Shown: positions 1 to 64,000 of the stretch, piece after piece | Numbering within the stretch: the stretch's first letter is position 1 | How the letters are laid out: each line of letters starts with the position of its first letter | DNA from: Nannocystis bainbridge | Lineage (GTDB): Bacteria > Myxococcota_A > Polyangia > Nannocystales > Nannocystaceae | Direction of reading: 5' to 3' | DNA length: 64,000 bases | Assembly: GCF_028368995.1 (NCBI RefSeq) | Contig: NZ_JAQNDL010000001.1 | Coordinates: 2,848,001 to 2,912,000, forward strand | Program-made: the position numbers and the translations under genes | Notes under the pieces: generated by a model | Database searches by the model: none | What the model was told of the DNA's origin: nothing | Seen by the model: only the letters and a program-made list of their open reading frames with translations

Positions 1-625
1 CGGCGGTGGCCAGGTACGACGCCAGCTGGCTGACCTGGGCCGTCGAGAGGTCCTCGAGCGCGATCTCGATGGCGACGTTGAACGGCGACCAGCGCGGGTC
101 GGAGATGAAGCGCGACGAGTGGGCCGCCCCGGCCAGCACGAACGTCAGCCGCAGCAGCGCCTCTTCGTGGGCGCGCAGGTTGAAGAAGGTCCGGATCTTG
201 CTGAAGATCTGCTCGCGGCACTCGACGTGGAGGAGCACGTCGATCTCGTCGACGAAGATGATGAGGCGGCCGGGGTACGCGGTCAGCCAGGCCTTGAACA
301 CGTCGCGCGGTTCGCCCTTGCCGATCGGCGCCGGGTCGAAGTTGGCGCTGCGGGCCACCTCGTGCAGGAACTGGCGCCAGAAGTCGTCGTACGAGCGGAC
401 CACGAACGGCGACAGGTCGACCAGCGCGCAGCGAAACTCCGGCGCCGGCAGCGACGCCATCGTCCGCGCGATCAGGCTCGACTTGCCGCTCTGCCGCGGC
501 GCCGCGAAGTACGGGTAGTACTGGTTGTCGCGGATCTGCTCGACCAGCTCGGCGTCGGCGCCGCGGCGGATGTACGCCTTGCCGGCGAACGCTCCCGCCG
601 CCCGGTACGGGTTATCGACCGTCAC
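1..625 (-). CDS. AAA-like (AAA_35/STAND-type) P-loop ATPase protein, runs off the window edge
   Basis: Not in the ORF track. Manual translation from GTG at 625: MTVDNPYRAAGAFAGKAYIRRGADAEL..APRQSGKSSL (Walker A)..LIIFVDEID (Walker B)..SPFNVAIEIALEDLS. The start overlaps the upstream stop (GTGA). Confidence 0.85.
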   Translation of the reverse strand, partial: MTVDNPYRAAGAFAGKAYIRRGADAELVEQIRDNQYYPYFAAPRQSGKSSLIARTMASLPAPEFRCALVDLSPFVVRSYDDFWRQFLHEVARSANFDPAPIGKGEPRDVFKAWLTAYPGRLIIFVDEIDVLLHVECREQIFSKIRTFFNLRAHEEALLRLTFVLAGAAHSSRFISDPRWSPFNVAIEIALEDLSTAQVSQLASYLATA

Positions 626-2760
626 CGGTAGCTCTCCTTCTTGCGCACCCGCGCCGCCAGGTCGGCGTCGCTCGCCCCCGCCGCCTCGTCCTTCCACAGG
701 TTGAAGCACAGGCACTGCGCCGGCTTCGGCAGCATCCCCGTCCGCTCGCGGATCGCCGCCCGCTCGCGCAGGACCACCGCCTGCGAGCGCGGCGGCAGCA
801 GGGCCAGCAGCCGGTCCAGCTCGGCCTCCGAGAACGGCCGCAGCTCGACCTCCGTCCAGTCGCCGAGGTTCGGGTTCGACAGCTCGAAGCTCGCCAGCAC
901 CTCGGCGATCGGGTCGCGCGTGGTCACCACCAGCCGCAGCGCCCCGCCCAGCTGGGTGACCACGCGGTACAGCGCCGGCACGAACCGCTGCGCCACCTCG
1001 GGCGTCAGCCCGCCGAACTCGTCGAGCGTCAGCAGCAGCGGGCGCTGGCCCGCCGCGGTCTGGATCTCGCGCCAGCCCTTGAAGCTCTGACCATAGGCGC
1101 GCCCGACCTCGGCGAAGAACTCGTCGAGGAACAGGTTCACGTCGTCGACCCGCATCATCTGCAGGTCGAGCAGGCACACCGCCGCGCCGGTCCCGGCCTG
1201 CCACGCGCGGTCGGCCCGCAGCAGCAGGCTCGACTTGCCGATCGAGAAGTCGCCGCGCACCACCACCACCTGCGCCCCGTCGGCCAGCGCCTCGGCCAGC
1301 GCCGCGTCGGCCGCCCGCGCCACGTACGAGCGCGCCGCCAGCCCCAGCATGCCGGCCTTCTGGAACGGATTGGTCCCGGGGGACATGCCCGATACGACAT
1401 GGTCCGAAGGACCTGTCCTCACGGGCATGCCTGAAGCGACCTGTCCGTTTGCACCTGTCCCCGAGGACACGTCCGCGATGCCCGCGGGCGTGACCCCGGG
1501 CGCGCACGCGGCCTCGGCGTGGGTCCCGAGCAGGGCGGCGATCGACCCGGCCGTGTGCGACGACGAGGCGTCCGGCTCGACCGGCAGCACGATCGGCCGC
1601 AGCCCGCTCTCGCCGGCGAAGAACGGCCCGCTCTCGCCCGCCCGCGCCCCGCTGTCACCGGCCGCCCGCGCCCCGCTCACCCCCGCCCGCGCCCCGCTGT
1701 CGCCCGCCGGGTGCGCCCCGCTCACCCCCGCCCGCGCCCCGCTGTCGCCCGCCGCCCGCGCCCCGCTGTCCGTCGACTCCGCCAATCGCTCGGCCAGCCG
1801 CGGCAGGAACGCGTGAGCATCGATCCCCTTGTAGAGCACCACCCGGCCGAGCTCGATCCCCGGGCGCAGCGCCTCGAGCAGGCGGCTCGACCCGCGCACG
1901 ATCGCTGCCTCGTCCTCCGGATAGAACGCCCACGCGATCTTGATCGGCGCCAGCCCGCCGCGGATCGTCGCAATCAGCGAGCGCGTGAACACGTCGTCCC
2001 AGCCGCTGTAGCCGAGCACCACCAGCGTGCGCGCGCTGATCAGGTGGGCCAGCGACGCCGACAGCTTGGGCCGGTCCTGCCCCAGCTGCGCCGGCGTGTG
2101 CAGCGTGTCGGTGCGAAACCAGTCGCCGTGGAAATGGACCACCAGGCAGCCCTGGCCGTCGACGCCCGACAGGCTGCCGTCGCCGTGCAGCGCCGTCATG
2201 TACGCGCGCCCGCCGGCCCGGCGCACGCTGATCGACACCAGCGGGTCGAAGTTCGAGGTCAGCACCAGCGGCCGGGTCGCAGCCGGCGCGCGCGCCAGCA
2301 CCTGCCCGAGCGCGTCCGCGGCCGGCGGCAGGTGCCAGCCCTCGACATCGTCCTCGAGCGCGCGGCACACCTCGTGGTCGTCGACCACCCGCGGCGGCGC
2401 CGGGAACCGCGGCGAGGGCCGCCGCGCCAGCAGCACCGCCTGCCGGATCACCGCGTTCGCCACGTCCTGATCGCGCGTGCGCAGCAGGTGGCGAAACGCC
2501 GCCTGGTAGCGGTTGTGGGGCTCCTTCTCGAGCGCCGCCTCGAACCGCTGCAGCTCGCTCGGCCGCTGATACTCGCCGCGGATCAGCGCGATCACCCCGT
2601 CGACCCGCGGCACCCCCGGCTCGCCCGCGCGGACCGGGGCCGTGATCGCCGAGCCCACCAGGTACACCAGCTCGTGCGGCCGCGCCGAGAGCCGGTCCAG
2701 CAGGTCCTCGTCGCTCGCGAACTCGGGCGCCATCTGGCCGGCGAAGGGATCGGCGGGCAT
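622..2760 (-). CDS. SIR2-like domain fused to a C-terminal AAA_35/STAND-like ATPase
   Basis: SIR2-like motifs LVYLVGSAIT, LTSNFDPL, VHFHGD and LVVLGYSGWD. The C-terminal part has SYVARAAD, GDFSIGKSSLL and LLLTLDEFG. Likely start is ATG 2760. Confidence 0.8.
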   Translation of the reverse strand: MPADPFAGQMAPEFASDEDLLDRLSARPHELVYLVGSAITAPVRAGEPGVPRVDGVIALIRGEYQRPSELQRFEAALEKEPHNRYQAAFRHLLRTRDQDVANAVIRQAVLLARRPSPRFPAPPRVVDDHEVCRALEDDVEGWHLPPAADALGQVLARAPAATRPLVLTSNFDPLVSISVRRAGGRAYMTALHGDGSLSGVDGQGCLVVHFHGDWFRTDTLHTPAQLGQDRPKLSASLAHLISARTLVVLGYSGWDDVFTRSLIATIRGGLAPIKIAWAFYPEDEAAIVRGSSRLLEALRPGIELGRVVLYKGIDAHAFLPRLAERLAESTDSGARAAGDSGARAGVSGAHPAGDSGARAGVSGARAAGDSGARAGESGPFFAGESGLRPIVLPVEPDASSSHTAGSIAALLGTHAEAACAPGVTPAGIADVSSGTGANGQVASGMPVRTGPSDHVVSGMSPGTNPFQKAGMLGLAARSYVARAADAALAEALADGAQVVVVRGDFSIGKSSLLLRADRAWQAGTGAAVCLLDLQMMRVDDVNLFLDEFFAEVGRAYGQSFKGWREIQTAAGQRPLLLTLDEFGGLTPEVAQRFVPALYRVVTQLGGALRLVVTTRDPIAEVLASFELSNPNLGDWTEVELRPFSEAELDRLLALLPPRSQAVVLRERAAIRERTGMLPKPAQCLCFNLWKDEAAGASDADLAARVRKKESYR
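1381..1474. repeat. 14-bp-period palindromic decamer array (7 units) inside a CDS
   Basis: ggacatgccc-gata-cgacatggtc-cgaa-ggacctgtcc-tcac-gggcatgcct-gaag-cgacctgtcc-gttt-gcacctgtcc-ccga-ggacacgtcc; units start at 1381, 1395, 1409, 1423, 1437, 1451, 1465. Confidence 0.9.
1628..1770 (-). repeat. Coding tandem repeat (SGARAAGD / SGARAGV) in the interdomain linker
   Basis: About 6 copies of 21-24 bp units (cccgcccgcgccccgctg...). Confidence 0.8.
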
Positions 2761-3071
2761 CGTGTCACCCGAGAATACCCCACGCCGGGCCACCGCCCCC
2801 GCATGACGGAGGCGACAGCGAGGGCCGCGGCCGGGTGCAGCAACCCGGCCGCGCCGCTTTCCCGTGCGATTCCGCCCCGCTCGCCCGAGGCCGCCGCCAG
2901 GCCCGCCGCGCCCTCCCGGCCGCCCGGGCGGCCCGCGCTTCCCCCGTCGCTGCCTCGCCCACCTCGCCGCTCGAGTCCGGCGAGGCCCCGCGATCTCGCC
3001 GCGAACGGGCACGACCTCCGACCGCAGCCACCGGCGTGAGGCCGCGAGCCGCCGCGCCCGCCCCGCGCCTC

Positions 3072-3220
3072 TCGCCTGTCTATTCATACATGTCCAAAAG
3101 GCCATGACAATCCCTCACGCCACCTCGCCAACCTGTCCCCAAGGCCATGACACTCGCTCCCCGCGCTACGACATTCGCTCATGGCCCCTGACCGAAAGAC
3201 ATGGCCCGAGAGTCATGTCG
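3072..3220. repeat. Degenerate 14-bp-period decamer arrays in a divergent intergenic region
   Basis: Units at 3072, 3086, 3100; 3129, 3143; 3197, 3211 (e.g. atacatgtcc-aaaa-ggccatgaca). Confidence 0.65.
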
Positions 3221-3332
3221 ACCGCGACGCCGAAGCGCGCCCCCGGAGCGGGCGCGCGCCCCCCGGCGATCGGGCTTCCCCCGCGCGAACGCCTCTGCGA
3301 CGATACCCCCTTCGGAGGTTCAATTTTTAAAG

Positions 3333-5006
3333 ATGGTCCACGTATTCGGATTTTCGCGTCGTCCCTCGCTCGCCCTCGCCTCGCTCGTGAGCGCGACGCT
3401 GACGGCCTGCCCCGCCGAGCCGGGCGACACCACCGCCAGCGACACCGGCACCGCCAGCGACACCGGCACCGGCGACACCCTCGAGCCGACCTCCACCGGA
3501 AGCTCGACCGAAGCGCCGACCACCGGGACCACGACCACCGACGGCACCAGCACCACCGGTGAGCCCGACCCGACCCGCATCGAGCAGATCCTCGCCGCGC
3601 TCGACCTGGCCATGTACGCCTGCCCCGAGCGCGTGTGGCCGGACGTGCAGGCCAGCTACCGCGCCAGCCAGGTGCTGCTGGCGTCGGTCGAGGAAAACCG
3701 CGCCTGGCTATGGAACGACCAGCTCGGCGAGGGCACCCCGCCGAACGTGACCGAGGGCCCGCTCGACAGCTTGCCGCCGGAGTGGTCGTCGACCTTCAAC
3801 GTCGGCACCCTGCAGGGCGCGCCGACGCTGGGGATCTCCCTCGACATCACGGCCGCGCACAACGCCACGCTCGAGCAGGCGGGGATCGAGGTCTGGCCCG
3901 ACTGGGCGATCCTGCTGAGCTTCCACGAGGGCTTTCATTTCCTCAGCGCGCAGAGCGACTGGAACGTCGGCAACGGCAGCCGCACCGCCCCGTACCCCGA
4001 GCCGTGGCAGCCGCGCTACCTGCGGGCCGCGCTGCTGCACGCGCTGCTCGCCGCCGTGCAGGGCGACGCCGACGCGCTCGCGGCCGCGGCCCACTGGCAA
4101 GCGCTGCTGCAGGCCGATTTCGCCGCGGAGCTGGCCGCGGGCCGCCGCTACGAGTGCACCGAGGGCAGCGCCGAGTACGCCTCGTTGATGATGAGCGCGC
4201 TGGTCGAGCTCGGCTGCGACGCGACGGACGCCGACCTGCTCGAGCTCGCCCGCTCGCGCGCCGACGACGGGCTGTTCCTCGGCATCGAGCAGTACGATCC
4301 GGGCCGCGAGTTCTACGACCTCGGCGTGCTCGCGGGGCTGCTGCTGCGCGGCCAGCAGGCGCCCGGATGGGAGCTCGAGGTCGAGGACGGCACGCCCCCG
4401 GTCCAGCTCGCGCTCGCCGGCGTGGCCCCGGCCCCGCAGCCCGACGACCCCGCGCTGCAGGCCAGCGTGCAGGCGGTGGTGGCGGCCCGCAACGAGCAGC
4501 TCGGCGCGGAGATCGAGCCGATGCTCGAGCACATGCAGAGCCCCGAGTACACCCGGATCCCCGTGTCCTTCAACTGGATCGCCGGCTCCTTCCGGGTCGG
4601 CGGCTTCTACTACCTGGCCGACGACCCCGCCGAACCGGAGGTGCTGCTGACGTTCTCGGCCGAGCTCGATCCACCCTCGGGCGTGGCGATCTCGGTGTCC
4701 CAGATGACCGCCCTCACCGGCGTGTCGACCCCGTGCGCGCTGGCGGCCGGCAACGCGATCGTGCTGACGATCCCGACCGCCGACCTCCAGGTCGCCGCCG
4801 ACAAGGCGACCGCCGCGACCGCGAAGCTGACGTTCGCCGGCCTCGAGGTCGAAGCCACCACCGACCTCGAGGGCCTGCCGTGGCTGTGCCCGACCGACGC
4901 CGGCGGGGCCGGCTACGCCCCCGCCGAGCCCAATCCCGTGCTCGACGAGCTGCGCGCGCAGGCCCACGCCCCCGGCCACCCGCTGCGCCCGCTGCTCGGC
5001 CGCTGA
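3333..5006 (+). CDS. Lipoprotein with Thr-rich linker and a putative Zn-metallopeptidase (HExxH) domain
   Basis: Lipobox LTAC; FHEGFHF plus downstream ECTEGSAEY (gluzincin-like third ligand); GGAGG upstream of ATG 3333. Confidence 0.7.
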   Translation: MVHVFGFSRRPSLALASLVSATLTACPAEPGDTTASDTGTASDTGTGDTLEPTSTGSSTEAPTTGTTTTDGTSTTGEPDPTRIEQILAALDLAMYACPERVWPDVQASYRASQVLLASVEENRAWLWNDQLGEGTPPNVTEGPLDSLPPEWSSTFNVGTLQGAPTLGISLDITAAHNATLEQAGIEVWPDWAILLSFHEGFHFLSAQSDWNVGNGSRTAPYPEPWQPRYLRAALLHALLAAVQGDADALAAAAHWQALLQADFAAELAAGRRYECTEGSAEYASLMMSALVELGCDATDADLLELARSRADDGLFLGIEQYDPGREFYDLGVLAGLLLRGQQAPGWELEVEDGTPPVQLALAGVAPAPQPDDPALQASVQAVVAARNEQLGAEIEPMLEHMQSPEYTRIPVSFNWIAGSFRVGGFYYLADDPAEPEVLLTFSAELDPPSGVAISVSQMTALTGVSTPCALAAGNAIVLTIPTADLQVAADKATAATAKLTFAGLEVEATTDLEGLPWLCPTDAGGAGYAPAEPNPVLDELRAQAHAPGHPLRPLLGR

Positions 5007-5038
5007 GCCCGAAGGCACGGCTCCGCCAGCGAATCGCA

Positions 5039-5062
5039 GGACATGTCCCCGAGGACATATCC
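5039..5062. repeat. 14-bp-period decamer array (2 units)
   Basis: ggacatgtcc-ccga-ggacatatcc between convergent genes. Confidence 0.8.
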
Positions 5063-5092
5063 TTCGATTCGCCCGGATCCCCGTCCTCTGTT

Positions 5093-6280
5093 TCACGCAG
5101 GTTCGGGCAGATCGAGCTGCTCCTGTCGGGCCCAGCGGGCGATGATCTGCAGCGGCAGCCCCGCGGCCCTGCAGTTGGCGAACCCGCGGATCTGCACGAT
5201 GCGCCGCGTCTGTGGTTCGACCTCGATCGTGAACCGCGACTGGGGCGCTCCGTCGCGGCCGGCGCTGCGCAGCGACCAGATGCTCGAGATCCCGCGGACG
5301 CAGCGTCGCACGTAGGTCCCCACGCAGTGGCGCAGCGCCCGGCCCTCGGCGCGCAGCACGTCGCTCGAGAGCAGCTCGCCGATCTCCCACTGCAGCACCT
5401 TCGGATCGCCGGTGTCGTCCGCGAGCACCAGCCCCGCCCAGCCCGCGGCTCCCCACGTCCGAAACGCCCGGGACCCCGCCGTTTGCTCGCGCAGGCGCGC
5501 CAGCGCCTGCTCGCGCCGCCAGCCGCAGACCTGCATCCACATCGTATTGGCCGAATTGCCCGAGAACCGCGGCACCGCGGAGCCCTCGCCTTCACCGATG
5601 TACGTCGCCCGCAGGTACTGCACGATCGGCCCCACCTGCTGCACCGCGAGCTCGTCCCAGCGGCGGATCATCCACTGCAGCGCCTCGCGCCAGAATGCGC
5701 CGTGGCGCAGATCGGTCGCCAGCTCCGTCTGCAACACCGCCGCCACCAGCTCGGGCTCGGCCTCCAGCGCCAGCAGCTCGGCCCGGCGGATCGCCGCGCG
5801 CACCGGCAGGTCCGCAGGTGATTTCAGCAAGATCCGCTCCATCTTGCGCGTCAGCTGCAGCGGCAGCCCCGTCAGCTTGCGGAACGCCCGCCCGCCCGCG
5901 TGTTCGATGAACCACCCGCGCTCCTCGTCGCGGTCCGGCGAATCGTCGCCGAACCACGCCGAGGCCATCATGCGCGGCACCGGGTAGCGTCCCAGCAAGT
6001 GCTGCGCCAGCGAGTGAATCAACGCCTTCGGGTGGCCGCGGCCGCCCTGCCAGGTCTCGACCGGCGCCCCGTGCCATTCATGGAAGCGGGCCAGGTTGAC
6101 GATCGCCTGCACCGCCGCGGCCCCGCCGTCCAGCAGGTTCGAGACCTCGCTCGCCACCCACAGCACCCGCGCGAACACCTGTTGCGCCGCCAGATCGGCG
6201 CGCAGCGCCGCGAAACCATGACTCACCGCATGATCGACCGCCCGTCGCGCGTGGCGACGGAAACAAATCCTATTGGACAC
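5093..6280 (-). CDS. PcfJ domain-containing protein
   Basis: C-terminal LRAEGRALRHCVGTY..IWSLR..FTIEV..IVQIRGFANC is the PcfJ pattern; GTG 6280 is preceded by AGGGAG. Confidence 0.8.
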   Translation of the reverse strand: MSNRICFRRHARRAVDHAVSHGFAALRADLAAQQVFARVLWVASEVSNLLDGGAAAVQAIVNLARFHEWHGAPVETWQGGRGHPKALIHSLAQHLLGRYPVPRMMASAWFGDDSPDRDEERGWFIEHAGGRAFRKLTGLPLQLTRKMERILLKSPADLPVRAAIRRAELLALEAEPELVAAVLQTELATDLRHGAFWREALQWMIRRWDELAVQQVGPIVQYLRATYIGEGEGSAVPRFSGNSANTMWMQVCGWRREQALARLREQTAGSRAFRTWGAAGWAGLVLADDTGDPKVLQWEIGELLSSDVLRAEGRALRHCVGTYVRRCVRGISSIWSLRSAGRDGAPQSRFTIEVEPQTRRIVQIRGFANCRAAGLPLQIIARWARQEQLDLPEPA

Positions 6281-6537
6281 ACGACTCTCCCTGCGCGCGG
6301 CCATCACCGCGCGCCGTACGAACCGACGATTCGACGCATCGTGTGCAGGCGTACCGATTCGGGCGTCGATGCTGCGCCGGCCATTCAAGGCGCGCGCAGC
6401 CGACCCAATCGTCGCCGATCGCCGCAAAAGCGGCGCTCACGACCCGTCGAGGACCCTTCGTAGGACCGGCGCCGCGCCCCCTGAACGAGGTCGAGCGCGA
6501 TCAGCCGGTCTCAGGAGAACCGAACGAACATCCCGGG

Positions 6538-6566
6538 AGAATGCATGCACCCCCCACCCCTGTCAA
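6538..6566 (-). promoter_or_regulatory. Sigma70-like promoter for the pcfJ-like gene
   Basis: TTGACA (6566-6561), 17-nt spacer, CATTCT (6543-6538). Confidence 0.6.
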
Positions 6567-6628
6567 GCATCCTTCGCCGATGGGCGCCCCCGCTCACCGC
6601 ATCCGCATCCGTCGACCGCCCGTCCACG

Positions 6629-6652
6629 CCACATGTTCCAAAGGACATATTG
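6629..6652. repeat. 14-bp-period decamer array (2 units)
   Basis: ccacatgttc-caaa-ggacatattg. Confidence 0.55.
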
Positions 6653-6841
6653 CTGATTCTCGCCATGAGCGTCACGGCTCCTCGCCGCGATCGACCCCCG
6701 AGCGATGCGCATCGTCTTCACCAGGCGTCGCCCGTGCGACCCACCCCGCCCACAGGCACCCGCACGATCGCCGCACCAGGATGCGCCGATCTGCGAACTG
6801 CGACGTGCCGCCCCTGCGCCGCTGATGCTACGTTCGCCGCG

Positions 6842-8350
6842 ATGCCTCGCCTCGCCCTCGCGACCCTCGCCCTCCTCCTCGTCGCTTGCGGCGACGACCC
6901 AGCGACCTCGACCGGCGACACCAGCGGCCCCGGCCCCTCGAGCGGCGCGCTGACGACGGGCACCGGCGGCGACGACCCCACCGGCACCACCACCGGCACG
7001 AGCAGCGACCCCGTCACCACCACCACCGGCACCATCACCACCGAGCCCGGCACCACCACCGGACCGGCCACCACCGACGCTCCCGTCACCGGCACCACCA
7101 CCGATCCGGGCACCACGGGGCCGGACCTCGAGACCGACGGCACCACCGCCACCACCGAGCCCCTGCCCGACCCGATCTGCACCGACCCGCCCGCCTGCGC
7201 CGCCGTCGCCCCCGCCGCCACCGAGCATCACCTCGGTCTGCTCGACGGCTGCGCCTTTGCCCTCGCCCCGAACGACTTCGCGGCCGGCATCGCCCGCGCC
7301 GACGCCCTGCTCGCGCGCACCGGCACGGCCGTCGACATCGAAGCCGTCCTCGGTCAGCTCAACCGCACCGGCGTCCCCGGCCTCTCCGCCTACCAGGCCG
7401 ACCGCATGAAGAACCACGACTACGTCGGCTTCCGCTGGGACGCGGGCGACGGCGCCGTCGACTACTGGTACCCGCAGGGCATCACCGGCTCGAGCGACGC
7501 CCGGGCCGATCACGAGATCGCCGGCAAGCGGCTCCTGTTGGTGTCCTGGTACCACAAGATCGAGCTCGGCCCGAACGACCCGCCGGCCAAGGGCGTGCGC
7601 CTCAGCCTGGTCGACATCACCGACCTCGACGCCATCCGCTACCGCCACCTGCTGCTCGTCACGCCGACCGGCGACGGCCCCGACGTCAATTTCGTCGCCG
7701 CCAACACCAAGAGCGGCGACGCCCTGCACGCCGGCGGGATCGCCTGGGTCGGCGACCGCCTCTACGTCGCCGAGACCTCGGCCGGCTTCCGCGTCTACGA
7801 CATGTCGCGGATCTTCGAGGCCACCGCCACCGACGACGACGCGGCGATCGGGATCGCCGGCGGCGAGGTCAACGCTCACAGCTATCGCTACGCGGTGCCC
7901 GAGATCGGTCGCTACGCCCTCACCGCCGACTCGTGCAAGTTCCGCTTCTCCTCGGTCGCGCTCGACCGCAGCGCCGACCCGCCGGTGCTCGTCACCGCCG
8001 AGTACCAGACCGACCTGACCGGCCGCCTCGCCCGCTGGCCGATCGACCTCGCCAGCGCCGCGCTGGTCGAGAGCGGCGGCCATGTGTTCGCCCACGACGC
8101 CGCCATCACCGGCCAGTCCCGCACCCAGGGCGCCGTCACCTACGAGGGTGTCTATTACATGTCGTGCTCGAGCCAGGCCCAGCAGTGGGGCCGGCTCTAC
8201 CGCAACCTCCCCGACTCGACCAGCGAGATCACCGCCTGGCCCGACGGCCCCGAAGACCTCTACGTCGAGCGCGACCTCGAGCTGATCTGGACCGCCGCCG
8301 AGCACCCGAACAAGCGCGTCACCCTCGGCATCCCCATGCAAGGTTACTGA
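6842..8350 (+). CDS. Secreted lipoprotein with a Thr-rich stalk and beta-rich C-terminal domain
   Basis: MPRLALATLALLLVAC lipobox; T/G-rich linker; WYPQGIT..LHAGGIAW beta-rich domain; strong GC3 bias. Confidence 0.75.
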   Translation: MPRLALATLALLLVACGDDPATSTGDTSGPGPSSGALTTGTGGDDPTGTTTGTSSDPVTTTTGTITTEPGTTTGPATTDAPVTGTTTDPGTTGPDLETDGTTATTEPLPDPICTDPPACAAVAPAATEHHLGLLDGCAFALAPNDFAAGIARADALLARTGTAVDIEAVLGQLNRTGVPGLSAYQADRMKNHDYVGFRWDAGDGAVDYWYPQGITGSSDARADHEIAGKRLLLVSWYHKIELGPNDPPAKGVRLSLVDITDLDAIRYRHLLLVTPTGDGPDVNFVAANTKSGDALHAGGIAWVGDRLYVAETSAGFRVYDMSRIFEATATDDDAAIGIAGGEVNAHSYRYAVPEIGRYALTADSCKFRFSSVALDRSADPPVLVTAEYQTDLTGRLARWPIDLASAALVESGGHVFAHDAAITGQSRTQGAVTYEGVYYMSCSSQAQQWGRLYRNLPDSTSEITAWPDGPEDLYVERDLELIWTAAEHPNKRVTLGIPMQGY

Positions 8351-8352
8351 TG

Positions 8353-8418
8353 GGACATGTTATCCAGGACATGCCGCAAAGGGCATGTCCCCGCGGGCAT
8401 GCTCCTCGGGACATGTCC
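8353..8418. repeat. 14-bp-period decamer array (5 units)
   Basis: ggacatgtta-tcca-ggacatgccg-caaa-gggcatgtcc-ccgc-gggcatgctc-ctcg-ggacatgtcc, starting 2 bp after a stop; a further pair lies at 8504-8527. Confidence 0.9.
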
Positions 8419-8545
8419 TGAACGCCGCCCGGCGCCGTCACCCTGGCGCTCGGCCTCCCAGCCGCCTCGCTTCGGCCCGCGACGGCCCTTGCTTCGCAGA
8501 TGCGCACCTGTCCCTTCGGACAGACGCATCCTGCACACTGCAGCC

Positions 8546-9277
8546 TCAGTTCGCCTGGGCGCCATCGAGCATGTCGGCGACGATCGCGTCGGCCGCGGCG
8601 GCCGGGTCGGGCGCGCCGAGGATCGGCCGGCCGACCACCAGGTACGCCGCCCCGTCGGCGATCGCCTGCCCTGGCGTCATCACGCGCTTCTGGTCGCCGA
8701 CCTCGGCCCCGGCAGGGCGGATGCCCGGCACCACGCAGGCGATGCCCGGGGCCGCCGCGCGCACGCCGGCCAGCTCTTGCCCGCTGCACACCACCCCGGC
8801 GCACCCGGCCGCGCGGGCGATCGCCGCCCGCATCGCCACCAGCTCCGCCGGCGCGCGCGTGTGCCCGGCCTCGGCGCAGGCGGCCGCGTCCTGGCTGGTC
8901 AGCACCGTCACCGCCAGCACCCCGAGCTCCGGCCCCGCCTCGGCGACGCACGCCTTGAGGTGGGCCAGCCCCGAGCCGGCGTGCACCGTGATGAAGCGGC
9001 AGCCCAGCGAGCGCGCCGAGCGGATCGCCCCGCACATCGTATTGGGGATGTCGTGAAGCTTGAGGTCGAGGAAGATCTCGAGCTCGGGCACCTCGCCGCG
9101 GAGCCGGCGCACCACGTCCGGGCCCTCGGCCACGAACAGCTCGAGCCCGACCTTCAGCATCCCGACGTGACCCTGCAGCGTCTGCGCCGCGGCCACCGCG
9201 GCCCGCGCGTCGGGCACGTCGAGCGCGACGATCAGGCGGCGGCGCAGTTCGGACTCGGAGGCGACGGGCAGCGGCAT
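8546..9277 (-). CDS. pyrF: Orotidine-5'-phosphate decarboxylase
   Basis: LIVALD, KVGLELF, DLKLHDIPNT, VTVLTS, PGIRP, DQKRVMTP, VVGRPI. Confidence 0.97.
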   Translation of the reverse strand: MPLPVASESELRRRLIVALDVPDARAAVAAAQTLQGHVGMLKVGLELFVAEGPDVVRRLRGEVPELEIFLDLKLHDIPNTMCGAIRSARSLGCRFITVHAGSGLAHLKACVAEAGPELGVLAVTVLTSQDAAACAEAGHTRAPAELVAMRAAIARAAGCAGVVCSGQELAGVRAAAPGIACVVPGIRPAGAEVGDQKRVMTPGQAIADGAAYLVVGRPILGAPDPAAAADAIVADMLDGAQAN

Positions 9278-9324
9278 GGGCGGCGATCTAGCAAGCGCGC
9301 CGCAGGTGTTGCAAGCTCGCCGGC

Positions 9325-10476
9325 GTGCGTGAAGATCCGCATCGCGTCCTGTTCGACCTCCTCGAGGACGGCGTCCGCGCCGGCCTCTACCCGGGGTGCG
9401 TCGCCCTCGTCTGGCGCGACGGCGCCGAGATCTACCACGAGGCCCACGGCGACCTCGGGAGCCACGAGGGCGCCCCGGGCTACCTGCGCGCGGTCAGCCG
9501 CGACACCGTCTACGACCTCGCCTCGCTGACCAAGGTCCTGGCCACCACCAGCCTCGCCGCCCTGGCCGTCGCCGAGGGCCGGGTCGAACTCACGACGCCC
9601 GTCCCCGCCGAGTGGGATCGCGCCTGCCCGGGCGCCACGCTGGCCCACCTCCTGTCCCATAGTTCAGGTCTGCCCGCGCACCGCGAGTTCTTCGTCGACC
9701 TCAAGCCCGGCCGCCCCGAGCGGGTCCTCGACCGCATCGCCGCGACCGCGCCCGAGTACCCGCTCGGCACCAAGGCCGTCTACAGCGACCTCGGCTTTAT
9801 GATCCTCGGCGCCTGGCTCGAGCGCCTGTTCGGCCAGGCCCTCGACCGCCTGTTCGACGACAAGATCGCCTGGCCGCTCGACCTCCACCGCGGCGACGTC
9901 CCGCGCATCGGCTTCCACCGCCTGCTCGGCGCCCGCGGCCCGTCGTCGGCCCAGCAGCACCGCGTCGCCCCGACCGAGGTCTACGACCCCGCGCTGCACC
10001 CCGACGGCGTGCCCAGCTGGTTCGCCTGCCGCGCCCCGGTCCGCTGCGCCCACTACGAGGTCCACGACGACAACGCCTTCGTCATGAGCGGCGTCGCCGG
10101 CCACGCCGGCCTGTTCGGCGAGGCCGCGGCGGTGCTCGAGCTCGCCCGCGCCTGGCTCGACTGCACCCTGCCCGGCCTCGACGCTCGCACGCGAGATGTC
10201 TTTTGGACCCTGTCCCAAGTACCAGGTTCGACGCGACGGCTCGGCTGGGACAGCCCGACCCCCGACGGCAGCGGCACCGCCGCCGACGTGCTCTCGCCCC
10301 ACGCCGCCGGCCACACCGGCTTCACGGGCACGACCCTGTGGATCGACCCGAGCCCGCCGGACGGCCGCGGCCCGCTGATTGCGATCTTGCTGACGAACCG
10401 GGTCCACCCGACGCGCAACGGCCCGCCGATCTTGCAGCTCCGCCAGCAGTTCCACCGCGCCGCCGTGCGCCTGTGA
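9325..10476 (+). CDS. Serine hydrolase, beta-lactamase family
   Basis: YDLASLTK (SxxK), LLSHSSGL, YSDLGF, GHTGFTGT, LTNRVHP. Confidence 0.9.
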   Translation: MREDPHRVLFDLLEDGVRAGLYPGCVALVWRDGAEIYHEAHGDLGSHEGAPGYLRAVSRDTVYDLASLTKVLATTSLAALAVAEGRVELTTPVPAEWDRACPGATLAHLLSHSSGLPAHREFFVDLKPGRPERVLDRIAATAPEYPLGTKAVYSDLGFMILGAWLERLFGQALDRLFDDKIAWPLDLHRGDVPRIGFHRLLGARGPSSAQQHRVAPTEVYDPALHPDGVPSWFACRAPVRCAHYEVHDDNAFVMSGVAGHAGLFGEAAAVLELARAWLDCTLPGLDARTRDVFWTLSQVPGSTRRLGWDSPTPDGSGTAADVLSPHAAGHTGFTGTTLWIDPSPPDGRGPLIAILLTNRVHPTRNGPPILQLRQQFHRAAVRL

Positions 10477-10588
10477 GCGCGAGTCACCCGCCGCAAACGG
10501 CCCGCCGAACGCGGCCGCGCAGACCCCACGAGCGGCCCGCCGTCCCCTCTTCACCCCAGCCCGCGGGCGTGCGATCCTCCGCGCCACG

Positions 10589-11098
10589 ATGCCCGTCCGC
10601 CGCGCCGTCCCGTTCGCCCTCGCCCTCTTCATCACCACCGCCTGCGGCGGCGAGGCCAAGAAGGCCGAGCCCGAGGTCAAGGCCGCGGAGCCGGCCAAGC
10701 CCGCCGAGGACGACGCGATCGCCAAGCGTCGGGCCGAGCGCGAGGCCAAGGCCAAGGCCGAGAAGGACGCCGAGGACGCGCGCGTCGCCGCCGTCGCTGC
10801 CCTGGCGACCCTCCCGCCCAAGCTGCCGAAGGACATCAAGAAGGCCTGCGACGCCGTCGCCGACGCCCAGCTCAAGTTCTTCGAGCGCATGTACGAGGGC
10901 GCCGAGCTCGACAAGCTCAAGGCCGCCCAGGGCACCCAGCGGCCGATGACCGTCAGCGGCTGCACCGGCCTCGGCAGCCTCGAGGCCGCCGCCTGCCAGG
11001 TCGCCGCCCTCGACGCCGCCACCGACAAGACCCTCAAGGCGTCGATCTCCGACATCATGCGGGTCTGCATCGAGAAGTACGCCAAGCCGGCCGGCTGA
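10589..11098 (+). CDS. Hypothetical lipoprotein
   Basis: Lipobox TTAC; helical, with paired cysteines. Confidence 0.75.
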   Translation: MPVRRAVPFALALFITTACGGEAKKAEPEVKAAEPAKPAEDDAIAKRRAEREAKAKAEKDAEDARVAAVAALATLPPKLPKDIKKACDAVADAQLKFFERMYEGAELDKLKAAQGTQRPMTVSGCTGLGSLEAAACQVAALDAATDKTLKASISDIMRVCIEKYAKPAG

Positions 11099-11136
11099 TC
11101 GCCTGTCCCTTCGCACCTGTCGCAAGGGACATGTCC
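11099..11136. repeat. 14-bp-period decamer array (3 units)
   Basis: tcgcctgtcc-cttc-gcacctgtcg-caag-ggacatgtcc, immediately after a stop. Confidence 0.8.
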
Positions 11137-11408
11137 CTCGGGCCCGCTCAGCCCGAGGACCACGAGCGCGCGCCGCCGCGTCGCTCGTGGCGACATCGCG
11201 CCCCTTCTGCGGTCGTCGCCCGCCCCGGCACGACGCGCGACTCGACCGCCCGGACCGACGCGCACACGCTGCCCGGCCCCGAAGAGCACCGCGCCTCCGC
11301 CGGGTCATGTCCCGCGCACACGGCCCCGGAGCCCACGCGACCCCTGTCGCCCCGACCCGCGCGCCTGCGCCCGCGCGCGGCCCCTCGCTGGATGCTACGC
11401 TCCCGGCC

Positions 11409-11813
11409 ATGCACGACCTGCGCGACGTCGGCGGCACCCCCGGAGGTCTCCCCGTCTTCCTGCTCGGCCTCGGCATGGTGGGCGCCGGCGCCTACTTGCT
11501 GCTCAACCAGGTCATGGTCCACAGCGGCTACTGGGGCTTCTGGGGCGACAACACCTTCGGCCTGACCCTCCTGCCGCTGCTGTTCGGGATCGGCTTTTTG
11601 TTTTACAGCGCGCGCTCGTTCTTCGGCTGGGCGCTCACGGGCCTCGGCGCGGTCTTCATCTTCGTCGGCATCATCGCCAACCTCGAGATCCATTTCCGCC
11701 CGACCACCCTGTGGAACACCCTCGTCATCCTCACCCTGCTGGTGGGTGGCCTCGGCCTCGTGTTCCGGTCCCTGCGGCCGATGCGGGCCCGCCCTCGCGG
11801 CCGCGCGCATTGA
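11409..11813 (+). CDS. Small 4-TM membrane protein
   Basis: GGTPGG start followed by four hydrophobic helices. Confidence 0.8.
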   Translation: MHDLRDVGGTPGGLPVFLLGLGMVGAGAYLLLNQVMVHSGYWGFWGDNTFGLTLLPLLFGIGFLFYSARSFFGWALTGLGAVFIFVGIIANLEIHFRPTTLWNTLVILTLLVGGLGLVFRSLRPMRARPRGRAH

Positions 11814-11845
11814 CAGGGCGGGCGGCCGCGTGGTGCCATCGCTGC

Positions 11846-12403
11846 ATGGCCCCGCCGCCCTTACTGCCTACGACGCGCCTCTACGCCTGCCCCGCCTGCC
11901 GCGAGCACATCAAGTCGGACACCTCGAGCTGCCCTCACTGCGGCGCCGAGCTGCACCGCGAGGGTCGGCTGGCTCGCGCCGCCTCGGCGGTGATGGTGAC
12001 CCTGGCGCTCTCGGGTTGCCCCGACAAGGGCGACGACACCATGGGTGGTAGCGACTCGAGCACCGGCAACACCACCTCGGGCACGGACACCGGCACCGGC
12101 ACCGACACCACCACCGGCAGCACCACCGAAGGCAACTCCGGCACCATGACCGAGTCGCCGACCTCGGCCGAGCCCGAGTACGGCGTGCCCGCCACCGACA
12201 CTCTCGGCACCACCACCAACACCACCTTCGAGCCCGACTACGGCGTCCCCGGCACCACCACCGAGAACACGACCGAGACCACCGAAGGCAGCACCACCGA
12301 CGACACCGACACCGCCACCGTCGGCGAGCCCGAGTACGGCGTGCCGCAGACCAACACCTCCCTCGAGCCCGACTACGGCGTCCCCGGCACCACCGGCGCG
12401 TGA
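11846..12403 (+). CDS. Zn-ribbon/lipoprotein-like protein with four EP[ED]YGVP motifs; candidate radical SAM substrate
   Basis: CPAC..CPHC, then hydrophobic stretch and LSGC, then a Thr-rich tail with EPEYGVP, EPDYGVP, EPEYGVP, EPDYGVP. Confidence 0.75.
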   Translation: MAPPPLLPTTRLYACPACREHIKSDTSSCPHCGAELHREGRLARAASAVMVTLALSGCPDKGDDTMGGSDSSTGNTTSGTDTGTGTDTTTGSTTEGNSGTMTESPTSAEPEYGVPATDTLGTTTNTTFEPDYGVPGTTTENTTETTEGSTTDDTDTATVGEPEYGVPQTNTSLEPDYGVPGTTGA

Positions 12404-12413
12404 CCGCCCCGAA

Positions 12414-12547
12414 GGACAGGTCCCAAAGGCCCTGTCCTTCGCCACATGCGCGCACGGACATGTTCTGAACATCCGTCGCACGCGCCTGCCCGATCGGACA
12501 TGCTCCTCGCAGCATGCCCCCGAGGACATGGCCCTCGGGGCATGTCC
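12414..12547. repeat. Two adjacent 14-bp-period decamer arrays (4 + 5 units)
   Basis: Units at 12414, 12428, 12442, 12456 and 12482, 12496, 12510, 12524, 12538. Confidence 0.9.
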
Positions 12548-12557
12548 CGAACCATCC

Positions 12558-13814
12558 TCACCCCGCCAGCACGGGCAGCCGCACCGTCGTGCGCGGCGGC
12601 GCCATGTCCCACGGCTCCTCGACGATCTCGTACTGGCCAAAATCGTAAGGATCGCCGGGAGCGGCCTGGCGCAGGACCACCCGCTCGCGCAGCCCCTTGC
12701 GCTTCATCTGCGCCGCCCGGTAGTAGCAGAACGGATTGTTGCCGCGCTTGCCGATCGCGCTGTGGGCGGTGAACGAGCAGCCCGCGCGGCACACCTCCGC
12801 GTAGTAGCAGGACTTGCAGAAGCCCCACAGCTCGTCCGTCCCGCGCTCGCGGGCGAACGCGATCTCCGGCGCGTCGTTCCAGATGTCCTCGATCGCCGCC
12901 GTCTTCACGTTGCCGCCGGTGTACGGGGCCGTCGGCAGCGACGGGCAGCCCTTGATCGTCCCGTCGGACTCGATCCCCATCACGAACTTGCCGGCCGAGC
13001 AGCCCTGCCAGTAGCTGTCGGGCGAGCCCGGGCGGGTGCGCAGCAGCTGCTCGTGCGGCCCGAAGTAACCGAGGTTGTTGCCGAGCCGCACGTGGAACGC
13101 CCGCTCCCACGCGATCCCCTGCGCCGCCGCGCGCTCCTGGCACCAGCGCTGGATGTCGGCCAGCGTGTCGATCACCTCCATCACCATGTACGGCTCGAGC
13201 AGCCAGTCCGGGCGGTCGGCCGCGCGGCCCATCGGCGCCGTCATCTGCGCTCGCCACACCGCCACCCCCGCGTCTGCCAGCAGCTCCGCCGTCTCGCGCA
13301 GCACATCCTTGTTGAGCCGGTTGATCTGCGAGTTCGAGGTCACCAGCATGCCCGCCGCGCGGGCGTTGCGGATCCCCTTCAGCGCCGCCGCGTGGCTCCC
13401 CGGGCTCGCGCGCAGCGTGTCGTGCGGCCCCTCCGGCCCGTCGACCGACACCCCGATCGCCGCCAGCCCTGCCTCGCGCAGCTTGCGGCAGCGGTCCTGC
13501 GTCAGCCCGCGGCCGCCGGTCTGCATCGTCACGCGGATCCCCGCCTGCGTCATGTGCTGGATCAGCCGATAACAATCGCCGCGCAGGTACGCCTCGCCGC
13601 CGATCAGCGTCACCTCGCGGCTGCCGAGGCGCACCAGCGCGTCGGCCACCTCGAGCAGCTCCTCGGTGTTCAGCTCGTCCGGTCGCGCGTCGCCGGCTCG
13701 CGACCCGCAGTGCGCACATTCGTGGTCGCAGCGCAGCGTCGTCTCCCACACCACATAGATCGGCCGCGGCCGCATCAGGTCGTCGGGACGCAGCGCGCGT
13801 GCAGGCGAGTTCAT
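12558..13814 (-). CDS. Radical SAM/SPASM peptide-modifying enzyme (PlpX/splicease-like family)
   Basis: WETTLRCDHECAHCGSRAG (CxxxCxxC), IGGEAYLR, GNNLGYFGP, CSAG..IESDGTIKGCPSL, CKSCYYAEVCRAGC..GNNPFC. Confidence 0.88.
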   Translation of the reverse strand: MNSPARALRPDDLMRPRPIYVVWETTLRCDHECAHCGSRAGDARPDELNTEELLEVADALVRLGSREVTLIGGEAYLRGDCYRLIQHMTQAGIRVTMQTGGRGLTQDRCRKLREAGLAAIGVSVDGPEGPHDTLRASPGSHAAALKGIRNARAAGMLVTSNSQINRLNKDVLRETAELLADAGVAVWRAQMTAPMGRAADRPDWLLEPYMVMEVIDTLADIQRWCQERAAAQGIAWERAFHVRLGNNLGYFGPHEQLLRTRPGSPDSYWQGCSAGKFVMGIESDGTIKGCPSLPTAPYTGGNVKTAAIEDIWNDAPEIAFARERGTDELWGFCKSCYYAEVCRAGCSFTAHSAIGKRGNNPFCYYRAAQMKRKGLRERVVLRQAAPGDPYDFGQYEIVEEPWDMAPPRTTVRLPVLAG

Positions 13815-14045
13815 GCCGCGATGCTACCCCATCGCCTCGCCGCTCGCCTCGGGTCGCGGATCTCTGTGCGTCTCCAGGAGCGGCATCGCAAGCGCGAGCC
13901 CGGCCATGTCTGGCGCCGCCCATGCAGCGAAGTCGGGGGCGCAGCACCGCGACCTCGCGCAATCACACCTCCTCTCCCTCCACGTGGCGAGCACCGCCCT
14001 CGCTACCGCGAGCTCGCCCCCGCGACATCGACGTCGTGCCGGCGC

Positions 14046-15212
14046 TCACCCGCCCGAGTCGGCGTCCTCGGCGTCCGGCCCGGGCGGGGTCGCGTCGTCG
14101 AGATCATCCAGATACCCGTGGGGCAGCGCGACCTTCTGCGGCGGCCCGCTCTTGCCGCGCACGATCTGGGCTGCCGCCGGGAACGGCTCTGTCGGGTCGA
14201 CTTCGCCCAGCAGCGCCCGCAGCTCCGCCAGTCGACTCGCCTGCATCAGCTTCGGCACCACCGGCGCCGCGCTGACGAACCCCAGCGTGTACCAGCGCGC
14301 GTGCTTGCGGAACGCCGCCATGGCTGGCTCTTCGGACATCCACGCGCACAGCCGCTCCGCGTGCTCCAGCATGATCGCCCACACCTCGCCCAGCGTCGGC
14401 GGCGCCGGCGGCGGCGCGCCGGCGAACGCGGCCGCCAGCTCCGCGAACAGCCACGGCCGACCCAGGCAACCGCGCCCCACCACCACCCCGTCGCAACCTG
14501 TCTCTCGGACCATGCGCAGCGCGTCGCTGGCCTCCCAGATATCGCCGTTGCCGAGCACCGGGATCGTGCGCACCGCCTGCTTGAGCGCCGCGATCGCCTC
14601 CCAGCGGGCCGAGCCCGAGTACAGCTGCGCGGCCGTCCGCGCGTGCAGGGCCACCGCTGCGCAGCCCTCCGCCTCGCCGATCGCCCCCGCCTGCAGGTAC
14701 GTCAGCAGCGACTCGTCGATGCCCATGCGGAACTTCATCGTCACCGGCACCGGGCCCGCCGCCTTCACCGCCGCTCGCACGATCGCGCGCAGCAGGTTGG
14801 GCTTGACCGGGATCGCCGAGCCGCCGCCCTTGCGCGTCACCTTGCGCACCGGACATCCGAAGTTCAGGTCGATGTGATCGACCCTGCCTTCGCCGACCAG
14901 CACGCGCACGGCGCCGGCGATCGTCGCCGGGTCGACGCCGTAAAGCTGCAGGCTGCGCGGCGACTCGTCGGCGCCGAAGTCCGACAGCTGCAGGCTGCGC
15001 GCGTCGCCGCGCACCAGCGGCCCCGCCGTGATCATCTCGCTGACATACAGGCCCGCCCCGAAGCGCCGGCACAGCGCGCGGAACGGATAGTTGGTGATGC
15101 CCGCCATCGGCGCCAGCACCACCGGCGGCCACACGCGCAGCGGACCTAACTGCAGCGCCGACGCATCACCCGCCTCGCGCCTCGCCTCCGTCGTCGTCAC
15201 GGCCGCGCTCAT
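14046..15212 (-). CDS. dusB: tRNA-dihydrouridine synthase
   Basis: LAPMAGIT, IDLNFGCPVRKV, HARTAAQLYSG, GNGDI, VGRGCLGRPW. Confidence 0.92.
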   Translation of the reverse strand: MSAAVTTTEARREAGDASALQLGPLRVWPPVVLAPMAGITNYPFRALCRRFGAGLYVSEMITAGPLVRGDARSLQLSDFGADESPRSLQLYGVDPATIAGAVRVLVGEGRVDHIDLNFGCPVRKVTRKGGGSAIPVKPNLLRAIVRAAVKAAGPVPVTMKFRMGIDESLLTYLQAGAIGEAEGCAAVALHARTAAQLYSGSARWEAIAALKQAVRTIPVLGNGDIWEASDALRMVRETGCDGVVVGRGCLGRPWLFAELAAAFAGAPPPAPPTLGEVWAIMLEHAERLCAWMSEEPAMAAFRKHARWYTLGFVSAAPVVPKLMQASRLAELRALLGEVDPTEPFPAAAQIVRGKSGPPQKVALPHGYLDDLDDATPPGPDAEDADSGG

Positions 15213-15325
15213 ATCACAGCGCCCTCCTCTCCGCACCGCGCGACGCGCACGGGGCCCACGTAGGTGGCGTGCGGTGATACATCCACCGTTGACGGTCCGC
15301 GCCGGCCGCGGTCACGATACGCCCC

Positions 15326-16408
15326 ATGAGAATTGAATTGATGGCCCGGGAAGCCGCGTTCGCGCTCCTGCTCGCGACCGCCTGTGGCGGCAGCAACAAC
15401 ACCACCGCCGGCGTCGACGGCACCGACACGCAGGCCAGCACCACCGACACCAGCGGCGCCACCGCCGGCGATCCGACCGGGGGCGTCAGCGACAGCGAGA
15501 CCGGCACGCCGACGACCACCGCCGGCAGCAACTCTGCCAGCGACAGCGACGCCACGGCCACCACCGGCGAGACCGCGTCGACCGGCACCACCTCGACGAC
15601 CAGCGAGACCGGGCCCGACACCACGACCTCGACCACGTCGCCCGCGACCACCGACACCACCACCACCGGCGAGACCGCGACCACCGACACCACCACCATG
15701 GGCGTCGAGGACACGGACACCAGCAGCACCACCGACGGCGGCTCGACTCTCGGCACCACCGAGCCCGACACCACCACCGGCGACCTCCCGTGCGGCACCG
15801 TGCTCAAGGCGACGATCCGCGACTTCGCCTTCTCGCACCCCGACTTCGAGAAGTACTCCGGCAACGGCGCCTACCTCGGCCTCGTCCAGCAGGACCTCGG
15901 CCCCGATCAGAAGCCCGTCTACGCCCACCCCGGCCCGACCCCGCAGACCAGCGGGCCGGCGGCGTTCGCCCAGTGGTACAACGACGTGCCCGGCGTCAAT
16001 CACACGTTCCAGGTCGACCTCCCGCTCACCGAGGTCCAGCCCGGCATCTACCAGTTCGCCGACAACACCTTCTTCCCGGTCGACAACCTCGGGTTCGGCA
16101 ACGAGGGCCAGCCCAACAACTTCGCCTTCACCACCGAGATCCACACGACCTTCTTCTACAACGGCGGCGAGGTCTTCACCTTCACCGGCGACGACGACGT
16201 GTGGGTGTTCATCAACGGCAAGCTGGCCCTCGACCTCGGCGGCCTCCACTCCCAGTTGCAGGCCTCGGTCAACCTCGACAACAGCGCGGCCGCCCTCGGC
16301 ATCACCAAGGGCATGTCCTACTCGCTCGACGTGTTCCACGCCGAGCGCCACACCAACGAGTCGAATTTCCGCATCGACACCACGATCGCCTGCTTCGTGC
16401 CGATGTGA
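15326..16408 (+). CDS. Fibro-slime (PA14-like) domain lipoprotein
   Basis: Lipobox ATAC; Thr-rich linker; IRDF..HPDFE, NFAFTTEIH, FTGDDDVWVFINGKLALDLGGLH, FHAERHT..SNFRIDT. Confidence 0.9.
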   Translation: MRIELMAREAAFALLLATACGGSNNTTAGVDGTDTQASTTDTSGATAGDPTGGVSDSETGTPTTTAGSNSASDSDATATTGETASTGTTSTTSETGPDTTTSTTSPATTDTTTTGETATTDTTTMGVEDTDTSSTTDGGSTLGTTEPDTTTGDLPCGTVLKATIRDFAFSHPDFEKYSGNGAYLGLVQQDLGPDQKPVYAHPGPTPQTSGPAAFAQWYNDVPGVNHTFQVDLPLTEVQPGIYQFADNTFFPVDNLGFGNEGQPNNFAFTTEIHTTFFYNGGEVFTFTGDDDVWVFINGKLALDLGGLHSQLQASVNLDNSAAALGITKGMSYSLDVFHAERHTNESNFRIDTTIACFVPM

Positions 16409-16411
16409 CCG

Positions 16412-16463
16412 CAGCCTGGCCGAACGAGCATGTCCCCCAGGACATGCTCGCCAGGACAGCTTA
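16412..16463. repeat. 14-bp-period decamer array (3-4 units)
   Basis: cagcctggcc-gaac-gagcatgtcc-ccca-ggacatgctc-gcca-ggacagctta. Confidence 0.8.
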
Positions 16464-16503
16464 TTTCACCGGCCGTCCCCCGCGCGGGCGCTCGCGCTCG
16501 CGC

Positions 16504-17223
16504 TCACGGCTGGTACTGCGGCGCGAACGAGGCCGCGAAGTCGGCGATCGGGTGCTCCCAGATCGCCATCGTCAACGCCGGCCCGACCACCTTGAAAAAA
16601 TAGGTCTCGCCCTGGTGCTCGACGATCGCCGCCATCATCCGGTAGTTGGGGTCGTCGTAGCGCTCGTTCTCGGCCCCCGCGACCGGGGCCGCGTAGGTCC
16701 CCGCCATGTCGGCCAGCGTCACCGCGAGCGGCCCGCGGACCATCTCCTGCACGCGCACCTGCTCATCTGCCAAGGGCGCCCCCGAGGCCGTGACGAACTG
16801 CGCCTGCCACTGGCGCACGTACGCCGTCGGCTCGACCCCCGCCGCGGCGAAGCGCGAGACCTCGAGGTGCGCGTCGCCGCCGGGCCCCGACAGCGTGAAC
16901 CCCGGCCCCCCATTGGGCCCGGCGCCGGGGGCCGCCAGCCACTCCACGGGCACGCGGAAGAACAGCCGGTCGACCGCCTCGACGCGCGTGCGACCGCTGA
17001 TCTCGATCTCCCGGGCGTCGATCGCCGGCCGCGGCGTCCGCGGGTTCATGCCCGGCGGCGGCGAGGTCGTCGGCGGCCGCGGATCTTTGTAGGACGACGC
17101 GCGGGTGTCGAGCGCCGCCACCACCGCGAACGGATCGGCCTGCCGCTCCGACAGCACCGGCGGCTCGCGCTGGCAGGCGACCAGCACGAACGCGACGAAC
17201 CCGAGCGAGAGACCACGCGCCAT
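16504..17223 (-). CDS. Hypothetical lipoprotein
   Basis: Lipobox LVAC; conserved-looking C-terminus YRMMAAIVE..YFFKVVGP. Confidence 0.7.
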   Translation of the reverse strand: MARGLSLGFVAFVLVACQREPPVLSERQADPFAVVAALDTRASSYKDPRPPTTSPPPGMNPRTPRPAIDAREIEISGRTRVEAVDRLFFRVPVEWLAAPGAGPNGGPGFTLSGPGGDAHLEVSRFAAAGVEPTAYVRQWQAQFVTASGAPLADEQVRVQEMVRGPLAVTLADMAGTYAAPVAGAENERYDDPNYRMMAAIVEHQGETYFFKVVGPALTMAIWEHPIADFAASFAPQYQP

Positions 17224-17337
17224 CACGAGCTCGAGATAGCAAACACGGGGCCGGCGACAACCGAACTGGGCCGCGATGCCGGCGCGCAATCACTTCGCCT
17301 TGCCGCCCGCGCGACCCGTGCCACCAGGCCCGGTCGC

Positions 17338-18111
17338 GTGTTGTGGATCGGCACCTCGGGCTGGCAATACGACGATTGGCGCGGCCGCTTCTACCCCGAA
17401 CGCTCGCCTGCGCGGCTATGGCTCTCGCACTACGCGGCTGCGTTCCGCACGGTCGAGCTCAACAGCAGTTTTTATCGCCTGCCCGCCGGCGACACCTTCG
17501 CCGCCTGGGCCCGCGACACGCCCGCCGACTTCGTGTTCGCCACCAAGGCCAGCCGCTACCTCTCGCACATGAAGCGGCTCCGCGACCCCGAGCAGCCGGT
17601 CGCGCGCTTGCTCGCTGCCGCCCGTCGCCTCGGCGCCAAGCTCGGCCCGGTGCTGGTCCAGCTGCCGGCGACGATGGCCTGCGACCCCGACCGCCTCGCC
17701 CACCTGCTCGCCGTGTGGCCCGACGACCACCGCCTCGCGCTCGAGCTGCGACACCCGTCGTGGTTCACCGCCGATACCTACGCCGCGCTGCGCCGCCATG
17801 ACGTCGCGCTGTGCTTCACCGACGTCGACGGTCGCCCGCAGGGCCCGCTCGAGCGCACCGCCGACTGGGGCTACGTCCGCCTGCACCGCGGCACCGCCGC
17901 CCCGCGCCCCTGCTACGGCGACGGCGCGCTGTCCTCGTGGATCGTGCGGATCTCCCAGCTCTACGCCGACCGCCGCGACGTCTTCGTGTTTTTTAACAAT
18001 GACCCACGCGCGTGCGCCGTCGCCAACGCGGCCCGCTTCGGCCGCCTCGCCGACACAGCCGGCCGCCACCGCACCCGCACCCCCGAAGCGCGCGACGTCA
18101 CGCCCGGCTGA
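17338..18111 (+). CDS. DUF72 domain protein
   Basis: IGTSGWQYDDW..FYP, TVELNSSFYRLP, KLGPVLVQLP, ELRHPSW, YVRLH, VFFNND. Confidence 0.92.
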   Translation: MLWIGTSGWQYDDWRGRFYPERSPARLWLSHYAAAFRTVELNSSFYRLPAGDTFAAWARDTPADFVFATKASRYLSHMKRLRDPEQPVARLLAAARRLGAKLGPVLVQLPATMACDPDRLAHLLAVWPDDHRLALELRHPSWFTADTYAALRRHDVALCFTDVDGRPQGPLERTADWGYVRLHRGTAAPRPCYGDGALSSWIVRISQLYADRRDVFVFFNNDPRACAVANAARFGRLADTAGRHRTRTPEARDVTPG

Positions 18112-18231
18112 GCGCGACCGCGGACCCGGGCATGCGCGTTCTTTCTCGGCTCGACCTGTCCACCGGCCCGTGCGACGCGTACGATGGCCGCGTCGCCGCG
18201 CGCGTATCCTCTGCCCCCGAGGACATGTCCC

Positions 18232-18825
18232 ATGAGCCAGATCATCATCGCCGACGCTGACGGCGCGATCGTCGAGTACGACCCCGGGTTCCTCGACCCG
18301 GGTCCGCGGTCGGCCCTGCTCGCCGAGCTGGCGCAGGTCCAGGACCGCTTCGACCGCGACCGCGTGCGCATGTACGGCAAGACCCTCGATTCGCCGCGGC
18401 TCGTGTGCGCCTTCGGCGACGACGGCCTGCACTACCGCTACGCCGGCGTCGACCGCACCACCCACCCGTGGCCGCCGCACCTCCGCGCCGCCCGCGACCG
18501 GATCGCCGACCTCTGCGGTCACCCCTTCAACTACGCCCTCGTCAACCTCTACCGCGACGGCGACGACTACATCGGCTGGCACGCCGACAAGGTCAGCGAC
18601 CTCGCCCCCGGCTCGGCGATCGCCAGCCTCAGCCTCGGCGCGGCGCGGCCGTTCCAGCTGCGCCACAAGCAGCAGGACATCGAACACGAGGTCCTGCTCG
18701 CGTCCGGCAGCCTGCTGGTCATGCGCGGCACCACCCAGCAATTTTACAAGCACGCCCTGCCGCGCCGGCGCGGCGTGACCGAGTCCCGCTTCAACGTCAC
18801 CTTCCGCCACGTGCGCGCGTCGTGA
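18232..18825 (+). CDS. AlkB-family 2OG-Fe(II) dioxygenase
   Basis: FNYALVNLYRDGDDYIGWHAD, IASLSLGAAR, GSLLVM..HALPRR..RFNVTFR. Confidence 0.92.
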   Translation: MSQIIIADADGAIVEYDPGFLDPGPRSALLAELAQVQDRFDRDRVRMYGKTLDSPRLVCAFGDDGLHYRYAGVDRTTHPWPPHLRAARDRIADLCGHPFNYALVNLYRDGDDYIGWHADKVSDLAPGSAIASLSLGAARPFQLRHKQQDIEHEVLLASGSLLVMRGTTQQFYKHALPRRRGVTESRFNVTFRHVRAS

Positions 18826-18827
18826 GC

Positions 18828-18973
18828 CGTAATGTCTCTCTGAACATGTCTCTCTGAACATGTCTCTCTGAACATGTCTCGATAGACGTGTTCGATAGGA
18901 CACGTCACATACCCCGCGCCGCAAGGTCGGTGCCAGACCAAAGGCCGATCGACATGATCATCGGGACATGTCT
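18828..18973. repeat. 14-bp-period decamer arrays (6 + 2 units), including a perfect 14-bp triplication
   Basis: Units at 18828, 18842, 18856, 18870, 18884, 18898, with (ctctgaacatgtct)x3; further pair at 18950, 18964. Confidence 0.9.
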
Positions 18974-19417
18974 CATGCGCCGCCTCGTGCGCCCCGCCGG
19001 TCTCGCGGACGGCCCTGCGAGGTACGTACGCCTCGCAGGGCCCGTCGCCGCGAGCTCGTGCCCGCGAGCGTGAGTGCGGGTGCCTCTGCTGAACGCGGCC
19101 GAGCTCGCCGCTTCCTCCGCATCGCCTGACGCTCGCGGACCCCACCGCTGCGCCGCCAAGGGCCAGCGAACCCCGCGCCCACGCGCTGCCCGGGCCGCAT
19201 CGACGCGCCCAGCCTTCCGCTTCCGAATCACGCCAGACAGCACCTCCGCGTGCTTGAGCTCGCCGACCTCGTCCTGCGCGAGTGCGACGCGCCGCGACGG
19301 CCGGGCCAGATCTGGCGCGAGCCTCTGCCCGCTTCCTGGCGAATTACCGGCAGTTGTGGAATCGCCCGGGCGCTCGGCTGGACGAATGGCCCGAGCGCCG
19401 GCAGAAAGCCTAGCACC

Positions 19418-20305
19418 ATGACCCGACCGGATGATTCTCAGGACCGAGAGATCGAGATCGTGCGCGTGTTCGACGCCCCGCGTGAGCTGGTGTTCGAGAA
19501 CTGGACCCGCGCCGAGAACCTGCGCGAATGGTTCGCGCCTCCGGGCTACACCACCACCGACAGCGAGGTCGACGCGACCCCCGGCGGCGCCTGGCGCGTC
19601 GACTACCGCTCCGACCGTGGCGCGCGGTACAGCGAGCACGGCCGTTTCATCGAGGTCTCGCGGCCCGATCGGCTGTCGTTCACGTTGACACAGGTCAGCG
19701 AGCAGAGCGCGGGTCCCGAGACCACCGTGACCCTCGGGCTCACCGAGCTCGGCGGGACCACGCAGATGCGCTTTCACCAGACCGGCTTCGAATCGGCGGA
19801 GCGGCGCGACGGCAACGCCGAGGGCTGGTCCGGCTGCTTCACCAAGCTCGCGCGTCACCTGGTCGGCCACCTCGGCACCGCGGCCGAGCTGCGCGCGCTG
19901 TTCGAGGCGTGGTGGCGCGCCACCGCGGCCCGCGACCTCGAAGCCTCGATGACCCCGATCGCCCGCGGCGTCGTCTCCTACGAGCACGCGGCCCCGCTGC
20001 AGGTCGTCGGCGCCGACGCGGTGCGCGAGGTGTGCCGGCGCGGCTTCGAGGCGACTGAGGGCGACCTGCGCTGGGACGTGCCGGACCTGCAGATCCACGT
20101 GTCCGGCGACCTCGCCGTCACTTGGGGCCTCGATCGCGTGCAGACCCAGCAGCCGGGCCAACCGCCGGTCGAGAGCTGGTCGCGCGGCACCCGGGTGTTC
20201 AAACGAGTGGGCGGCGCGTGGCAGCTCGTCCATCAACACGTCTCGCTCCCCTACGATCCCGCGACCGCCCAGGCCAGGCTCGACCTGCGCCCCGACGATG
20301 GCTGA
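19418..20305 (+). CDS. SRPBCC (AHSA1) domain fused to a SnoaL/NTF2-like domain
   Basis: RVFDAPRELVFENWT..W (AHSA1); C-terminal RGTRVFKRVGGAWQLVHQHVSLP (SnoaL-like). Confidence 0.85.
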   Translation: MTRPDDSQDREIEIVRVFDAPRELVFENWTRAENLREWFAPPGYTTTDSEVDATPGGAWRVDYRSDRGARYSEHGRFIEVSRPDRLSFTLTQVSEQSAGPETTVTLGLTELGGTTQMRFHQTGFESAERRDGNAEGWSGCFTKLARHLVGHLGTAAELRALFEAWWRATAARDLEASMTPIARGVVSYEHAAPLQVVGADAVREVCRRGFEATEGDLRWDVPDLQIHVSGDLAVTWGLDRVQTQQPGQPPVESWSRGTRVFKRVGGAWQLVHQHVSLPYDPATAQARLDLRPDDG

Positions 20306-20428
20306 CGACGCGTCACGCGGCGGATCACCGCAAGAAATCGCTCTCGGTAATTGCCGGACCGCCCGCGCGCGAGCACCCGACCTTGGTCGGATGTTCGCCG
20401 TCGACGAACTCGGACATATCGACCGAGC

Positions 20429-21022
20429 ATGAGCCAGACTTCGATCCCCGGTTATACCTACGGCACCCCGCAGGTCGCGCCTTCCCCCGTCACCGACGCC
20501 GAGTTCGCGCTGCTCAAGCAGACCGTGCTGCTCGGCGAGGACGACCTCCGCTCCCTGCGCATGGCCGGTGACGTGCTCGGCGAGCAGATCGAAGCGATCC
20601 TCGACGTCTGGTACGGCTTCGTCGGCGCCCACCCGCACCTCGTCCACTACTTCAGCGGCGCCGACGGCCGGCCCGACCCGCAGTACCTCGGCCGCGTGCG
20701 CCTGCGCTTCGGCCAGTGGATCCGGGACACCTGCGCCGCCCAGTACGACCGCGCCTGGCTCGATTACCAGCACGAGATCGGCCTGCGCCACACCGCCGCC
20801 AAGAAGAACCGCACCGACGCGGTGAACTCGGCCGCGCCGCAGATCCACCTCCGCTACCTCATCGCCTTCATCGTCCCGATCACCGCCACCATCAAGCCTT
20901 TCCTGGCCAACAAGGGCCACAGCGCCGCCGACGTCGAGGCGATGCACGCCGCGTGGTTCAAGGCCGTGACGCTGCAAGTCACGCTGTGGAGCGAGCCCTA
21001 CGTCGCCGCCTCGGTGTTCTGA
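20429..21022 (+). CDS. Protoglobin
   Basis: IPGYTYG N-terminus, ILDVWYGFV, RFGQWIRDT, YQHEIGLRH..KKNRTD, IHLRYLIAF, WFKAVTLQV. Confidence 0.92.
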   Translation: MSQTSIPGYTYGTPQVAPSPVTDAEFALLKQTVLLGEDDLRSLRMAGDVLGEQIEAILDVWYGFVGAHPHLVHYFSGADGRPDPQYLGRVRLRFGQWIRDTCAAQYDRAWLDYQHEIGLRHTAAKKNRTDAVNSAAPQIHLRYLIAFIVPITATIKPFLANKGHSAADVEAMHAAWFKAVTLQVTLWSEPYVAASVF

Positions 21023-21204
21023 TCCGCTCGCGCATCGGCGATGCGACACGTAGGATTAGGCCGCGCCGCCTGCTCCCCGACTTTCGGGCGAGTGCGACGA
21101 ACGGTGCATTCGCCCACAGGCCAGGACCATAACGACAGCAGGCGTGTCTGGGTCGATTCGCGACACGAATACGCGGAGCCATTCAGCGCATGGGGGCGAG
21201 CCGC

Positions 21205-22359
21205 TCACTCGCTCTTCGGCGCCAGCCGGAGGATCTTCGCGTTCTCCTTGTCCGTCAGCACATAGACCAGCCCGTCGGGCCCTTGCGCCACATCGCGGAT
21301 GCGCTGGCCCAGGTCGCCCAGCAGGCGCTCTTCGCCGACCACGCGGCCGTCCTCGAGCTCGAGGCGGCTCAGGTGCTCCTCGACCAGCGCCCCCACGAAC
21401 AGGTCGCCTTGCCAGGCCGGGAACGCCGCGCCTGTGTAGAACATCGCCCCGCTCGGCGCGATCGACGGCACCCAGTAGTACTTCGGCTCCACGAATTCGG
21501 GCGCGCTCGACTCGCCGTTGCCGACCGGCGAGCCGTCGTAATCGACCCCGTAGCTGACGCGCGGCCACCCGTAGTTCTTGCCCGCCTCGGGCAGGTTGAC
21601 CTCGTCGCCGCCTTTCGGTCCGTGCTCCACCGTCCACAGCGCGCGGGTCTCCGGGTGGATCGCCGCCGACTGGATGTTGCGGTGGCCGATCGACCAGATC
21701 TCCGGCAGCGCGCCCGGCTCGTCGACGAACGGGTTGTCGTCCGGGACCGAGCCGTCGCCGCGGATCCGGACCACCTTCCCGAGGTGATTGTCGAGCGTCT
21801 GGGCCTGCTCGCGGGTCTCGTCGGTGAAGCGCTCGCCGAGGCCGACGAACAGCGCCCCGTCGTCCGCCACCGCGATCCGCGAGCCGAAGTGCTTGCCGTT
21901 GGCGAACGTCGGCAGCTGGCGGAAGATCACCGACACATCCTCGAGCCGCGGCGTCCCCTCGAGCACGAGCGTCGCCGCGGCCACGCTGGTGCCCGACCCG
22001 CCCTCGCGCGGCTCCGCGAAGCTCAGGTAGATCCGGCTCGAATTCGCGAAGTCGTGGGCCAGCGCCACGTCGAGCAGCCCGCCCTGGTCCTGGGCGTACA
22101 CCTCCGGCACGTTCGCCAGCGGCTCCGACAGCGCCCCGTCGAGCCCGACGATCCGCAATCGACCTGGCCTTTCGGTCAGCAGGATGCGCCCGTCCGGCAG
22201 GAACTCGAGCGCCCACGGACGGTCGAGGCCGACCGCGAATTCCTCGACGCGGAACTCCGCGGTCTCGGCCGGCGTCGGCGCGTCGGTGAGGTCGCTTTGC
22301 GTGGCGTTGCAGGCGACGAGCAGCGTGAGGACGGCGAGCGAGCGGCGCGTGAGAGACAT
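21205..22359 (-). CDS. PQQ-dependent sugar dehydrogenase (YliI/GSDH family) lipoprotein
   Basis: GLDRPWALEFLPDGRILLTERPG, QGGLLDV, HFGSRI, GHRNIQ, EHGPKGGDEVN, NYGWP, RIRDV. Confidence 0.93.
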   Translation of the reverse strand: MSLTRRSLAVLTLLVACNATQSDLTDAPTPAETAEFRVEEFAVGLDRPWALEFLPDGRILLTERPGRLRIVGLDGALSEPLANVPEVYAQDQGGLLDVALAHDFANSSRIYLSFAEPREGGSGTSVAAATLVLEGTPRLEDVSVIFRQLPTFANGKHFGSRIAVADDGALFVGLGERFTDETREQAQTLDNHLGKVVRIRGDGSVPDDNPFVDEPGALPEIWSIGHRNIQSAAIHPETRALWTVEHGPKGGDEVNLPEAGKNYGWPRVSYGVDYDGSPVGNGESSAPEFVEPKYYWVPSIAPSGAMFYTGAAFPAWQGDLFVGALVEEHLSRLELEDGRVVGEERLLGDLGQRIRDVAQGPDGLVYVLTDKENAKILRLAPKSE

Positions 22360-22674
22360 CGGCAAAGCGAGCATTGGAGATGCCGCCCGACCGGCAAGCG
22401 CGAGCCCCTCGTACGGGGGCAGGCCCGGTTCCTCGCGCTCGCCGCGGGGCTCGCGTGCGGCCGCGGTGCACGCGCTGCGGTCGCCCGGGCCCCGCGCGCA
22501 CGCGAGAGCCGGACTCTCGCAGCCGAGATCCCCCGTCCCGGCCTGAGCCCCTGCTCGACGGCGACGTCTCGGCCCCCGCGCCCGCGTCTGCCCCCGAACA
22601 CCCCCCAGCGCCGCGCGAACGGCCCCTTTGACGCTCCCCGGTCTGCGTCGGACGAGCGCCTGCGGGCGCACGCA

Positions 22675-22698
22675 CGACCTGTCCTTCGGGACATCCTC
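22675..22698. repeat. 14-bp-period decamer array (2 units)
   Basis: cgacctgtcc-ttcg-ggacatcctc. Confidence 0.6.
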
Positions 22699-22791
22699 CC
22701 CCGTGCGCGCGGTCGGCTTCGCGCTCGCGCTCGACTTCAAGCGCGCGCCTCACGTTGACCTCGCTCGCGCTCCGCCCTACCGTCGATCGTC

Positions 22792-23964
22792 GTGACGCGC
22801 GCATTTCGGCCCTTGAACTTGGTTCTGTGCGTCTTCGGGGCGACCGCCTGTGCCAGCGGCGAGGACCCCCAGAGCACCGGCTTCACCAGCGCCCAGGTGT
22901 CGGGTTCGATGTCGATGGCCTCGTCGATGCCTGCGACTGACGGCATGGGCTCGACCTCCAGCCCGTCCAGCGGCAGCGAGGTCACCGGCGAACCCGTCAC
23001 TACCACCGACGCCACCACCGACGCCGACACCGACGAGCCCGTCACCGGCACCACCGGCACCACCGAGGCCACGGCCAGCGCCGGCACCGGCGGCTGTCCC
23101 GACGGCAGCCTGTTCTGCCCCTGCAACGACGACGCCACCTGCGACCCCGGCCTCGCCTGCGAGGACGACCTGTGCGTCCCGGAGTCCGAGGCCGTGTGCG
23201 GCGACGGCATGCTGGCCGGCATGGAGGAGTGCGACAACGGGGCGGAGAACGCCGACACCGCCACTTGCAAGGCGAACTGCACCCTGCAGAAGTGCGGCGA
23301 CGGCTCGCTCGGCCCCGGCGAGGCGTGCGACGACGGCAACGCCGTCGACAACGACGCCTGCTCCAACGCCTGCATCGCCGCCACCTGCGGCGACCTCGTG
23401 GTCCAGGTCGGCGAGGCCTGCGACGACGGCAACGCCGACAACACCGACGCCTGCATCAATTGCCAGGCGGCCGTCTGCGGCGACACCTTCATCCACGCCG
23501 GCGTCGAGCAGTGCGACGACGGCAACGCCAACGGCGGCGACGGCTGCAGCGCCTCGTGCCAGGTCGAGGCGCCCCAGTGCGGCGGCAACTTCACCACCGG
23601 CTGGTGCCCGCAGAACGGCACCAACCAGCAGTTCACCCGCTGCGAGAGCGTGTCGAACGGCAACAAGACCTGCAACAACCCGTTCATCAAGTACGGCACC
23701 GTCGAGAACGGCGTGCCCGCGCAGCACGGCGGCAACGACTTCAACGCCTGGTGCGTCCAGCTCGGCTTCTCCGGCTGGAGCGGCCAGGTCGGCTACGGCA
23801 GCCGCCCGTGCGACCCGCCGCAAGGCCGGCTGTTCGGCTGCACCGGCTACGACGAGGTCGCGTGGCACTGGTGCGACTGGCAGGACGGCAACTGGCTCAA
23901 CGGGGCGCTGAACTACCACCAGTGCAACGACGGCACCCAGATCTCCTCGATCACCTGCCAGTGA
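22792..23964 (+). CDS. Myxobacterial cysteine-rich repeat lipoprotein
   Basis: Four CGDG..E.CDDGN..D.C repeats, lipobox ATAC and a Cys-rich C-terminal domain. Confidence 0.9.
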
Positions 23965-23966
23965 TT

Positions 23967-24018
23967 CGAAATATCCGCGAGGACATGTCTTTATAGACAT
24001 ATCCTCTCGAACATCCAG
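23967..24018. repeat. 14-bp-period decamer array (4 units)
   Basis: cgaaatatcc-gcga-ggacatgtct-ttat-agacatatcc-tctc-gaacatccag. Confidence 0.8.
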
Positions 24019-24386
24019 ACGATAGCGGGGCTCTACCTCGCCGACATCGCCCCGCTGCGCTCGCTCGCGTGGTTGGTCGGCCACGGCGTCAGTTGTATCC
24101 GTACGATGAACCGCGTCGTGACGGGACGGCCGCGCTCGGACTACACCGGCGGGGCGTGGTCGGCGAGCGTGACGGCGCGGGAGATGTTGGCGGCGAGACG
24201 CTGCTGAGTGTCCTCGTGGTCGGGGTCTGCTTCCAGAAGGCGGGAGCCAGCTCAACCCCAAGCGCGACGCCACGACCCACGGCTCGGTGACCAGGGGCTT
24301 CGCTACCTTGAGGCATCCGCCGCCCTCTTGACATTCATTCTGCCCGTGGGCGACCCTCTGTGCGGGCCCGAGACCAAAGAGAGAAC

Positions 24387-24791
24387 ATGCCACTTTTCTG
24401 CAAGACTCTGATCGTTTCCCTGCTGCTCGCATCCAGCTCGCTGTTCCTGATGCCGGCGTACGGCGCACCCGCCCAGACCCTCGACTCGGCGCTGTCGGTG
24501 CACGAAACCGGCCCGCACGGCCCCGCCCCCCGCGCTTTCGGCGAGGAACGCGTCTCGCCCGCAGTGCTGGACGTCGGGGCGGGCTTGGACCTGGCTGTTG
24601 CCGCGGGCGCAACGCCGGCTTGTGGAAAAAATGAGGAGTACAAAGAATGTGGTTCAGCGTGCCCCCCCACGTGTAAAGCTCTAAATCCGGGGCCATGCAC
24701 TCAGCAATGCGTGAGCGCCTGCTTCTGCAAGTCGGGGTTTGTCCGGAACCAGTCGGGCAAATGTGTACAACCCCAAAAATGCCCCAAATAG
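24387..24791 (+). CDS. Secreted protein with a C-terminal TIL (trypsin inhibitor-like, 10-Cys) domain
   Basis: Signal peptide followed by CGKNEEYKECGSACPPTCKALNPGPCTQQCVSACFCKSGFVRNQSGKCVQPQKC. Confidence 0.85.
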   Translation: MPLFCKTLIVSLLLASSSLFLMPAYGAPAQTLDSALSVHETGPHGPAPRAFGEERVSPAVLDVGAGLDLAVAAGATPACGKNEEYKECGSACPPTCKALNPGPCTQQCVSACFCKSGFVRNQSGKCVQPQKCPK

Positions 24792-25024
24792 GCGCAGTAG
24801 GTGCAGACAGAGCACACGACACCGGAGGAGTCCCGCTGGCGCGCGGTTCGGGAGCACCTTCATGCCAACGCGGGACCTTCCACGTAGCGCGCGCCACCAA
24901 GGTCTCAAAGCCAGCGAGTGCGCTCACCGGGGCACCCGGCGACCCGCTCCCCGGGTCGGTCCGCTAACCACACCGTACGTAGCCCACCCACGCATTCCAG
25001 ACCGAATCTCAAGAGGAGAGAACA

Positions 25025-25417
25025 ATGGAGTCACGAATCGACGCACAAGCACTCATCGATACCATCATCGCGAAGGCTCAAAAACTCCTTGACGCCCTGG
25101 AGCGTCTATCCACGACAGCGGTCGGCGGCGCAGTGCCAGATGTACTCCGACACCTGGAGTCTCACATTTCGGAACTCCTATCTCTCATGAAAGAGGTCAC
25201 CAGCCTCCAAGGCGCCAGTAAACTCCTGGATGAATTAAGAAAAATCGTCCATTGTTTTCAAAACGTGGTTACCCTCGGACTAGCAAACCTCGGCGACCCG
25301 CAAGAACTCAGGCAATCGATAGAAGATACGATCAAAGATATATTAACCACCAACAAGGATCTCCAAGAGGATCTGGAGAACTTATTAAAACATCTAAACA
25401 CAAAACAGCAAGCTTAG
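25025..25417 (+). CDS. AT-rich orphan helical protein
   Basis: AGAGGAG Shine-Dalgarno; 130-aa amphipathic ORF with atypical codon usage. Confidence 0.65.
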   Translation: MESRIDAQALIDTIIAKAQKLLDALERLSTTAVGGAVPDVLRHLESHISELLSLMKEVTSLQGASKLLDELRKIVHCFQNVVTLGLANLGDPQELRQSIEDTIKDILTTNKDLQEDLENLLKHLNTKQQA

Positions 25418-25825
25418 ACCGGAGCGTCCCGGGCTCGAGATGCGGCACGGGTGCCGGCGAATTCGCTCACCGAGGCCCATCGCACCGCTCGTCCAGGCCG
25501 TCGCGCGCGAACAGCGAGCCCAGCCTCCAAGAGGCCTGGTAGCGCCTCGAGGCCGAACTGATCACGACGCGGTTCGTCGCGCGCTCACGTCAGTTTGGCG
25601 CTGCTGCGCGGCCCGGCCTGGCTGTGAGCCTCGGCCTCGCCGACCCTCATGCCCCCGCGAGCGCGACCACGAGGACGCACTCGCCCACCAGGGCGCGTGA
25701 CGACCTGCTCACCTCGCCGTGACGCGGCGCCGCTGCGCTGTGACCGACATGTCACCGCATTCTTCACGCGAGATCCTTATGATGCTCGCCGCGCCGGCCT
25801 GTCCGGCCCGGTGGTCGATTCTCTC

Positions 25826-27523
25826 ATGCATCATCCTCGCTGCATTCACTCTGTCCTCTCGTTCGTCGCCAGCGGCGCGCTCGCGTTCATGCTCACCGGC
25901 TGCGAGGACGGCGACGACGACGCCGTGCTCGCCCGCGCCGGCGGCCCGGTGAGCGTCAGCTTTCAGGACGGCCAGGCCCCGACCAGCAGCTACGCCGGCA
26001 CCCGCGACACGATGCTCGACGGCGACTCGCCGAGCGCCACGCACGGCACCGACACCGCGCTTTCGGTCGAGGCCGACACCGAGCTCGTCGCCCTGCTGTC
26101 GTGGGATCTGAGCGCCGCGATCCCGACCACCGCCGTCGTCGAGTCCGTCACCATCACGCTCGAGATCTCCGACAAGAGCCCGGAGGTCTTCTCGCTGTAC
26201 GAGGCCAGGCGCGCGTGGAACGAGGCGAACGCGACCTGGAAGGTGTGGAACACCGGCAGCAACTGGCAGACTGCGGGCGGCCACGGCGCCGCTGACCGCG
26301 GGAGCGTCGCTCTCGGCTCGTTCTCGGCGGCCGACACCGGCGCCGTCACTTTCTCGCTCAACGCCGCCGGCGTCGCGCTGGTCCAGCAATGGGTCGAGAG
26401 CCCCGCCAGCAACCGCGGCTTCTTCCTCGACGGCGCGGGTACCAGCAATCGCCTCGAGTTCCGAGCCAGCGAGTACGGCACCAGGGCCAAGCGCCCCAGG
26501 CTGACCGTGACCTGGCACGAGGCCGACGCCGGCGACACCGACGGCGCGCTCGACCCGACGCCCGGCAATTACAAGCAGAGCTGCGACGGCTCGTTCGCCG
26601 TCGCCCTCGACGGCACCTACTTCCTCGACGGCAACGACGAGAATCAGGGCCTGCGCGTCTACCGGCGCGGCGCCGACGCCAACGCCGCCAGGACGATCGA
26701 CGTCTCGGCGAGCATCGGGCTGTCGAGCTCCGACGAGGCCGACCTCGAGGACGCGGCGCGGATCGGCGACCGGATCTACGTCGTCAGCTCGCACGGGCGC
26801 AACAAGAGCGGCAAGCTCGAGCGCATGCGCTATCGGTTCTTCGCCTTCGACGTCGCCGGCGCCGCGCCGAACGTGTCGCTCTCGACCGTCGGCTACACCT
26901 CGAAGCTGCTCGACGACATGGTCAAGGCCGCCAACTGGCTGACGCCGAACGCCAGCGTGATCGCCACGCTGGCCGCCGCGACCAACCTGAGCAAGACCAC
27001 CGACGCCGACCTCGCGCCCAAGCTCGGCGGCGCCAACATCGAGGGCCTCGCCTGGCTGCCGACGCCGCAGCGCCCCAAGCAGCTGGTGATCGGCTTCCGC
27101 AACCCGCTGCAGGGCACCGACGCGATCCTCGTCACCCTGCTCGACGCCGACGCCGCGCTGAGCGGCGCCGTCGCCCAGTTCGGCGAGGCGGTCCTGCTCG
27201 ACCTCGGCGGCCTGCGCGTGCGCGGGATGACATGGTCTCCGGCGCACGCGGCGATGCTGATCCTCGCGGGGCCGAAGGACGGCACCGCCGGGCCGTACCG
27301 CCTCTACAAGTGGAGCGGCGTCGCCACCCAGGCGCCGGTGCTGGTCCACGACATCACCTCGTTCCCGACCAACTCGGGGCCCGAGAGCGTCGTCGTCTAT
27401 CCCGGCTCCCACGACGTGCAGATCGTGTTCGACCAGGGCGAGCACCCGATCGACGGCAAGATCTGCAAGGACAATCCGCTCTCGAGCCAATTCTTCAGCG
27501 ACGCCATCGTCCACGTCCCGTAG
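25826..27523 (+). CDS. Lipoprotein with a DNRLRE-like domain and a DUF3616-like beta domain
   Basis: Lipobox LTGC; SFQDG..YAGTRDTML, WNEANATW, RPRLTVTW; DLEDAARIGDRIYVVSSHGRNKSG, NIEGLA, IGFRNPL. Confidence 0.75.
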   Translation: MHHPRCIHSVLSFVASGALAFMLTGCEDGDDDAVLARAGGPVSVSFQDGQAPTSSYAGTRDTMLDGDSPSATHGTDTALSVEADTELVALLSWDLSAAIPTTAVVESVTITLEISDKSPEVFSLYEARRAWNEANATWKVWNTGSNWQTAGGHGAADRGSVALGSFSAADTGAVTFSLNAAGVALVQQWVESPASNRGFFLDGAGTSNRLEFRASEYGTRAKRPRLTVTWHEADAGDTDGALDPTPGNYKQSCDGSFAVALDGTYFLDGNDENQGLRVYRRGADANAARTIDVSASIGLSSSDEADLEDAARIGDRIYVVSSHGRNKSGKLERMRYRFFAFDVAGAAPNVSLSTVGYTSKLLDDMVKAANWLTPNASVIATLAAATNLSKTTDADLAPKLGGANIEGLAWLPTPQRPKQLVIGFRNPLQGTDAILVTLLDADAALSGAVAQFGEAVLLDLGGLRVRGMTWSPAHAAMLILAGPKDGTAGPYRLYKWSGVATQAPVLVHDITSFPTNSGPESVVVYPGSHDVQIVFDQGEHPIDGKICKDNPLSSQFFSDAIVHVP

Positions 27524-27606
27524 CTCGCGGCCGTCCCCGCCCTCGCCCGAGCTCTCGCGGCCCATGTACGCGCTCGCCCCCACGACGTGAGCGGGTCTGC
27601 AGACTG

Positions 27607-27644
27607 GGGCATCGCTCCTACGACATGTCCCTCGAGACAGGTCC
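27607..27644. repeat. 14-bp-period decamer array (3 units)
   Basis: gggcatcgct-ccta-cgacatgtcc-ctcg-agacaggtcc. Confidence 0.75.
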
Positions 27645-28029
27645 AGACCCGCAGCCCGAGAGGCGTCTTGCGTGTCATGATTGCGGCTCTGACAGCGCGA
27701 AGCGCACGTCCGAGCCGGAGCGTCCACCGAGTAACGACCCTGCGAGTTTCGATCACCGGTTTCGCGTCGGCGCCCCGTGAGGTCCTCGCGACGGCCGGCG
27801 AATCTCCGCCCAGGCGGGCCGCCAGGCCCCCCTGCAGCCCCTTTCAGCGCGGACGCGTGCGGCGAACCTCTTGCGCCCGCGGAGCAGCCGGCGTAAGGAC
27901 GATGGTGCCCCTGTGATGGCCGATTTCCGGCCGCCCGGAGCTGCGACGTGTTTCGCTCGCGGCTCTGCGCGTGAGGACGTATCGCTCCTCGCGCGCCGGC
28001 ATCCCCTCGCTGCATTCGAAGGTTCTGTC

Positions 28030-29697
28030 ATGACGATCCGCCCGCTCCGCATCCTGACCAGCCTCGCCCTCCTCGTGCCCGCCTGTTACGGCGACGACCA
28101 GCCCGCCGACAGCGACGCTGATGTCGGCGCCGACTCCACCGCCGGGGACGAGGCCGCCGGCGACGAAGAGGTCCCCGAGATCGATCCGGGCACCCAGGTC
28201 GGCGGGCTCGACGACGAGTTCCGCGACGCTGCCGACGAGTTCGGCGTGCCGATGCCGATCCTCCAGGCCGTCAGCTACGCCGAGACGCAGTGGCAGATGA
28301 TCGTCGGCGAGGCCGAGTTCGAGGGCCAGGAGCCCGCGTTCGGCGTCATGGCCCTGCGTGGCGAGCACCTCGGCCTCGGCGCCGGGCTCATCGACGCCAG
28401 CCTCGACGAGGTCAAGACCGACCGCCGCAGCAACATCCGTGCCGCCGCCGCGGTCCTGCGCAGCTACGCCGACGACCTCGAGATCGACCGCGACGACCTC
28501 GGCGCGTGGGCCCCGGCGATCGCTTCGATGAGCGACATCGCCGTCGAGGACGCGCTCATCAATTACATCCACCACGACGTCTACGGCGCGATCCAGGGCG
28601 GCATCACCGTGCTCGACCTCGCCGGCGCGCCCGCGGCCCAGCTGAGCCCCGAGGCCAGCGTCACCCCCGATTTCGCCAGCCCGAGCGACCCGACGCTCGC
28701 GGCCGGCCCCGACTACAGCGGCTCGATCTGGCGCCCCTCGCCCAACTACAGCGCTCGCCCCTCGGGCACCGTCGGCAAGGTGAAGATGGTCATCATCCAC
28801 ACCTGCGAGGGCAACTACTCCGGCTGTTGGGGCTGGCTGGCCAACTCGCAGTCGGGCGTCAGCGCCCACTACGTGGTCAAGGAGGACGGCTCGGAGATCT
28901 CCCAGCTCGTCCGGGAGTCGAACAAGGCCTGGCACATCGGCGCGACTTACGACTGCGACCTCAACGGCAAGCAGGAGTGCGCGCTCGAGGGCTACAACTG
29001 CAACAACTTCACGGTCGGCATCGAGCACGCCGGCTTCGCCAGCCAGAAGACCTGGAACGCGAACCTGATCAACCAGTCGGCCAAGCTGACGTGCGACATC
29101 AGCAAGGCCCACGGCGTCATCCGCGACAAGTACCACATCGTCGCGCACGGCAAGCTGCAGCCGGCGACCCGCACCGACCCGGGCGCGAACTGGCCGTGGA
29201 CTTCCTACATCAGCAAGGTCAACGAGTACTGCGGCGCCCAGCCGCCGGCGCCGAACCCCAACCCGGTCCCGTCGGGTGAGATCGTCGTCGACAGCAACGC
29301 CTCGAACAACGACCCGGCCAAGGCCAAGATCACCGTGTCGGCCAACTGGACCTCCACGGCCAGCACCCCCGGCTACTACGGCAGCGGCTACTGGTTCGCC
29401 AACACCGCGCCGATCTCCGACGGCGCCGAGTTCTCGTTCTACCTCGCCGCCGACGCCACCAAGACGATCGACGCCTGGTGGACCTCCGGCACCAACCGCT
29501 CGACCGCGGCCCCGTTCGTGGTGTTCGACAGCGCCGGCACCAAGGTCGGCACCGTCAACGCCAACCAGCAGGTCAACGGCAAGAAGTGGAACCAGCTCGG
29601 CGCGTTCAAGTTCAAGAAGGGCTGGAACAAGGTCGTCGTGTCCCGCTGGGCCGCCGAGGGCTTCGTCGTGATCGCCGACGCCATCCGCGTCCGCTGA
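28030..29697 (+). CDS. N-acetylmuramoyl-L-alanine amidase (Amidase_2) lipoprotein with extra N- and C-terminal domains
   Basis: IIHTCEG, VSAHYVV, AWHIG, VGIEHAG, HG..RTDPG; N-terminal AADEFGVP..AVSYAETQW..NIRAAAAVL; C-terminal IADAIR beta-sandwich. Confidence 0.88.
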   Translation: MTIRPLRILTSLALLVPACYGDDQPADSDADVGADSTAGDEAAGDEEVPEIDPGTQVGGLDDEFRDAADEFGVPMPILQAVSYAETQWQMIVGEAEFEGQEPAFGVMALRGEHLGLGAGLIDASLDEVKTDRRSNIRAAAAVLRSYADDLEIDRDDLGAWAPAIASMSDIAVEDALINYIHHDVYGAIQGGITVLDLAGAPAAQLSPEASVTPDFASPSDPTLAAGPDYSGSIWRPSPNYSARPSGTVGKVKMVIIHTCEGNYSGCWGWLANSQSGVSAHYVVKEDGSEISQLVRESNKAWHIGATYDCDLNGKQECALEGYNCNNFTVGIEHAGFASQKTWNANLINQSAKLTCDISKAHGVIRDKYHIVAHGKLQPATRTDPGANWPWTSYISKVNEYCGAQPPAPNPNPVPSGEIVVDSNASNNDPAKAKITVSANWTSTASTPGYYGSGYWFANTAPISDGAEFSFYLAADATKTIDAWWTSGTNRSTAAPFVVFDSAGTKVGTVNANQQVNGKKWNQLGAFKFKKGWNKVVVSRWAAEGFVVIADAIRVR

Positions 29698-29705
29698 GAT
29701 CCTCG

Positions 29706-29775
29706 AGCCATGTCTCGAAGGCCAGGTGCCCACGCGGGCGCCTGGCCTTTCGTACATGTCGCTCAGGTCATCTTC
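29706..29775. repeat. Degenerate decamer arrays between convergent genes
   Basis: agccatgtct-cgaa-ggccaggtgc; gcgcctggcc-tttc-gtacatgtcg-ctca-ggtcatcttc. Confidence 0.6.
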
Positions 29776-30590
29776 ACGGGTCGCCCGAGCCGGGCCCGCA
29801 GCGCCGGCTCCTGCATGACCACGTGGCTCGCGCCCATGGTTGCGAACACTCGCTCCCCGGCGCGCACGCGGTCCGACAGCAGCTCGACCACCCAGGCGTC
29901 GCGGGCCTCGCTGGTGTGCCGGCTCGCCGCGTTGGTGAACGCCGGCGTCCGCTCGAACACGGGGTCGAACCATTCGCTCGGCACCTCGTTCCAGCTGCGA
30001 AGCGGCGGCAACAGCCGCTCGCCCGCCGCGGCCAGCGCCGCCGGGTCCGCCGGGTCCGTGATGCCGGTGGTTTCATGAAAGTGCTGAAGCACCTCGGCGA
30101 GCCGCGCCTCGTCCATCGCCGCGCCGGCGCGCGCGCGGTGCTGCGGCACCTGGCGCAGCGCGAAGAACACCAGGATCTGCTCGTCGGTGAAACCGGCCCG
30201 CCGCAGCGCCTGCACCTGCGCGGGCATCGACGGCTCGATGCTCGCGGCCGGCACCCCGTCACGCGCCGCCAGGAATCGCACGACTCCGGACTCGCCGAAT
30301 CCCCCCGCCGCTGCCGTCATCGAGGCCAGCACCGGCGGGTCGCCGCCCTCGTTGAACGCCCGCGTCGGCCCGAACTCGGCCCACAGGTGCCCGATCTGCG
30401 CGACCTGCCGATCGTCCTGGCTATAAATGTGCGCCGCGCCGAAGAACAGCAATCCGCCCCGGCCCCGGGTGAATCGCAGCACGTAGGGCGCCTCGTGCTC
30501 GACCTCCGCGTACTGCGAGTGCGAGAGGATCTGCCCGCGCCGGCAAGCGGCGAGGCCGGCGAGGAGCAGCAGGGCGCGACGGGAGAGCAT
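29763..30590 (-). CDS. Hypothetical exported/lipoprotein
   Basis: MLSRRALLLLAGLAAC; motifs FFGAAH, NEGG, RD, MGASH. Confidence 0.7.
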   Translation of the reverse strand: MLSRRALLLLAGLAACRRGQILSHSQYAEVEHEAPYVLRFTRGRGGLLFFGAAHIYSQDDRQVAQIGHLWAEFGPTRAFNEGGDPPVLASMTAAAGGFGESGVVRFLAARDGVPAASIEPSMPAQVQALRRAGFTDEQILVFFALRQVPQHRARAGAAMDEARLAEVLQHFHETTGITDPADPAALAAAGERLLPPLRSWNEVPSEWFDPVFERTPAFTNAASRHTSEARDAWVVELLSDRVRAGERVFATMGASHVVMQEPALRARLGRPVKMT

Positions 30591-30774
30591 GCGCGATCCT
30601 AGCAATCGCCGTGCCGAGGAATTGCCAGGACCTCCGACGCGCGGCGCTCGTCGTCCCTGACGAAATGCCCGCGGCCGCCCGCGGGCCATGCCCTCTCGAC
30701 AATCGCCGCTCCCATCCCCGACGATCGAAGCGTCGGTCGGCGACGGCGCCGCGAGGACGCCGTCGCCGAGCCGC

Positions 30775-31845
30775 CTATTTGAACTTCTGCGACGTCTTCG
30801 CCTGCTCGAGCGCGATCTCCTTGACCGCCGCGAACGACGTCGAGTTGGAGGCGCCGTCGATCGCCTTGATCGCCAGGTCTTGCGCCTGCTTGAGCGCGGT
30901 CGCCAGCTGCTTCGAGAGCTCGAGGATCTGCTCGTCCTGCTTCTTGCTGGCCGCCTCGAGCTCGCCGATCTTCAGCTCCTGGACCTTCTTGCGGCCCTCG
31001 AAGTCCTTCTGGGCCAGGTCCGAGGCGATCTTCGACTGCCGGCGCGCGATCGCCATGCCCTCGGCCTCGGCCTTGTTGGTGGCCGCCTCGAGCTCCTTCG
31101 GATAGGCCACCGCCTTCGCCTTGAGCTCCGCGTACTCCTGCTCGCGGATCGCGATCGCCTGCTCGCGCTCGTTCCACTGGTTCGTCTTGACCTCCTGCAG
31201 CCCGTCGAGCTCGGCCTGCAGGCGCTTCTTCTCCTGCGTCAGCGCGTCGGCGTCGGCCGTGCGCCCGCGCGTCGTCGCGTAGCCGTACTCCTCGGCCTCG
31301 CGCGTGCGCGCCAGCTTGCCGGCCGCGTCGGCCTCGGCGACCGAGCGCGTGCGCTCGTCCTGCTGCTTGCGCCAGCCGGTCTTGCGCGCCTCGAGCTCCT
31401 CCTCGACCTTGCGCTTGCGGGCCGCGAACGCCTCGTCCGCGCTGCGCTGGGTGTCGAGGTAGCGGCGGACCAGCTCGCGCGTGGTGTCGTCGCCGACCTC
31501 GATCGCGTGCAGCGCCTTGAGGTGCTCGGTGTAGCCGGTGATGTCCGCGCGCAGCCCCTCGAGGCGGCCCGACTCGCGGAGGAGGTGTTGCTGCAGCGTC
31601 GACGAGGCGTCGCCGAAGCGGGTGCGGATGCTGTCGAGGTCGCGGGTCAGGTCGTCGAAATTCACGGCGGTGCTCTCCTGGGCGGCGGCGGGGGCGGACG
31701 GTGCGGACGGGGCGGCCTCGGGGGCCGGAGCGCGGCCCGGCTTGCCGGCCGCGCTGCGCTCCTTCAGCTCCTTCAGCTCCTGGGCCAGCTCGCCATAGCC
31801 CTCGAGGATCTCCTGCTTCGTGCTCTTGCTGGTGAACGTCTTCAT
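30775..31845 (-). CDS. Long coiled-coil protein (second of a paralogous pair)
   Basis: KSTKQEILEGY N-terminus, heptad-rich body, QAQDLAIKAIDGAS C-terminus. Confidence 0.85.
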   Translation of the reverse strand: MKTFTSKSTKQEILEGYGELAQELKELKERSAAGKPGRAPAPEAAPSAPSAPAAAQESTAVNFDDLTRDLDSIRTRFGDASSTLQQHLLRESGRLEGLRADITGYTEHLKALHAIEVGDDTTRELVRRYLDTQRSADEAFAARKRKVEEELEARKTGWRKQQDERTRSVAEADAAGKLARTREAEEYGYATTRGRTADADALTQEKKRLQAELDGLQEVKTNQWNEREQAIAIREQEYAELKAKAVAYPKELEAATNKAEAEGMAIARRQSKIASDLAQKDFEGRKKVQELKIGELEAASKKQDEQILELSKQLATALKQAQDLAIKAIDGASNSTSFAAVKEIALEQAKTSQKFK

Positions 31846-31855
31846 GGCGCGCGCC

Positions 31856-32842
31856 TCACTTCCTGGCCGAGGTGCCCTCGATGGCCTTCTGCGCCAGGCC
31901 CTGGGTCTGAGCCAGCGCGGCCGTCAGCTGCGCGTTGAGTTCGGCGAGCTGGGTCCGCCCCTTGTCGATGCGGTCCTCGAGCGCCTTGATCTTCAGCTCG
32001 CCCACCTCGATGTTGGCCGCGCTCTCGCGCGACGACAGCTCGGCGTCGACCTTGGCGTCGGCGCTGATCCTGACGATCACCTTCTCGCGCACCGACTTGC
32101 CGGCGTCCTCGATCTCCTTGAGGTAGCCGGCCGTCTTGCCGCGCAGCGCCTCGATCTCGGCCGTCGCGGCCGCCAGCAGCTTCTCGCGCGCCTCCCAGTT
32201 CTTGTCGCGCTGCGCCTGCGACTCTGCCAGTTGCCGCTCGAGCAGGCGCCGCTGCTCCGCGAACTGATCGGCCACCAACCGGCGCTGGCGCTCGATCTCG
32301 TAGGCGTACTTCTCCTCGTCCGCCGTGCGCTCCTTGGCCCGGGCCGCGTCCGTCTCGGCCTGCGCCGTCGTCTTCTCCGCGTCCTCCTTGGCCCACGCTT
32401 CGAGCTGCCGGACGATCTTCTCGTCGAGCTCGCGGACCTCGGCGGCGAACTTGTCCTCCAGCGTCTGCAGCCGCTTGGCGTCGTCCTGATGCAGGATCTC
32501 GAGCGCCTCGGCCGCGATCCGCACGTGCTTCAGGTCCTCGACCCGCGCCGCCTCGGCCGCGATCGCCTTGCGCAGCTCGTCGAGCTTGGTCGCCTCCGAC
32601 GCCAAGCGATCGGCCAGCGCCTCGACCGCGGCGCCGAAGCTGACCTGCAGCTCCGCGAGCCCCTTGATGATGGTCTCGCTGGTGTACTGCGCGGCGCGCT
32701 CGACCGCCTCGCGCAGCTTGGCCCGCTCGGCCGCCTCGGCCTTGGTGGCCGGCTGTGCGGCCTGCTGCGCGTGTTTCTGCAGCAGCGGCGAGAAGCTCTT
32801 CAATACTTCGTCTCGGGACTTCGGGGCGATCACACTCGACAC
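31856..32842 (-). CDS. Long coiled-coil protein (first of a paralogous pair)
   Basis: Heptad-rich; shares EEKYAYE/EEYGYA and QTQGLAQKAIEGTS/QAQDLAIKAIDGAS with its neighbour. Confidence 0.85.
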   Translation of the reverse strand: MSSVIAPKSRDEVLKSFSPLLQKHAQQAAQPATKAEAAERAKLREAVERAAQYTSETIIKGLAELQVSFGAAVEALADRLASEATKLDELRKAIAAEAARVEDLKHVRIAAEALEILHQDDAKRLQTLEDKFAAEVRELDEKIVRQLEAWAKEDAEKTTAQAETDAARAKERTADEEKYAYEIERQRRLVADQFAEQRRLLERQLAESQAQRDKNWEAREKLLAAATAEIEALRGKTAGYLKEIEDAGKSVREKVIVRISADAKVDAELSSRESAANIEVGELKIKALEDRIDKGRTQLAELNAQLTAALAQTQGLAQKAIEGTSARK

Positions 32843-33095
32843 TTTCGACTCCTAGGCTGCGCACCCAGCAGGGCGGCGATGCGAGAACCTACCAGAGCCG
32901 CATCGCCTGGCGGAGATCACGCGGGGCGCAGAGTCGTGAACCGTCGCGTCGCCGATGCATCGTGCGCGCCGTCGCTCCACGCTCGCGCGGTTCTGCGCCA
33001 GTACAGCGTTATCCCGGGACGGCGCCGCCTCTGAACCTCCGAGCTTCTCGCCCCGGCCGGGTCCGGGCTACGCTGGGCATCCTTCGGCGCGCTCA

Positions 33096-33133
33096 TCATC
33101 TGTCCCTCAAAACATGTCCTCATGAACATGTCC
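33096..33133. repeat. 14-bp-period decamer array (3 units) overlapping a gene start
   Basis: tcatctgtcc-ctca-aaacatgtcc-tcat-gaacatgtcc. Confidence 0.8.
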
Positions 33134-34015
33134 TCCGAGACAATTCACCTCCATCACGCGCGAGACCTCGAGCTGTCGGCCGCCAGCGGCCTGGTGCGCC
33201 GTGATGGTTGGTCGTTCGTGGTCGCCGACGACGAGCTCGAGCTGCACGCCTACCCGGACGACGGCCCCGCGCGCCGCTACCCGCTGCGTCCTGGCGCCCT
33301 GCCGACCGAGCCGGAGGCGCGCAAGCGGGCCAAGCCCGACTTCGAGGCCCTGTGCCCGTGGGACGGCGGCGCCCTGCTCGCGCTCGGCTCCGGCTCGCGG
33401 CCGAACCGTCACGCCGGCGTCCTCGTCCATGTCGCGAAGGACATGTCCTCTGCGACATGCCACGAATTCTCGCTCGCCCCGCTGCACGCCGCGCTCGCCG
33501 GCCTCGTGCCCGAGCTCAACCTCGAGGGCGCCGCGCTGTGGGGCGACCACCTGGTGCTGCTGCAGCGCGGCAACGGGGCCGGCAACCGCAGCGCCCTGAT
33601 CCGCCTCGACCGCGACGGCGTGGCCGCGGCCGTGGCCGCGCGCGCCGCGTGGCAGGCCGACCTGATCCGCGACCTCGCCTTCCTCGACCTCGGCGACCGC
33701 GAAGGCGTGCCCTACAGCGTCACCGACGCCGCCGCCTTGCCCGACGGCGGGCTCTTGCTCACCGCCGCCGCCGAGGACACGCGCGACACCTACGCCGACG
33801 GCGCTTGCCTCGGCTCGGCGCTGATCCGCCTCGACGCGCCGCACACCGTCCGCTGGCGGCGCGCGCTGCCGGGCCGGCTCAAGTTCGAGGGCGTATGGGC
33901 CGAGCCGGACGGCGACCTCGTCCGCGTCCACCTCGTCGCCGATGCCGATGACCGATCCGTGCGCGCCCCGCTCTGCGTCACCGTCCTCGATCCGCGCACC
34001 GGCCTCGCGCGCTGA
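33122..34015 (+). CDS. DUF6929-like protein
   Basis: LSAASGLV, KPDFEAL, LGSGS..R, LNLEGA, LQRGN, AAAEDT.DTY.DG, KFEG. Confidence 0.75.
   Translation: MNMSSETIHLHHARDLELSAASGLVRRDGWSFVVADDELELHAYPDDGPARRYPLRPGALPTEPEARKRAKPDFEALCPWDGGALLALGSGSRPNRHAGVLVHVAKDMSSATCHEFSLAPLHAALAGLVPELNLEGAALWGDHLVLLQRGNGAGNRSALIRLDRDGVAAAVAARAAWQADLIRDLAFLDLGDREGVPYSVTDAAALPDGGLLLTAAAEDTRDTYADGACLGSALIRLDAPHTVRWRRALPGRLKFEGVWAEPDGDLVRVHLVADADDRSVRAPLCVTVLDPRTGLAR
33425..33462. repeat. 14-bp-period decamer array (3 units) inside a CDS
   Basis: gtccatgtcg-cgaa-ggacatgtcc-tctg-cgacatgcca. Confidence 0.8.
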
Positions 34016-34141
34016 GCGAGCGACGTCTCGCGCACGGCCGCGACCGGCGTGAGCCGCTCTGCGTCGCCGTCCTCGATCCGCGCACCGGCCTCGCGCGCTG
34101 AGCGAGCGACGTCTCGCGCACGGCCGCGACCGGCGTGAGCC
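33968..34141. repeat. 86-bp direct tandem duplication spanning a gene 3' end
   Basis: Copies start at 33968 and 34054, with one mismatch (tcaccgt / tcgccgt). Confidence 0.92.
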
Positions 34142-34264
34142 TCTCTCTCGCGCCGGCCGCCTGTGATTCTTCGTTCGCCTGCGGCGCCGCCGCGGCAGCG
34201 ACCCGCGTCGCTCGCCGCTCTCTTGCCAAGCCATGCTGCCCCTGTCAGGCTCGCCCCGGCCGCC

Positions 34265-34942
34265 ATGTCCGACGCCCTCCTCTCCTCTTGCGGCGCCGTC
34301 GTCCTCGCGGGCGGACGCTCCTCGCGCATGGGCGCGCCCAAGGCCCTGTTGCCGTGGCGCGGGCAGCCGCTGCTGGGCCACGTCGTCGAGGTCCTGCGCG
34401 AGGTGTGCGACCGACCGATCGTCGTCGTCGCCCAGAACGGTCAGCCGCTGCCGCCGCTCCCGTCCGACGTCGTGCTCGCCTACGACCCGCCCGAGTTCGA
34501 CCACGGCGGCCCGCTCGTCGGGCTGTTCGCCGGCCTCGGCGTGCTGCTCGCCCACCGCGTCGAGTTCGCCTACCTCGGCGCGTGCGACAGCCCGTTTCTC
34601 AGCGCCGATTACGTGCGCCTGCTGGTGCGCCGGCTCGTCGACGAACCTGGCCTCGGGGGCATCTTGCCGTTCGACGCCCCCGCCTCGGGCGACCCCGCCG
34701 ACCGTCACTTCCCGCACCCGCTCGCCAGCGCCGTGCGCGTCGCCGCCGCTCACGCCGCCGCCGCCGAGGTGTTGGCCAAGCACGGCAGCCGCCCGCTCTT
34801 CATGTTCGACCGCCTCGGCGCTCGCTGGCTCGACGCCGCCGAGCTGCCCGACCGCCGCGTCCTCCGCACCTGCAACACCCCGCAGGAGTACGACGAGGCG
34901 CTCGCGCTCGACCGTCAGGACCGCGGCAGCGACGGACCATGA
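34265..34942 (+). CDS. mobA: Molybdenum cofactor guanylyltransferase
   Basis: VVLAGGRSSRMGAPKALL, GPLVGL, ACDSPF, HPL, NTPQEY. Confidence 0.88.
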   Translation: MSDALLSSCGAVVLAGGRSSRMGAPKALLPWRGQPLLGHVVEVLREVCDRPIVVVAQNGQPLPPLPSDVVLAYDPPEFDHGGPLVGLFAGLGVLLAHRVEFAYLGACDSPFLSADYVRLLVRRLVDEPGLGGILPFDAPASGDPADRHFPHPLASAVRVAAAHAAAAEVLAKHGSRPLFMFDRLGARWLDAAELPDRRVLRTCNTPQEYDEALALDRQDRGSDGP

Positions 34943-35133
34943 TCGGCGCCGGTCGGCGCCTTCGGCCGACCGACACGGCCGCGACCGATCGGTGCCATCG
35001 GCCCGCGAACACGGTCGCGAGGTCTTCGGCCTCCTGTCCCTTGCGCCAGGTCCTCCTCGCATTCGCGCGCGGGTGAGTCACGCCACGCCTCTGCGCCCGC
35101 CGCTCGCGCCGTTCGCGTGGTAACGTCGCGCCG

Positions 35134-35766
35134 GTGAACGACCCCGTGTCCGTGCCCGCGCCCGCGCCCGTCGCCTCGCGCAACCCGCTCCGGCGCATCT
35201 ATCAATGGGTGCTGAGCTGGGCCGACACCCCGTACGCCGTCCCGGCGCTGGTGGCGATCGCGTTCGTCGAGTCGAGCGTGTTCCCGATCCCGCCCGACGT
35301 GCTGCTGATCGCGCTGGCGCTGTCGGTGCCGACGCGGGCGTTCCGGTTCGCGCTGTGGTGCACCCTCGGCTCGGTGCTCGGCGGCCTGTTCGGCTACCTG
35401 ATCGGCTACGCGCTGTGGTCGACCTTCGAGCCGTACATCGTCGGCCCGGTGTTCTCGCGCGAGAGCTTCGAGCTCGTCACCGGCTCGTACCAGGAGCACG
35501 GCGAGCTCGCCGTCTTCATCGCCGCCTTCACGCCGATCCCCTACAAGGTCTTCACCGTGGCCGCCGGCGTCGCCCAGCTCAACATCGTCGGCTTCGCCCT
35601 CGCCAGCATCCTCGGCCGCGGCGGCCGCTTCTTCCTCGTCGCCGCCGTCATCAAGCTGGCCGGCCCGCGCGCCAAGCAGCTGATCGACAAGTACTTCGAC
35701 GTCGTCACCATCGTCACCGGCCTCCTGCTGGTCCTCGGCGTCGTGCTCTACCAGCTGCTGCGCTAG
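35134..35766 (+). CDS. YqaA/DedA-family membrane protein
   Basis: FVESSVFPIPPDVLL, GSVLGG..GY.IG, FTPIPYKVFTVAAG, GRGGRFF. Confidence 0.92.
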   Translation: MNDPVSVPAPAPVASRNPLRRIYQWVLSWADTPYAVPALVAIAFVESSVFPIPPDVLLIALALSVPTRAFRFALWCTLGSVLGGLFGYLIGYALWSTFEPYIVGPVFSRESFELVTGSYQEHGELAVFIAAFTPIPYKVFTVAAGVAQLNIVGFALASILGRGGRFFLVAAVIKLAGPRAKQLIDKYFDVVTIVTGLLLVLGVVLYQLLR

Positions 35767-35791
35767 CGCCTCGGCCGTCGGCTGCGCGAAC

Positions 35792-35843
35792 GGACATGTC
35801 CGTTCGCGCATGCCCTCGAGGACATGTTCGATCGGACATGCCC
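35792..35843. repeat. 14-bp-period decamer array (4 units)
   Basis: ggacatgtcc-gttc-gcgcatgccc-tcga-ggacatgttc-gatc-ggacatgccc. Confidence 0.9.
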
Positions 35844-35920
35844 CTGAGGCCAGTGTCATTGGTTCGGGGCGGGCCCGATCTTGACGCTCGCCGCGCCACC
35901 GGGCACCTCTCGAGGTGAGC

Positions 35921-37089
35921 ATGACGGACCCCGCCTTCGTGAGCTGCCCGGGCCTGACCGACGACGAGCTGCGCGAGGTGTTGCGCGAGCTGAAGGCCGC
36001 GCGCAGGGAGCGGTCGCGGATCCACCGCGCCCTGGCGGTGTTCCGATACCACGCCGACTGGCACCAGGTGATGTGGCACATCGCTCGCCACCGCCTGACC
36101 CGCGTCGAGGATCACGAGCCCTTGCTGTCCGTGCTCGCCGAGACTGCCGCGCTCGATCCGTCCTCGTCCCCCGACCTCGCCCAGATCGCCGCCGACCTGC
36201 TCACCCGCCTGCCCGACGAGCGCGACCACGGCCTGCCCTCCGGCTGGAACCCGCACTTCGACGACCTCGTGTTCGCGCTGTTCCGCCACGATCGCGCCCC
36301 CTTCCTGGCCGTGCGCCCGGGCCTGCCACCGCGCCTGCGCTGCGCCCTCGACTTCGTGCGCGGCCGCCTCGGTGAGCGGCTCGACGAGGACGAGCGCGCC
36401 GACGTCCTGGCGATGCTGCTCGCCCACGCTGGCAGCGTCGGCCTCACCGGCCCCCATGCCCTGCAGCTCCTCGACGACGACGGCGAGTGGCAGGAGCTCA
36501 TGCTCGCGACGGCCGACGAGGTCCGTTCCGTCGCCCTGCGGTTCGGCAGCGGCGAGGCCTGGGACGACGGGCTCGACGCCGAGGTCCGCAAGAACCGCTG
36601 GACCCGTTTCGACGACGTCTTGCCGGCGCTGGTCCGCCTGCCGCTCGCCGAGTTGCTGGCGCTGCTCCTGCCGCATCGCCTGTCCGCGGGCATCGTGCAC
36701 ACCCTCTTCGCCGATCGGTCCGAAGACGACGAGACCCTGCGCGCCGCCGCCCTGACGCTCCCGGACGATGCCGATGGCGTCCGGCTGCGCCACGGCATCG
36801 CCGAGACGCTGAAGGCCCGGGCGGCATCGCCGGTCGAGCAGTGCGCGGTACAGCTGACGCGCGTCGGCCCCGAGCGGATGCGCCTGATCAAGCTGCTCGC
36901 CACCCGCACCCCGCTCGGCGTGCAGGGGCTCGCGCTGCCCTCGAAAGCCTGCCCGCCGAGGTCTCGCCCGGCATGCCGGCCGACGCGGCGAGGCAGCTCG
37001 CTACCGACGTGCAGGCCCTGGGCGGCGAGCTCGTGCTCTCGAGGTTCCGCATCACCCCCGGCCACGTCGTCCGCGATCTGCTCCCGTGA
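35921..37089 (+). pseudogene. Hypothetical protein with a C-terminal ribosomal L7/L12-CTD-like domain, split by a frameshift near 36925
   Basis: One frame gives VQLTRVGPERMRLIKLLATRTPLGVQG; the -1 frame continues ARAALESLPAEVSPGMPADAARQLATDVQALGGELVL. Confidence 0.6.
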
Positions 37090-37204
37090 TGGCAGCCAGC
37101 CAACGGCAGGTCGTGACGGCGCGGCACACCGACCTCGCCCAGATCACGCCTGCGCGGCGAAACTCGAGCCGCGCGGCCCGAACCGGGCTACACAGCGAGC
37201 AGCC

Positions 37205-37870
37205 ATGAACGCAACCTCCCGCACGGCCCTCCTCGTCGGCGCCACCGGCCTCGTCGGTCGCGAGCTCCTCCGCCAGCTGCTCGCCGACCCGCGCTACACG
37301 GCCGTCACCGTCCTGGCCCGCCGCTCGGCCGGTGTGCAGCACGACAAGCTCACCGAGCACCTCGTCAATTTCGATCGCCCCGACGACTGGCGCGCCCTGG
37401 CCACGGGTGACCACCTCTTTAGCGCCCTCGGCACCACGCTCAAGGTCGCCGGCTCGCGCGAGGCCCAGTACAGGGTCGACTACACCTACCAGCACGAGAC
37501 GGCGCGCGCGGCCCGGCAAAACGGCGCCGAGGTCTACGTCCTGGTGTCGAGCACCGGCGCCTCGGCGAAGTCGCCGATCTTCTACTCGCGCATGAAGGGC
37601 GAGCTCGAGCGCGACACCGCGGCGCTCGAGTTCCCGCGCGCCCGCTTCCTCCAGCCCGGCCCGCTCGACGGCGATCGCCAGGAGCAGCGCGCCGGCGAAC
37701 GCTGGACACTGCGGATCCTTCGCCCGCTGGCGCCGATCCTGCCAGCCGCGGCCCGCCCGATCGACGCCGCGATCGTCGCCCGCGCCGGCATCACCGCCGC
37801 CTTCGACCCGACCCCAGGCCCGCTCCGCCTCGGCGCCGCCGACCTGTTCCGCCTCGGCTCCCCGGCATGA
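37205..37870 (+). CDS. NAD(P)-binding oxidoreductase (HTATIP2/YraR-like)
   Basis: ALLVGATGLVG, ALGTT..AGS..Q.RVDY, VSSTGA..S.IFYSRMKGELE. Confidence 0.9.
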   Translation: MNATSRTALLVGATGLVGRELLRQLLADPRYTAVTVLARRSAGVQHDKLTEHLVNFDRPDDWRALATGDHLFSALGTTLKVAGSREAQYRVDYTYQHETARAARQNGAEVYVLVSSTGASAKSPIFYSRMKGELERDTAALEFPRARFLQPGPLDGDRQEQRAGERWTLRILRPLAPILPAAARPIDAAIVARAGITAAFDPTPGPLRLGAADLFRLGSPA

Positions 37871-37874
37871 CGCC

Positions 37875-37925
37875 AACCATGCCCCGAGGACATGTCCTAA
37901 AAAACATGTCCTAATAGACATACTG
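37875..37925. repeat. Decamer array (4 units, one 13-bp step)
   Basis: aaccatgccc-cga-ggacatgtcc-taaa-aaacatgtcc-taat-agacatactg. Confidence 0.8.
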
Positions 37926-37984
37926 CTCTCAAGTCATTTTTGACGGTCCGATCGGGCATTCTTTTTTAAAAAAAGACCTGACGC

Positions 37985-39133
37985 TCACCGCCGCGAACCG
38001 GCGATGAACACCGCCTCTGGCTCCGCCAGCGTCCCCGGCGATACCCGCGGATCGGCCGCGAGGATTAAAAAGCTCGCCGCCCCGCCGACCGCCAGCACCC
38101 CCGGCCCGGGCATCTCCGCGCGATCGAGGCCCCAGAACTGCGCCGGCGTCGTCGTCATCGCCGCCACGATCGCCGGTCCGTCCAGGCCGGCCGCCATCAG
38201 CAGCGCGATCTCCTCGCTCGAGATCGCTGGCACCTGCGTGTTGCCGAGATCCGTCCCGTACAGCACCGTCGCCCCGGCCGCGCGCAGCCGCGCCAGATTC
38301 TCGCCGGCCGCCCCGCCGAACGCCGAGAGCGTCGAGATCACCGCGCGCCCGGCCCACGCCTCGACCGTGCGCGCCTGCAGCGGCTCGACCGGCGCGTGCG
38401 CCAGCAGATCGGCTCCCGCGTCCGCGGCCGCGCGCGCGTGCCGATCGAACAGCGCATGCGCGGCCACCTTCAGCCCGCGGGCGTGGGCTGCTTGCACGAT
38501 CGCCCGCAGCGTCGCTGGCGGCAGCGTCGGCCCGTCCGTCACCGGCACCTTGATCACCTTCGCCCCGGCGGCCGCCAGCGTCTCGACCGCCTGCGCCGCC
38601 GCCCTCGCGTCCTCGACCTCGAGCCCGAAGCCATCCTCGCCCCAGTCGCGGGTCGGGTAACCGGCGCGCGCCGTGATCATCGGCCCGCTCGCCAGCACCA
38701 CCAGCTCGGGCGGGGCCTCGCGCTCGCGCAGCGCCGTCAGCGGGGCCGCCAGGTCGACCACCGCCGCGACCCCGCCGTCGAGCAGGCGCCGTCCGCCGGG
38801 CAGGTAGCTCAGGTGCACGTGGCTGTCGATCGCCGCCGGCACGATCCACCGCCCCGCGCGCTGCAGCGCCGGCACCCCCGCGGCGACCTCCCCGATCGCC
38901 GCGATCCGGCCGTCCTTCACCTCGAGGTCCGCGACGCCGACGCCGACGATCTCCGCCCCGCGGATCACGAAGTGCCCCCCGCGCGGCTCCATCGGGGCCT
39001 GGGCGCTCGCCTGCGCCTCGCGCTGCACCACCTCGCCGGCCGGCCGCGCCGCCTCGGGCGCCCGCCCCGGCGCGCACGCCAGCGAGATGAGTCCGAAGAG
39101 ACATGTCCCGAAGGTCAGCCCGCGTCGCGCCAT
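37985..39133 (-). CDS. Amidohydrolase-family lipoprotein
   Basis: PAAIDSHVHL, AHARGLKVAAHA, LAH, YGTDLG; lipobox SLAC. Confidence 0.85.
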   Translation of the reverse strand: MARRGLTFGTCLFGLISLACAPGRAPEAARPAGEVVQREAQASAQAPMEPRGGHFVIRGAEIVGVGVADLEVKDGRIAAIGEVAAGVPALQRAGRWIVPAAIDSHVHLSYLPGGRRLLDGGVAAVVDLAAPLTALREREAPPELVVLASGPMITARAGYPTRDWGEDGFGLEVEDARAAAQAVETLAAAGAKVIKVPVTDGPTLPPATLRAIVQAAHARGLKVAAHALFDRHARAAADAGADLLAHAPVEPLQARTVEAWAGRAVISTLSAFGGAAGENLARLRAAGATVLYGTDLGNTQVPAISSEEIALLMAAGLDGPAIVAAMTTTPAQFWGLDRAEMPGPGVLAVGGAASFLILAADPRVSPGTLAEPEAVFIAGSRR

Positions 39134-39322
39134 CCGCTCGAACGTACGCGCCACAGGCTGAAGCAGATCGGTCGGCTTTCCGGTCGTCCCGGAGGACCCT
39201 CCCCGGGCATCGTTTCCGCCCGCGCGCCGCCTCTCCGCGGCGCCTCACGCCTCCCGGCTAGCGACGACCCCGTCATCGCCTGCCGTCCTGCGCCGGCGAC
39301 CCCGCCGTCACGCGACGTCGAG

Positions 39323-39374
39323 AGACGTGTCCTCAAGGGCATGCCTCTTCGAACATGCCCCTTCGGACCTGTCC
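39323..39374. repeat. 14-bp-period decamer array (4 units)
   Basis: agacgtgtcc-tcaa-gggcatgcct-cttc-gaacatgccc-cttc-ggacctgtcc, 1 bp from a minus-strand stop. Confidence 0.9.
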
Positions 39375-39375
39375 A

Positions 39376-40098
39376 TTACGCCTTCTTCGCCTGCGCCTTG
39401 GCGGCCAGGAACGCGCCGATGCGGGCGCGCAGGGCCGGGTCGGACCAGTGGGGCAGCAGCGCCTCGCGTTCGGCGCGGCGCTGGGCCTGGCTCATGTCGA
39501 GCACCCCGCTGCGGAGGGCGCGCTTCGCCGCCGAGTAGGCGGTCGCGGGGTGGCCGGCGAGCTCGCTTAGGCGCTGGCGGGCGACCGCCTCGGCCGCGGC
39601 GGCCACCTCGTCGACCAGGCCGACGCGCAGCGCCTCCTCCGGCCCGTACAGGCGGGCGCCGAGGATCACCTCGTCGAGCGCCTGCGGATTGACCCGTTTG
39701 CGCGCCAGCGCCAGCGCGGCGCCCGGGAAATGCAGCCCCAGCGCGACCTCGTTGAGGCCGATCTTCAGCCGCGGGTCGGCCGCGCACACACGGTGGTCGC
39801 AGCACATCGCCACCAGGCAGCCGCCTGCGATCGCGTGGCCGCCGACCAGCGCGACCGTCGGGCCCGGGTAGTTGTAGAGCTCGAGCAGCAGGTCCTCGAG
39901 GACCGCCAGGAATTCGTCGAGCCCGGCCGCGTCGAGGGTCGCGAGCTCGAAGAAATTGAGGCCGGCGGAGAACGCATCGCCCTCGCCGCGGACCAGCACC
40001 GGCTGGCCCTCGGCCCGCGCCAGCTGGCCGCGAAGCGACTGCATCAGCGCCGAGCTCAGCGCGTTCTTCCCCGGACCCGAAAGGACGACATCGATCAT
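39376..40098 (-). CDS. Enoyl-CoA hydratase/isomerase
   Basis: KNALS, AFSAGLN, GHAIAGGC, IGLNEVALGL, ALRVGLVD. Confidence 0.92.
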   Translation of the reverse strand: MIDVVLSGPGKNALSSALMQSLRGQLARAEGQPVLVRGEGDAFSAGLNFFELATLDAAGLDEFLAVLEDLLLELYNYPGPTVALVGGHAIAGGCLVAMCCDHRVCAADPRLKIGLNEVALGLHFPGAALALARKRVNPQALDEVILGARLYGPEEALRVGLVDEVAAAAEAVARQRLSELAGHPATAYSAAKRALRSGVLDMSQAQRRAEREALLPHWSDPALRARIGAFLAAKAQAKKA

Positions 40099-40133
40099 CG
40101 CCCTGATTTTACCGCGTCGGACCGGCGCGCGGC

Positions 40134-41270
40134 TCAGCGGAACAGCGAGAGGATCTTGTCCCACCAGCTCCGGGCGCCCGCGGCCTTCGCGGCGAGCCCC
40201 GCGTCGTCGTCCGCGCTCTGCCCGGTCGGGGCCTCCGGGCCGCTCGTATCGCTGTCGGCGCCGTCGGGCCAATCGGCCAGCAGCTCCTCGAGCGTCTCGA
40301 CCAGGGACGTGTAGTCCTGGATCTCCGACTGCAGGTAGATCCGCTCCGGCACGTTCTTGTTCTGGATCGGCGCAAAAGCGGCCTGCACCGTCGCCAGGTG
40401 CTCGCGGCCGCGGAGGAGGCAGCGGGTCACCGCCCCCTTGGCCTCGTCGCCGGTCTGCCCCAGCTCGACCAGGTCGCGCGCCGCGGCCTCGGCCGAGCTC
40501 ACGGTCTCCTTGTCGTGGCGGTCGAGGCAGTCGAGCAGCTGCGGCAGGCAGGCCGCGAGCGCCTGCCTCTGGCGCGCGCGATCGCCTTCGAGCTCGGTCT
40601 GGATCTTCTGCGCCAGCAGGTGCGCCGCGTGCCAGCGCGTGCGCGGCACCGGCGACTGCAGCTCGGCCAGCGCCGACTCGACCGTGTACTCGACCTCGGG
40701 CTCCTCCGCTTGCTCCGAGACCGCGGCCCGGTTGGCGACCATCTGCCCGGCCTGGGCGTTCATCGCCGCGACGTGGGCCGGGTTGTACTTGGCGTACAGC
40801 TGCCCGTACTGGCTCGTGATGCGGTGCATCGTGTCCTGGCTCATCGCCTGGTTCCACGCGTCGCGGCCGGCGTTCCACGCCGCCTCGCTGACGCCGTGGC
40901 GCGCCAGCAGGCCCGCGAAATCGACGCCCGGCTGGGTCGCCTCGGCCGACAGGCGCGCGTACATGTCGAGCGTCAGCCCGCCGCGCGACTCCTGGCTCAT
41001 GTCGGCGACGTCGCCGAAGTGCGCCTGCATCGTCAGCGCGGTCTGGGCTGCGTTGAAGCGGGCCCACAGCTGGCCGCTCTTGTCGGCGTCCATGCGCGAG
41101 TGCCAGCTGTTCCACGCCTGCGCCCAGGCGGCCTCGTCGACGCCCTTGGTGCCGAGGTAGCGCAGGAAGTACGGCTTGAACGCGGGCTCGCCGTGTTGCG
41201 CGCGCAGCTCGTTGTGTTTGCTCATGGTCTCGGCCATGGCTTCGATCGTCAGTCCGTGAATGCTGTCCAT
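40134..41270 (-). CDS. Hypothetical helical protein with an internally duplicated N-terminal domain
   Basis: GLTIE..GVDEAAWAQAWNSW and GLTLD..GVSEAAWNAGRDAW; HEAT-like C-terminus. Confidence 0.75.
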   Translation of the reverse strand: MDSIHGLTIEAMAETMSKHNELRAQHGEPAFKPYFLRYLGTKGVDEAAWAQAWNSWHSRMDADKSGQLWARFNAAQTALTMQAHFGDVADMSQESRGGLTLDMYARLSAEATQPGVDFAGLLARHGVSEAAWNAGRDAWNQAMSQDTMHRITSQYGQLYAKYNPAHVAAMNAQAGQMVANRAAVSEQAEEPEVEYTVESALAELQSPVPRTRWHAAHLLAQKIQTELEGDRARQRQALAACLPQLLDCLDRHDKETVSSAEAAARDLVELGQTGDEAKGAVTRCLLRGREHLATVQAAFAPIQNKNVPERIYLQSEIQDYTSLVETLEELLADWPDGADSDTSGPEAPTGQSADDDAGLAAKAAGARSWWDKILSLFR

Positions 41271-41361
41271 GTGGGGGGCTCCGAGGGCGGGCGGATACCA
41301 CTCGCCACGGCGCCCGCACAAGCCGGCGAAACCGCGCCACCATCCTGTTATCCTCCCGGCC

Positions 41362-42507
41362 ATGCGTCCCGTCCTCGCCCGCCTCGCGGCCCCGCTGACC
41401 CTCCTCGCCCTCGTCGCCTGTCAGAGCGCCGACAAGCCCGCCGACAAGCCCGCCGCCGCCGAGCCCGCGACCGACAAGCCCGCCGCCGACAAGCCCGCCG
41501 AGCCCCCCGCCGAGCCGGCGACGAAGGTCGATCCGAACGTCCCGCTGACCGGCGAGCGCCACTTCAAGTCGCTGCAGCAGCTGACCTTCGGCGGCGAGAA
41601 CGCTGAAGCCTACTTCGCCGGTGACGAGAAGCGGCTGGTGTTTCAGAGCACCCGCGACGGCGCCGGCTGCGACCAGATCTACACCCTCGACCTGGCCGAA
41701 AAGGCGACCCGGCGCGTCAGCTCCGGCAAGGGTCGCACGACCTGCGCCTACTTCCTCCCGGGCGATCAGCGGGTCCTCTACGCCTCGACCCACGCGGCCG
41801 CCGACGACTGCCTGCCCAACCCCGACCGCAGCCGCGGCTACGTGTGGAAGCTGTACCCCGAGTTCGACATCTACACCGCCGCCGTCGACGGCAGCGACAT
41901 CCAGCCGCTCGTCACCGGCCCCGGCTACGACGCCGAGGCCACCGTCTCGCCGACCGGCGACGCGATCGTGTTCACCTCGACCCGCGACGGCGACCCCGAG
42001 CTCTACAAGATCAACGTCGACGGCACCGGCCTGGTGCGCCTCACCAACACCCCTGGCTACGACGGCGGCGCCTTCTTCTCGCCCGACGGCAAGCGCCTCG
42101 TCTACCGCGCCAACCACCCCGAGGGTGACGCCGAGCTCAAGGCCTACGACGACATCATCAAGGAGCACCTGGTCCGCCCGACCCGCCTCGAGATCTTCGT
42201 CATGAACGCCGACGGCAGCGACCAGCGCCAGATCACCAAGAACGGCAAGGCCAACTTCGCCCCGTTCTTCCACCCCGACGGCAAGCGCATCATCTTCAGC
42301 TCCAACCAGGGCGACCCCCGGGGCCGCGACTTCGACCTCTACCTGATCGGCGAGGACGGCCAGGGCCAGGAGCAGGTCACCCACAGCGACACCTTCGACG
42401 GCTTCCCGATGTTCACCCGCGACGGCAAGCACCTGGTGTTCGCCTCCAACCGCGGCGCCAAGAACCCCGGCGACACCGACGTGTTCCTGGCCGAGTGGGT
42501 CGACTAG
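41362..42507 (+). CDS. TolB-like PD40 beta-propeller lipoprotein
   Basis: QLTFGGENAEAYF, YDAEATVSP, FTSTRDGDPELY, YDGGAFFSPDG, FDGFPMF. Confidence 0.92.
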   Translation: MRPVLARLAAPLTLLALVACQSADKPADKPAAAEPATDKPAADKPAEPPAEPATKVDPNVPLTGERHFKSLQQLTFGGENAEAYFAGDEKRLVFQSTRDGAGCDQIYTLDLAEKATRRVSSGKGRTTCAYFLPGDQRVLYASTHAAADDCLPNPDRSRGYVWKLYPEFDIYTAAVDGSDIQPLVTGPGYDAEATVSPTGDAIVFTSTRDGDPELYKINVDGTGLVRLTNTPGYDGGAFFSPDGKRLVYRANHPEGDAELKAYDDIIKEHLVRPTRLEIFVMNADGSDQRQITKNGKANFAPFFHPDGKRIIFSSNQGDPRGRDFDLYLIGEDGQGQEQVTHSDTFDGFPMFTRDGKHLVFASNRGAKNPGDTDVFLAEWVD

Positions 42508-42573
42508 CCGCCTGACCCGAAGGACATGCCCCGAGGGACCTGTCCTAAGGGGCCTGTCCCGAAGGACCTGTCC
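42508..42573. repeat. 14-bp-period decamer array (5 units)
   Basis: ccgcctgacc-cgaa-ggacatgccc-cgag-ggacctgtcc-taag-gggcctgtcc-cgaa-ggacctgtcc. Confidence 0.9.
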
Positions 42574-42841
42574 CCGGAGCCTGCTGGGCCCGGGCCTCGA
42601 GCTCCGCCTGTCGCCGCTCGCGCTTGGCCGCGAACATCCCCTCGAGCGCGACGAAGTAGACCACCAGGTCGAGCGCGACGAACACCGCCACCCCCGCGGC
42701 GATCGCCAGCCCGCGCCCGCGTCCGCGGCGGCGCAGGGCCCGGCCGGCGAACACCGCCGCGGTGACGATGGCCGGCAGGACCAGCAGACCGGCCCAGCCG
42801 AGGTACGCCGCGTCGAGCACCAGCGTCGGCGGCGGAGCCAT
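42545..42841 (-). CDS. Small 2-TM membrane protein
   Basis: Two hydrophobic helices around an Arg-rich loop; the C-terminus and stop fall inside the decamer array. Confidence 0.55.
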   Translation of the reverse strand: MAPPPTLVLDAAYLGWAGLLVLPAIVTAAVFAGRALRRRGRGRGLAIAAGVAVFVALDLVVYFVALEGMFAAKRERRQAELEARAQQAPGTGPSGQAP

Positions 42842-42861
42842 GTCCGCCACCAACGGGCCGC

Positions 42862-43566
42862 TCAAGACTCGGGCTCCGTCAGATACGAGTAGGGCGTCTG
42901 CTTCCACACCGCCGGCCAGGTGGCGGTCACGCTGGGCCGCTCACGCATGCGCCCGCAGAAGGCGTGGAGGTTGGGGTAGCGCAGGCCGAGCTCGAGGCCG
43001 AGGTGCGCCGCCGTGGACACGTAGGCGAACACCGCGAGGTCGGCCAGGCTGATCGCCGAGCCGGCCGCCCAGTGGCCGATGCCGTAGTAGTACTCCCAGA
43101 AGAACAGCTCGTCGTGGAGGAACGACGCCAGGTGATCGACCTCGGCCGGGTCGAGGTCGATCGCCTTGGTGTTCATCAGGTACGAGAACAGCGCCATCCC
43201 GACCTGCTTGAGGTTGTTGGCCTCGTGCAGCCGCGTCAGCGCCAGAGCCCGCAGCGCGTTGGTGTTGGGCAGCAGCGCCGGCTGCGGGTAGGCGTATTCG
43301 AGGTAGTCGAGGATCGCCAGCGTCTCGTAGACGACGATGTTGCCGTCCATCAGCACCGGCACGGTCCCGCGCGGGTTCTTGGCCAGCATCTCCGGGCTCT
43401 TGTGCTCACCGGCCGCGAAGTTCAGCAGCTTGCACTCGTGGTCGAGCCCCTTCTCTTCGAGCGCGAGCCGGACCATCCAACACGGCGGAGAGCACTCGAC
43501 CGCGCGGATCGTGCTGGGGTCCGGCATGTAAAGCCTGATCTCCTCAGACGATTCGGACGAGAACAT
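42862..43566 (-). CDS. Glutathione S-transferase family protein
   Basis: SPPCWMVRLALEEKGL, NPRGTVPVL.DG..YETLAILDYLE, ISLADL. Confidence 0.92.
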   Translation of the reverse strand: MFSSESSEEIRLYMPDPSTIRAVECSPPCWMVRLALEEKGLDHECKLLNFAAGEHKSPEMLAKNPRGTVPVLMDGNIVVYETLAILDYLEYAYPQPALLPNTNALRALALTRLHEANNLKQVGMALFSYLMNTKAIDLDPAEVDHLASFLHDELFFWEYYYGIGHWAAGSAISLADLAVFAYVSTAAHLGLELGLRYPNLHAFCGRMRERPSVTATWPAVWKQTPYSYLTEPES

Positions 43567-43678
43567 GCGTGCGTCTTGATTAACAGATCCGTCCGCCGCG
43601 CGTCAAGCGCACACGCGCTCGACCGGTGAAAGCCGGCCGCAGCGGCCTCTCGCGGGTCTTCGAGTACACTTCTCGGCC

Positions 43679-45031
43679 ATGAACGCCGGGAAAGCCAAGA
43701 AGCGCGTGCTCATCGTCGGCGGTGGGTTCGGCGGCCTGCGCGTCGCTCGCGGGCTCGCGGGCGCCGACGACCTCGAGATCACCCTCCTCGACCGGCGCAA
43801 TCACCACCTGTTCCAGCCGCTCCTGTATCAGGTCGCCATGGCCGGCCTCAGCCCGGCCGAGATCGCCGTCCCGATCCGCACCGTCTTCAGCCGCCAGAGC
43901 AACTGCCGCGTCATCCTCGAGTCCGCCGCCGGCATCGATTTCGCCAACAAGAAGCTCAAGACCACCGGCCTCGGCGACCTCGACTACGACTGGCTGGTGC
44001 TCGCGTGTGGCTCCCGTCACAGCTATTTCGGCCACGGCGAGTGGGAAGACTACGCGCCCGGCCTCAAGTCGCTCGAGGAGGCGACCGAGATCCGCCGCCG
44101 GGTCCTCACCGCGTTCGAGCTGGCCGAAAAAGAGACCGACCCGGCCAAGCAGCGGCGCCTGCTGACGTTCGTGGTCATCGGGGCCGGCCCGACAGGTGTC
44201 GAGCTCGCCGGGGCGCTCGGCGAGATCAGCCGCTTCACCCTGTCCCGCGATTTCCGCCGCATCGACCCCGAGCGCGCCCGCGTGATCCTCATCGAGGCCG
44301 GTCCGCGGATCCTCCCGACCTTCGCCGAGAAGCTGTCCGACAAGGCCACCCGCGACCTCGAGCAGCTCGGCGTCACCGTGTGGACCAACACCATGGTCAC
44401 CAACGTCACCGCCGAGGGCGTCGTGCTCGGCGGCGAGTCGGTGCAGTCCGCCACCGTGCTGTGGGCCGCCGGCGTGGCCCCGTCCGAACTCAACCGCAGC
44501 CTCGGGGTCGAGCTCGACCGCCAGGGCCGCATCATCGTCGACAAGGACTGCAGCATCCCCGGGCACCGCGAAGTGTTCGTCATCGGCGACCAGGCCCACC
44601 TCGAGGAGGAGCCCGGCAAGCCGCCGCTGCCCGGCCTGGCCCCGGTGGCGATCCAGCAGGGCCGCCACGTCGCCCGCAACATCCTGCTCGAGCTCAAGGG
44701 CAAGCCGCGCGAGCCGTTCCGCTACGTCGACAAGGGCCAGATGGCGACGATCGGTCGCCGCCGTGCGATCGCCCAGTTCGCCGGCATGGAGATCGCCGGC
44801 TTCGTCGCCTGGCTGGCCTGGCTGCTGGTCCACGTCTACTACCTGATCGGCTTCAAGAACCGCCTCCAGGTCATGTGGGAGTGGACCTGGTCGTATATTC
44901 GGTTCCGCCGCGGCGCCCGCCTGATCGTCAACAAGGACTGGCGCGCCCCCTTGCAGACGCCGACCAAGCCGGCCGAACAACCGGCCCCGGTCGAGTCGCT
45001 CCCGCCGCCGGCCACCCAGGCCCCCGCGTGA
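43679..45031 (+). CDS. ndh: Type II NADH dehydrogenase
   Basis: IVGGGFGGL, HHLFQPLLYQVA, GAGPTGVELAG, WAAGV, IGD, PGLAPVAIQQG, DKGQMATIGR. Confidence 0.93.
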   Translation: MNAGKAKKRVLIVGGGFGGLRVARGLAGADDLEITLLDRRNHHLFQPLLYQVAMAGLSPAEIAVPIRTVFSRQSNCRVILESAAGIDFANKKLKTTGLGDLDYDWLVLACGSRHSYFGHGEWEDYAPGLKSLEEATEIRRRVLTAFELAEKETDPAKQRRLLTFVVIGAGPTGVELAGALGEISRFTLSRDFRRIDPERARVILIEAGPRILPTFAEKLSDKATRDLEQLGVTVWTNTMVTNVTAEGVVLGGESVQSATVLWAAGVAPSELNRSLGVELDRQGRIIVDKDCSIPGHREVFVIGDQAHLEEEPGKPPLPGLAPVAIQQGRHVARNILLELKGKPREPFRYVDKGQMATIGRRRAIAQFAGMEIAGFVAWLAWLLVHVYYLIGFKNRLQVMWEWTWSYIRFRRGARLIVNKDWRAPLQTPTKPAEQPAPVESLPPPATQAPA

Positions 45032-45203
45032 GCGCGTCACCGCAGCCATGAATCCGAGCGCCGGTGAATTCGAGCTTCTGGACGCCGCGCGGACCCTCGG
45101 GACCCGCGCGGTTTCGCCATGCGCGTCCGCCCGTGCGCACCCCCACGCCGCGGAAGTCCTTTGCAAAAGCGGCCGGACTGCCGTGATCATCGTACCGCCC
45201 GCG

Positions 45204-45944
45204 ATGTCCGCCACGCCCGACGAAGTCCCTCACGACTACGACATGAGCGGCTCGCTGTGGATGCGTCTCGTCGACGCGACCAGCATGTCGGTGTTCTTCT
45301 TCTTCGAGTACCTGCTGGCGCGCGACGTGTACCTGCACCTCGAGGCCGCGCCCGCGGGTCCGGCGGTCTGGCTGCTGCCGGTGGCGCTGCTGCTCGGCTA
45401 CGTCACCGCCGACTTCGTCTCGGGCTTCGTGCATTTTCTCGCCGACAACATCGGCTCGACGCGCACGCCCTTCTTCGGCCCGGTGTTCATCCGCCCGTTC
45501 CGCGAGCACCACATCGACCCGCTGGCGATAACCCGCCACGACTTCCTCGAGGTCAACGGCGCCAACTGCCTGATCAGCCTGCCGATCCTGATCGGCACCT
45601 GGTACTTCGTCCCGATCCACGACGCCGCCTCGCTGTTCTTCGCCGCCTACATCGGCCTGTTCCTGTTCGGCATCTTCCTCACCAACCAGTTCCACAGCTG
45701 GGCCCACAGCCCCCGCCCGCCGGCGTGGATCCGCGGCCTGCAGCGCTCCGGCCTCATCCTCGGCCCCGAGCACCACGCGCGCCACCATACGCCGCCGTTC
45801 AACAGCTACTACTGCATCACCTCCGGCTGGCTCAACCCGATCCTCGCCCGCACCCGCCTGTTCGAGCGCCTCAAGGAGCCGCTCCGCCGCGTGCTCGAGC
45901 CGATCGCCGGCAAGGCCGACGAGGTCGGCGGCGTCCAGGAGTGA
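45204..45944 (+). CDS. carF: CarF/TMEM189-family lipid desaturase (plasmanylethanolamine desaturase-like)
   Basis: ADFVSGFVHF.AD, FREHH.DP.AITRHDFLEVNG, TNQFHSWAH, HHARHH..YYCITSGWLN. Confidence 0.85.
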   Translation: MSATPDEVPHDYDMSGSLWMRLVDATSMSVFFFFEYLLARDVYLHLEAAPAGPAVWLLPVALLLGYVTADFVSGFVHFLADNIGSTRTPFFGPVFIRPFREHHIDPLAITRHDFLEVNGANCLISLPILIGTWYFVPIHDAASLFFAAYIGLFLFGIFLTNQFHSWAHSPRPPAWIRGLQRSGLILGPEHHARHHTPPFNSYYCITSGWLNPILARTRLFERLKEPLRRVLEPIAGKADEVGGVQE

Positions 45945-46012
45945 CCTGTCCGCGAGGACAGGTCACATGTCTCTCGCGCCAGGTCGCACGACCTGGCCGG
46001 AAGGCCAGGCGA
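45942..46012. repeat. Decamer pairs between convergent stops
   Basis: tgacctgtcc-gcga-ggacaggtca; tcacatgtct-ctcg-cgccaggtcg; cgacctggcc-ggaa-ggccaggcga. Confidence 0.7.
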
Positions 46013-46014
46013 CC

Positions 46015-46215
46015 CTACGTCGGCCGGGTCCACAGCGGCGGCCAGTCGTCGAAGCGCAGCAGCTCGACGCCGTCGATCGCCAGCGCGTAGAGCGGCTCGT
46101 CGGGGAAATCGCCGAGCCGGATCGTCCAGCGCTCGCCGTCGACCTCGGCCACGTACATGGCCGAAGGGTCCTGTCCCTTCGACCAGTCGATGACTCGCCG
46201 CAGCCGCCCGTCCAT
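46015..46215 (-). CDS. 66-aa protein, candidate immunity/partner
   Basis: MDGRLRRVIDW..WTIRLGDFPDEPLYAL..FDDWPPLW; ATG overlaps the upstream TGA (TGATG). Confidence 0.7.
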   Translation of the reverse strand: MDGRLRRVIDWSKGQDPSAMYVAEVDGERWTIRLGDFPDEPLYALAIDGVELLRFDDWPPLWTRPT

Positions 46216-46727
46216 CAGAACCCCAGGCTCTGGTTGACGGCCGCGTCGGTCTTCTGGGCGCTCTCGACGATCGCCAGGTAGGCCGCGTCGCCGGTGAGGC
46301 CCTTGGCCAGGTTGCGCTCCAGCAGCCACTCGAAGCTCGGCCCGTCGGGGTCGCCGTACTTGGCGCGATCGCGCTCCTGCAGGGCCGCCAGCTCGGCCGG
46401 GTCGGACATCATCGCGCGGGCCGTCATGCGGGCGTCGTGGCGGATCTGGTAGGCGCGCCGGGCCTGCTCCTCGGCGGGGATCTGCTCCGCCTGCCACCGC
46501 TCGACCTCGCCGGCGATGGTGGCCACGCGCTCGAGATAGAGCTGCCGCGCCTGGCGATTGGTCCAGCGCGTGCCGGCCTGCTCGAGCCGCTCGGCCTCGG
46601 CGACGTCCTGCGGCCGCGGCAGACCGTCGGGCCAGGCCTCGCTCACCGGGATCTCGCGCGCACAACCTGCGAGCGCCGGGCCGGCCAGGCTCAGCGCGAC
46701 GAGGACGAACCGGAGCCACGAGCGCAC
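46215..46727 (-). CDS. Lipoprotein with a helical domain resembling polymorphic-toxin C-termini
   Basis: Lipobox LAGC; ARQLYL..EEQARRAYQIRHDARMTARAMMSD..KGLTGDAAYLAIVESAQKTDAAVNQSLG. Confidence 0.65.
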   Translation of the reverse strand: MRSWLRFVLVALSLAGPALAGCAREIPVSEAWPDGLPRPQDVAEAERLEQAGTRWTNRQARQLYLERVATIAGEVERWQAEQIPAEEQARRAYQIRHDARMTARAMMSDPAELAALQERDRAKYGDPDGPSFEWLLERNLAKGLTGDAAYLAIVESAQKTDAAVNQSLGF

Positions 46728-46826
46728 GCGGGCAGCATGCCACAGCGCGCCGGCCCCTGTAAGCCGCGGCGGACGCCGGCCGTTCGCAAGCTATCATCGG
46801 CACCCTCGCCGCCTCGTGAGCCCGTG

Positions 46827-47723
46827 ATGCATCGACTCCGACCCCTCCTGGCCGCCGCGTTCCTCCTCTCTTCGTTCGGTTGTTCCATGGCGCCCAGGCG
46901 GGAGACCGCGTCCTCGCCCCCGATGGATGCCTCGTGGGGCGGCGGCGGCGCGATGGCCGACGGCGACGTGGCCGCGCCCGAGATGGCCCCCATGCCCGCC
47001 GAAGCCGACGGGAGCATCGACTTCAAGAGAGACGAGGCGATGACGAAGTCGATCGCCCCGACGACCTCGCTGAGCGCTCCGGCCCCGGCGCGGGGTCCAG
47101 TGGCCGGCCCCCCGGAGCCCAGGCCGGCGAGCACCCCGACCGTCAGCGGCGGTCAGGGCGAGGACAAGGAGAAGGAGCCGCAGAAGCAGTTCGCGCGGCA
47201 GATCGTCTACACCGCCGACATGGCGATCTCGTGCTTCAAGCTCGACGAGGCCATGCAGCGGGCCGAGGCCTTGACGCTCGAGTCCGGCGGCTACGTGCAG
47301 ACCATGTCGCAGGGCTACTTCGTCCTGCGGATCCCCGCCGTCCAGCTGCGCCGCGTCATGGAGGAGCTCGGCAAGCTCGGCGTCGTCGAGGGGCGCAACC
47401 TCCAGGCCCAGGACGTGACCCAGGAGTTCGTCGACCTCACCACGCGGATCCGCGTGCTGCGCGAGACCCAGAGCCAGGTCCTGCTCCTGCTCAAGCAGGC
47501 GCGCAACGTCCAGGAGGCGCTCGACGTCCGCCGCTCGCTCGACGCCATCACCCTCGAGCTCGAGACGGCGCTGGGCCGCCTGCGCCTGCTCGAGAACCAG
47601 ATCGACTTCTCCACCCTCACCGTGCGGATGAGCGAGCGCGGGCCCCAGAACGCGGTCCCGTCGAGCAACGATCCCTTCCCGTGGGTCGACACCCTCGGCG
47701 TCGAGGCCACCGAGTGGAACTGA
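46827..47723 (+). CDS. DUF4349 domain lipoprotein
   Basis: RQIVYTA, GGYV, LRIPA, QDVTQEFVDL..R, IDFSTLTV. Confidence 0.85.
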   Translation: MHRLRPLLAAAFLLSSFGCSMAPRRETASSPPMDASWGGGGAMADGDVAAPEMAPMPAEADGSIDFKRDEAMTKSIAPTTSLSAPAPARGPVAGPPEPRPASTPTVSGGQGEDKEKEPQKQFARQIVYTADMAISCFKLDEAMQRAEALTLESGGYVQTMSQGYFVLRIPAVQLRRVMEELGKLGVVEGRNLQAQDVTQEFVDLTTRIRVLRETQSQVLLLLKQARNVQEALDVRRSLDAITLELETALGRLRLLENQIDFSTLTVRMSERGPQNAVPSSNDPFPWVDTLGVEATEWN

Positions 47724-47728
47724 AGGCC

Positions 47729-48340
47729 ATGTCCAAAAATACCTGTCTCTTCGCACTCGTCATCGCCGCGACCGCGCTGCTGTCCGGCTGCAAGAAGTAC
47801 GCGATCGAGCCGCCGGTCGGCTTCGTCGAGGTCAGCAGCAACTCGTACGAGACGCGCATGAAGGCCCAGGACGACGTCGGCCTGCGCGTCCACCGGTTCG
47901 CCAACGTGCGCGGCGGCTCGCTCGGTTACTGGGCCGCCGACCTCGTCACCAAGCTCGGCAAGCGCGGCTACGTGCTCACCGGCCAACAGCCGGCCCGCAG
48001 CAAGAACGGCCGCGAGGGCACCCGCTTCGACTTCGACTACGCGATCCCCGGCAGCGACGAGCCCAAGTTCTACACCGTCGTCCTGTTCGTCACCGACGAT
48101 TACAAGTTCACGCTCGAGCTGGCCGGCGACCGCCAGCACGCCGCGACCCATCGCGCGCGCATCGCCGAGATCGCCGGCGAGCTCAAGATCCGCGGCTGCA
48201 AGCCGGCCTCGAAGATCTGCCGCAGCCCCCAGCCGCCGAAGCTGAGCTCCCCGCCGCCCGACCCGCTGCCCGGCCTGCCCGAGCCCGTCGTGCCCACGAC
48301 CCAGCCCGCCGGCCCGCCTGCCCCTCCGCAGGGCCCGTGA
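47729..48340 (+). CDS. Hypothetical lipoprotein
   Basis: MSKNTCLFALVIAATALLSGC; the start ATG lies within a decamer (ggccATGtcc). Confidence 0.75.
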   Translation: MSKNTCLFALVIAATALLSGCKKYAIEPPVGFVEVSSNSYETRMKAQDDVGLRVHRFANVRGGSLGYWAADLVTKLGKRGYVLTGQQPARSKNGREGTRFDFDYAIPGSDEPKFYTVVLFVTDDYKFTLELAGDRQHAATHRARIAEIAGELKIRGCKPASKICRSPQPPKLSSPPPDPLPGLPEPVVPTTQPAGPPAPPQGP

Positions 48341-48459
48341 TTTCACCGCCTCGCACTCGCCTCGCTTTCGCGGTCGCAATGCGCTCGCGGCCATCGGCCT
48401 CGCGCGCATGAAGGTCCGTCCTTGACGTCCTCCCCCGCGGCGGGCCACCAATAGCCTGC

Positions 48460-50298
48460 GTGCCGCCCGACGAACTCGTCTCCGCCGGTCTCGCCCACGC
48501 CCGGCGGTGGGCCCTGCTCGCGGCGCTGCTCGGCTTCGCGGCCGGCTGGACCGCGTGGGCCCTGCTGCGCGGCGATCCAGCCGCGCTCGTCGCCGGCGAC
48601 CTCGACCCCGCGCAGCGGCTCGCCGCGCTCCGTGCCGGCCTCGCAGGCCTGGTCGTCCTGCCCGTCGTCTACTTCTTCGCCGCGCGGCGGCTGCAGCGAC
48701 CGCTCGCCGAGCTCGCCGTCACCTGGAATCATCGCCTCCTCCTCCTCGCCGGCGCGCCCGCCTGCGTCCTCCTCGCCGCGCCTGGCCTCGCCGAGCGGCG
48801 TGGCTTCGTCCCGCTCGCCGTCAGCCTCGGCCTCGGCCTGCTCGCCGCCGCCACCGCGTCCGGCTGGCGCGACGTGCTCGCCCGTCAGCCTGCGCGTCCG
48901 CGCCTCACCGCCGGCCTCTTGTTCGCGCTCGGCCTCGCCGTCGCCGCCCTGCTCGTCCACCTCGGCGTCGTCCGTCATCACGCCCTCGTCAGCAACATCC
49001 ACGACCTGGGCATCTTCGAGAACGTGCTGTGGCGCTCGCTCCACGGCGACCTGCTGGCCACCAGCCTGTTCCCCGGCGACACCTTCAACGGGCAACACTT
49101 CGCCCCGCTGTTGCTCGCGCTGGTCCCGTTCTACGCCCTGAGCCCGCGCGCCGAGACCCTGATCGCCCTGCAGGTGGTGTGGCTGTGCTCGGCCGCGATC
49201 CCCCTGTATCTGTTCTCGCGCCGGCGCAGCGGCAGCCTCGCGCTCGGGTTCGCCGTCACCCTCGCCTTCCTCGTCTCGCCGCTGGTCCACGCCAACGCGC
49301 TGTGGGATTTTCATGACCTCACGCTCGCCGTGCCGCTGGTGCTGTGGGCACTGTGGGCCCACGACGGCGATCGCCGGCTCGGCCTCGCCCTGGCCGTGGG
49401 CGCCCTCCTGCTCGCGCGCGAGGAGATGGGCCTCGTGGTCGCCGCGCTCGGCCTGTTCGTCGCGCTCGACGGCCGCCCGCGCCGCGGCCTCGTCCTGCTC
49501 GCGCTCGGGCTCATGTGGTTCATCCTCGTCGCCCGCGTGTTCGCGCCCGGCACCGGCGTCGGCGCCCACGCCGACGGCTTGCGCGGCAACCTGGCCGAAG
49601 CGACAGGTTATGGCGACCTCGCGCTCGCCCTGCTCGCCAACCCGCTGCGGCTCCCGCTCGAGCTGCTGCGGCCCGACAAGTTCGGCTACCTGCTGTGCCT
49701 CGGCGTCCCGCTGCTGCTGTTGCCCGCGCTCGCCGGTCGCCTGCTCGTGCTGCTGCTCCCGGCCGCCGCGATCTTCGTGCTCAGCGGCAACCAGTACGTC
49801 GCCGATCCGTACTTCCACTACACGAGCTTCTTCTTGCCCGCGGTGTTCGCCGCCGCTCCTGTCGGCGCGCTCCACCTGCAACGATGGCTCGGCGGTCCGC
49901 GAATGCACGAGCTGGCCGCCGGCATCGTCGTCGCCGCGCTCGCGTTCGGCTGGTCGTTCGGCCTGCCCGGCGGCAGCTTCCGCGCCGGCTTCCACCCGGT
50001 CCCGACCGCGCTCACCGAGGCCGAGCGCGAGCGCCACGCCTGGCTCGCCGGCCTGGCCCGCGACCTGCCCGCCGACGCGTGTGTCGCCGCCACCGGCGAC
50101 GTCGGCGCTCACCTGGCCGGCCGCCGCTGCTTCGCGTGGTTCCCGGCCCGCCTCGACGTCGACTACCTCGTCCTCCACCGCGAGGACATCAACGCCAAGC
50201 ACATGCCCCTGCTCCGCAACCTCCGCGCCGAGCAGCGCTTCCGCACCTTCGACGAGCAGCACAAGATCCTGGTGCTGCAGCGCAACCCGGACAAGTAA
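48460..50298 (+). CDS. DUF2079 family integral membrane protein (GT-C-like)
   Basis: DLGIFENVLW, HFAPLL, ETLIALQ, DFH, REE and HY motifs; many TM helices. Confidence 0.85.
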   Translation: MPPDELVSAGLAHARRWALLAALLGFAAGWTAWALLRGDPAALVAGDLDPAQRLAALRAGLAGLVVLPVVYFFAARRLQRPLAELAVTWNHRLLLLAGAPACVLLAAPGLAERRGFVPLAVSLGLGLLAAATASGWRDVLARQPARPRLTAGLLFALGLAVAALLVHLGVVRHHALVSNIHDLGIFENVLWRSLHGDLLATSLFPGDTFNGQHFAPLLLALVPFYALSPRAETLIALQVVWLCSAAIPLYLFSRRRSGSLALGFAVTLAFLVSPLVHANALWDFHDLTLAVPLVLWALWAHDGDRRLGLALAVGALLLAREEMGLVVAALGLFVALDGRPRRGLVLLALGLMWFILVARVFAPGTGVGAHADGLRGNLAEATGYGDLALALLANPLRLPLELLRPDKFGYLLCLGVPLLLLPALAGRLLVLLLPAAAIFVLSGNQYVADPYFHYTSFFLPAVFAAAPVGALHLQRWLGGPRMHELAAGIVVAALAFGWSFGLPGGSFRAGFHPVPTALTEAERERHAWLAGLARDLPADACVAATGDVGAHLAGRRCFAWFPARLDVDYLVLHREDINAKHMPLLRNLRAEQRFRTFDEQHKILVLQRNPDK

Positions 50299-50305
50299 TC
50301 CAAAT

Positions 50306-50357
50306 GGACATGTCCCATAGGACATTCTCGAAAGAGCATGTTCTTTTGAACATGTCC
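50306..50357. repeat. 14-bp-period decamer array (4 units)
   Basis: ggacatgtcc-cata-ggacattctc-gaaa-gagcatgttc-tttt-gaacatgtcc. Confidence 0.9.
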
Positions 50358-50519
50358 ATTCATTCCTATTTTCGCATCCATCACCCCGACGCCCCCGCCT
50401 GAGACTCGCTGTCCGACCGTGGCGCCTCGCTCGCCGGCGCGCGGCCGCGCTCGCACGTTTTACACAGCCTTGACCGTCGCCGCTTCCGTCCGCCGGTACA
50501 CCCGACGTCGGAGACAGCG

Positions 50520-51977
50520 ATGCCCACTCGCGGACCTATCTGGTGCACCTTGTTCCTCGCTCTCGGCGTACCCGCGCCCGACGCCGGCGCCAGCGTCTCA
50601 CCACCTGTCCTCGAGGACAGATATTCCACCACGCAAGCCCCTGGCCCGCTCGCAACGACGAACGCGGCGGTCCTCGAGCACACCCTCGGTCAGGCGCGTG
50701 GCCTCGCCGCGCTCGCGCGCCTGGCCGTCGCTGACGACGAAGGCATCGCCCAGGCCGCCCGCGCCCGCCTGCGCGCCCGCGGGCCCGAGGGCCTCCGCGC
50801 CTTCGAGCGCGCCCACGAGCCGGCCCTGACCGCCGCCCTCGACGCTCTCCTCGCGGCCGCCGAGGCTCCCATGGATCGCCGCGATCCGGCCGGCCTCCGC
50901 GATCCCGCTCGCGCTCGCCTGCTCGACGCCCTCGACCAACTATGCGGCCAGCGCGACTGTCTGGCGTCGCGCCTCTACTGGCACACCGACCTCGACGAAG
51001 CTGTGCGAACGTCCAGGCGCGAGGGCAAGCCCGTCCTCTCGCTGCGCCTGCTCGGCGACCTGCGCGACGAGCTGAGCTGCGCCAACAGCCGCTTCTTCCG
51101 CGCCCTGCTCTACCCCGACCCAGCAGTGCGCGCCCTCCTGCGCGACCGCTTCGTGCTCCACTGGAGCAGCGAACGGCCCGCCCCGAAGATCACCATCGAC
51201 CTCGGCGACGGCCGCCAGGTCGTCACCACCATCACCGGCAACAGCGCCCACTTCGTGCTCGACGCCGCCGGCCGTCCGGTCGACGTCGTGCCCGGCCTCC
51301 ACGCGCCCGCCGAATTCCTGGCCGCCCTGCAGCGCGCCGAGGCCCTCGCGCGTCGCACCGCCATCCTCGCAGGTCCGGCCCTGCGCGACGCGCTCGCCGC
51401 TCATCACGAGGCCCGGGCGCGCGACCTCGACGCGTCGTTCGCCCTCATGGTGGGCTCCGCCGGGCGACGCCCGCTGCCCCGCGGAGCTCGCCCCGGCCCC
51501 GACCTCCCGCGCGCCGGACAGGCCGCCCCGCTGGCGATCGGCAAGATGGACGTCGAGGCCCCGCTGCTGCGCGCCATCGGCGAGCCCGTCGACCCGCTCA
51601 CCTCGCGCTACGATCGGATCGCCGAGCTCGCCGCGCCCGCGATCGTCCTCTCGCGCGCGAGCCTCGGCCTGCTGCGCACGCAGCAGTGGCGCAGCGGCGA
51701 CGCCGTGCGCGACGCGGCCGACCTCACCGCGACGCTCGACGGCCTGCGCCGCACGCTCGCGCTCGACACCCTGCGCAACGAACAGGAGATCCACCGCGAG
51801 ATCCACGAATGGTGGGCCCGCGGGGCCGACGCGCCGCGCGACCTCTCGACCCTCGTCCGCCGCGTCTACGACGACCTGTTCTTGACCCCCGCCCGCGACC
51901 CCTGGCTCGGACTCGCCGACCCGAAGACCTACGGCGGCCTCGTCGGTGGCGGCCGGCGGACGCACGCGCACCTGTGA
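50520..51977 (+). CDS. Secreted protein with a thioredoxin-like domain
   Basis: Signal peptide; LYWHTDLDEA..GKPVLSLRLLG..SCANSRFFR..FVLHW. Confidence 0.75.
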   Translation: MPTRGPIWCTLFLALGVPAPDAGASVSPPVLEDRYSTTQAPGPLATTNAAVLEHTLGQARGLAALARLAVADDEGIAQAARARLRARGPEGLRAFERAHEPALTAALDALLAAAEAPMDRRDPAGLRDPARARLLDALDQLCGQRDCLASRLYWHTDLDEAVRTSRREGKPVLSLRLLGDLRDELSCANSRFFRALLYPDPAVRALLRDRFVLHWSSERPAPKITIDLGDGRQVVTTITGNSAHFVLDAAGRPVDVVPGLHAPAEFLAALQRAEALARRTAILAGPALRDALAAHHEARARDLDASFALMVGSAGRRPLPRGARPGPDLPRAGQAAPLAIGKMDVEAPLLRAIGEPVDPLTSRYDRIAELAAPAIVLSRASLGLLRTQQWRSGDAVRDAADLTATLDGLRRTLALDTLRNEQEIHREIHEWWARGADAPRDLSTLVRRVYDDLFLTPARDPWLGLADPKTYGGLVGGGRRTHAHL

Positions 51978-52092
51978 GCGCGCGCGGGCCCGCCCGCTCG
52001 CACCCGTGCCGACAATTCCTGCCCCGAGCCCAGCCGACTGTGTAACTCTCGGGCCCGGAGGCCGGGGGCGTGGGACCCGCGGGCTCGTGCGC

Positions 52093-52779
52093 ATGAGTGA
52101 TTTCCTCGTCGAAGCCGCCCGCAGCAGCCCCGCGATCGCCGCGAGCCTGAGCAAGCTCCGGCAGCGCGCCGAGGCTGCGATCCGCGACGCCGCGATCGCC
52201 GACACCGTGCTCGACGCCCGCGATTCGGCGCCGCACCCGACCGTCCCGCGCGGCTCGGACAGCGCGACGGTGATCCCGCGCGAGCACGCCCACTCGAACG
52301 CGATCGACGCCAACACACGCGACGCCCGGAGCTGGAGCGCCGACCTCCTGCGCGACGTCGCCGCGCCCGACGTGTTCGCCAGCAACCCGCTCGGCGAGCT
52401 CGAGCTGCTGGCCCTGCGCAGCGCCCAGGCCCTGCGGACCCAGGGCTCGCGCCTGCGGCAGTTCACCATCCTGGTCGCCGGCCTCGCCGCCGCCGTCGTC
52501 GGCGCCGGCCTCTACGCCGCCGTTCAGGGCGAGTACGGCCTCGCCGGCGGGCTCGTCCTCGGCGGCCTCGTCGTGCTCGCGCTCGTCATCGGCAAGTGGA
52601 ACCCGTTCCGCCGGGCCGCCCGCTCCGCCGAGCTCGCCGAGCTCGCCGACGCCACCGCCACCACCCTGCGCCTGCGCATGCGCGCCCTCGCCGAGCTCGG
52701 CGACAGCAAGACCCGCGCGCTCGAGCAGTGGAAGGTCGTCATCGAGATGACCGAGTCCGTCCGCCGCCGCCACGCGTAG
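52093..52779 (+). CDS. 2-TM hypothetical protein
   Basis: Two hydrophobic helices in the C-terminal half; host-like codon bias. Confidence 0.65.
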   Translation: MSDFLVEAARSSPAIAASLSKLRQRAEAAIRDAAIADTVLDARDSAPHPTVPRGSDSATVIPREHAHSNAIDANTRDARSWSADLLRDVAAPDVFASNPLGELELLALRSAQALRTQGSRLRQFTILVAGLAAAVVGAGLYAAVQGEYGLAGGLVLGGLVVLALVIGKWNPFRRAARSAELAELADATATTLRLRMRALAELGDSKTRALEQWKVVIEMTESVRRRHA

Positions 52780-52790
52780 AAGATACTTTG

Positions 52791-52828
52791 GGACATGTCG
52801 ATATCGACATGTCCTGAAAGACAGCCGC
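52791..52828. repeat. 14-bp-period decamer array (2-3 units)
   Basis: ggacatgtcg-atat-cgacatgtcc-tgaa-agacagccgc. Confidence 0.8.
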
Positions 52829-52841
52829 CTCAAACGCGCGA

Positions 52842-54551
52842 CTAGGTCGCCAGGCGGTGTGTCAATGCCACGAGCGCCTCCCGCACCGCCTGCACCTGCG
52901 ACGGGTCCTGCGCGTCGAGCACGGCACGGAAAGCCGCGATCCCCTCGCCGAGCTCCGACCGGGCCGGACCGGTCAGCTCCGCGTACAGCGCCATCGCCCG
53001 CGCCAGCGCCGTCGTATTGGGCAGCGCATCGCGCGGGTGGAACTTGAACCGCTGCATCTCCTGGCGTGCCCGCTCGATCTCCGCTGTCGAGAGCTTGACC
53101 GCGCTGCCGTGGAACAGCGTCGACACGCTGTTGGTAGTGCCGACCACCTCCGCGTCGACCTCGAGCAGCCCATTGAGATCGTAAGTGAAGCGGACATCGA
53201 TGAGCACCTCGCCGGCGGATCGCTTCGGGAGCCCCTTCACCTCGACGTGGCCGAGCAGCGTGTTCTTGCTGGCTTGCGGGTGCTCACCCTGGCATACGAG
53301 GAACGCGATCTCGGTCTGTCGATCGCGGACAGTGCTGTAGCGCTGGACCCGGCTGCAGGGGATCACCGTCCCGCGATCGATGATCGGCGAGAACACATCG
53401 GCCACCTCCGCTCCGCTATATCGGCTCGTCACGGCGGTGCCGAGCGTGAACGGGGTGATGTCGGTGACTACCAAATCGCCGAGAGCGGTGTCGCCAGCGA
53501 CGAGCCCGGACTGGACTGCGGCCCCCATCGCCACCGCCTCGTCGGCGGGCAACGTGCAGAGCGGCAGGCGGCCGAACATCCGCGCGGCCAGCCGTCGCAC
53601 ACACGGCATGCGCGTCGCGCCGCCGACCAGCAGCACCTCGTCGACCTGGGACGGATCGATCCGCGCGTCTCGCAGGGCACGAACGATCACCCGCCGCAGC
53701 CGCTCCAGCAGACCCTGCCACGCCTGCTCTGCGGTCACGAGCGTGATCTCCTCGCTCAGGGCCACCCGCTCTCGACCCACGCGCAGCTCGGGATGCGCGA
53801 CCTGGACGACCTCCATGCTCGACAGCCGGTGCTTGGCCGACTCGCACAGCTCGCGCATCAGGGACCACGCTCGGCGGTCGGTGCGGAGGTCGACCCCCCG
53901 CTCTCTCACCAATCGCTCCCGCACCAGTTCCGTCAACACTTCGAGGAAATCCTCGCCACCGAGACGCGCGTCCCCGGCCGACGCCTGGACCTCCATCACC
54001 CCCTCGATAATCTCGAGCACCGTGACATCGAAGGTCCCGCCGCCGAGGTCGAGCACCACCACGCGCTGCTCGCGGTCGGCCGCATGGAGCCCGTACGCCA
54101 GCGCCGCAGCCGTCGGCTCGTGTACCAGGCGCTCGACCTTGAATCCAGCGATCTGCCCCGCCTCGCGGGTCGCCGAGCGCTGAAGCTCGCCAAAGTACGC
54201 CGGGACCGTGATCACCGCCCGCTCCACCGGCTGCCCCAAGGCCGCCTCCGTGTCCTCTTTGAGGCTACGCAGCACCATTGCGGACAGCGCCTGCGGCGTG
54301 AACTCTCGCCCACCGATCGAGTATGTGCGCGACGTACCCATGTCGCGCTTGAACACCGCCGCCGTCGCTTCGGGGTGCGTGACGAGCCGCGCCCGTGCGG
54401 CCGCGCCGACGACCCAGCGTCCGTCATCGAGCAGGCTGACGGCGCTGGGCGTGAGCGTCTCGCCGAGCGAGTTGGCCAGCACGCACGGCCGACCATCCTG
54501 TAACGCGCAGACGAGCGAATAGGTGGTCCCGAGATCGATACCGACGATCAT
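52842..54551 (-). CDS. hscC: Hsp70 family chaperone, HscC-like
   Basis: MIVGIDLGTT, AVITVPAYF, EPTAAALAYG, DLGGGTFDV, VGGATRMP, RFTYDLNGLLEV, KFHPRD. Confidence 0.85.
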   Translation of the reverse strand: MIVGIDLGTTYSLVCALQDGRPCVLANSLGETLTPSAVSLLDDGRWVVGAAARARLVTHPEATAAVFKRDMGTSRTYSIGGREFTPQALSAMVLRSLKEDTEAALGQPVERAVITVPAYFGELQRSATREAGQIAGFKVERLVHEPTAAALAYGLHAADREQRVVVLDLGGGTFDVTVLEIIEGVMEVQASAGDARLGGEDFLEVLTELVRERLVRERGVDLRTDRRAWSLMRELCESAKHRLSSMEVVQVAHPELRVGRERVALSEEITLVTAEQAWQGLLERLRRVIVRALRDARIDPSQVDEVLLVGGATRMPCVRRLAARMFGRLPLCTLPADEAVAMGAAVQSGLVAGDTALGDLVVTDITPFTLGTAVTSRYSGAEVADVFSPIIDRGTVIPCSRVQRYSTVRDRQTEIAFLVCQGEHPQASKNTLLGHVEVKGLPKRSAGEVLIDVRFTYDLNGLLEVDAEVVGTTNSVSTLFHGSAVKLSTAEIERARQEMQRFKFHPRDALPNTTALARAMALYAELTGPARSELGEGIAAFRAVLDAQDPSQVQAVREALVALTHRLAT

Positions 54552-55477
54552 GCCGCCTCCACGATCGATCGCACCAGCCCGATCACGATCATGAGGACGC
54601 AGACGGCCACGGTGGCGTAGAGGTAGCGATCCTGCCATTTTTCGTGGATCCGCCACGACAGCTCGTGAAGCAGCGGGGCCCAGCGGCGGAGCAGGCTCAA
54701 ATTGACATCGGTGAGGAAAGGATGCGCGGTGAACACCTGCGCCAGGCCTCCAGGGCGCCGCTCGAGCAGAGCCTCCGCAAGCTCGGCCCGCAGCACCGCA
54801 GAGAACTCGTCCGGCAGCGACAGCAACTCGCAGCTGAAGATCCACCGTTCTGACTCGTCGGCGAGCATTTCGAGCGCGCGTTGCATCGGGAGCCACTGCA
54901 GGCTCCAAGCACCGATCCTCCGCGCCGCCGGCAGCTCGCCGCGCACCATCAGCATCAACTGCGCGTCGATCACCGGCGACACTCGGATGTCGGCGGCCTC
55001 GCCGAACGGCTCATCGCAGGCACGTTCGAGGAGCACCTCGACCAGGCCAGCACCTGCCTCGCTTGCCCCGCTGTCGATGAGCCGGAGCGCCACGGCGAGC
55101 AACCGCGACACCGGACGGCCCAGCGCGACCTCGGTCTCCTCGGCCTCGACGAGCAACGCATGATGTCGTCCGATCCACCCCCGCAGCGCCTCGTCGTGGG
55201 GCGAGCGGTGGGGTCCGGGCGACTGGCCCGACCGTGTCGCACCCGACGCTCGCGGCGGGCGAGGATTCCACCGCGGAGTAGCCGCCTCCGTCCCGGCGGA
55301 CAGCACCTCGAATGCACTGCGGACCCGCTGAAATTCCACGGCATCGCGCTCCGGCGAGGACCGGCGGATCGCTCGCAGATAGGCCCGCCGCACCACCTCC
55401 GCCCGCTTTTCGACCGGCAGCAGCTCGAGCTCTTCCTGCGTCAGGCCCAGGATCTTCAACGCATCTTCGGTCGTCAC
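54548..55477 (-). CDS. J-domain-like co-chaperone with a C-terminal TM anchor
   Basis: ALKILGL..VRRAYLRAIRRSSPERDAVEFQRVRSAFE; stop overlaps the Hsp70 start (ATGA). Confidence 0.7.
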   Translation of the reverse strand: MTTEDALKILGLTQEELELLPVEKRAEVVRRAYLRAIRRSSPERDAVEFQRVRSAFEVLSAGTEAATPRWNPRPPRASGATRSGQSPGPHRSPHDEALRGWIGRHHALLVEAEETEVALGRPVSRLLAVALRLIDSGASEAGAGLVEVLLERACDEPFGEAADIRVSPVIDAQLMLMVRGELPAARRIGAWSLQWLPMQRALEMLADESERWIFSCELLSLPDEFSAVLRAELAEALLERRPGGLAQVFTAHPFLTDVNLSLLRRWAPLLHELSWRIHEKWQDRYLYATVAVCVLMIVIGLVRSIVEAA

Positions 55478-55590
55478 TTCGTCACGCTGGCACGCCCGCG
55501 GCGTCGTCGTCAATCGGCTCGCCATTATGAACAATGTTTCGCGGCGACGCGCTCGACCGATCCTCGCCGTTATCCGCTATCGTGACCTGC

Positions 55591-56637
55591 ATGTCGCAAC
55601 CTCGCTCGCTCCTCGGCCTATTCGGTAGGCTCCTCGGCCTGTACGCACGGCGCCAGCCTCGACTGGCCCTATTCTCGGTCTTCATGCTCGTGGTATTTGC
55701 CGGCCTCGGCGGGCAGCGGTCCGCCGCGCCGTCGACTGCCTCGATCCAGCTCGCGGTGCTGGCGGAGGGCTTCGGCCTGCTCCACGGCGACGCGGGCGCG
55801 CGGCGCTTCGTCGAGTTCGCCCCCGACGGCACGCAGCGACGCGAACTGTCGCTCGACCTCGATGCTGACGCACGCTTGGTCGGCACACGCCTCGGCGCCG
55901 CTCTCGGCTGGAAAGACGGCAAAAAGGTTCGGCTGGCCGCGTTCGACGATCGCGGTCGATTGACGGATCCGTCGACGTGGGGCAAGTCAGTCCAGCGCCT
56001 GTGCGACGGCGCGGCCACCGGCGACGGCCGCTTCGCGGTCGGATGGATCGAGCAGGACGGCAAAGTGTGGTTCGTTCACGGCCCGATGGCACAGGCCATC
56101 GCCTTCGAGGCTCCGCATGCGGCCGACATCGAGCCTCTGCGGGCAGACTGGTGCGGCATCGCCTCGGCGGAGCACAACATCGCCCTGATGTGGAAGGGCA
56201 AGCATACCTACATCAATTTCTGCGGTCCGCGCGAATGCTCGAGTCTGGTCGCCCGAATCCAGATCGACGCACGTGAGCGTGTACTGAGCTTTGGTTGCCT
56301 GCGCGACAGCTGCCTCGTCGGCACACGGGATGATCGCGGCATCTCCCGCGTCCACCTCGTGACCCCGCTCGGCAAGATCGCGTGGAGCCGCACGCTCGCG
56401 CCCGGAGACGGCGGCGCTTTGACGATCGTCGGCGCTGGCGATCGCGCGTTCCTGGTCGCCGCCGCTGACGGCGACGGCTCCCAGGTCCTCCGCTTCGAAA
56501 CGACAGGAAAGAGCACACCGGTGTGGCAGCGCCGCGGCGCCTCGGTCCCGAGCCTCGCTTGGTCGCGTGGGCGTCTCGCCCTGGCGCACGCGGAGGCTGG
56601 CGGGGTCCGTAACGAGTTTGTCACGGTCCCCCGCTGA
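55591..56637 (+). CDS. Hypothetical exported beta-rich protein
   Basis: N-terminal hydrophobic helix, paired cysteines, atypical codon usage. Confidence 0.65.
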   Translation: MSQPRSLLGLFGRLLGLYARRQPRLALFSVFMLVVFAGLGGQRSAAPSTASIQLAVLAEGFGLLHGDAGARRFVEFAPDGTQRRELSLDLDADARLVGTRLGAALGWKDGKKVRLAAFDDRGRLTDPSTWGKSVQRLCDGAATGDGRFAVGWIEQDGKVWFVHGPMAQAIAFEAPHAADIEPLRADWCGIASAEHNIALMWKGKHTYINFCGPRECSSLVARIQIDARERVLSFGCLRDSCLVGTRDDRGISRVHLVTPLGKIAWSRTLAPGDGGALTIVGAGDRAFLVAAADGDGSQVLRFETTGKSTPVWQRRGASVPSLAWSRGRLALAHAEAGGVRNEFVTVPR

Positions 56638-56649
56638 AGCCTCCCGGGT

Positions 56650-57297
56650 TCAGCCCTGCACCGGCCTGAACTCCGGCCCGCGGAACACCTGCCTGGCGTT
56701 GCCGCGCTCGATCGCGTTGTGCTCATCCCAGCGGGCTCGTTCGGCCTCGCCGCGGCGGGCGGCCGCCCCGGCCAGCAGCAGGGCCGCCAGCCGCTCGCGG
56801 GCGATCCGGCGGTTCTGCCCCTGCGAGCGCTCCTCGCGGGCCACCACCTCGAGGCCCGACGGTTTGTGGCGCAGACGGACCGCCGTGCTGCGCTTGTTGA
56901 CGTTCTGCCCGCCCGAGCCGCCGCTGCGGACCGCCGACTCCTCGAGGTCCGCCTCGCGCAGCGTCGCCTCGACCTCCGCCTCGACCGGCAGGCGCGTCAG
57001 CTTGACGAACCAGTTGCGCCGGCGGTGCGTCGGCCGCAGCGGGCTGCGCCCGATCCACTGCGCCGTGCCCTCCCACTGCGACAGCAGCGTCGCGATGGCT
57101 GTCCCATCGGACATGTCCTCGAGTTCATACACCAGCGACCACGCCGTCTCGGCCGCCGGCCCGTCCGCGCGCTGCAGCTCCTCGCAGCCGAGGCCCGCCG
57201 CCGCCGCCGCCGCCACGAACACCGGCCCGAGGCGGTGGACCACCCACGCCAGCTCCGGCGGCCCGTGACCGCCGGAGATCAGGACCCACGCCTTCAT
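56650..57297 (-). CDS. prfH: Peptide chain release factor H
   Basis: [53 protein letters not shown]; 4-bp overlap with rtcB. Confidence 0.9.
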
Positions 57298-58481
57298 CGT
57301 CGGCTCCTCGTCTTGTAGGTCAGCACCGGGCGCAGCGTCGCCACCACGGTGCACAGGCCGGCCGCCACCAGGTCGCCGACGACCGTGTCGATCTTCTTGT
57401 ACGCCTCCGGCGCCTCCTCGTAGAGCAGCTCGCGGTCCTCGCAGATCACCCGCCCGCCGAGGGCCGTGCGCACCAGGTCGTCCGGGCGATAGCGGTCCTG
57501 CAGCCGCTCCTTGACGTCGCCGCGGCGCCACTTGCGACCTGCCCCATGGGCCAGGGACCAGCCGGCCTCTGCGCGGCTCGGGTCCGGCTTCACCACGTAG
57601 CTCAGCGCCCCGCGCGAGCCGGGGATCACCACGATCCCCGCCGTCGACGGCGCCGCGCCCTTGCGGTGCAGCCACCGCTGCGGCGCGCCGTCCGGGCACG
57701 GCACCACTGCGTTGTGGCACACGTCGAGCACCGGAGCGATCGCCGTGCCCAGCGCGTCGGCGAAGCGATGCGCGATCAGGGCCCGGTTGGCCCCCGCCCA
57801 CGCCACCGCGCCGTCGTGCGCCCGCAGGTACGCCTGCGCGTCCGCGCTCGCGCTGTCCAGCCCCGCCGCCGCGAACCGGTCGACGTGGGCGCGCAGGATC
57901 GACTCGCCGAGCCCGCGCGAACCACTATGGACCAGCAGCACCAGCGAGCCCGCCGCGATCCCGAGCGAAGCCCACGCCTCGGCGTCTTCGATCGCATCGA
58001 CCTGCTGCAGCTCCGCGAAGTGATTGCCGCCGCCGATGGTCCCGAGCGACCCGTCGTGGTCCGTCGCCGCGACTGTCCTTTCGGCCAGGAACGCCCGCGG
58101 ATCGCCCTCCCACGGCCCGTCGAGGTCGCCCAGGCGATCGGCCCAGCGCTCGAGCTTCTGCTTGCGCTGCGGCAGCTCCGTGCCCCACAGCGCCATCCCG
58201 CAGCCGATGTCGTTGCCCACCAGGTGCGGATAGATCCGCCCCTCGCTGACGAACGCCGCCCCGATCGGCGAACCCTTGCCCGGGTGGAGGTCGGGCATCC
58301 CGACCGCCGCGATCATGCCCGGCAGCGTCGCCGTCCGCTCGAGCTGTTGCACCGCCTCGCCCTCGATCCACGTCTTCGGCGACGCCACGATCCGCACCGC
58401 CGGCCTGTCTTGCGTATCCATCCCTGCACCTCCGCGTGGCGCCTGCCGCTCCGCGCTCTCGTCATCCTGCTTCGTCATCAT
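57294..58481 (-). CDS. rtcB: RtcB-family RNA ligase, PrfH-coupled type
   Basis: [67 protein letters not shown]. Confidence 0.92.
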
Positions 58482-59206
58482 CGCACCCCCGGCGGCAGCC
58501 GCCGCAGCTCGCGCTTGCTGATCTGCCGCTTCGCCGTCGCGTAGCGGTCCCAGTACCCGTACTGCTGGTTCAGCTCCCAGCCGCGCTGCCACATCGTCCC
58601 GAGCTTGCGCAGATCGCCGAGCAGCAGGTCGTGGACCTCGCGTTCCGGCTCGCTCGGCAGCGGCGACAGGGTGATGCGGTACCACTGCCCGTCGATCTTG
58701 CGGTACTGCGCCTCGCGGTCGATCAGCACCACCTCGATCTCGGGCGGCGGGGCCGCCGGCCCCGGCACGAACGGCAACTTCTTCAGCAGGCCCGAGTCGG
58801 GGCACACGTACACCTCCGCCCGCCGCCAGCCGTGGCCGATCGGCCGCACGCCCCACGAGCCGTGCTCGTACAGGCTGTCGCCGATCTTCACCACGTTGGT
58901 GTAGACCATGTCGCGCAGGTGGTCGAGCACGTGCTTCTGCACCGCGCTCGTCACCCGCAGGTGCGCGGCGATCTCCGAGTGGACGGCGTCCCACCGGCGA
59001 CCGACCCGGCTGAGCAGGAACCGGTGCAGCGGCGCCAGATTCTCGCTGAGGTACTTCGAGCGCCGATGTCGCTCCTTGATCGGCTCGACGTACGCGGCGG
59101 TCTCCGGCTCGGCGCGGCGGCGCATCGCCGCCCGTCCCCCTCCCTTGCCCCAAGCGCCGCCGCGGCGCGGCCGCTCGATAATCACTTCATACATGTCCCA
59201 ACGCAT
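58478..59206 (-). CDS. Conserved hypothetical basic protein, first gene of the rtcB-prfH operon
   Basis: MRWDMYEVIIERPR..LSENLAPLHRFLLSRVGRRWDAVHSEI..HVLDHL..YVCPDSGLL; stop overlaps the rtcB start. Confidence 0.8.
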   Translation of the reverse strand: MRWDMYEVIIERPRRGGAWGKGGGRAAMRRRAEPETAAYVEPIKERHRRSKYLSENLAPLHRFLLSRVGRRWDAVHSEIAAHLRVTSAVQKHVLDHLRDMVYTNVVKIGDSLYEHGSWGVRPIGHGWRRAEVYVCPDSGLLKKLPFVPGPAAPPPEIEVVLIDREAQYRKIDGQWYRITLSPLPSEPEREVHDLLLGDLRKLGTMWQRGWELNQQYGYWDRYATAKRQISKRELRRLPPGVR

Positions 59207-59740
59207 TCAACACCTCGCCTCTCCGCCCTCGCGGGCGATGGGGTCGATCTCACAGAAATCACAGCAGTTCGAATTGCCCATGGTGGTATTCTCGACACAC
59301 GACAATGCCCGGGGCACGCGCGGCGACGCTGCCCCCATTCGCCGCAATGGCGAATGAACAATGGGAGGCCTCCGCCGCCGCGTCAGGCCGGCCCGCGGGG
59401 GCGAGGCGAGGCCGCGACGCGCGAAGACGTCGCAGCCTCACCTCGCCCCGCGCGGGCCCTCGCTGGTGGGCTCGAGGCGCCCAGAGCGGCCGGAAACGGC
59501 CTTCTGGGCCCCAGGAGCGGCGTCCGGCAGCACGCGCGGGCGTCGTCACGAGGACGGCGCGGACGGCGGGTCGCGTCGCCTACGACGGCAGACGCACACC
59601 TCACCGCCTTGCGGCGTGAAGTCCCTCGGCGTCCGAGATCGGACTGCGCGAAGGCGAACGGACGCGGCCAGCGGGCCTGCGTTCGAGCGGATGTGGCTCA
59701 GTGGCGAGACATGACACGAACCGCCTGGTGAGAGGCGATG
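59207..59740 (-). ncRNA. Candidate large structured leader RNA
   Basis: Several hairpins with GCAA or GCGA tetraloops or a UUCG-containing loop; G.U pairs favour the minus strand; no credible long CDS. Confidence 0.55.
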
Positions 59741-59745
59741 GGCAC

Positions 59746-59774
59746 TCTATACGGTACGACCTCGGCGGCGTCAA
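59746..59774 (-). promoter_or_regulatory. Sigma70-like promoter of the rtcB-prfH operon
   Basis: TTGACG (59774-59769), 17-nt spacer, TATAGA (59751-59746). Confidence 0.65.
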
Positions 59775-59795
59775 GCGCCATTGCGATCGGTCGCA

Positions 59796-61286
<1,491 letters not shown>

Positions 61287-61289
61287 GCC

Positions 61290-62654
61290 TCACTGAGGCC
61301 GGAAGATCACGGGGAACTCGAAGTTCGAGTTGTCGCCGTTGCCGAGGATCGCGTCCTTGCCCTGGCAATCAGGGGCCTGGTTCGAGAGGCAGTAGTCGAT
61401 GCTCCACTGGACCACGAACGGGCGCGTCTTGAACTCGTCCGGGACGACGTCGCCTTTCGCCCACATTTCGTGCGCAAACCCGGTCTTCGGCGTGCCCATC
61501 AGGGGCAGGAGCGAGCACTGAATCGCCTTGTCGCCGTCGGGCTCGTTGCCGTCGGCCACCAGCGGGCACAGCCCGAAGCAGCCGTCCTTGTCGGACTTGC
61601 AGTCGCCGGTGCCGAACGGCGACATCGACACGCGGTAGAGGAAGCCGAAGAAGCACGAATCGCCGCAGCTGGCCTTCTTCACCTCGAAGCGCGGGTCGGC
61701 GTCGCCGTCGAAGCGCAGCGGCTGGTCGGGGTCGAAGCCGATCAGCATCGGCTCGAGCGCGTTGTTCGTCTCGCCGCTGTGGTTGCCGACGATCGCGTAG
61801 GCCTTCGGCGCCTGCTGGGTCTGCTTGGCGCAGTACGGCGCGAACACCTTCACGCCCGACTGCTCGGCGGCCACGATCCAGGCCCAATTGCCGTACCGCG
61901 ATTCGCCGATCGTCCCGGTGATCTCGCAGCTCTTCGCGTCGACTCCGAGGCCGGCGGGCACCTTGCCGTCGCCGGTCCCGGCCGGCGTGGCGCAGGTGAT
62001 CGGCGAGCCGTCGCCGCCGGTGATGTAGTCGAGGATCGTCTTGTCGCTGTCCGCCGCCACGCACGGGCCGTCGGCCGCGAGCGCGTCGTAGTCGACCGTG
62101 AGCTGGTCGCCGATCGTCAGCGCCGGACAGCTGGCCACGGCCACGTGGTCCTCGAGGTCGGTGACGGTGAGCTCGACGACGAACTCGCCGGTCATGGTCG
62201 GCACGCCGGAGATCTCGCCGTTGGCGGCGTTGATGGCGAGGCCGTCGGGCAGGCCCGAGGCGGACCAGGTGTACTTCGGCACGCCGCCCGAGGCGGTCGG
62301 CTGGTGCTCGTACTCGGCCCCCTGCGCGCCCTTCGGCAGCGCCCCGCAGTCGACGACCAGCGCCGGCGGCGGCTCGTCGGTGGTCGCCGTCGTGGTCGTC
62401 GGCGCGTCGGTGGTGGCGGGGTTCGTGGTCGTCGTCGGCGCGTCGGTCGACGACGATGTCGGGTCCGCGTCGGTGGTGGTCGCCGGCGGCTCGGTGGTCT
62501 GGGTCGCGGAGCCGACGTAGCTCCCACCTCCCGCAGCGTCGTCGTCGCCGCACGCCGTCGACAGCGCCGACATGCCGAGCACGAGCATCCACGTCCATCC
62601 GGGCCCGGAGAGTCGCACTCTCCGCTCGCGGCCTTCACTGGCGAACCGCCTCAT
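61290..62654 (-). CDS. Lipoprotein with a putative Ig (He_PIG) domain and a Cys-rich C-terminus
   Basis: Lipobox STAC; Thr-rich linker; ASGG..YTWSASGLPDGLAIN..GEISGVPT. Confidence 0.8.
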   Translation of the reverse strand: MRRFASEGRERRVRLSGPGWTWMLVLGMSALSTACGDDDAAGGGSYVGSATQTTEPPATTTDADPTSSSTDAPTTTTNPATTDAPTTTTATTDEPPPALVVDCGALPKGAQGAEYEHQPTASGGVPKYTWSASGLPDGLAINAANGEISGVPTMTGEFVVELTVTDLEDHVAVASCPALTIGDQLTVDYDALAADGPCVAADSDKTILDYITGGDGSPITCATPAGTGDGKVPAGLGVDAKSCEITGTIGESRYGNWAWIVAAEQSGVKVFAPYCAKQTQQAPKAYAIVGNHSGETNNALEPMLIGFDPDQPLRFDGDADPRFEVKKASCGDSCFFGFLYRVSMSPFGTGDCKSDKDGCFGLCPLVADGNEPDGDKAIQCSLLPLMGTPKTGFAHEMWAKGDVVPDEFKTRPFVVQWSIDYCLSNQAPDCQGKDAILGNGDNSNFEFPVIFRPQ

Positions 62655-62843
62655 CGTCCGATCTCCTCTTAGTTCAAAAGCCCGCCAATCGGGCCCGCCG
62701 AGCATAGCACCTCGCCGCCGCCGCCCTCGGGGAATTTCTTCCGTACGTCGTCCACCGCGGCCCGGACCCGCGACGGGGAGCCGCGGGGAAATCCGGTCCG
62801 CCGCGGTCGGTCGGCCGGCCTCGCGCTACGCTACGGTCCTCCC

Positions 62844-63350
62844 GTGAGCTTGTGGCAGCACCTCTGGCCCCCGCGACCGCGTCGCCTCGAACGACTGTCC
62901 GACATCCTGGGCACGGGGCGTGACGAGCTCGTCACCTTCAGCGGCAGCGTCGAACCGCTCGAGGCGATCCACGATCCCGTCAGCGGCGAGGCCGCGGTCG
63001 CCATCGACTACCGCGCCTTCCCGCCGCACAGCGTCGTCGGGGTCGCCGGCGCGCTCAGCGTCATCTCGCGGACGCTTCAGGTCGCGCGCCAGCAGGCCGT
63101 CGACTTCCTGGTCGCCGAGGGTCCGCACCGCGTCCTCGTCTGCGTCGACCGAGGCACCGACCTCGACAATTTCCACCGCGAATTGCTGACCCGCCACGGC
63201 GTCGGCCTCCGCACCGAACGATCCCTGGTGGCCCCCGGCGCCCGCGTATGCGTGATCGGCCGCCGGCTCGCTGCCCGTCCCACGTCCCCGCTGCGCGACG
63301 AACCCTACCTCGCGGTCGTGCGAGCGCAGCGGTTCTGGCCGCTCGCGTAG
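62844..63350 (+). CDS. Hypothetical protein
   Basis: 168-aa ORF with a plausible globular composition. Confidence 0.6.
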   Translation: MSLWQHLWPPRPRRLERLSDILGTGRDELVTFSGSVEPLEAIHDPVSGEAAVAIDYRAFPPHSVVGVAGALSVISRTLQVARQQAVDFLVAEGPHRVLVCVDRGTDLDNFHRELLTRHGVGLRTERSLVAPGARVCVIGRRLAARPTSPLRDEPYLAVVRAQRFWPLA

Positions 63351-63689
63351 GCGTAGGCGTAGGCGGGACGTCGACCTCGGCGGACGTCGCACGGACGAGC
63401 GGCCTCTGCCGCGCGGCGCGAGTGAGGTCACGGCATCCGTGCGACCTGCTCGACCGGCCTGCGAATCAACGCCTGCGAGCTCGGTTTCCTCGCGACCTCG
63501 CCTGCGCCGCATGCCTCGCGTCCGCGGATCTTCGACTTGAAGCACTCGCATCCGCGCGACCCCACGAGCATGCCCGCGACCCGAACCATCGACCCGCTCG
63601 CGTGACGACAAAAATGCCCGCGCTCGCATCGGCTCGGCCGCACGAGCCATCCGCGACCGGGACTGCTTCGCATGCAGCCGCGACCTCGC

Positions 63690-63905
63690 GACATCGTCAC
63701 GCCCCACGCTCGTCGCCACGCCTCACGTCTGCGACCTCGTCGCTTCGACGCGCACACGCTCGTCGTCACGCCCCACGAGCACATCGCGGCCTCGCGCCGT
63801 CGACACACATACGCGTCGTCACGACCTCACGAGCACGTCGCGGCCTCGCAACGACGACACGCGCACGCGTCGTCACGACCTCACGAGCACGTCTGCGACT
63901 TCGAA
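63690..63905. repeat. Degenerate ~54-bp tandem repeat
   Basis: acgcgtcgtcacgacctcacgagcacgtc at 63811 and 63865, with variants near 63756 and 63693. Confidence 0.7.
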
Positions 63906-64000
63906 CCACGACCGACGCGCGACCACGGATCTCCGCCGAGCCTCGCGCACTCCCGCGTCCTGCCCTCGCGTCGCACACGCAACGGCGTACCGTCACGTCT

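Follow-up and report, generated by a model that had tools for sequence, protein, structure and literature searches.

A family of 14-bp palindromic sites, solitary or in phased arrays, abundant in the genus Nannocystis

We describe a family of 14-bp palindromic sites that is abundant only in the genus Nannocystis; two sister genera show traces of it. The elementary unit (module) is TGTCC-N4-GGACA, of which the 11-Mb genome has 1987 exact copies and 6245 copies with at most one mismatch; the reversed control word gave 3 and 164, respectively. In the window (the whole stretch of 64,000 nt that was analysed), we observed 37 modules with at most one mismatch compared to 1.71 ± 1.34 in shuffled sequences. 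The sites are solitary or abut head to tail with zero gap between units, which produces a 14-bp period. Our best reading, a tentative one to which we give somewhat under an even chance, is that these are phased double-stranded DNA sites for a putative dimeric protein, with a REP/BIME-like niche and a HIP1-like spread.

The numbers of TGTCC inverted repeats with 0 to 8 intervening nucleotides were 6, 0, 8, 16, 1987, 5, 3, 2 and 2, and among all 1024 five-base words only TGTCC showed an inverted-repeat excess at a single spacing, which speaks for a dimer site. An earlier note on this DNA had taken the decamer GGACATGTCC as the repeat unit. That register is shifted, the decamer being the joint of two abutting modules. 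Since 1145 of the 1987 modules lack any outer half-site, while just 196 of 956 decamers stand alone, we concluded that the module is the independent unit.

Arrays were present at all ten example coordinates of the earlier note (Table 1). The exact decamer was found nine times in the window and not once in 100 dinucleotide shuffles. With up to two mismatches there were 82 matches, having pair distances of 14 bp (22 pairs), 28 bp (13), 42 bp (9) and 56 bp (4); as 200 first-order Markov simulations gave on average 26.8 matches and 0.025 pairs at 14 bp (maximum 1), the 14-bp peak over a composition-matched control was borne out. Genome-wide, the 12,834 decamer matches formed 2655 pairs at 14 bp, compared with 21 pairs at 13 bp and 10 pairs at 15 bp (31 in all). 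The earlier count of about 30 loci was generous, although the arrays are real: 17 loci have at least two decamers at up to two mismatches each, and 20 loci, out of 64 clusters, have at least two in-register modules each. The centre variants that had been listed were all recovered in tandem gaps (CATG 2232, CCTG 265, CAGG 255, CATA 46, CACG 25 and CGTG 18), along with CATC (102). Spacers do diverge while the period holds, adjacent spacers being identical in 74 cases versus 48 expected among 4116 decamers. Perfect 14-bp copies, a sign of slippage, are present at 18832-18880 (100% matches). A 42-bp super-period was tested and does not stand up.

Table 1. Sites in the window, with the starting coordinates given in the earlier note, gene context and predicted RNA folds
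Positions	Site	Earlier coordinate	Context	RNA fold
1372..1469	array, 5 modules/7 slots	1381	in frame inside stop-free ORF 622-3105 (-)	
5044..5057	single exact module		between convergent 3387-5006 (+) and 5093-6178 (-)	
8358..8413	array, 3 modules/4 slots	8353	7 nt past stop of 6842-8350 (+)	-37.5 kcal/mol, z -3.3 (8345-8425)
8509..8522	listed site			
11104..11145	array, 3 modules		5 nt past stop of 10589-11098 (+)	
12405..12460	array, 3 modules/4 slots	12414	1 nt past stop of 11846-12403 (+)	
12487..12542	second array	12482	same convergent gap as 12405..12460, out of phase with it	
16431..16458	2 modules		22 nt past stop of PA14-domain gene 15341-16408 (+); relatives G005 and G007 also have arrays	
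18212..18239	2 modules		overlap start region of gene 18232-18825 (+)	
18833..18902	array, 4 modules/5 slots	18828	7 nt past stop of 2OG-Fe(II) oxygenase gene; 3.5 perfect 14-bp copies	
23972..24013	array, 3 modules	23967	7 nt past stop of 22813-23964 (+)	
29743..29770	2 degenerate modules		adjoin GC-rich hairpin; 45 nt past stop of 28030-29697 (+)	
33101..33142	array, 3 modules		divergent gap, 75 nt upstream of 33218; atypical position	
35783..35852	array, 5 modules	35792	16 nt past stop of VTT-domain gene 35134-35766 (+)	z -4.1
37893..37920	2 modules		convergent gap, 22 nt past stop of 35915-37870 (+)	
39328..39369	array	39323		
42513..42568	array, 4 modules	42508	5 nt past stop of PD40 gene 41362-42507 (+)	
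45947..45960	exact module		2 nt past stop of lipid desaturase gene 45183-45944 (+)	-22.5 kcal/mol
50297..50352	array, 3 modules/4 slots	50306	overlaps stop of DUF2079 gene 48460-50298 (+)	z -6.2
52796..52823	2 modules		between convergent 52087-52779 (+) and Hsp70 gene 52842-54482 (-)	
57100..57127	2 modules	57109-57118 (end point)	inside RF-1-domain gene 56650-57297 (-)	

Gene positions were taken from a crude GC3-based caller made for this analysis. About 60% of the sites lie in the intergenic 18% of the genome, mostly right after stop codons and foremost between convergent genes; the remainder are intragenic. The distance from stop codon to unit has a median of 32 nt (44.5% within 25 nt), and a module is present within 150 nt of 35% of gene 3' ends (2043/5898). 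Units occur in 56% of convergent and 16% of divergent gaps, and the density falls from 4.63 modules per kb in convergent gaps to 1.73 in tandem and 0.59 in divergent ones. In stretches of atypical GC skew the density drops to 2-3 sites per 100 kb, which is what recently acquired DNA would show. The array positions must be transcribed unless the arrays themselves stop transcription, a consideration counted against the dimer-site reading.

At 39328..39369 all five relatives have an array, with different unit numbers and spacers, and at 45947..45960 all five keep CTGTCC-N4-(G/A)GACAG, each with a different 4-nt centre. The site of 35783..35852 has 0-1 modules (at most one mismatch) in relatives, and the gap orthologous to that of 37893..37920 is 114 to 822 nt long. 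At 18212..18239, five of five relatives retain the right half-site, GGACA, together with the TG that follows it; the left half-site has one to several mismatches, being worst in G003. The decamer inside the RF-1-domain gene is likewise kept in all five, where the coding sequence is 86-94% identical.

Called genes contain 741 modules, whereas five within-gene synonymous codon shuffles gave 19-32, an excess of ∼29-fold. A clear local coding signature surrounds 610 of the 741, and intragenic sites are kept in all three reading frames. Around the array at 1372..1469, the GC content by codon position is 0.75/0.48/0.98-0.99 below (622-1380) and 0.78/0.66/0.97 above (1475-1900), with the frame unchanged; the array in between has a flat profile (0.61/0.61/0.65) and translates to a Ser/Gly/Thr/Pro-rich stretch.

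Between species the half-sites are conserved, synonymous positions included, and the 4-bp centre is free. In a 390-kb alignment with relative G005, the third-codon-position bases of half-sites were identical in 91/94 cases versus 282/343 in the flanks (p 1.2e-4), intergenic half-site bases in 136/150 versus 414/551 (p 1.7e-5) and the centres only at 0.65-0.71, in a small sample of 26 coding and 15 intergenic modules from one species pair, the intergenic ones being those alignable by megablast.

The data favour recognition by sequence over pairing. In tandem gaps, single-mismatch variants seldom deviate at positions 1, 2 and 4 and often do at 3 and 5, where transversions are about as frequent as transitions; the information is strong at T1, G2 and C4 and weak at positions 3 and 5. 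General base-pair covariation was absent in both registers with the exception of one symmetric double variant, TGCCC-N4-GGGCA (146 observed, 86 expected under independence), which is what pairing predicts and counts against a dimer site. Uncompensated deviations predominated, the partner being complementary in 17% of cases versus 11% for shuffled partners. Pairing of the module flanks was no better than chance (position 1 of isolated modules, 0.483 observed and 0.468 expected), and the two spacers flanking a decamer did not covary (0.26-0.30 observed, 0.25-0.29 expected). We observed no sense-strand bias between G:U-type and A:C-type single transitions (329 versus 281, p 0.057), nor between TTCG and CGAA centres (29 versus 44 in genes, 65 versus 66 in tandem gaps). 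When neighbouring decamers are paired along all 10 bp, sense-strand G:T exceeds A:C (1511 to 1164), which again weighs against the dimer-site reading.

Of the two models in the earlier note, phased sites for a cooperatively binding dimeric protein fit the tests best because of the rigid N4 spacing, the position-specific information, the absence of covariation and of sense-strand bias, and the synonymous half-site conservation; the site is not the decamer, however, the 42-bp super-period did not survive testing and no binder was found. Each site would be recognised as double-stranded DNA by a dimer of a sequence-specific protein, with one subunit per 5-bp half-site across a fixed, unread 4-bp centre. 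In the arrays, neighbouring dimers would stand 14 bp apart, ∼120 degrees round the helix, and would probably bind cooperatively. Selection may retain the half-sites and their phase while the centres drift, and slippage of 14-bp units would change array length. Sites would be excluded from promoter-only gaps and accumulate at transcription-unit ends, where a bound array could block transcription or supercoiling, or act as a nucleoid anchor. No cognate binding protein was identified, which counts against this proposal, and 60 genes that carry modules close to the promoter were screened and gave no convincing binder. The one testable family lead, PadR, failed: its operator, ATGT-N8-ACAT, fits the extended site, but no PadR domain was found in the genome.

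The arrays might instead act in RNA as transcribed hairpin elements, like E. coli REP, an explanation that we consider rather unlikely. At the 3' ends of mRNAs, neighbouring units would form 5-10 bp stems with loops of 4 nt and block exonucleases or terminate transcription, possibly via an RNA-binding protein reading the stem sequence. The placement right after stops at a third or so of 3' ends agrees with this, as do the stable folds predicted for the arrays if they are transcribed (z -1.9 to -6.2), which count against the dimer-site reading, the slight sense-strand G:U excess in both comparisons and the enriched TGCCC/GGGCA double variant. A scan for classical terminators at 35000-54000 found 8 sites (4.6 ± 2.5 in shuffles), none on arrays and a single one at the end of a gene, where it overlies the 3' end of 37985-39031, also in keeping with the hairpin explanation. 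Some arrays do end in a T-tract like classical terminators, and 77 of 369 module-adjacent T-tract terminators start 0-4 nt after the module, which likewise counts against the dimer-site reading, but a T-tract is generally absent (T 0.10-0.19 from the eleventh base downstream, near the upstream level), and T-tract terminators occur at 18% of 3' ends with modules versus 12% without, so that modules do not replace them. Hairpins also fit poorly with the lack of general covariation, the frequent mismatch at mid-stem (position 3 of 5 bp, transversions included), a loop of exactly 4 (1987 versus 16 and 5) that is stricter than folding requires, the lack of preference for the stable UUCG loop on the sense strand, and the maintenance of sites within genes in all frames.

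Molecular drive could keep the word abundant with no function in place, as a DNA-uptake signal like DUS/USS or through methylation-linked or biased repair, a mechanism once suggested for HIP1; arrays would then be a slippage by-product where selection does not oppose them. We regard this as doubtful, even though over-representation within as well as between genes, confinement to one genus plus traces in two others, the density drop in atypical-GC-skew stretches, accumulation in promoter-free gaps and the visible slippage are all consistent with it. Conservation at synonymous sites is equally expected under drive, and to that extent weighs against the dimer-site reading. Neighbouring spacers are nearly random with the phase still kept, whereas slippage by itself would make them alike. 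No uptake signal is known to be palindromic or to form phased tandem arrays. HIP1 itself has been argued to be selected rather than neutrally replenished (PMC5861425). The second model of the earlier note, a REP/BIME-like family with its own enzyme, had the location right, after genes and rich in convergent gaps. A mobile element of the REP/REPIN or MITE type, copied by a transposase whose gene lies elsewhere, would also agree with different unit numbers in the same gap between species and with copy numbers of 1 to 39 across genomes of one sister genus (g4). We nevertheless consider it very improbable. The membership features tested fail, with a ∼29-fold intragenic excess and no Y1/RAYT gene found in the 11 Nannocystis genomes searched, one of which is a single 13.2-Mb contig (control positive in 6 of 14 reference genomes). 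A PF05635 gene was looked for and not found, and, as the earlier note had stated, there is no transposase or cas gene nearby (none among 54 window ORFs scanned against Pfam). Outside the arrays nothing is conserved, neither terminal repeats nor a target duplication signal, and the centres are near random and not copies of a master.

The family's lack of a match to anything named held up, since Rfam gave no match and no published description was found in the literature searched; the matches listed for the decamer were p53 papers only, the module gave none, and nothing relevant was retrieved on Nannocystis repeats or palindromes. Several known systems are nevertheless similar in part. REP/BIME (REPIN) elements of Enterobacteria and Pseudomonas, which go with RAYT transposases, are likewise short, clustered, lineage-specific palindromes in hundreds to thousands of copies, located after genes and between convergent genes and scarce in promoter-only gaps. 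A REP unit, however, is an imperfect hairpin of 20-40 nt whose 5' tetranucleotide is conserved; the Nannocystis unit has 14 bp, a free 4-bp centre, strictly phased abutting copies, intragenic sites and no RAYT gene found among the 11 genomes. DUS of Neisseria and USS of Pasteurellaceae are also genus-level words within and between genes, which often form hairpins downstream of genes and are uncommon in foreign DNA, but they are asymmetric and occur singly or as inverted pairs, unlike palindromes in phased arrays. Ribbon-helix-helix operator arrays (MetJ metboxes, omega heptads) share the short abutting sites of fixed period, to which dimers bind cooperatively; these operators are located in promoters of small regulons. 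HIP1 (GCGATCGC) of cyanobacteria is a short palindrome far above expectation in and between genes, conserved between genomes and unexplained in function, for which PMC5861425 proposes a nucleoid role. It is a different word in a different phylum, whereas the Nannocystis site is interrupted (5-N4-5), forms phased tandem arrays, and is 7-8 times denser between genes and concentrated at 3' ends. CdbA of Myxococcus is a nucleoid protein that reads sequence and has hundreds of sites, both intragenic and intergenic, but its motif is a direct repeat with 4 bp separation and not a palindrome (PMC7156744). Geobacter metallireducens has unexplained short multicopy sequences between and within genes, some of them in tandem (four heptamers with the consensus GGACCGG), which have been described as 'putative global regulator binding sites' (PMC2700814); the sequences and architecture differ, and they number tens of copies there versus thousands in Nannocystis. 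No named repeat family fits the Nannocystis sites, which have the look of docking sites for a putative DNA-binding protein.

The palindromic decamer with a CATG centre, GGACATGTCC, which the earlier note had reported in arrays with a 14-bp period, occurs in nine exact copies in the window (GC content, 71%), compared to none in 100 dinucleotide shuffles. When up to two mismatches were allowed, we observed 82 matches, with pairs at distances of 14 (22 pairs), 28 (13), 42 (9) and 56 bp (4). In 200 first-order Markov simulations, the mean number of matches was 26.8, and the mean number of 14-bp pairs was only 0.025 (maximum, 1). The claimed 14-bp peak thus stands out clearly over composition-matched controls, and the peaks predicted at 14, 28 and 42 bp were present both in the window and genome-wide. 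Arrays were found at all ten positions that had been named as examples, and Tandem Repeats Finder also recovered 14-bp arrays, among them 3.5 perfect copies at 18832-18880. The arrays are dispersed as described; their number, given as about 30, was too high. We counted 17 loci with at least two decamers, or 20 with at least two in-register modules (the 14-bp units defined below) out of 64 clusters. Pfam scans of 54 ORFs in the window gave ordinary genes, in agreement with the claim that no transposase or cas gene lies close by.

In the whole assembly (11.05 Mb, 5 contigs), the decamer is present in 956 copies and ranks fourth among the 1024 ten-base palindromes; the next most frequent palindrome with an identical base composition occurs 139 times. 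At up to two mismatches there were 12,834 matches, with 2655 pairs at 14 bp but only 21 and 10 at 13 and 15 bp, respectively, and further peaks at 28 (1235), 42 (953), 56 (461) and 70 bp (193). A super-period of 42 bp (four helical turns) was rejected despite the excess of 42-bp pairs, also seen in the gaps, as the lag-3 correlation of unit quality was 0.026. The array-size distribution may explain this excess.

The decamer is not the actual unit of the family. The palindrome TGTCC-N4-GGACA occurs in 1987 exact copies in the genome, compared to 16 with N3 and 5 with N5, and among the 1024 five-base words TGTCC alone has inverted repeats in excess at one particular spacing. No further half-site was found on either side of 1145 of the 1987 modules, while of the 956 decamers only 196 are isolated. 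From these counts we concluded that the family is made up of palindromic 14-bp modules, either single or abutting without a gap. The earlier note was therefore right about a periodic palindrome and wrong about its register, the decamer being the junction of two modules; likewise, the four bases that it placed between decamers are indeed variable, but they form the centre of the module rather than a spacer. The reversed word was found in 3 exact copies against the 1987 of the module, and in 164 against 6245 when one mismatch was allowed; the window has 37 such modules (1.71 ± 1.34 in shuffles). Genome-wide, in-register arrays have two (1913 arrays), three (459), four (351), five (286), six (180), seven (57) or 8-12 units (28).

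Location was analysed using our own gene calls (GC3 plus codon score; 7902 genes, 82% of the genome), so the figures that follow are approximate. Arrays of 4-7 units are 77-89% intergenic. Among gap arrays of at least four units, 60% lie in convergent gaps, which make up 16% of gap length, and 3.2% in divergent gaps, which make up 29.5%. At up to one mismatch, a module was present in 752 of 1339 convergent, 1011 of 3905 tandem and 239 of 1454 divergent gaps, corresponding to 4.63, 1.73 and 0.59 modules per kb, respectively. The median distance from a stop codon to the nearest module is 32 nt, and of the 5898 gene 3' ends with a gap of at least 40 nt, 2043 have one no more than 150 nt away. Among the 20 multi-module loci of the window, 13 start no further than 25 nt from a stop codon. 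Along the contigs the density is fairly even, falling to 2-3 modules per 100 kb where the GC skew is weak or atypical (C1 0.5-0.6 Mb, C1 1.1-1.3 Mb and C2 1.8-1.9 Mb); these stretches may represent recent acquisitions or very long genes. A module at 18212-18239 has an unusual 5' position, as it overlaps the start region of a 2OG-Fe(II) oxygenase gene, and all five relatives retain its GGACA together with the TG that follows. It could affect the start of translation or transcription.

Modules are also abundant in coding sequence. Within called genes we found 741 exact copies, evenly distributed along the genes (422, 256 and 63 in frames 2, 1 and 0), compared to 19-32 in five within-gene shuffles of synonymous codons. 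The local coding signature was clear at 610 of them, and GC3 in the pooled flanks was 0.93. Called genes contain 7 of the 28 arrays with at least eight units, and some of these show a super-repeat of 42 nt (14 codons). An intragenic array of the window is listed below together with neighbouring ORFs and with tandem repeats. In the five relatives, no syntenic counterpart was found for the first ~9 kb of the window. With its ORFs between 2 and 6178, this region looks like a strain-specific island, possibly defence-related; it still contains arrays at 1372, 5044 and 8358.

Coordinates of an intragenic array, domain-bearing ORFs and tandem repeats in the window
Feature	Position	Description	Remark
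AAA_35/AAA_22 ORF (minus strand)	2-1507		Pfam scan
SIR2_2-domain ORF (minus strand)	622-3105		Pfam scan
Array	1372-1469	in frame in stop-free ORF	strong coding signal both sides; would encode Ser/Gly/Thr/Pro-rich linker
45-nt tandem repeat	1627-1767	3.1 copies, 89% matches, C/G-rich	inside SIR2-like ORF
PcfJ-like protein (minus strand)	5093-6178		Pfam scan
86-bp tandem repeat	33968-34146	2.1 copies, 97%	unrelated to module family
54-bp tandem repeat	63746-63912	3.1 copies, 82%	unrelated to module family

The module family is real and genus-wide. The extended form CATGTCC-N4-GGACATG was present in all four Nannocystis genomes scanned, including that of the window (16-369 copies per genome), and in all four genomes each of two sister genera, g2 (2-6) and g4 (1-39). 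The 29 genomes scanned from 14 other genera had no copy, and its reversed control gave no match in any of the 41 family genomes. When one genome per species was searched (185,579 species), the two-decamer pattern occurred in 78 stretches, of which 64 were Nannocystis-titled, nine came from one Nannocystaceae MAG, two from one 'Myxococcales' MAG, and three were single matches elsewhere. Viral contigs gave no match to a two-module pattern. An analogous family built on another word was sought in 200-kb samples of two genomes from sister genera (G011 and G036), and none was found. Consistent with the claim that the family matches nothing catalogued, Rfam gave no match at the gathering score in the 64-kb window. 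We found no published description of it in the literature searched. Among the matches listed, the decamer string occurred only in p53 or unrelated eukaryotic and virus papers and in no bacterial repeat family, and the module strings occurred in no paper; searches for the half-sites as an inverted repeat or terminator, and for palindromic or intergenic repeats in Nannocystis, gave nothing relevant.

What the modules do was considered in terms of four explanations. Transcribed hairpins are an unlikely one. If transcribed, the arrays are predicted to fold stably (z, -1.9 to -6.2), and where a unit deviates its neighbour is complementary in 17% of the cases compared to 11% with shuffled partners. 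The symmetric variant TGCCC-N4-GGGCA, altered at positions 3 and 8 while the remaining eight bases were kept constant, was observed 146 times against 86 expected; other compensated positions had smaller excesses, and G:C and A:T at positions 3 and 8 were not enriched. Beyond the fixed consensus we saw no covariation, and a single type of compensated pair was enriched. Flanks outside the modules pair no better than base frequencies predict. The two spacers flanking a decamer likewise do not covary beyond that expectation, and an alternate hairpin with a CATG loop and the spacers as stem was rejected for this reason. Positions 1, 2 and 4 seldom carry a single mismatch, whereas positions 3 and 5 often do and accept transversions as well; this profile is a base-contact pattern rather than one of stem stability. 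Some arrays have a T-tract directly after the last unit; in general, however, the T content from the eleventh base 3' of arrays is 0.10-0.19, near the upstream level, so that arrays as a class lack the GC-rich hairpin directly followed by a U-tract of intrinsic terminators. Hairpins with T-tracts were found at 370 of the 2043 module-bearing 3' ends (18%) and at 12% of those without modules; the two co-occur, and mutual exclusion was rejected. A GC-rich hairpin with a T-containing tail at 29698-29762, conserved in relatives, has degenerate modules on either side, showing that classical terminator-like hairpins occur beside the family. On the sense strand, G:U-type slightly exceeded A:C-type single transitions in tandem gaps (329 versus 281, p 0.057), as they did under full 10-bp pairing of neighbouring decamers (1511 versus 1164), and centres in genes had no sense preference (TTCG 29, CGAA 44). 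Relative to replication, the asymmetry in gaps was larger (910 G:T-type versus 448 A:C-type on the G-rich strand; background ratio 1.34) and independent of gene direction, changes to G or T on that strand exceeding their complements 2- to 3-fold. We read it as mutational skew and not as evidence for a hairpin on the lagging-strand template, because transversions towards G are equally skewed (for example C5>G 230, G6>C 75). Genes have no leading-strand preference in this genome (3883 leading, 4019 lagging).

Molecular drive, a second rival explanation, we consider improbable. Five relatives are syntenic at 85-91% identity. In these, arrays usually lie at the same gene ends, with differing unit numbers and centres. 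Module-free gaps, mostly divergent, are stable in length (for example 206/205/204/204), whereas 3'-end gaps vary greatly (for example 95/334/1385/611/1379). At the orthologues of 45945-46014 in two of the relatives, G001 and G007 (L010 and L007), a ~22-bp repeat resembling a degenerate module, with the core CCTGTCTCT(C/T)GGGCCAG, has multiplied and the gaps are enlarged to 171 and 498 nt. Conservation was sampled in one species pair (390 kb aligned with the relative G005, megablast-aligned blocks only, 41 modules), where the background identity of intergenic DNA was 0.849 and that of third codon positions 0.851. Half-site third positions of 26 coding modules were identical at 91 of 94 sites versus 282 of 343 in the flanks (p 1.2e-4), and half-site bases of 15 intergenic modules at 136 of 150 versus 414 of 551 (p 1.7e-5); identity of the centres was 0.65-0.71. 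Spread as a mobile element is very improbable. The RAYT (Y1) transposase profile PF01797 had no match in 11 Nannocystis genomes, while in the control 6 of 14 reference genomes gave a match. The RAYT/REP model was rejected on this ground; of the REP/BIME-like family with its own enzyme that had been suggested, the location holds and the enzyme was not found. We tentatively favour the explanation that modules are phased double-stranded DNA sites for a dimer of a putative protein; both this binding partner and the function are inferred. In a more elaborate form, which is possible though rather unlikely, a lineage-specific protein would polymerize on phased 14-bp palindromes that selection has positioned downstream of roughly one gene in three and in over half of the convergent gaps. 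Together they would constitute a sequence-coded boundary system for transcription units, so far undescribed in bacteria, which would serve as a roadblock terminator, a nucleoid anchor or a supercoil barrier.

If a protein reads the sites, a single word would mark the downstream end of about one-third of the genes in a genome of 11-13 Mb. It would then offer a handle on the delimitation of transcription units in GC-rich bacteria with few classical terminators, on the insulation of convergent transcription and on the way in which nucleoid proteins become sequence-specific. The strict spacing rule (N4 versus N3 or N5) makes binding experiments simple to design. The module is also a strong signature of the genus, a natural-product producer, for metagenome binning and for detecting foreign DNA.

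Several leads were rejected. Myxococcus CdbA, as described in the available text of PMC7156744, binds a direct repeat and not the TGTCC-N4-GGACA palindrome. The PadR-family operator ATGT-N8-ACAT, in the portion of PMC3506622 that describes it, is compatible with the extended module; PF03551, however, had no match in the window's genome (control positive in 14 of 14 reference genomes). The PF05635 profile, used to look for a gene of this family bracketed by the repeats, also had no match there. An autoregulated binder was sought among 60 genes with modules in divergent promoters, and nothing recurred among them; nine are small, one of which looks ArsR-like by eye.

Compared to known repeat families, Geobacter multicopy elements have other sequences and a different copy number, as far as the available part of PMC2700814 describes them. 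The modules resemble REP/BIME elements in lying after genes and in being convergent-rich and divergent-poor; they differ in three defining features that were tested, namely a RAYT gene (no match in 11 genomes), strictly extragenic copies (compare the 741 in called genes) and a pairing constraint. The MetJ and omega operators also consist of palindromic boxes that abut with a fixed period; unlike the module arrays, those are located in promoters. DNA uptake sequences have a similar spread through genes and similar conservation, and neither they nor cyanobacterial HIP1 are known to form phased arrays. With HIP1 the module shares a word far above expectation in both genes and gaps, and sites conserved beyond background (here in one species pair). 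The likeness to HIP1 in spread through genes and in conservation refers to the available text of PMC5861425. The module is a second, independent case, beside HIP1, of a palindrome at high copy number inside genes.

Follow-up and report, generated by a model that had tools for sequence, protein, structure and literature searches.

An open reading frame of four sense codons, set near the 5' end of a long and structured leader, may be the means by which one bacterial lineage lets its ribosome-repair genes learn that ribosomes are in trouble. We give about an even chance to the idea that this mini-ORF leader senses ribosome stalling ahead of a repair operon, as a variant of the PA5471.1 leader of Pseudomonas aeruginosa, and it is by analogy with that system that we infer both the translation of the mini-ORF and its sensing of stalls. 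For the control of rtcB-prfH repair modules, the known case is that of Pseudomonas; Nannocystis would be a second, phylogenetically distant lineage with a mini-ORF leader, which points to a possible recurring design whereby ribosomes, on stalling, call up the genes for their own repair. The DNA analysed here (the window) is the whole stretch of 64,000 nucleotides from Nannocystis bainbridge, and all coordinates below refer to it.

The Operon and Its Leader

Three neighboring genes on the minus strand, p242, rtcB and a prfH-like gene, look to us, with belief and doubt roughly in balance, like a ribosome-rescue/repair operon, and the 589 nt that separate p242 from a Ser/Thr kinase gene would then encode its ~530-nt 5' leader. 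A preliminary description of this DNA had placed the leader ahead of an rtcB-prfH operon, and that operon does lie downstream; its first gene, however, is p242 and not rtcB. Absent from that description were the mini-ORF (59712-59698), a second leader ORF, uORF2 (59281-59207), p242 and the P. aeruginosa leader-peptide precedent. From promoter to last gene, the features are as follows:

59769..59774, minus strand: -35-like hexamer, TTGACG
59746..59751, minus strand: -10-like hexamer, TATAGA, with a 17-nt spacer from the -35-like hexamer
59720..59739, minus strand: hairpin P1, candidate 5'-terminal hairpin of the local MFE, AUCGCCU (59739-59733), loop, AGGCGGU (59726-59720)
59698..59712, minus strand: mini-ORF, ATG TCT CGC CAC TGA (M-S-R-H-stop), ~28 nt from the predicted transcription start
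59650..59740, minus strand: conserved 5' block
59648..59697, minus strand: 50-nt tract, rich in C (0.46) and poor in G (0.28), that begins where the mini-ORF stop ends
59460..59649, minus strand: variable middle with lineage-specific hairpins, including a conserved hairpin at ~59470-59518
59391..59458, minus strand: 68-nt hairpin, near-perfect, ~30 bp, loop UCUUCG
59282..59390, minus strand: conserved 3' block, a stacked-stem domain in which 59382-59373 pairs with 59328-59319 around the hairpin 59356-59336
59207..59281, minus strand: uORF2, 24 codons, beginning with ATGGGCAAT and ending in a TGA (59209-59207) that lies right against the p242 start at 59206
58478..59206, minus strand: p242, operon gene 1, a 242-aa ORF without annotation
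57294..58421, minus strand: rtcB, RNA ligase of the release-factor-H-linked type (PF01139 at 3.5e-72)
56650..57297, minus strand: prfH-like release factor with an RF-1 domain and a GGQ motif in its translation, overlapping the rtcB stop

The rtcB product scores 531.8 bits against NF007153/PRK09588 (PRK09588.1) and 482.1 bits against TIGR03073, and the release factor falls just below the cut-off of TIGR03072 (160.9 bits, with the cut-off at 166.65). The protein p242 belongs to an uncharacterised conserved family: it matches no Pfam, NCBIfam or PADLOC family, and its homologues, 342 of them at E<=1e-3, frequently adjoin rtcB. We flag it as a conserved third gene of rtcB-prfH operons; the accessory genes of RFH-RtcB operons are reportedly tabulated in the supplement of one study, and p242 may already be included there. 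Foldseek against the PDB returned no fold at E<=0.001 (best 0.61), and residues ~50-147 of the p242 model bear a weak resemblance to winged-helix nucleic-acid-binding domains (VIA-align best Z 5.7, rmsd 2.9, 66 residues), where, by the tool's own caution, a Z under 8 may reflect just a common arrangement.

The pair TTGACG-17-TATAGA had been reported in the preliminary description and is present on the minus strand; from it we infer a sigma-70-like promoter with a predicted transcription start at ~59739-59740. A consensus promoter scanner did not call the pair, because the -10 lacks a final T, and the homologous leaders keep TTGAC at the same distance from the mini-ORF, together with a "TA" 17 nt downstream. 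The transcript would open with P1, a local fold that the 5' strand could adopt in place of its long-range pairing. A MAFFT alignment of 17 leader 5' regions was out of structural register, and P1 was therefore judged from single-sequence folds, which predict a P1-like hairpin in ~13 of 18 leaders with a median z of -1.0, giving it modest support.

The Mini-ORF and the Tract That Follows It

The mini-ORF occurs in all 18 homologous leaders, its ATG always at a fixed distance from the promoter, and it has 3-4 sense codons in 17 of them (the exception, L033, has an 8-codon ORF); these leaders come from four GTDB genera (g1-g4) and from metagenomes and are kin, so that the counts overstate their independence. 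Within this small frame, the letters do change. The stop is TGA in 13 leaders, TAA in 3 and TAG in 2, as when CGC CGC TGA in one leader (L032) stands against CGC CGC TAG in another (L131), and the sense codons show synonymous changes (TCT/TCG, CGC/CGT). Shine-Dalgarno-like complementarity before the mini-ORF is weak, at -3.3 to -9.6 kcal/mol as against -6.6 to -17.2 for p242, and the GGCGG motif found there may instead be the 3' strand of the modelled 5' hairpin. The distance from mini-ORF to p242 is 506 nt here and 148-516 nt in relatives.

In the tract just beyond the stop, C exceeds G in 14 of the 18 leaders, with a mean C-G of +0.12 vs -0.04 elsewhere in the leaders, and by this composition alone the tract is a candidate Rho-loading (rut-like) site. 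A simple scan of the leader for a stem plus a T-run found no terminator-like site, the scanner being crude and G+C-rich terminators being such as may lack T-runs.

At the far end of the leader, uORF2 contains the Shine-Dalgarno region of p242, GGAGAGGCGAGG. Four relatives (L032, L043, L044 and L131) have a uORF2-like ORF with the same start context and end position, and the peptide is conserved no further than MGN/MGT.

Conservation and Folding of the Leader

The leader is single-copy: an 18-sequence nhmmer profile matches this locus alone in the 11-Mb genome at E<=1. In a comparison of six closely related Nannocystis genomes, the 5' block is 97-98% identical in four and 87% in a fifth, the 3' block is 86-95% identical among the six, and both stand above the coding DNA of p242 in the same genomes (78-89%), while the variable middle falls to 62-65% and, in G003, to 43%. 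The blocks are conserved no further than the genus and the relatives closest to it; between genera, what persists is confined to the promoter, the region of the mini-ORF and features of the start region. Among metagenome loci of other phyla, leader features appear in none of the eight that could be read (nine were inspected, and L075 was ended by a contig edge); at five of the loci, an SPFH-like gene is present and the spacer is short. Some relatives carry indels of 1-2 nt that break the frame, which argues against a long coding frame on either strand, and six leader ORFs of 46-117 aa, from both strands, match no Pfam family at E<=0.1. Two soil runs labelled metatranscriptomic, and flagged "probably DNA," contain relatives of parts of the leader and of p242 that are 80-99% alike, and one such soil contig reaches from the kinase gene as far as the 5' block.

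Folded as a whole (59195-59745), the leader has a z of -6.0: its MFE is -319.9 kcal/mol, the 100 shuffles lie at -274.4±7.6, and none of them does as well. Piecewise folding traces the excess stability mainly to the 68-nt hairpin (z -8.3), the remaining pieces giving z values of -2.2, -2.0, -0.7, -0.7 and +1.25; the 5' 100 nt of the leader is no better folded than shuffles (z -0.74), and the 3' stacked-stem domain has a local z of -2.2. Each of the hairpins listed in the preliminary description (59601-59619, 59574-59587, 59479-59509, 59391-59458, 59336-59356 and 59224-59237) can be found on the minus strand, the small ones at 59601-59619 and 59574-59587 lying in the poorly conserved middle, where relatives have altered or deleted them.

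In the consensus structure of the leaders, 95.5% of cells are paired, and nine pairs are changed on both sides, as compared with 3.6±1.5 in shuffles (none of 500 reaches nine) and with at most four compensatory pairs in a control in which partners were slid. The 68-nt hairpin is consensus helix 16, with 29 pairs of which six have compensatory changes; helix 15, in the variable middle, has 19 pairs with 94.6% of cells paired; and helices 17-19, in the 3' domain, are invariant within the genus. The covariation supports the local hairpins and not the 9-bp long-range closure taken up below. By eye only, a metagenome relative (L043) has a stem and a hairpin at the 3' domain, in a different sequence.

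Of the readings in the preliminary description, that of a large structured element is supported, here as a conserved and most likely cis-regulatory one, by conservation above that of coding DNA and by compensatory pairs in local hairpins. So is its view of the RNA as undescribed: at E<=1, Rfam gave only two chance matches within positions 55000-64000 of the window (mir-1304, 28 bits vs 90, and sR14, 18.9 vs 38), and seven homologous loci gave none at the gathering score.

Mimicry of 16S rRNA by the leader was considered and dropped. A blastn-short comparison with the genome's own 16S yields chance matches of 7-13 nt only (best E 0.63), and the common 9-mer, CACCAUGGG, is within expectation.

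Alternatives to Stall Sensing

Might the mini-ORF be incidental and the leader simply a lid? In such a riboregulator, which we consider improbable, the 5' block would close over the starts of uORF2 and p242 by long-range pairing, and a cut, whether a ribotoxin's or that of RNase III acting on the 30-bp hairpin, would free them. The preliminary description had leaned in this direction, with a 9-bp stem closing the whole domain and a sensor whose cleavage releases the ribosome-binding site. Its stem can indeed be drawn: UCGCCUCUC (59738-59730) is perfectly complementary to GAGAGGCGA (59223-59215), and both the MFE and the alifold consensus include it, as part of a pairing that joins ~33 nt of the 5' block to the 3' block. 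It does not covary, however (seven of its pairs never vary, one goes to a wobble and one breaks), and its ensemble probability is ~0.25 with 30 nt of coding sequence appended. The same holds for the long-range helices 1-4 as a group, whose five varying pairs are one wobble and four breaks, again without covariation. Pairing between the mini-ORF region and the start region is found in the MFE of all 15 leaders folded; the duplex energies of the 5' block with the 3' block do not surpass those of shuffles (z -2.9 to +2.4, with a shuffle fraction <=0.05 in 1 of 18).

For the 22-nt 5' segment, the p242 Shine-Dalgarno window is the best partner within the leader in Nannocystis (<=1% of windows as good) and near the best in L044, L035, L042 and L131, but the segment prefers another partner in L032, L033, the L034 group, L047, L136, L129 and L130. 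The 68-nt hairpin, long enough to be an RNase III-type substrate, has been preserved through compensatory changes, as occlusion with a cut would have it; the turnover of mini-ORF stop codons is left unexplained. When the footprint of a ribosome on the mini-ORF was masked in silico, the p242 start region opened above all control windows in two of seven leaders (L047 and L136), and in the leader of the window itself (G000) its accessibility went down, from 0.459 to 0.310. With a long-range stem that does not covary and a start region that masking failed to open in the G000 leader, the ribosome-binding site freed by cleavage is the part of the preliminary description that finds no support here.

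We doubt, too, that the conserved blocks serve to bind a metabolite, damaged-RNA fragments or p242 itself (as autoregulation). Two long blocks that exceed coding DNA in conservation, a structured 3' stacked-stem domain and a p242 model with its winged-helix-like stretch would all suit a ligand- or protein-binding leader, but the leader matches no Rfam family, the fold hint is weak, and the blocks are kept only in the genus and in the relatives closest to it.

It is very unlikely that the region is a stand-alone ncRNA with no more than its place upstream to link it to the operon, for example an RtcB partner or substrate resembling a Y RNA or a tRNA. The thought, which the preliminary description had entertained, is natural enough for a region so long and structured, and Ro/Rsr-type RNA-repair operons do carry Y-RNA-like or tRNA-like RNAs, but Rfam gives no Y-RNA or other match at E<=1 apart from the two chance ones, ARAGORN finds 0 tRNA or tmRNA genes in 58900-60100, 16S rRNA similarity is wanting, the simple scan sees no terminator-like site between leader and p242, and uORF2 runs straight into the p242 start. 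We give hardly any credence, finally, to the conservation being one of DNA-level sites (operators, a vestigial sigma-54 region) or of recent descent rather than of RNA function: the six Nannocystis genomes are close kin, and the uORF2 start context, CATGGGCAA, has its match at the start of rtcB in sister genera with a sigma-54-like promoter, but compensatory pairs rise above both controls, the blocks exceed adjacent coding DNA in identity while the middle drops to 43-65%, and the sigma-54 -12 GC is missing in G000.

How the Leader Might Work

We return, then, to stall sensing at the mini-ORF. The sensor would be the 3-4-codon mini-ORF near the 5' end of the leader. A ribosome that starts on it and leaves fast would let the leader adopt a repressing state; a ribosome that lingers, whether because its decoding centre is damaged, because an inhibitor acts or because termination fails, would occupy the 5' block, and the operon would be expressed. 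In other words, the repair genes would be induced by the very defect that they mend and would go off again once ribosomes function. Because the mini-ORF is so short, nearly the same RNA would be covered wherever the ribosome stalled, be it the start, a sense codon or the stop, which would make the sensor a generic one. For the output, we rank first Rho-dependent termination, which would be blocked when a ribosome covers the C-rich tract after the stop; second, masking of the uORF2 and p242 start regions by pairing with the 5' block, which the mixed outcome of the in silico footprint test keeps us from claiming; and third, an intrinsic terminator.

There is a bolder version, which we offer tentatively and regard as possible rather than likely, in which the leader serves the single purpose of detecting damaged ribosomes. 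With its decoding centre cut (damage of the colicin-E3 type), a ribosome could initiate, could not decode the next codon or the stop, and would park on the four-codon mini-ORF. There, it would block either Rho loading on the C-rich tract or closure of the 5' block onto the uORF2 and p242 starts. With p242, RtcB and PrfH made, PrfH would release the parked ribosomes and RtcB would reseal them, completing a feedback loop, and the long spacer with its covarying hairpins would set the time from the loading of the mini-ORF to the synthesis of the 3' block. With its 15-nt ORF, its C-rich tract and a set of defined hairpins, the locus offers a compact element on which the idea of ribosomes calling up their own repair could be tested.

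Comparison with Known Systems

In P. aeruginosa, armZ/PA5471 (RtcB-like) and prfH/PA5470 form a drug-inducible operon controlled via ribosome stalling by a 13-aa leader peptide, PA5471.1, that lies ~250 bp upstream (PMC3516279, PMC12057347, PMC13041342), and PA5471 is described as belonging to the PRK09588 cluster (PMC3516279). The Nannocystis leader also precedes a PRK09588-type rtcB and then prfH, and in both cases a short leader ORF stands hundreds of bases before the first long gene, a likeness of architecture. The differences are equally plain: 13 aa vs 3-4 codons, ~250 bp vs 506 nt, a 3:4 terminator hairpin proposed for P. aeruginosa whereas our simple scan found no terminator-like site in Nannocystis, and p242 and uORF2 standing between the Nannocystis mini-ORF and rtcB. 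The literature, as far as our partial coverage of it goes, offers no rtcB or prfH leader or uORF outside P. aeruginosa, and none on Nannocystis; in one E. coli paper, the words "leader" and "upstream" do not occur, and there is no discussion of a natural promoter (PMC9223846).

Two known leaders lend parts of the scheme. The uORF toiL, on the E. coli topAI-yjhQ transcript, senses many translation stresses through occlusion of the ribosome-binding site and Rho-dependent termination (PMC12121999). Like the mini-ORF, it is short, and both of its outputs are candidates in Nannocystis; the genes downstream in E. coli are an unrelated toxin-antitoxin pair, however, and the Nannocystis leader is much longer and more structured. 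In the tna operon, which is under Rho-dependent attenuation, a ribosome stalled at the stop of the leader ORF tnaC covers the adjacent Rho-loading site, and in 14 of our 18 leaders a C-rich, G-poor tract is similarly placed after the mini-ORF stop. TnaC, though, has 24 residues and does its sensing of tryptophan inside the exit tunnel, and the 3-4-residue Nannocystis product cannot act in that way.

Closer to home, sister genera of the same family have, upstream of rtcB-prfH-p242, a promoter of the TGGCAC-N5-GTGC type, repeated GGTGC...GCACC sites and a divergent gene. RtcR/sigma-54 control likewise regulates RtcB-type repair genes, whereas Nannocystis has a kinase gene in the same orientation upstream, a sigma-70-like promoter, a mini-ORF leader and no -12 GC. 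That the sister genera control the same genes by a sigma-54/RtcR-like region, without a leader, makes the leader one lineage's solution and not a universal one. Within one bacterial family, the same genes thus appear to come under two different controls, in some members a sigma-54/RtcR-like region and in others a uORF leader.

The Leader and Its Operon

The preliminary description placed a structured leader ahead of an rtcB-prfH operon. The leader is there, but the operon has three genes, the first of which, p242, had been overlooked; since p242 lies between the intergenic gap and rtcB, what had been called the rtcB-prfH leader is the leader of a three-gene operon. The features are:

61286-59796, minus: Ser/Thr kinase gene (Pkinase, 1.1e-44)
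59795-59207, minus: intergenic gap of 589 nt between the kinase gene and p242
59206-58478, minus: p242, an unannotated 242-aa ORF without a Pfam, NCBIfam or PADLOC family
58421-57294, minus: rtcB (PF01139, 3.5e-72; NF007153/PRK09588, 531.8 bits; TIGR03073, 482.1 bits)
57297-56650, minus: prfH-like gene (TIGR03072, 160.9 bits where the cut-off is 166.65; GGQ motif present)

The rtcB and prfH genes overlap, and 56 nt separate the end of p242 from rtcB. The kinase gene keeps its position and orientation in other Nannocystis genomes, where its 3' end aligns; a terminator-like stem and T-run within its last codons (59846-59831) was seen in the window's own genome only.

With 342 homologues at E<=1e-3, every named one "hypothetical," and the conserved motifs MRxDMxKVIVERPR, NENLAPLRRFL and SAVQKHVLDH, p242 is by sequence a widespread uncharacterised protein family. 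It adjoins rtcB in many loci (L026-L150), either as p242-rtcB(-prfH) or as rtcB-prfH-p242, and in the latter order it is often shorter (~150-170 aa). Its AlphaFold model (pLDDT 79.4) has no Foldseek match in the PDB at E<=0.001; by VIA-align, residues ~50-147 bear no more than a weak resemblance to winged-helix folds (best Z 5.7). Accessory proteins without names of their own ("RFR") are described near RFH-RtcB by Burroughs and Aravind, and p242 may be one of these. At distant metagenome loci (L069, L072, L080, L086 and L100), p242-rtcB stands behind an SPFH/band-7-like gene and a short spacer with a GC hairpin (GCGGCCGGAAGGATCCGGCCGC type), and the mini-ORF leader is not visible there.

Conservation

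The leader, single-copy in the 11-Mb genome, is conserved: it can be aligned in five other Nannocystis genomes, over its full length in four (81-83% identity) and over most of its length in the fifth, G003 (74%). That identity is unevenly spread.

Leader features (minus strand), with identity to the window's own leader in the four genomes and in G003
59740-59650: 5' block; 97-98%, 87%
59712-59698: mini-ORF, within the 5' block
Zone after the 5' block: middle; 62-65%, 43%
Next zone: 68-nt hairpin; 77-86%, 69%
59390-59282: 3' block; 86-95%, 90%
59281-59207: uORF2, 24 codons, starting ATGGGCAAT, its TGA abutting the p242 ATG; zone 88-89%, 84%

Across five genomes, p242 coding DNA is 78-89% identical, and thus two "non-coding" blocks are better kept than the gene that they precede. 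The frame-breaking 1-2-nt indels in the leader alignment and the failure of six leader ORFs to match Pfam both count against a protein gene concealed in the gap. Contigs from two soil runs labelled metatranscriptomic (flagged as probably DNA) are 90-97% alike to the 3' and 5' blocks (59165-59378 and 59648-59761), and close relatives carrying the leader are therefore present in soil samples.

Local Structure

The hexamers, hairpins and 9-nt complementarity first reported are all where they were said to be, and the leader does fold better than shuffled sequence (MFE -319.9 kcal/mol against -274.4±7.6; z -6.0; 0/100 shuffles as good). When the leader is folded in six pieces, most of this excess comes from the 68-nt hairpin (z -8.3), the other five giving z of -2.2, -2.0, -0.7, -0.7 and +1.25. 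It was also right to call the leader undescribed: an Rfam scan of the region returned two chance matches only, far below gathering scores. ARAGORN found nothing in the region, and a simple scanner called neither promoter nor terminator within the leader.

For six leaders, RNAalifold gives a consensus of 177 pairs with 95.5% of cells paired, structure predictions for 550-nt RNAs at 71% G+C being unreliable. Both sides change in 9 pairs, against 3.6±1.5 in shuffles (0/500 reach 9) and 1-4 with partners slid, counts that rest on six related sequences; six of these compensatory pairs lie in the 68-nt hairpin, two in helix 9 and one in helix 14. Local RNA structure has covariation support that is modest but real.

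Two Small Reading Frames

Leaders taken from 5' of p242 homologues in relatives, one MAG and metagenome contigs form a set of 18 distinct full leaders, mutually related and spanning GTDB genera g1-g4 of one family (a further one, L043, loses its 5' end at a contig end). All 18 have TTGAC, a "TA" ~17 nt on and, ~33 nt further, an ATG with a very short frame, the mini-ORF. Its length is 3-4 sense codons in 17/18, the peptides being MSRH, MSRL, MSRR, MLRL, MRR, MTR, MCY, MRY, MCH and MCR, with MKFALIDT once; from base composition at ~70% G+C, we estimate that well under a tenth of ATGs would be followed so closely by a stop, four codons on or sooner. The stops vary (TGA 13, TAA 3, TAG 2), even between CGC CGC TGA in L032 and CGC CGC TAG in L131, and there are synonymous differences (TCT/TCG, CGC/CGT). 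That a short frame is kept while its stop codon changes indicates that the frame itself is under selection, beyond an RNA motif alone.

Against efficient translation of the mini-ORF counts the weak complementarity to the 16S 3' end on its 5' side (-3.3 to -9.6 kcal/mol, versus -6.6 to -17.2 for p242). Alternatively, the conserved GGCGG(U) may belong to a hairpin at the 5' terminus, AUCGCCU/AGGCGGU, as its 3' strand; this hairpin is predicted in ~13/18 leaders (median z -1.0). The 5' 100 nt shows no structure beyond that of shuffled sequence (z -0.74). Rho-loading sites are C-rich, G-poor and little structured. By composition and low structure, the 50 nt past the mini-ORF stop looks like a candidate for one, being C-rich and G-poor in 14/18 leaders (mean C-G +0.12 versus -0.04 elsewhere; C 0.46 and G 0.28 in the window's own leader). 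By eye, one locus (L033, genome G012, ~1290-1450), whose mini-ORF is the sole long one at 8 codons, has head-to-tail ~18-nt units (CTGCATCGCTGCGCGTCG-like) between mini-ORF and p242, and another (L129, genome G062) has ~27-30-nt repeats (GGCGCGGCGGAGCGGGCTCAGGGATAG-like) filling the spacer ~200-430 nt 5' of the leader promoter.

At the other end of the leader, the junction of uORF2 and p242 (59204-59209) reads TGAATG in the window and TGATTG in 4/6 Nannocystis genomes (L027-L030), where p242 would start at TTG or at an ATG four codons downstream; public annotations mostly choose the later ATG (matches at 98% coverage). Similar ORFs in L032, L043, L044 and L131 share the start context and end 0-5 nt before the p242 start or overlap it. 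The peptide is conserved no further than MGN/MGT, which suggests that what matters in uORF2 is translation reaching the p242 start.

Elsewhere in the family, the genes run rtcB, prfH, short p242 at 12/12 loci taken from other genomes (L153-L164), and rtcB starts CATCATGGGCA(A/C), the context common to Nannocystis uORF2. Because of this shared start context, uORF2 may descend from what was once the start of rtcB, the resemblance being ~10 nt with the -12 GC missing in the window's own leader. These sister-genus genes have a sigma-54-like promoter of the TGGCAC-N5-GTGC (TGGCACGGGATGTGCT) type, about three GGTGC...GCACC repeats and a divergent gene upstream; the product of that gene looks RtcR-like by eye.

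Long-Range Pairing

In the consensus, nearly the whole 5' block pairs with the 3' block, the 9 bp first reported included; CAGGCGGUUCG (59727-59717) meets CGAACUGCUGUG (59271-59260), UCAUG meets CAUGG (both uORF start codons) and UCUCGCCAC meets GUGUCGAGA. Within the genus these helices are either invariant or broken (the 5 varying pairs are 1 wobble and 4 breaks), and covariation therefore gives them no support; their ensemble probability is ~0.25 once the RNA is extended by 30 nt into the coding sequence. The 9-bp stem proposed to close the domain thus exists as complementarity but is unproven as a helix, and the suggested sensor whose cleavage frees the ribosome-binding site found no support.

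In RNAduplex, pairing of the 5' block with the last 92 nt is no stronger than in dinucleotide shuffles (z -2.9 to +2.4), L044 being the sole leader with a low shuffle fraction (0.005). For a 22-nt 5' segment against a 22-nt Shine-Dalgarno window, the median z is -1.2; in Nannocystis no more than 1% of own-leader windows match that window, which is the segment's best partner there, and it comes close to the best in L044, L035, L042 and L131, but not in seven other leaders. When the mini-ORF footprint is constrained to stay single-stranded, the predicted accessibility of the p242 start rises above all controls in L047 (0/11 as good) and L136 (0/23), with no such rise in L130 (7/25), L035, L129 or L034, and falls in the window's own leader from 0.459 to 0.310.

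Comparison with Known Leaders

The leader is a real, conserved, structured element outside Rfam. What might it do? The explanation that we rank first, at an even chance, is a uORF-based device that ties the expression of ribosome-repair genes to the stalling of ribosomes: stalling on a leader uORF would lead to expression of p242-rtcB-prfH, with Rho, masking of the ribosome-binding site or a terminator as candidate output steps. So read, the leader would belong with PA5471.1 and toiL.

P. aeruginosa PA5471/armZ is RtcB-like (cluster PRK09588) and co-transcribed with PA5470/prfH, and ribosome-targeting drugs induce the operon via a 13-aa leader peptide, PA5471.1, ~250 bp upstream, whose stalling blocks terminator formation; an amber codon at position 3 turns expression on (PMC3516279, PMC12057347, PMC13041342). 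The E. coli uORF toiL is described as a single short uORF that reports many translation stresses through ribosome-binding-site occlusion plus Rho (PMC12121999); the E. coli rtcB2-prfH paper (PMC9223846) contains neither "leader" nor "upstream." PA5471/armZ and Nannocystis rtcB fall under the same NCBIfam model, PRK09588. Unlike PA5471.1 (compared by its published description) and toiL, the Nannocystis leader has an ORF of only 3-4 codons, a spacer that is very long and covaries, and a further uORF that would serve for coupling, and its operon opens with an additional gene.
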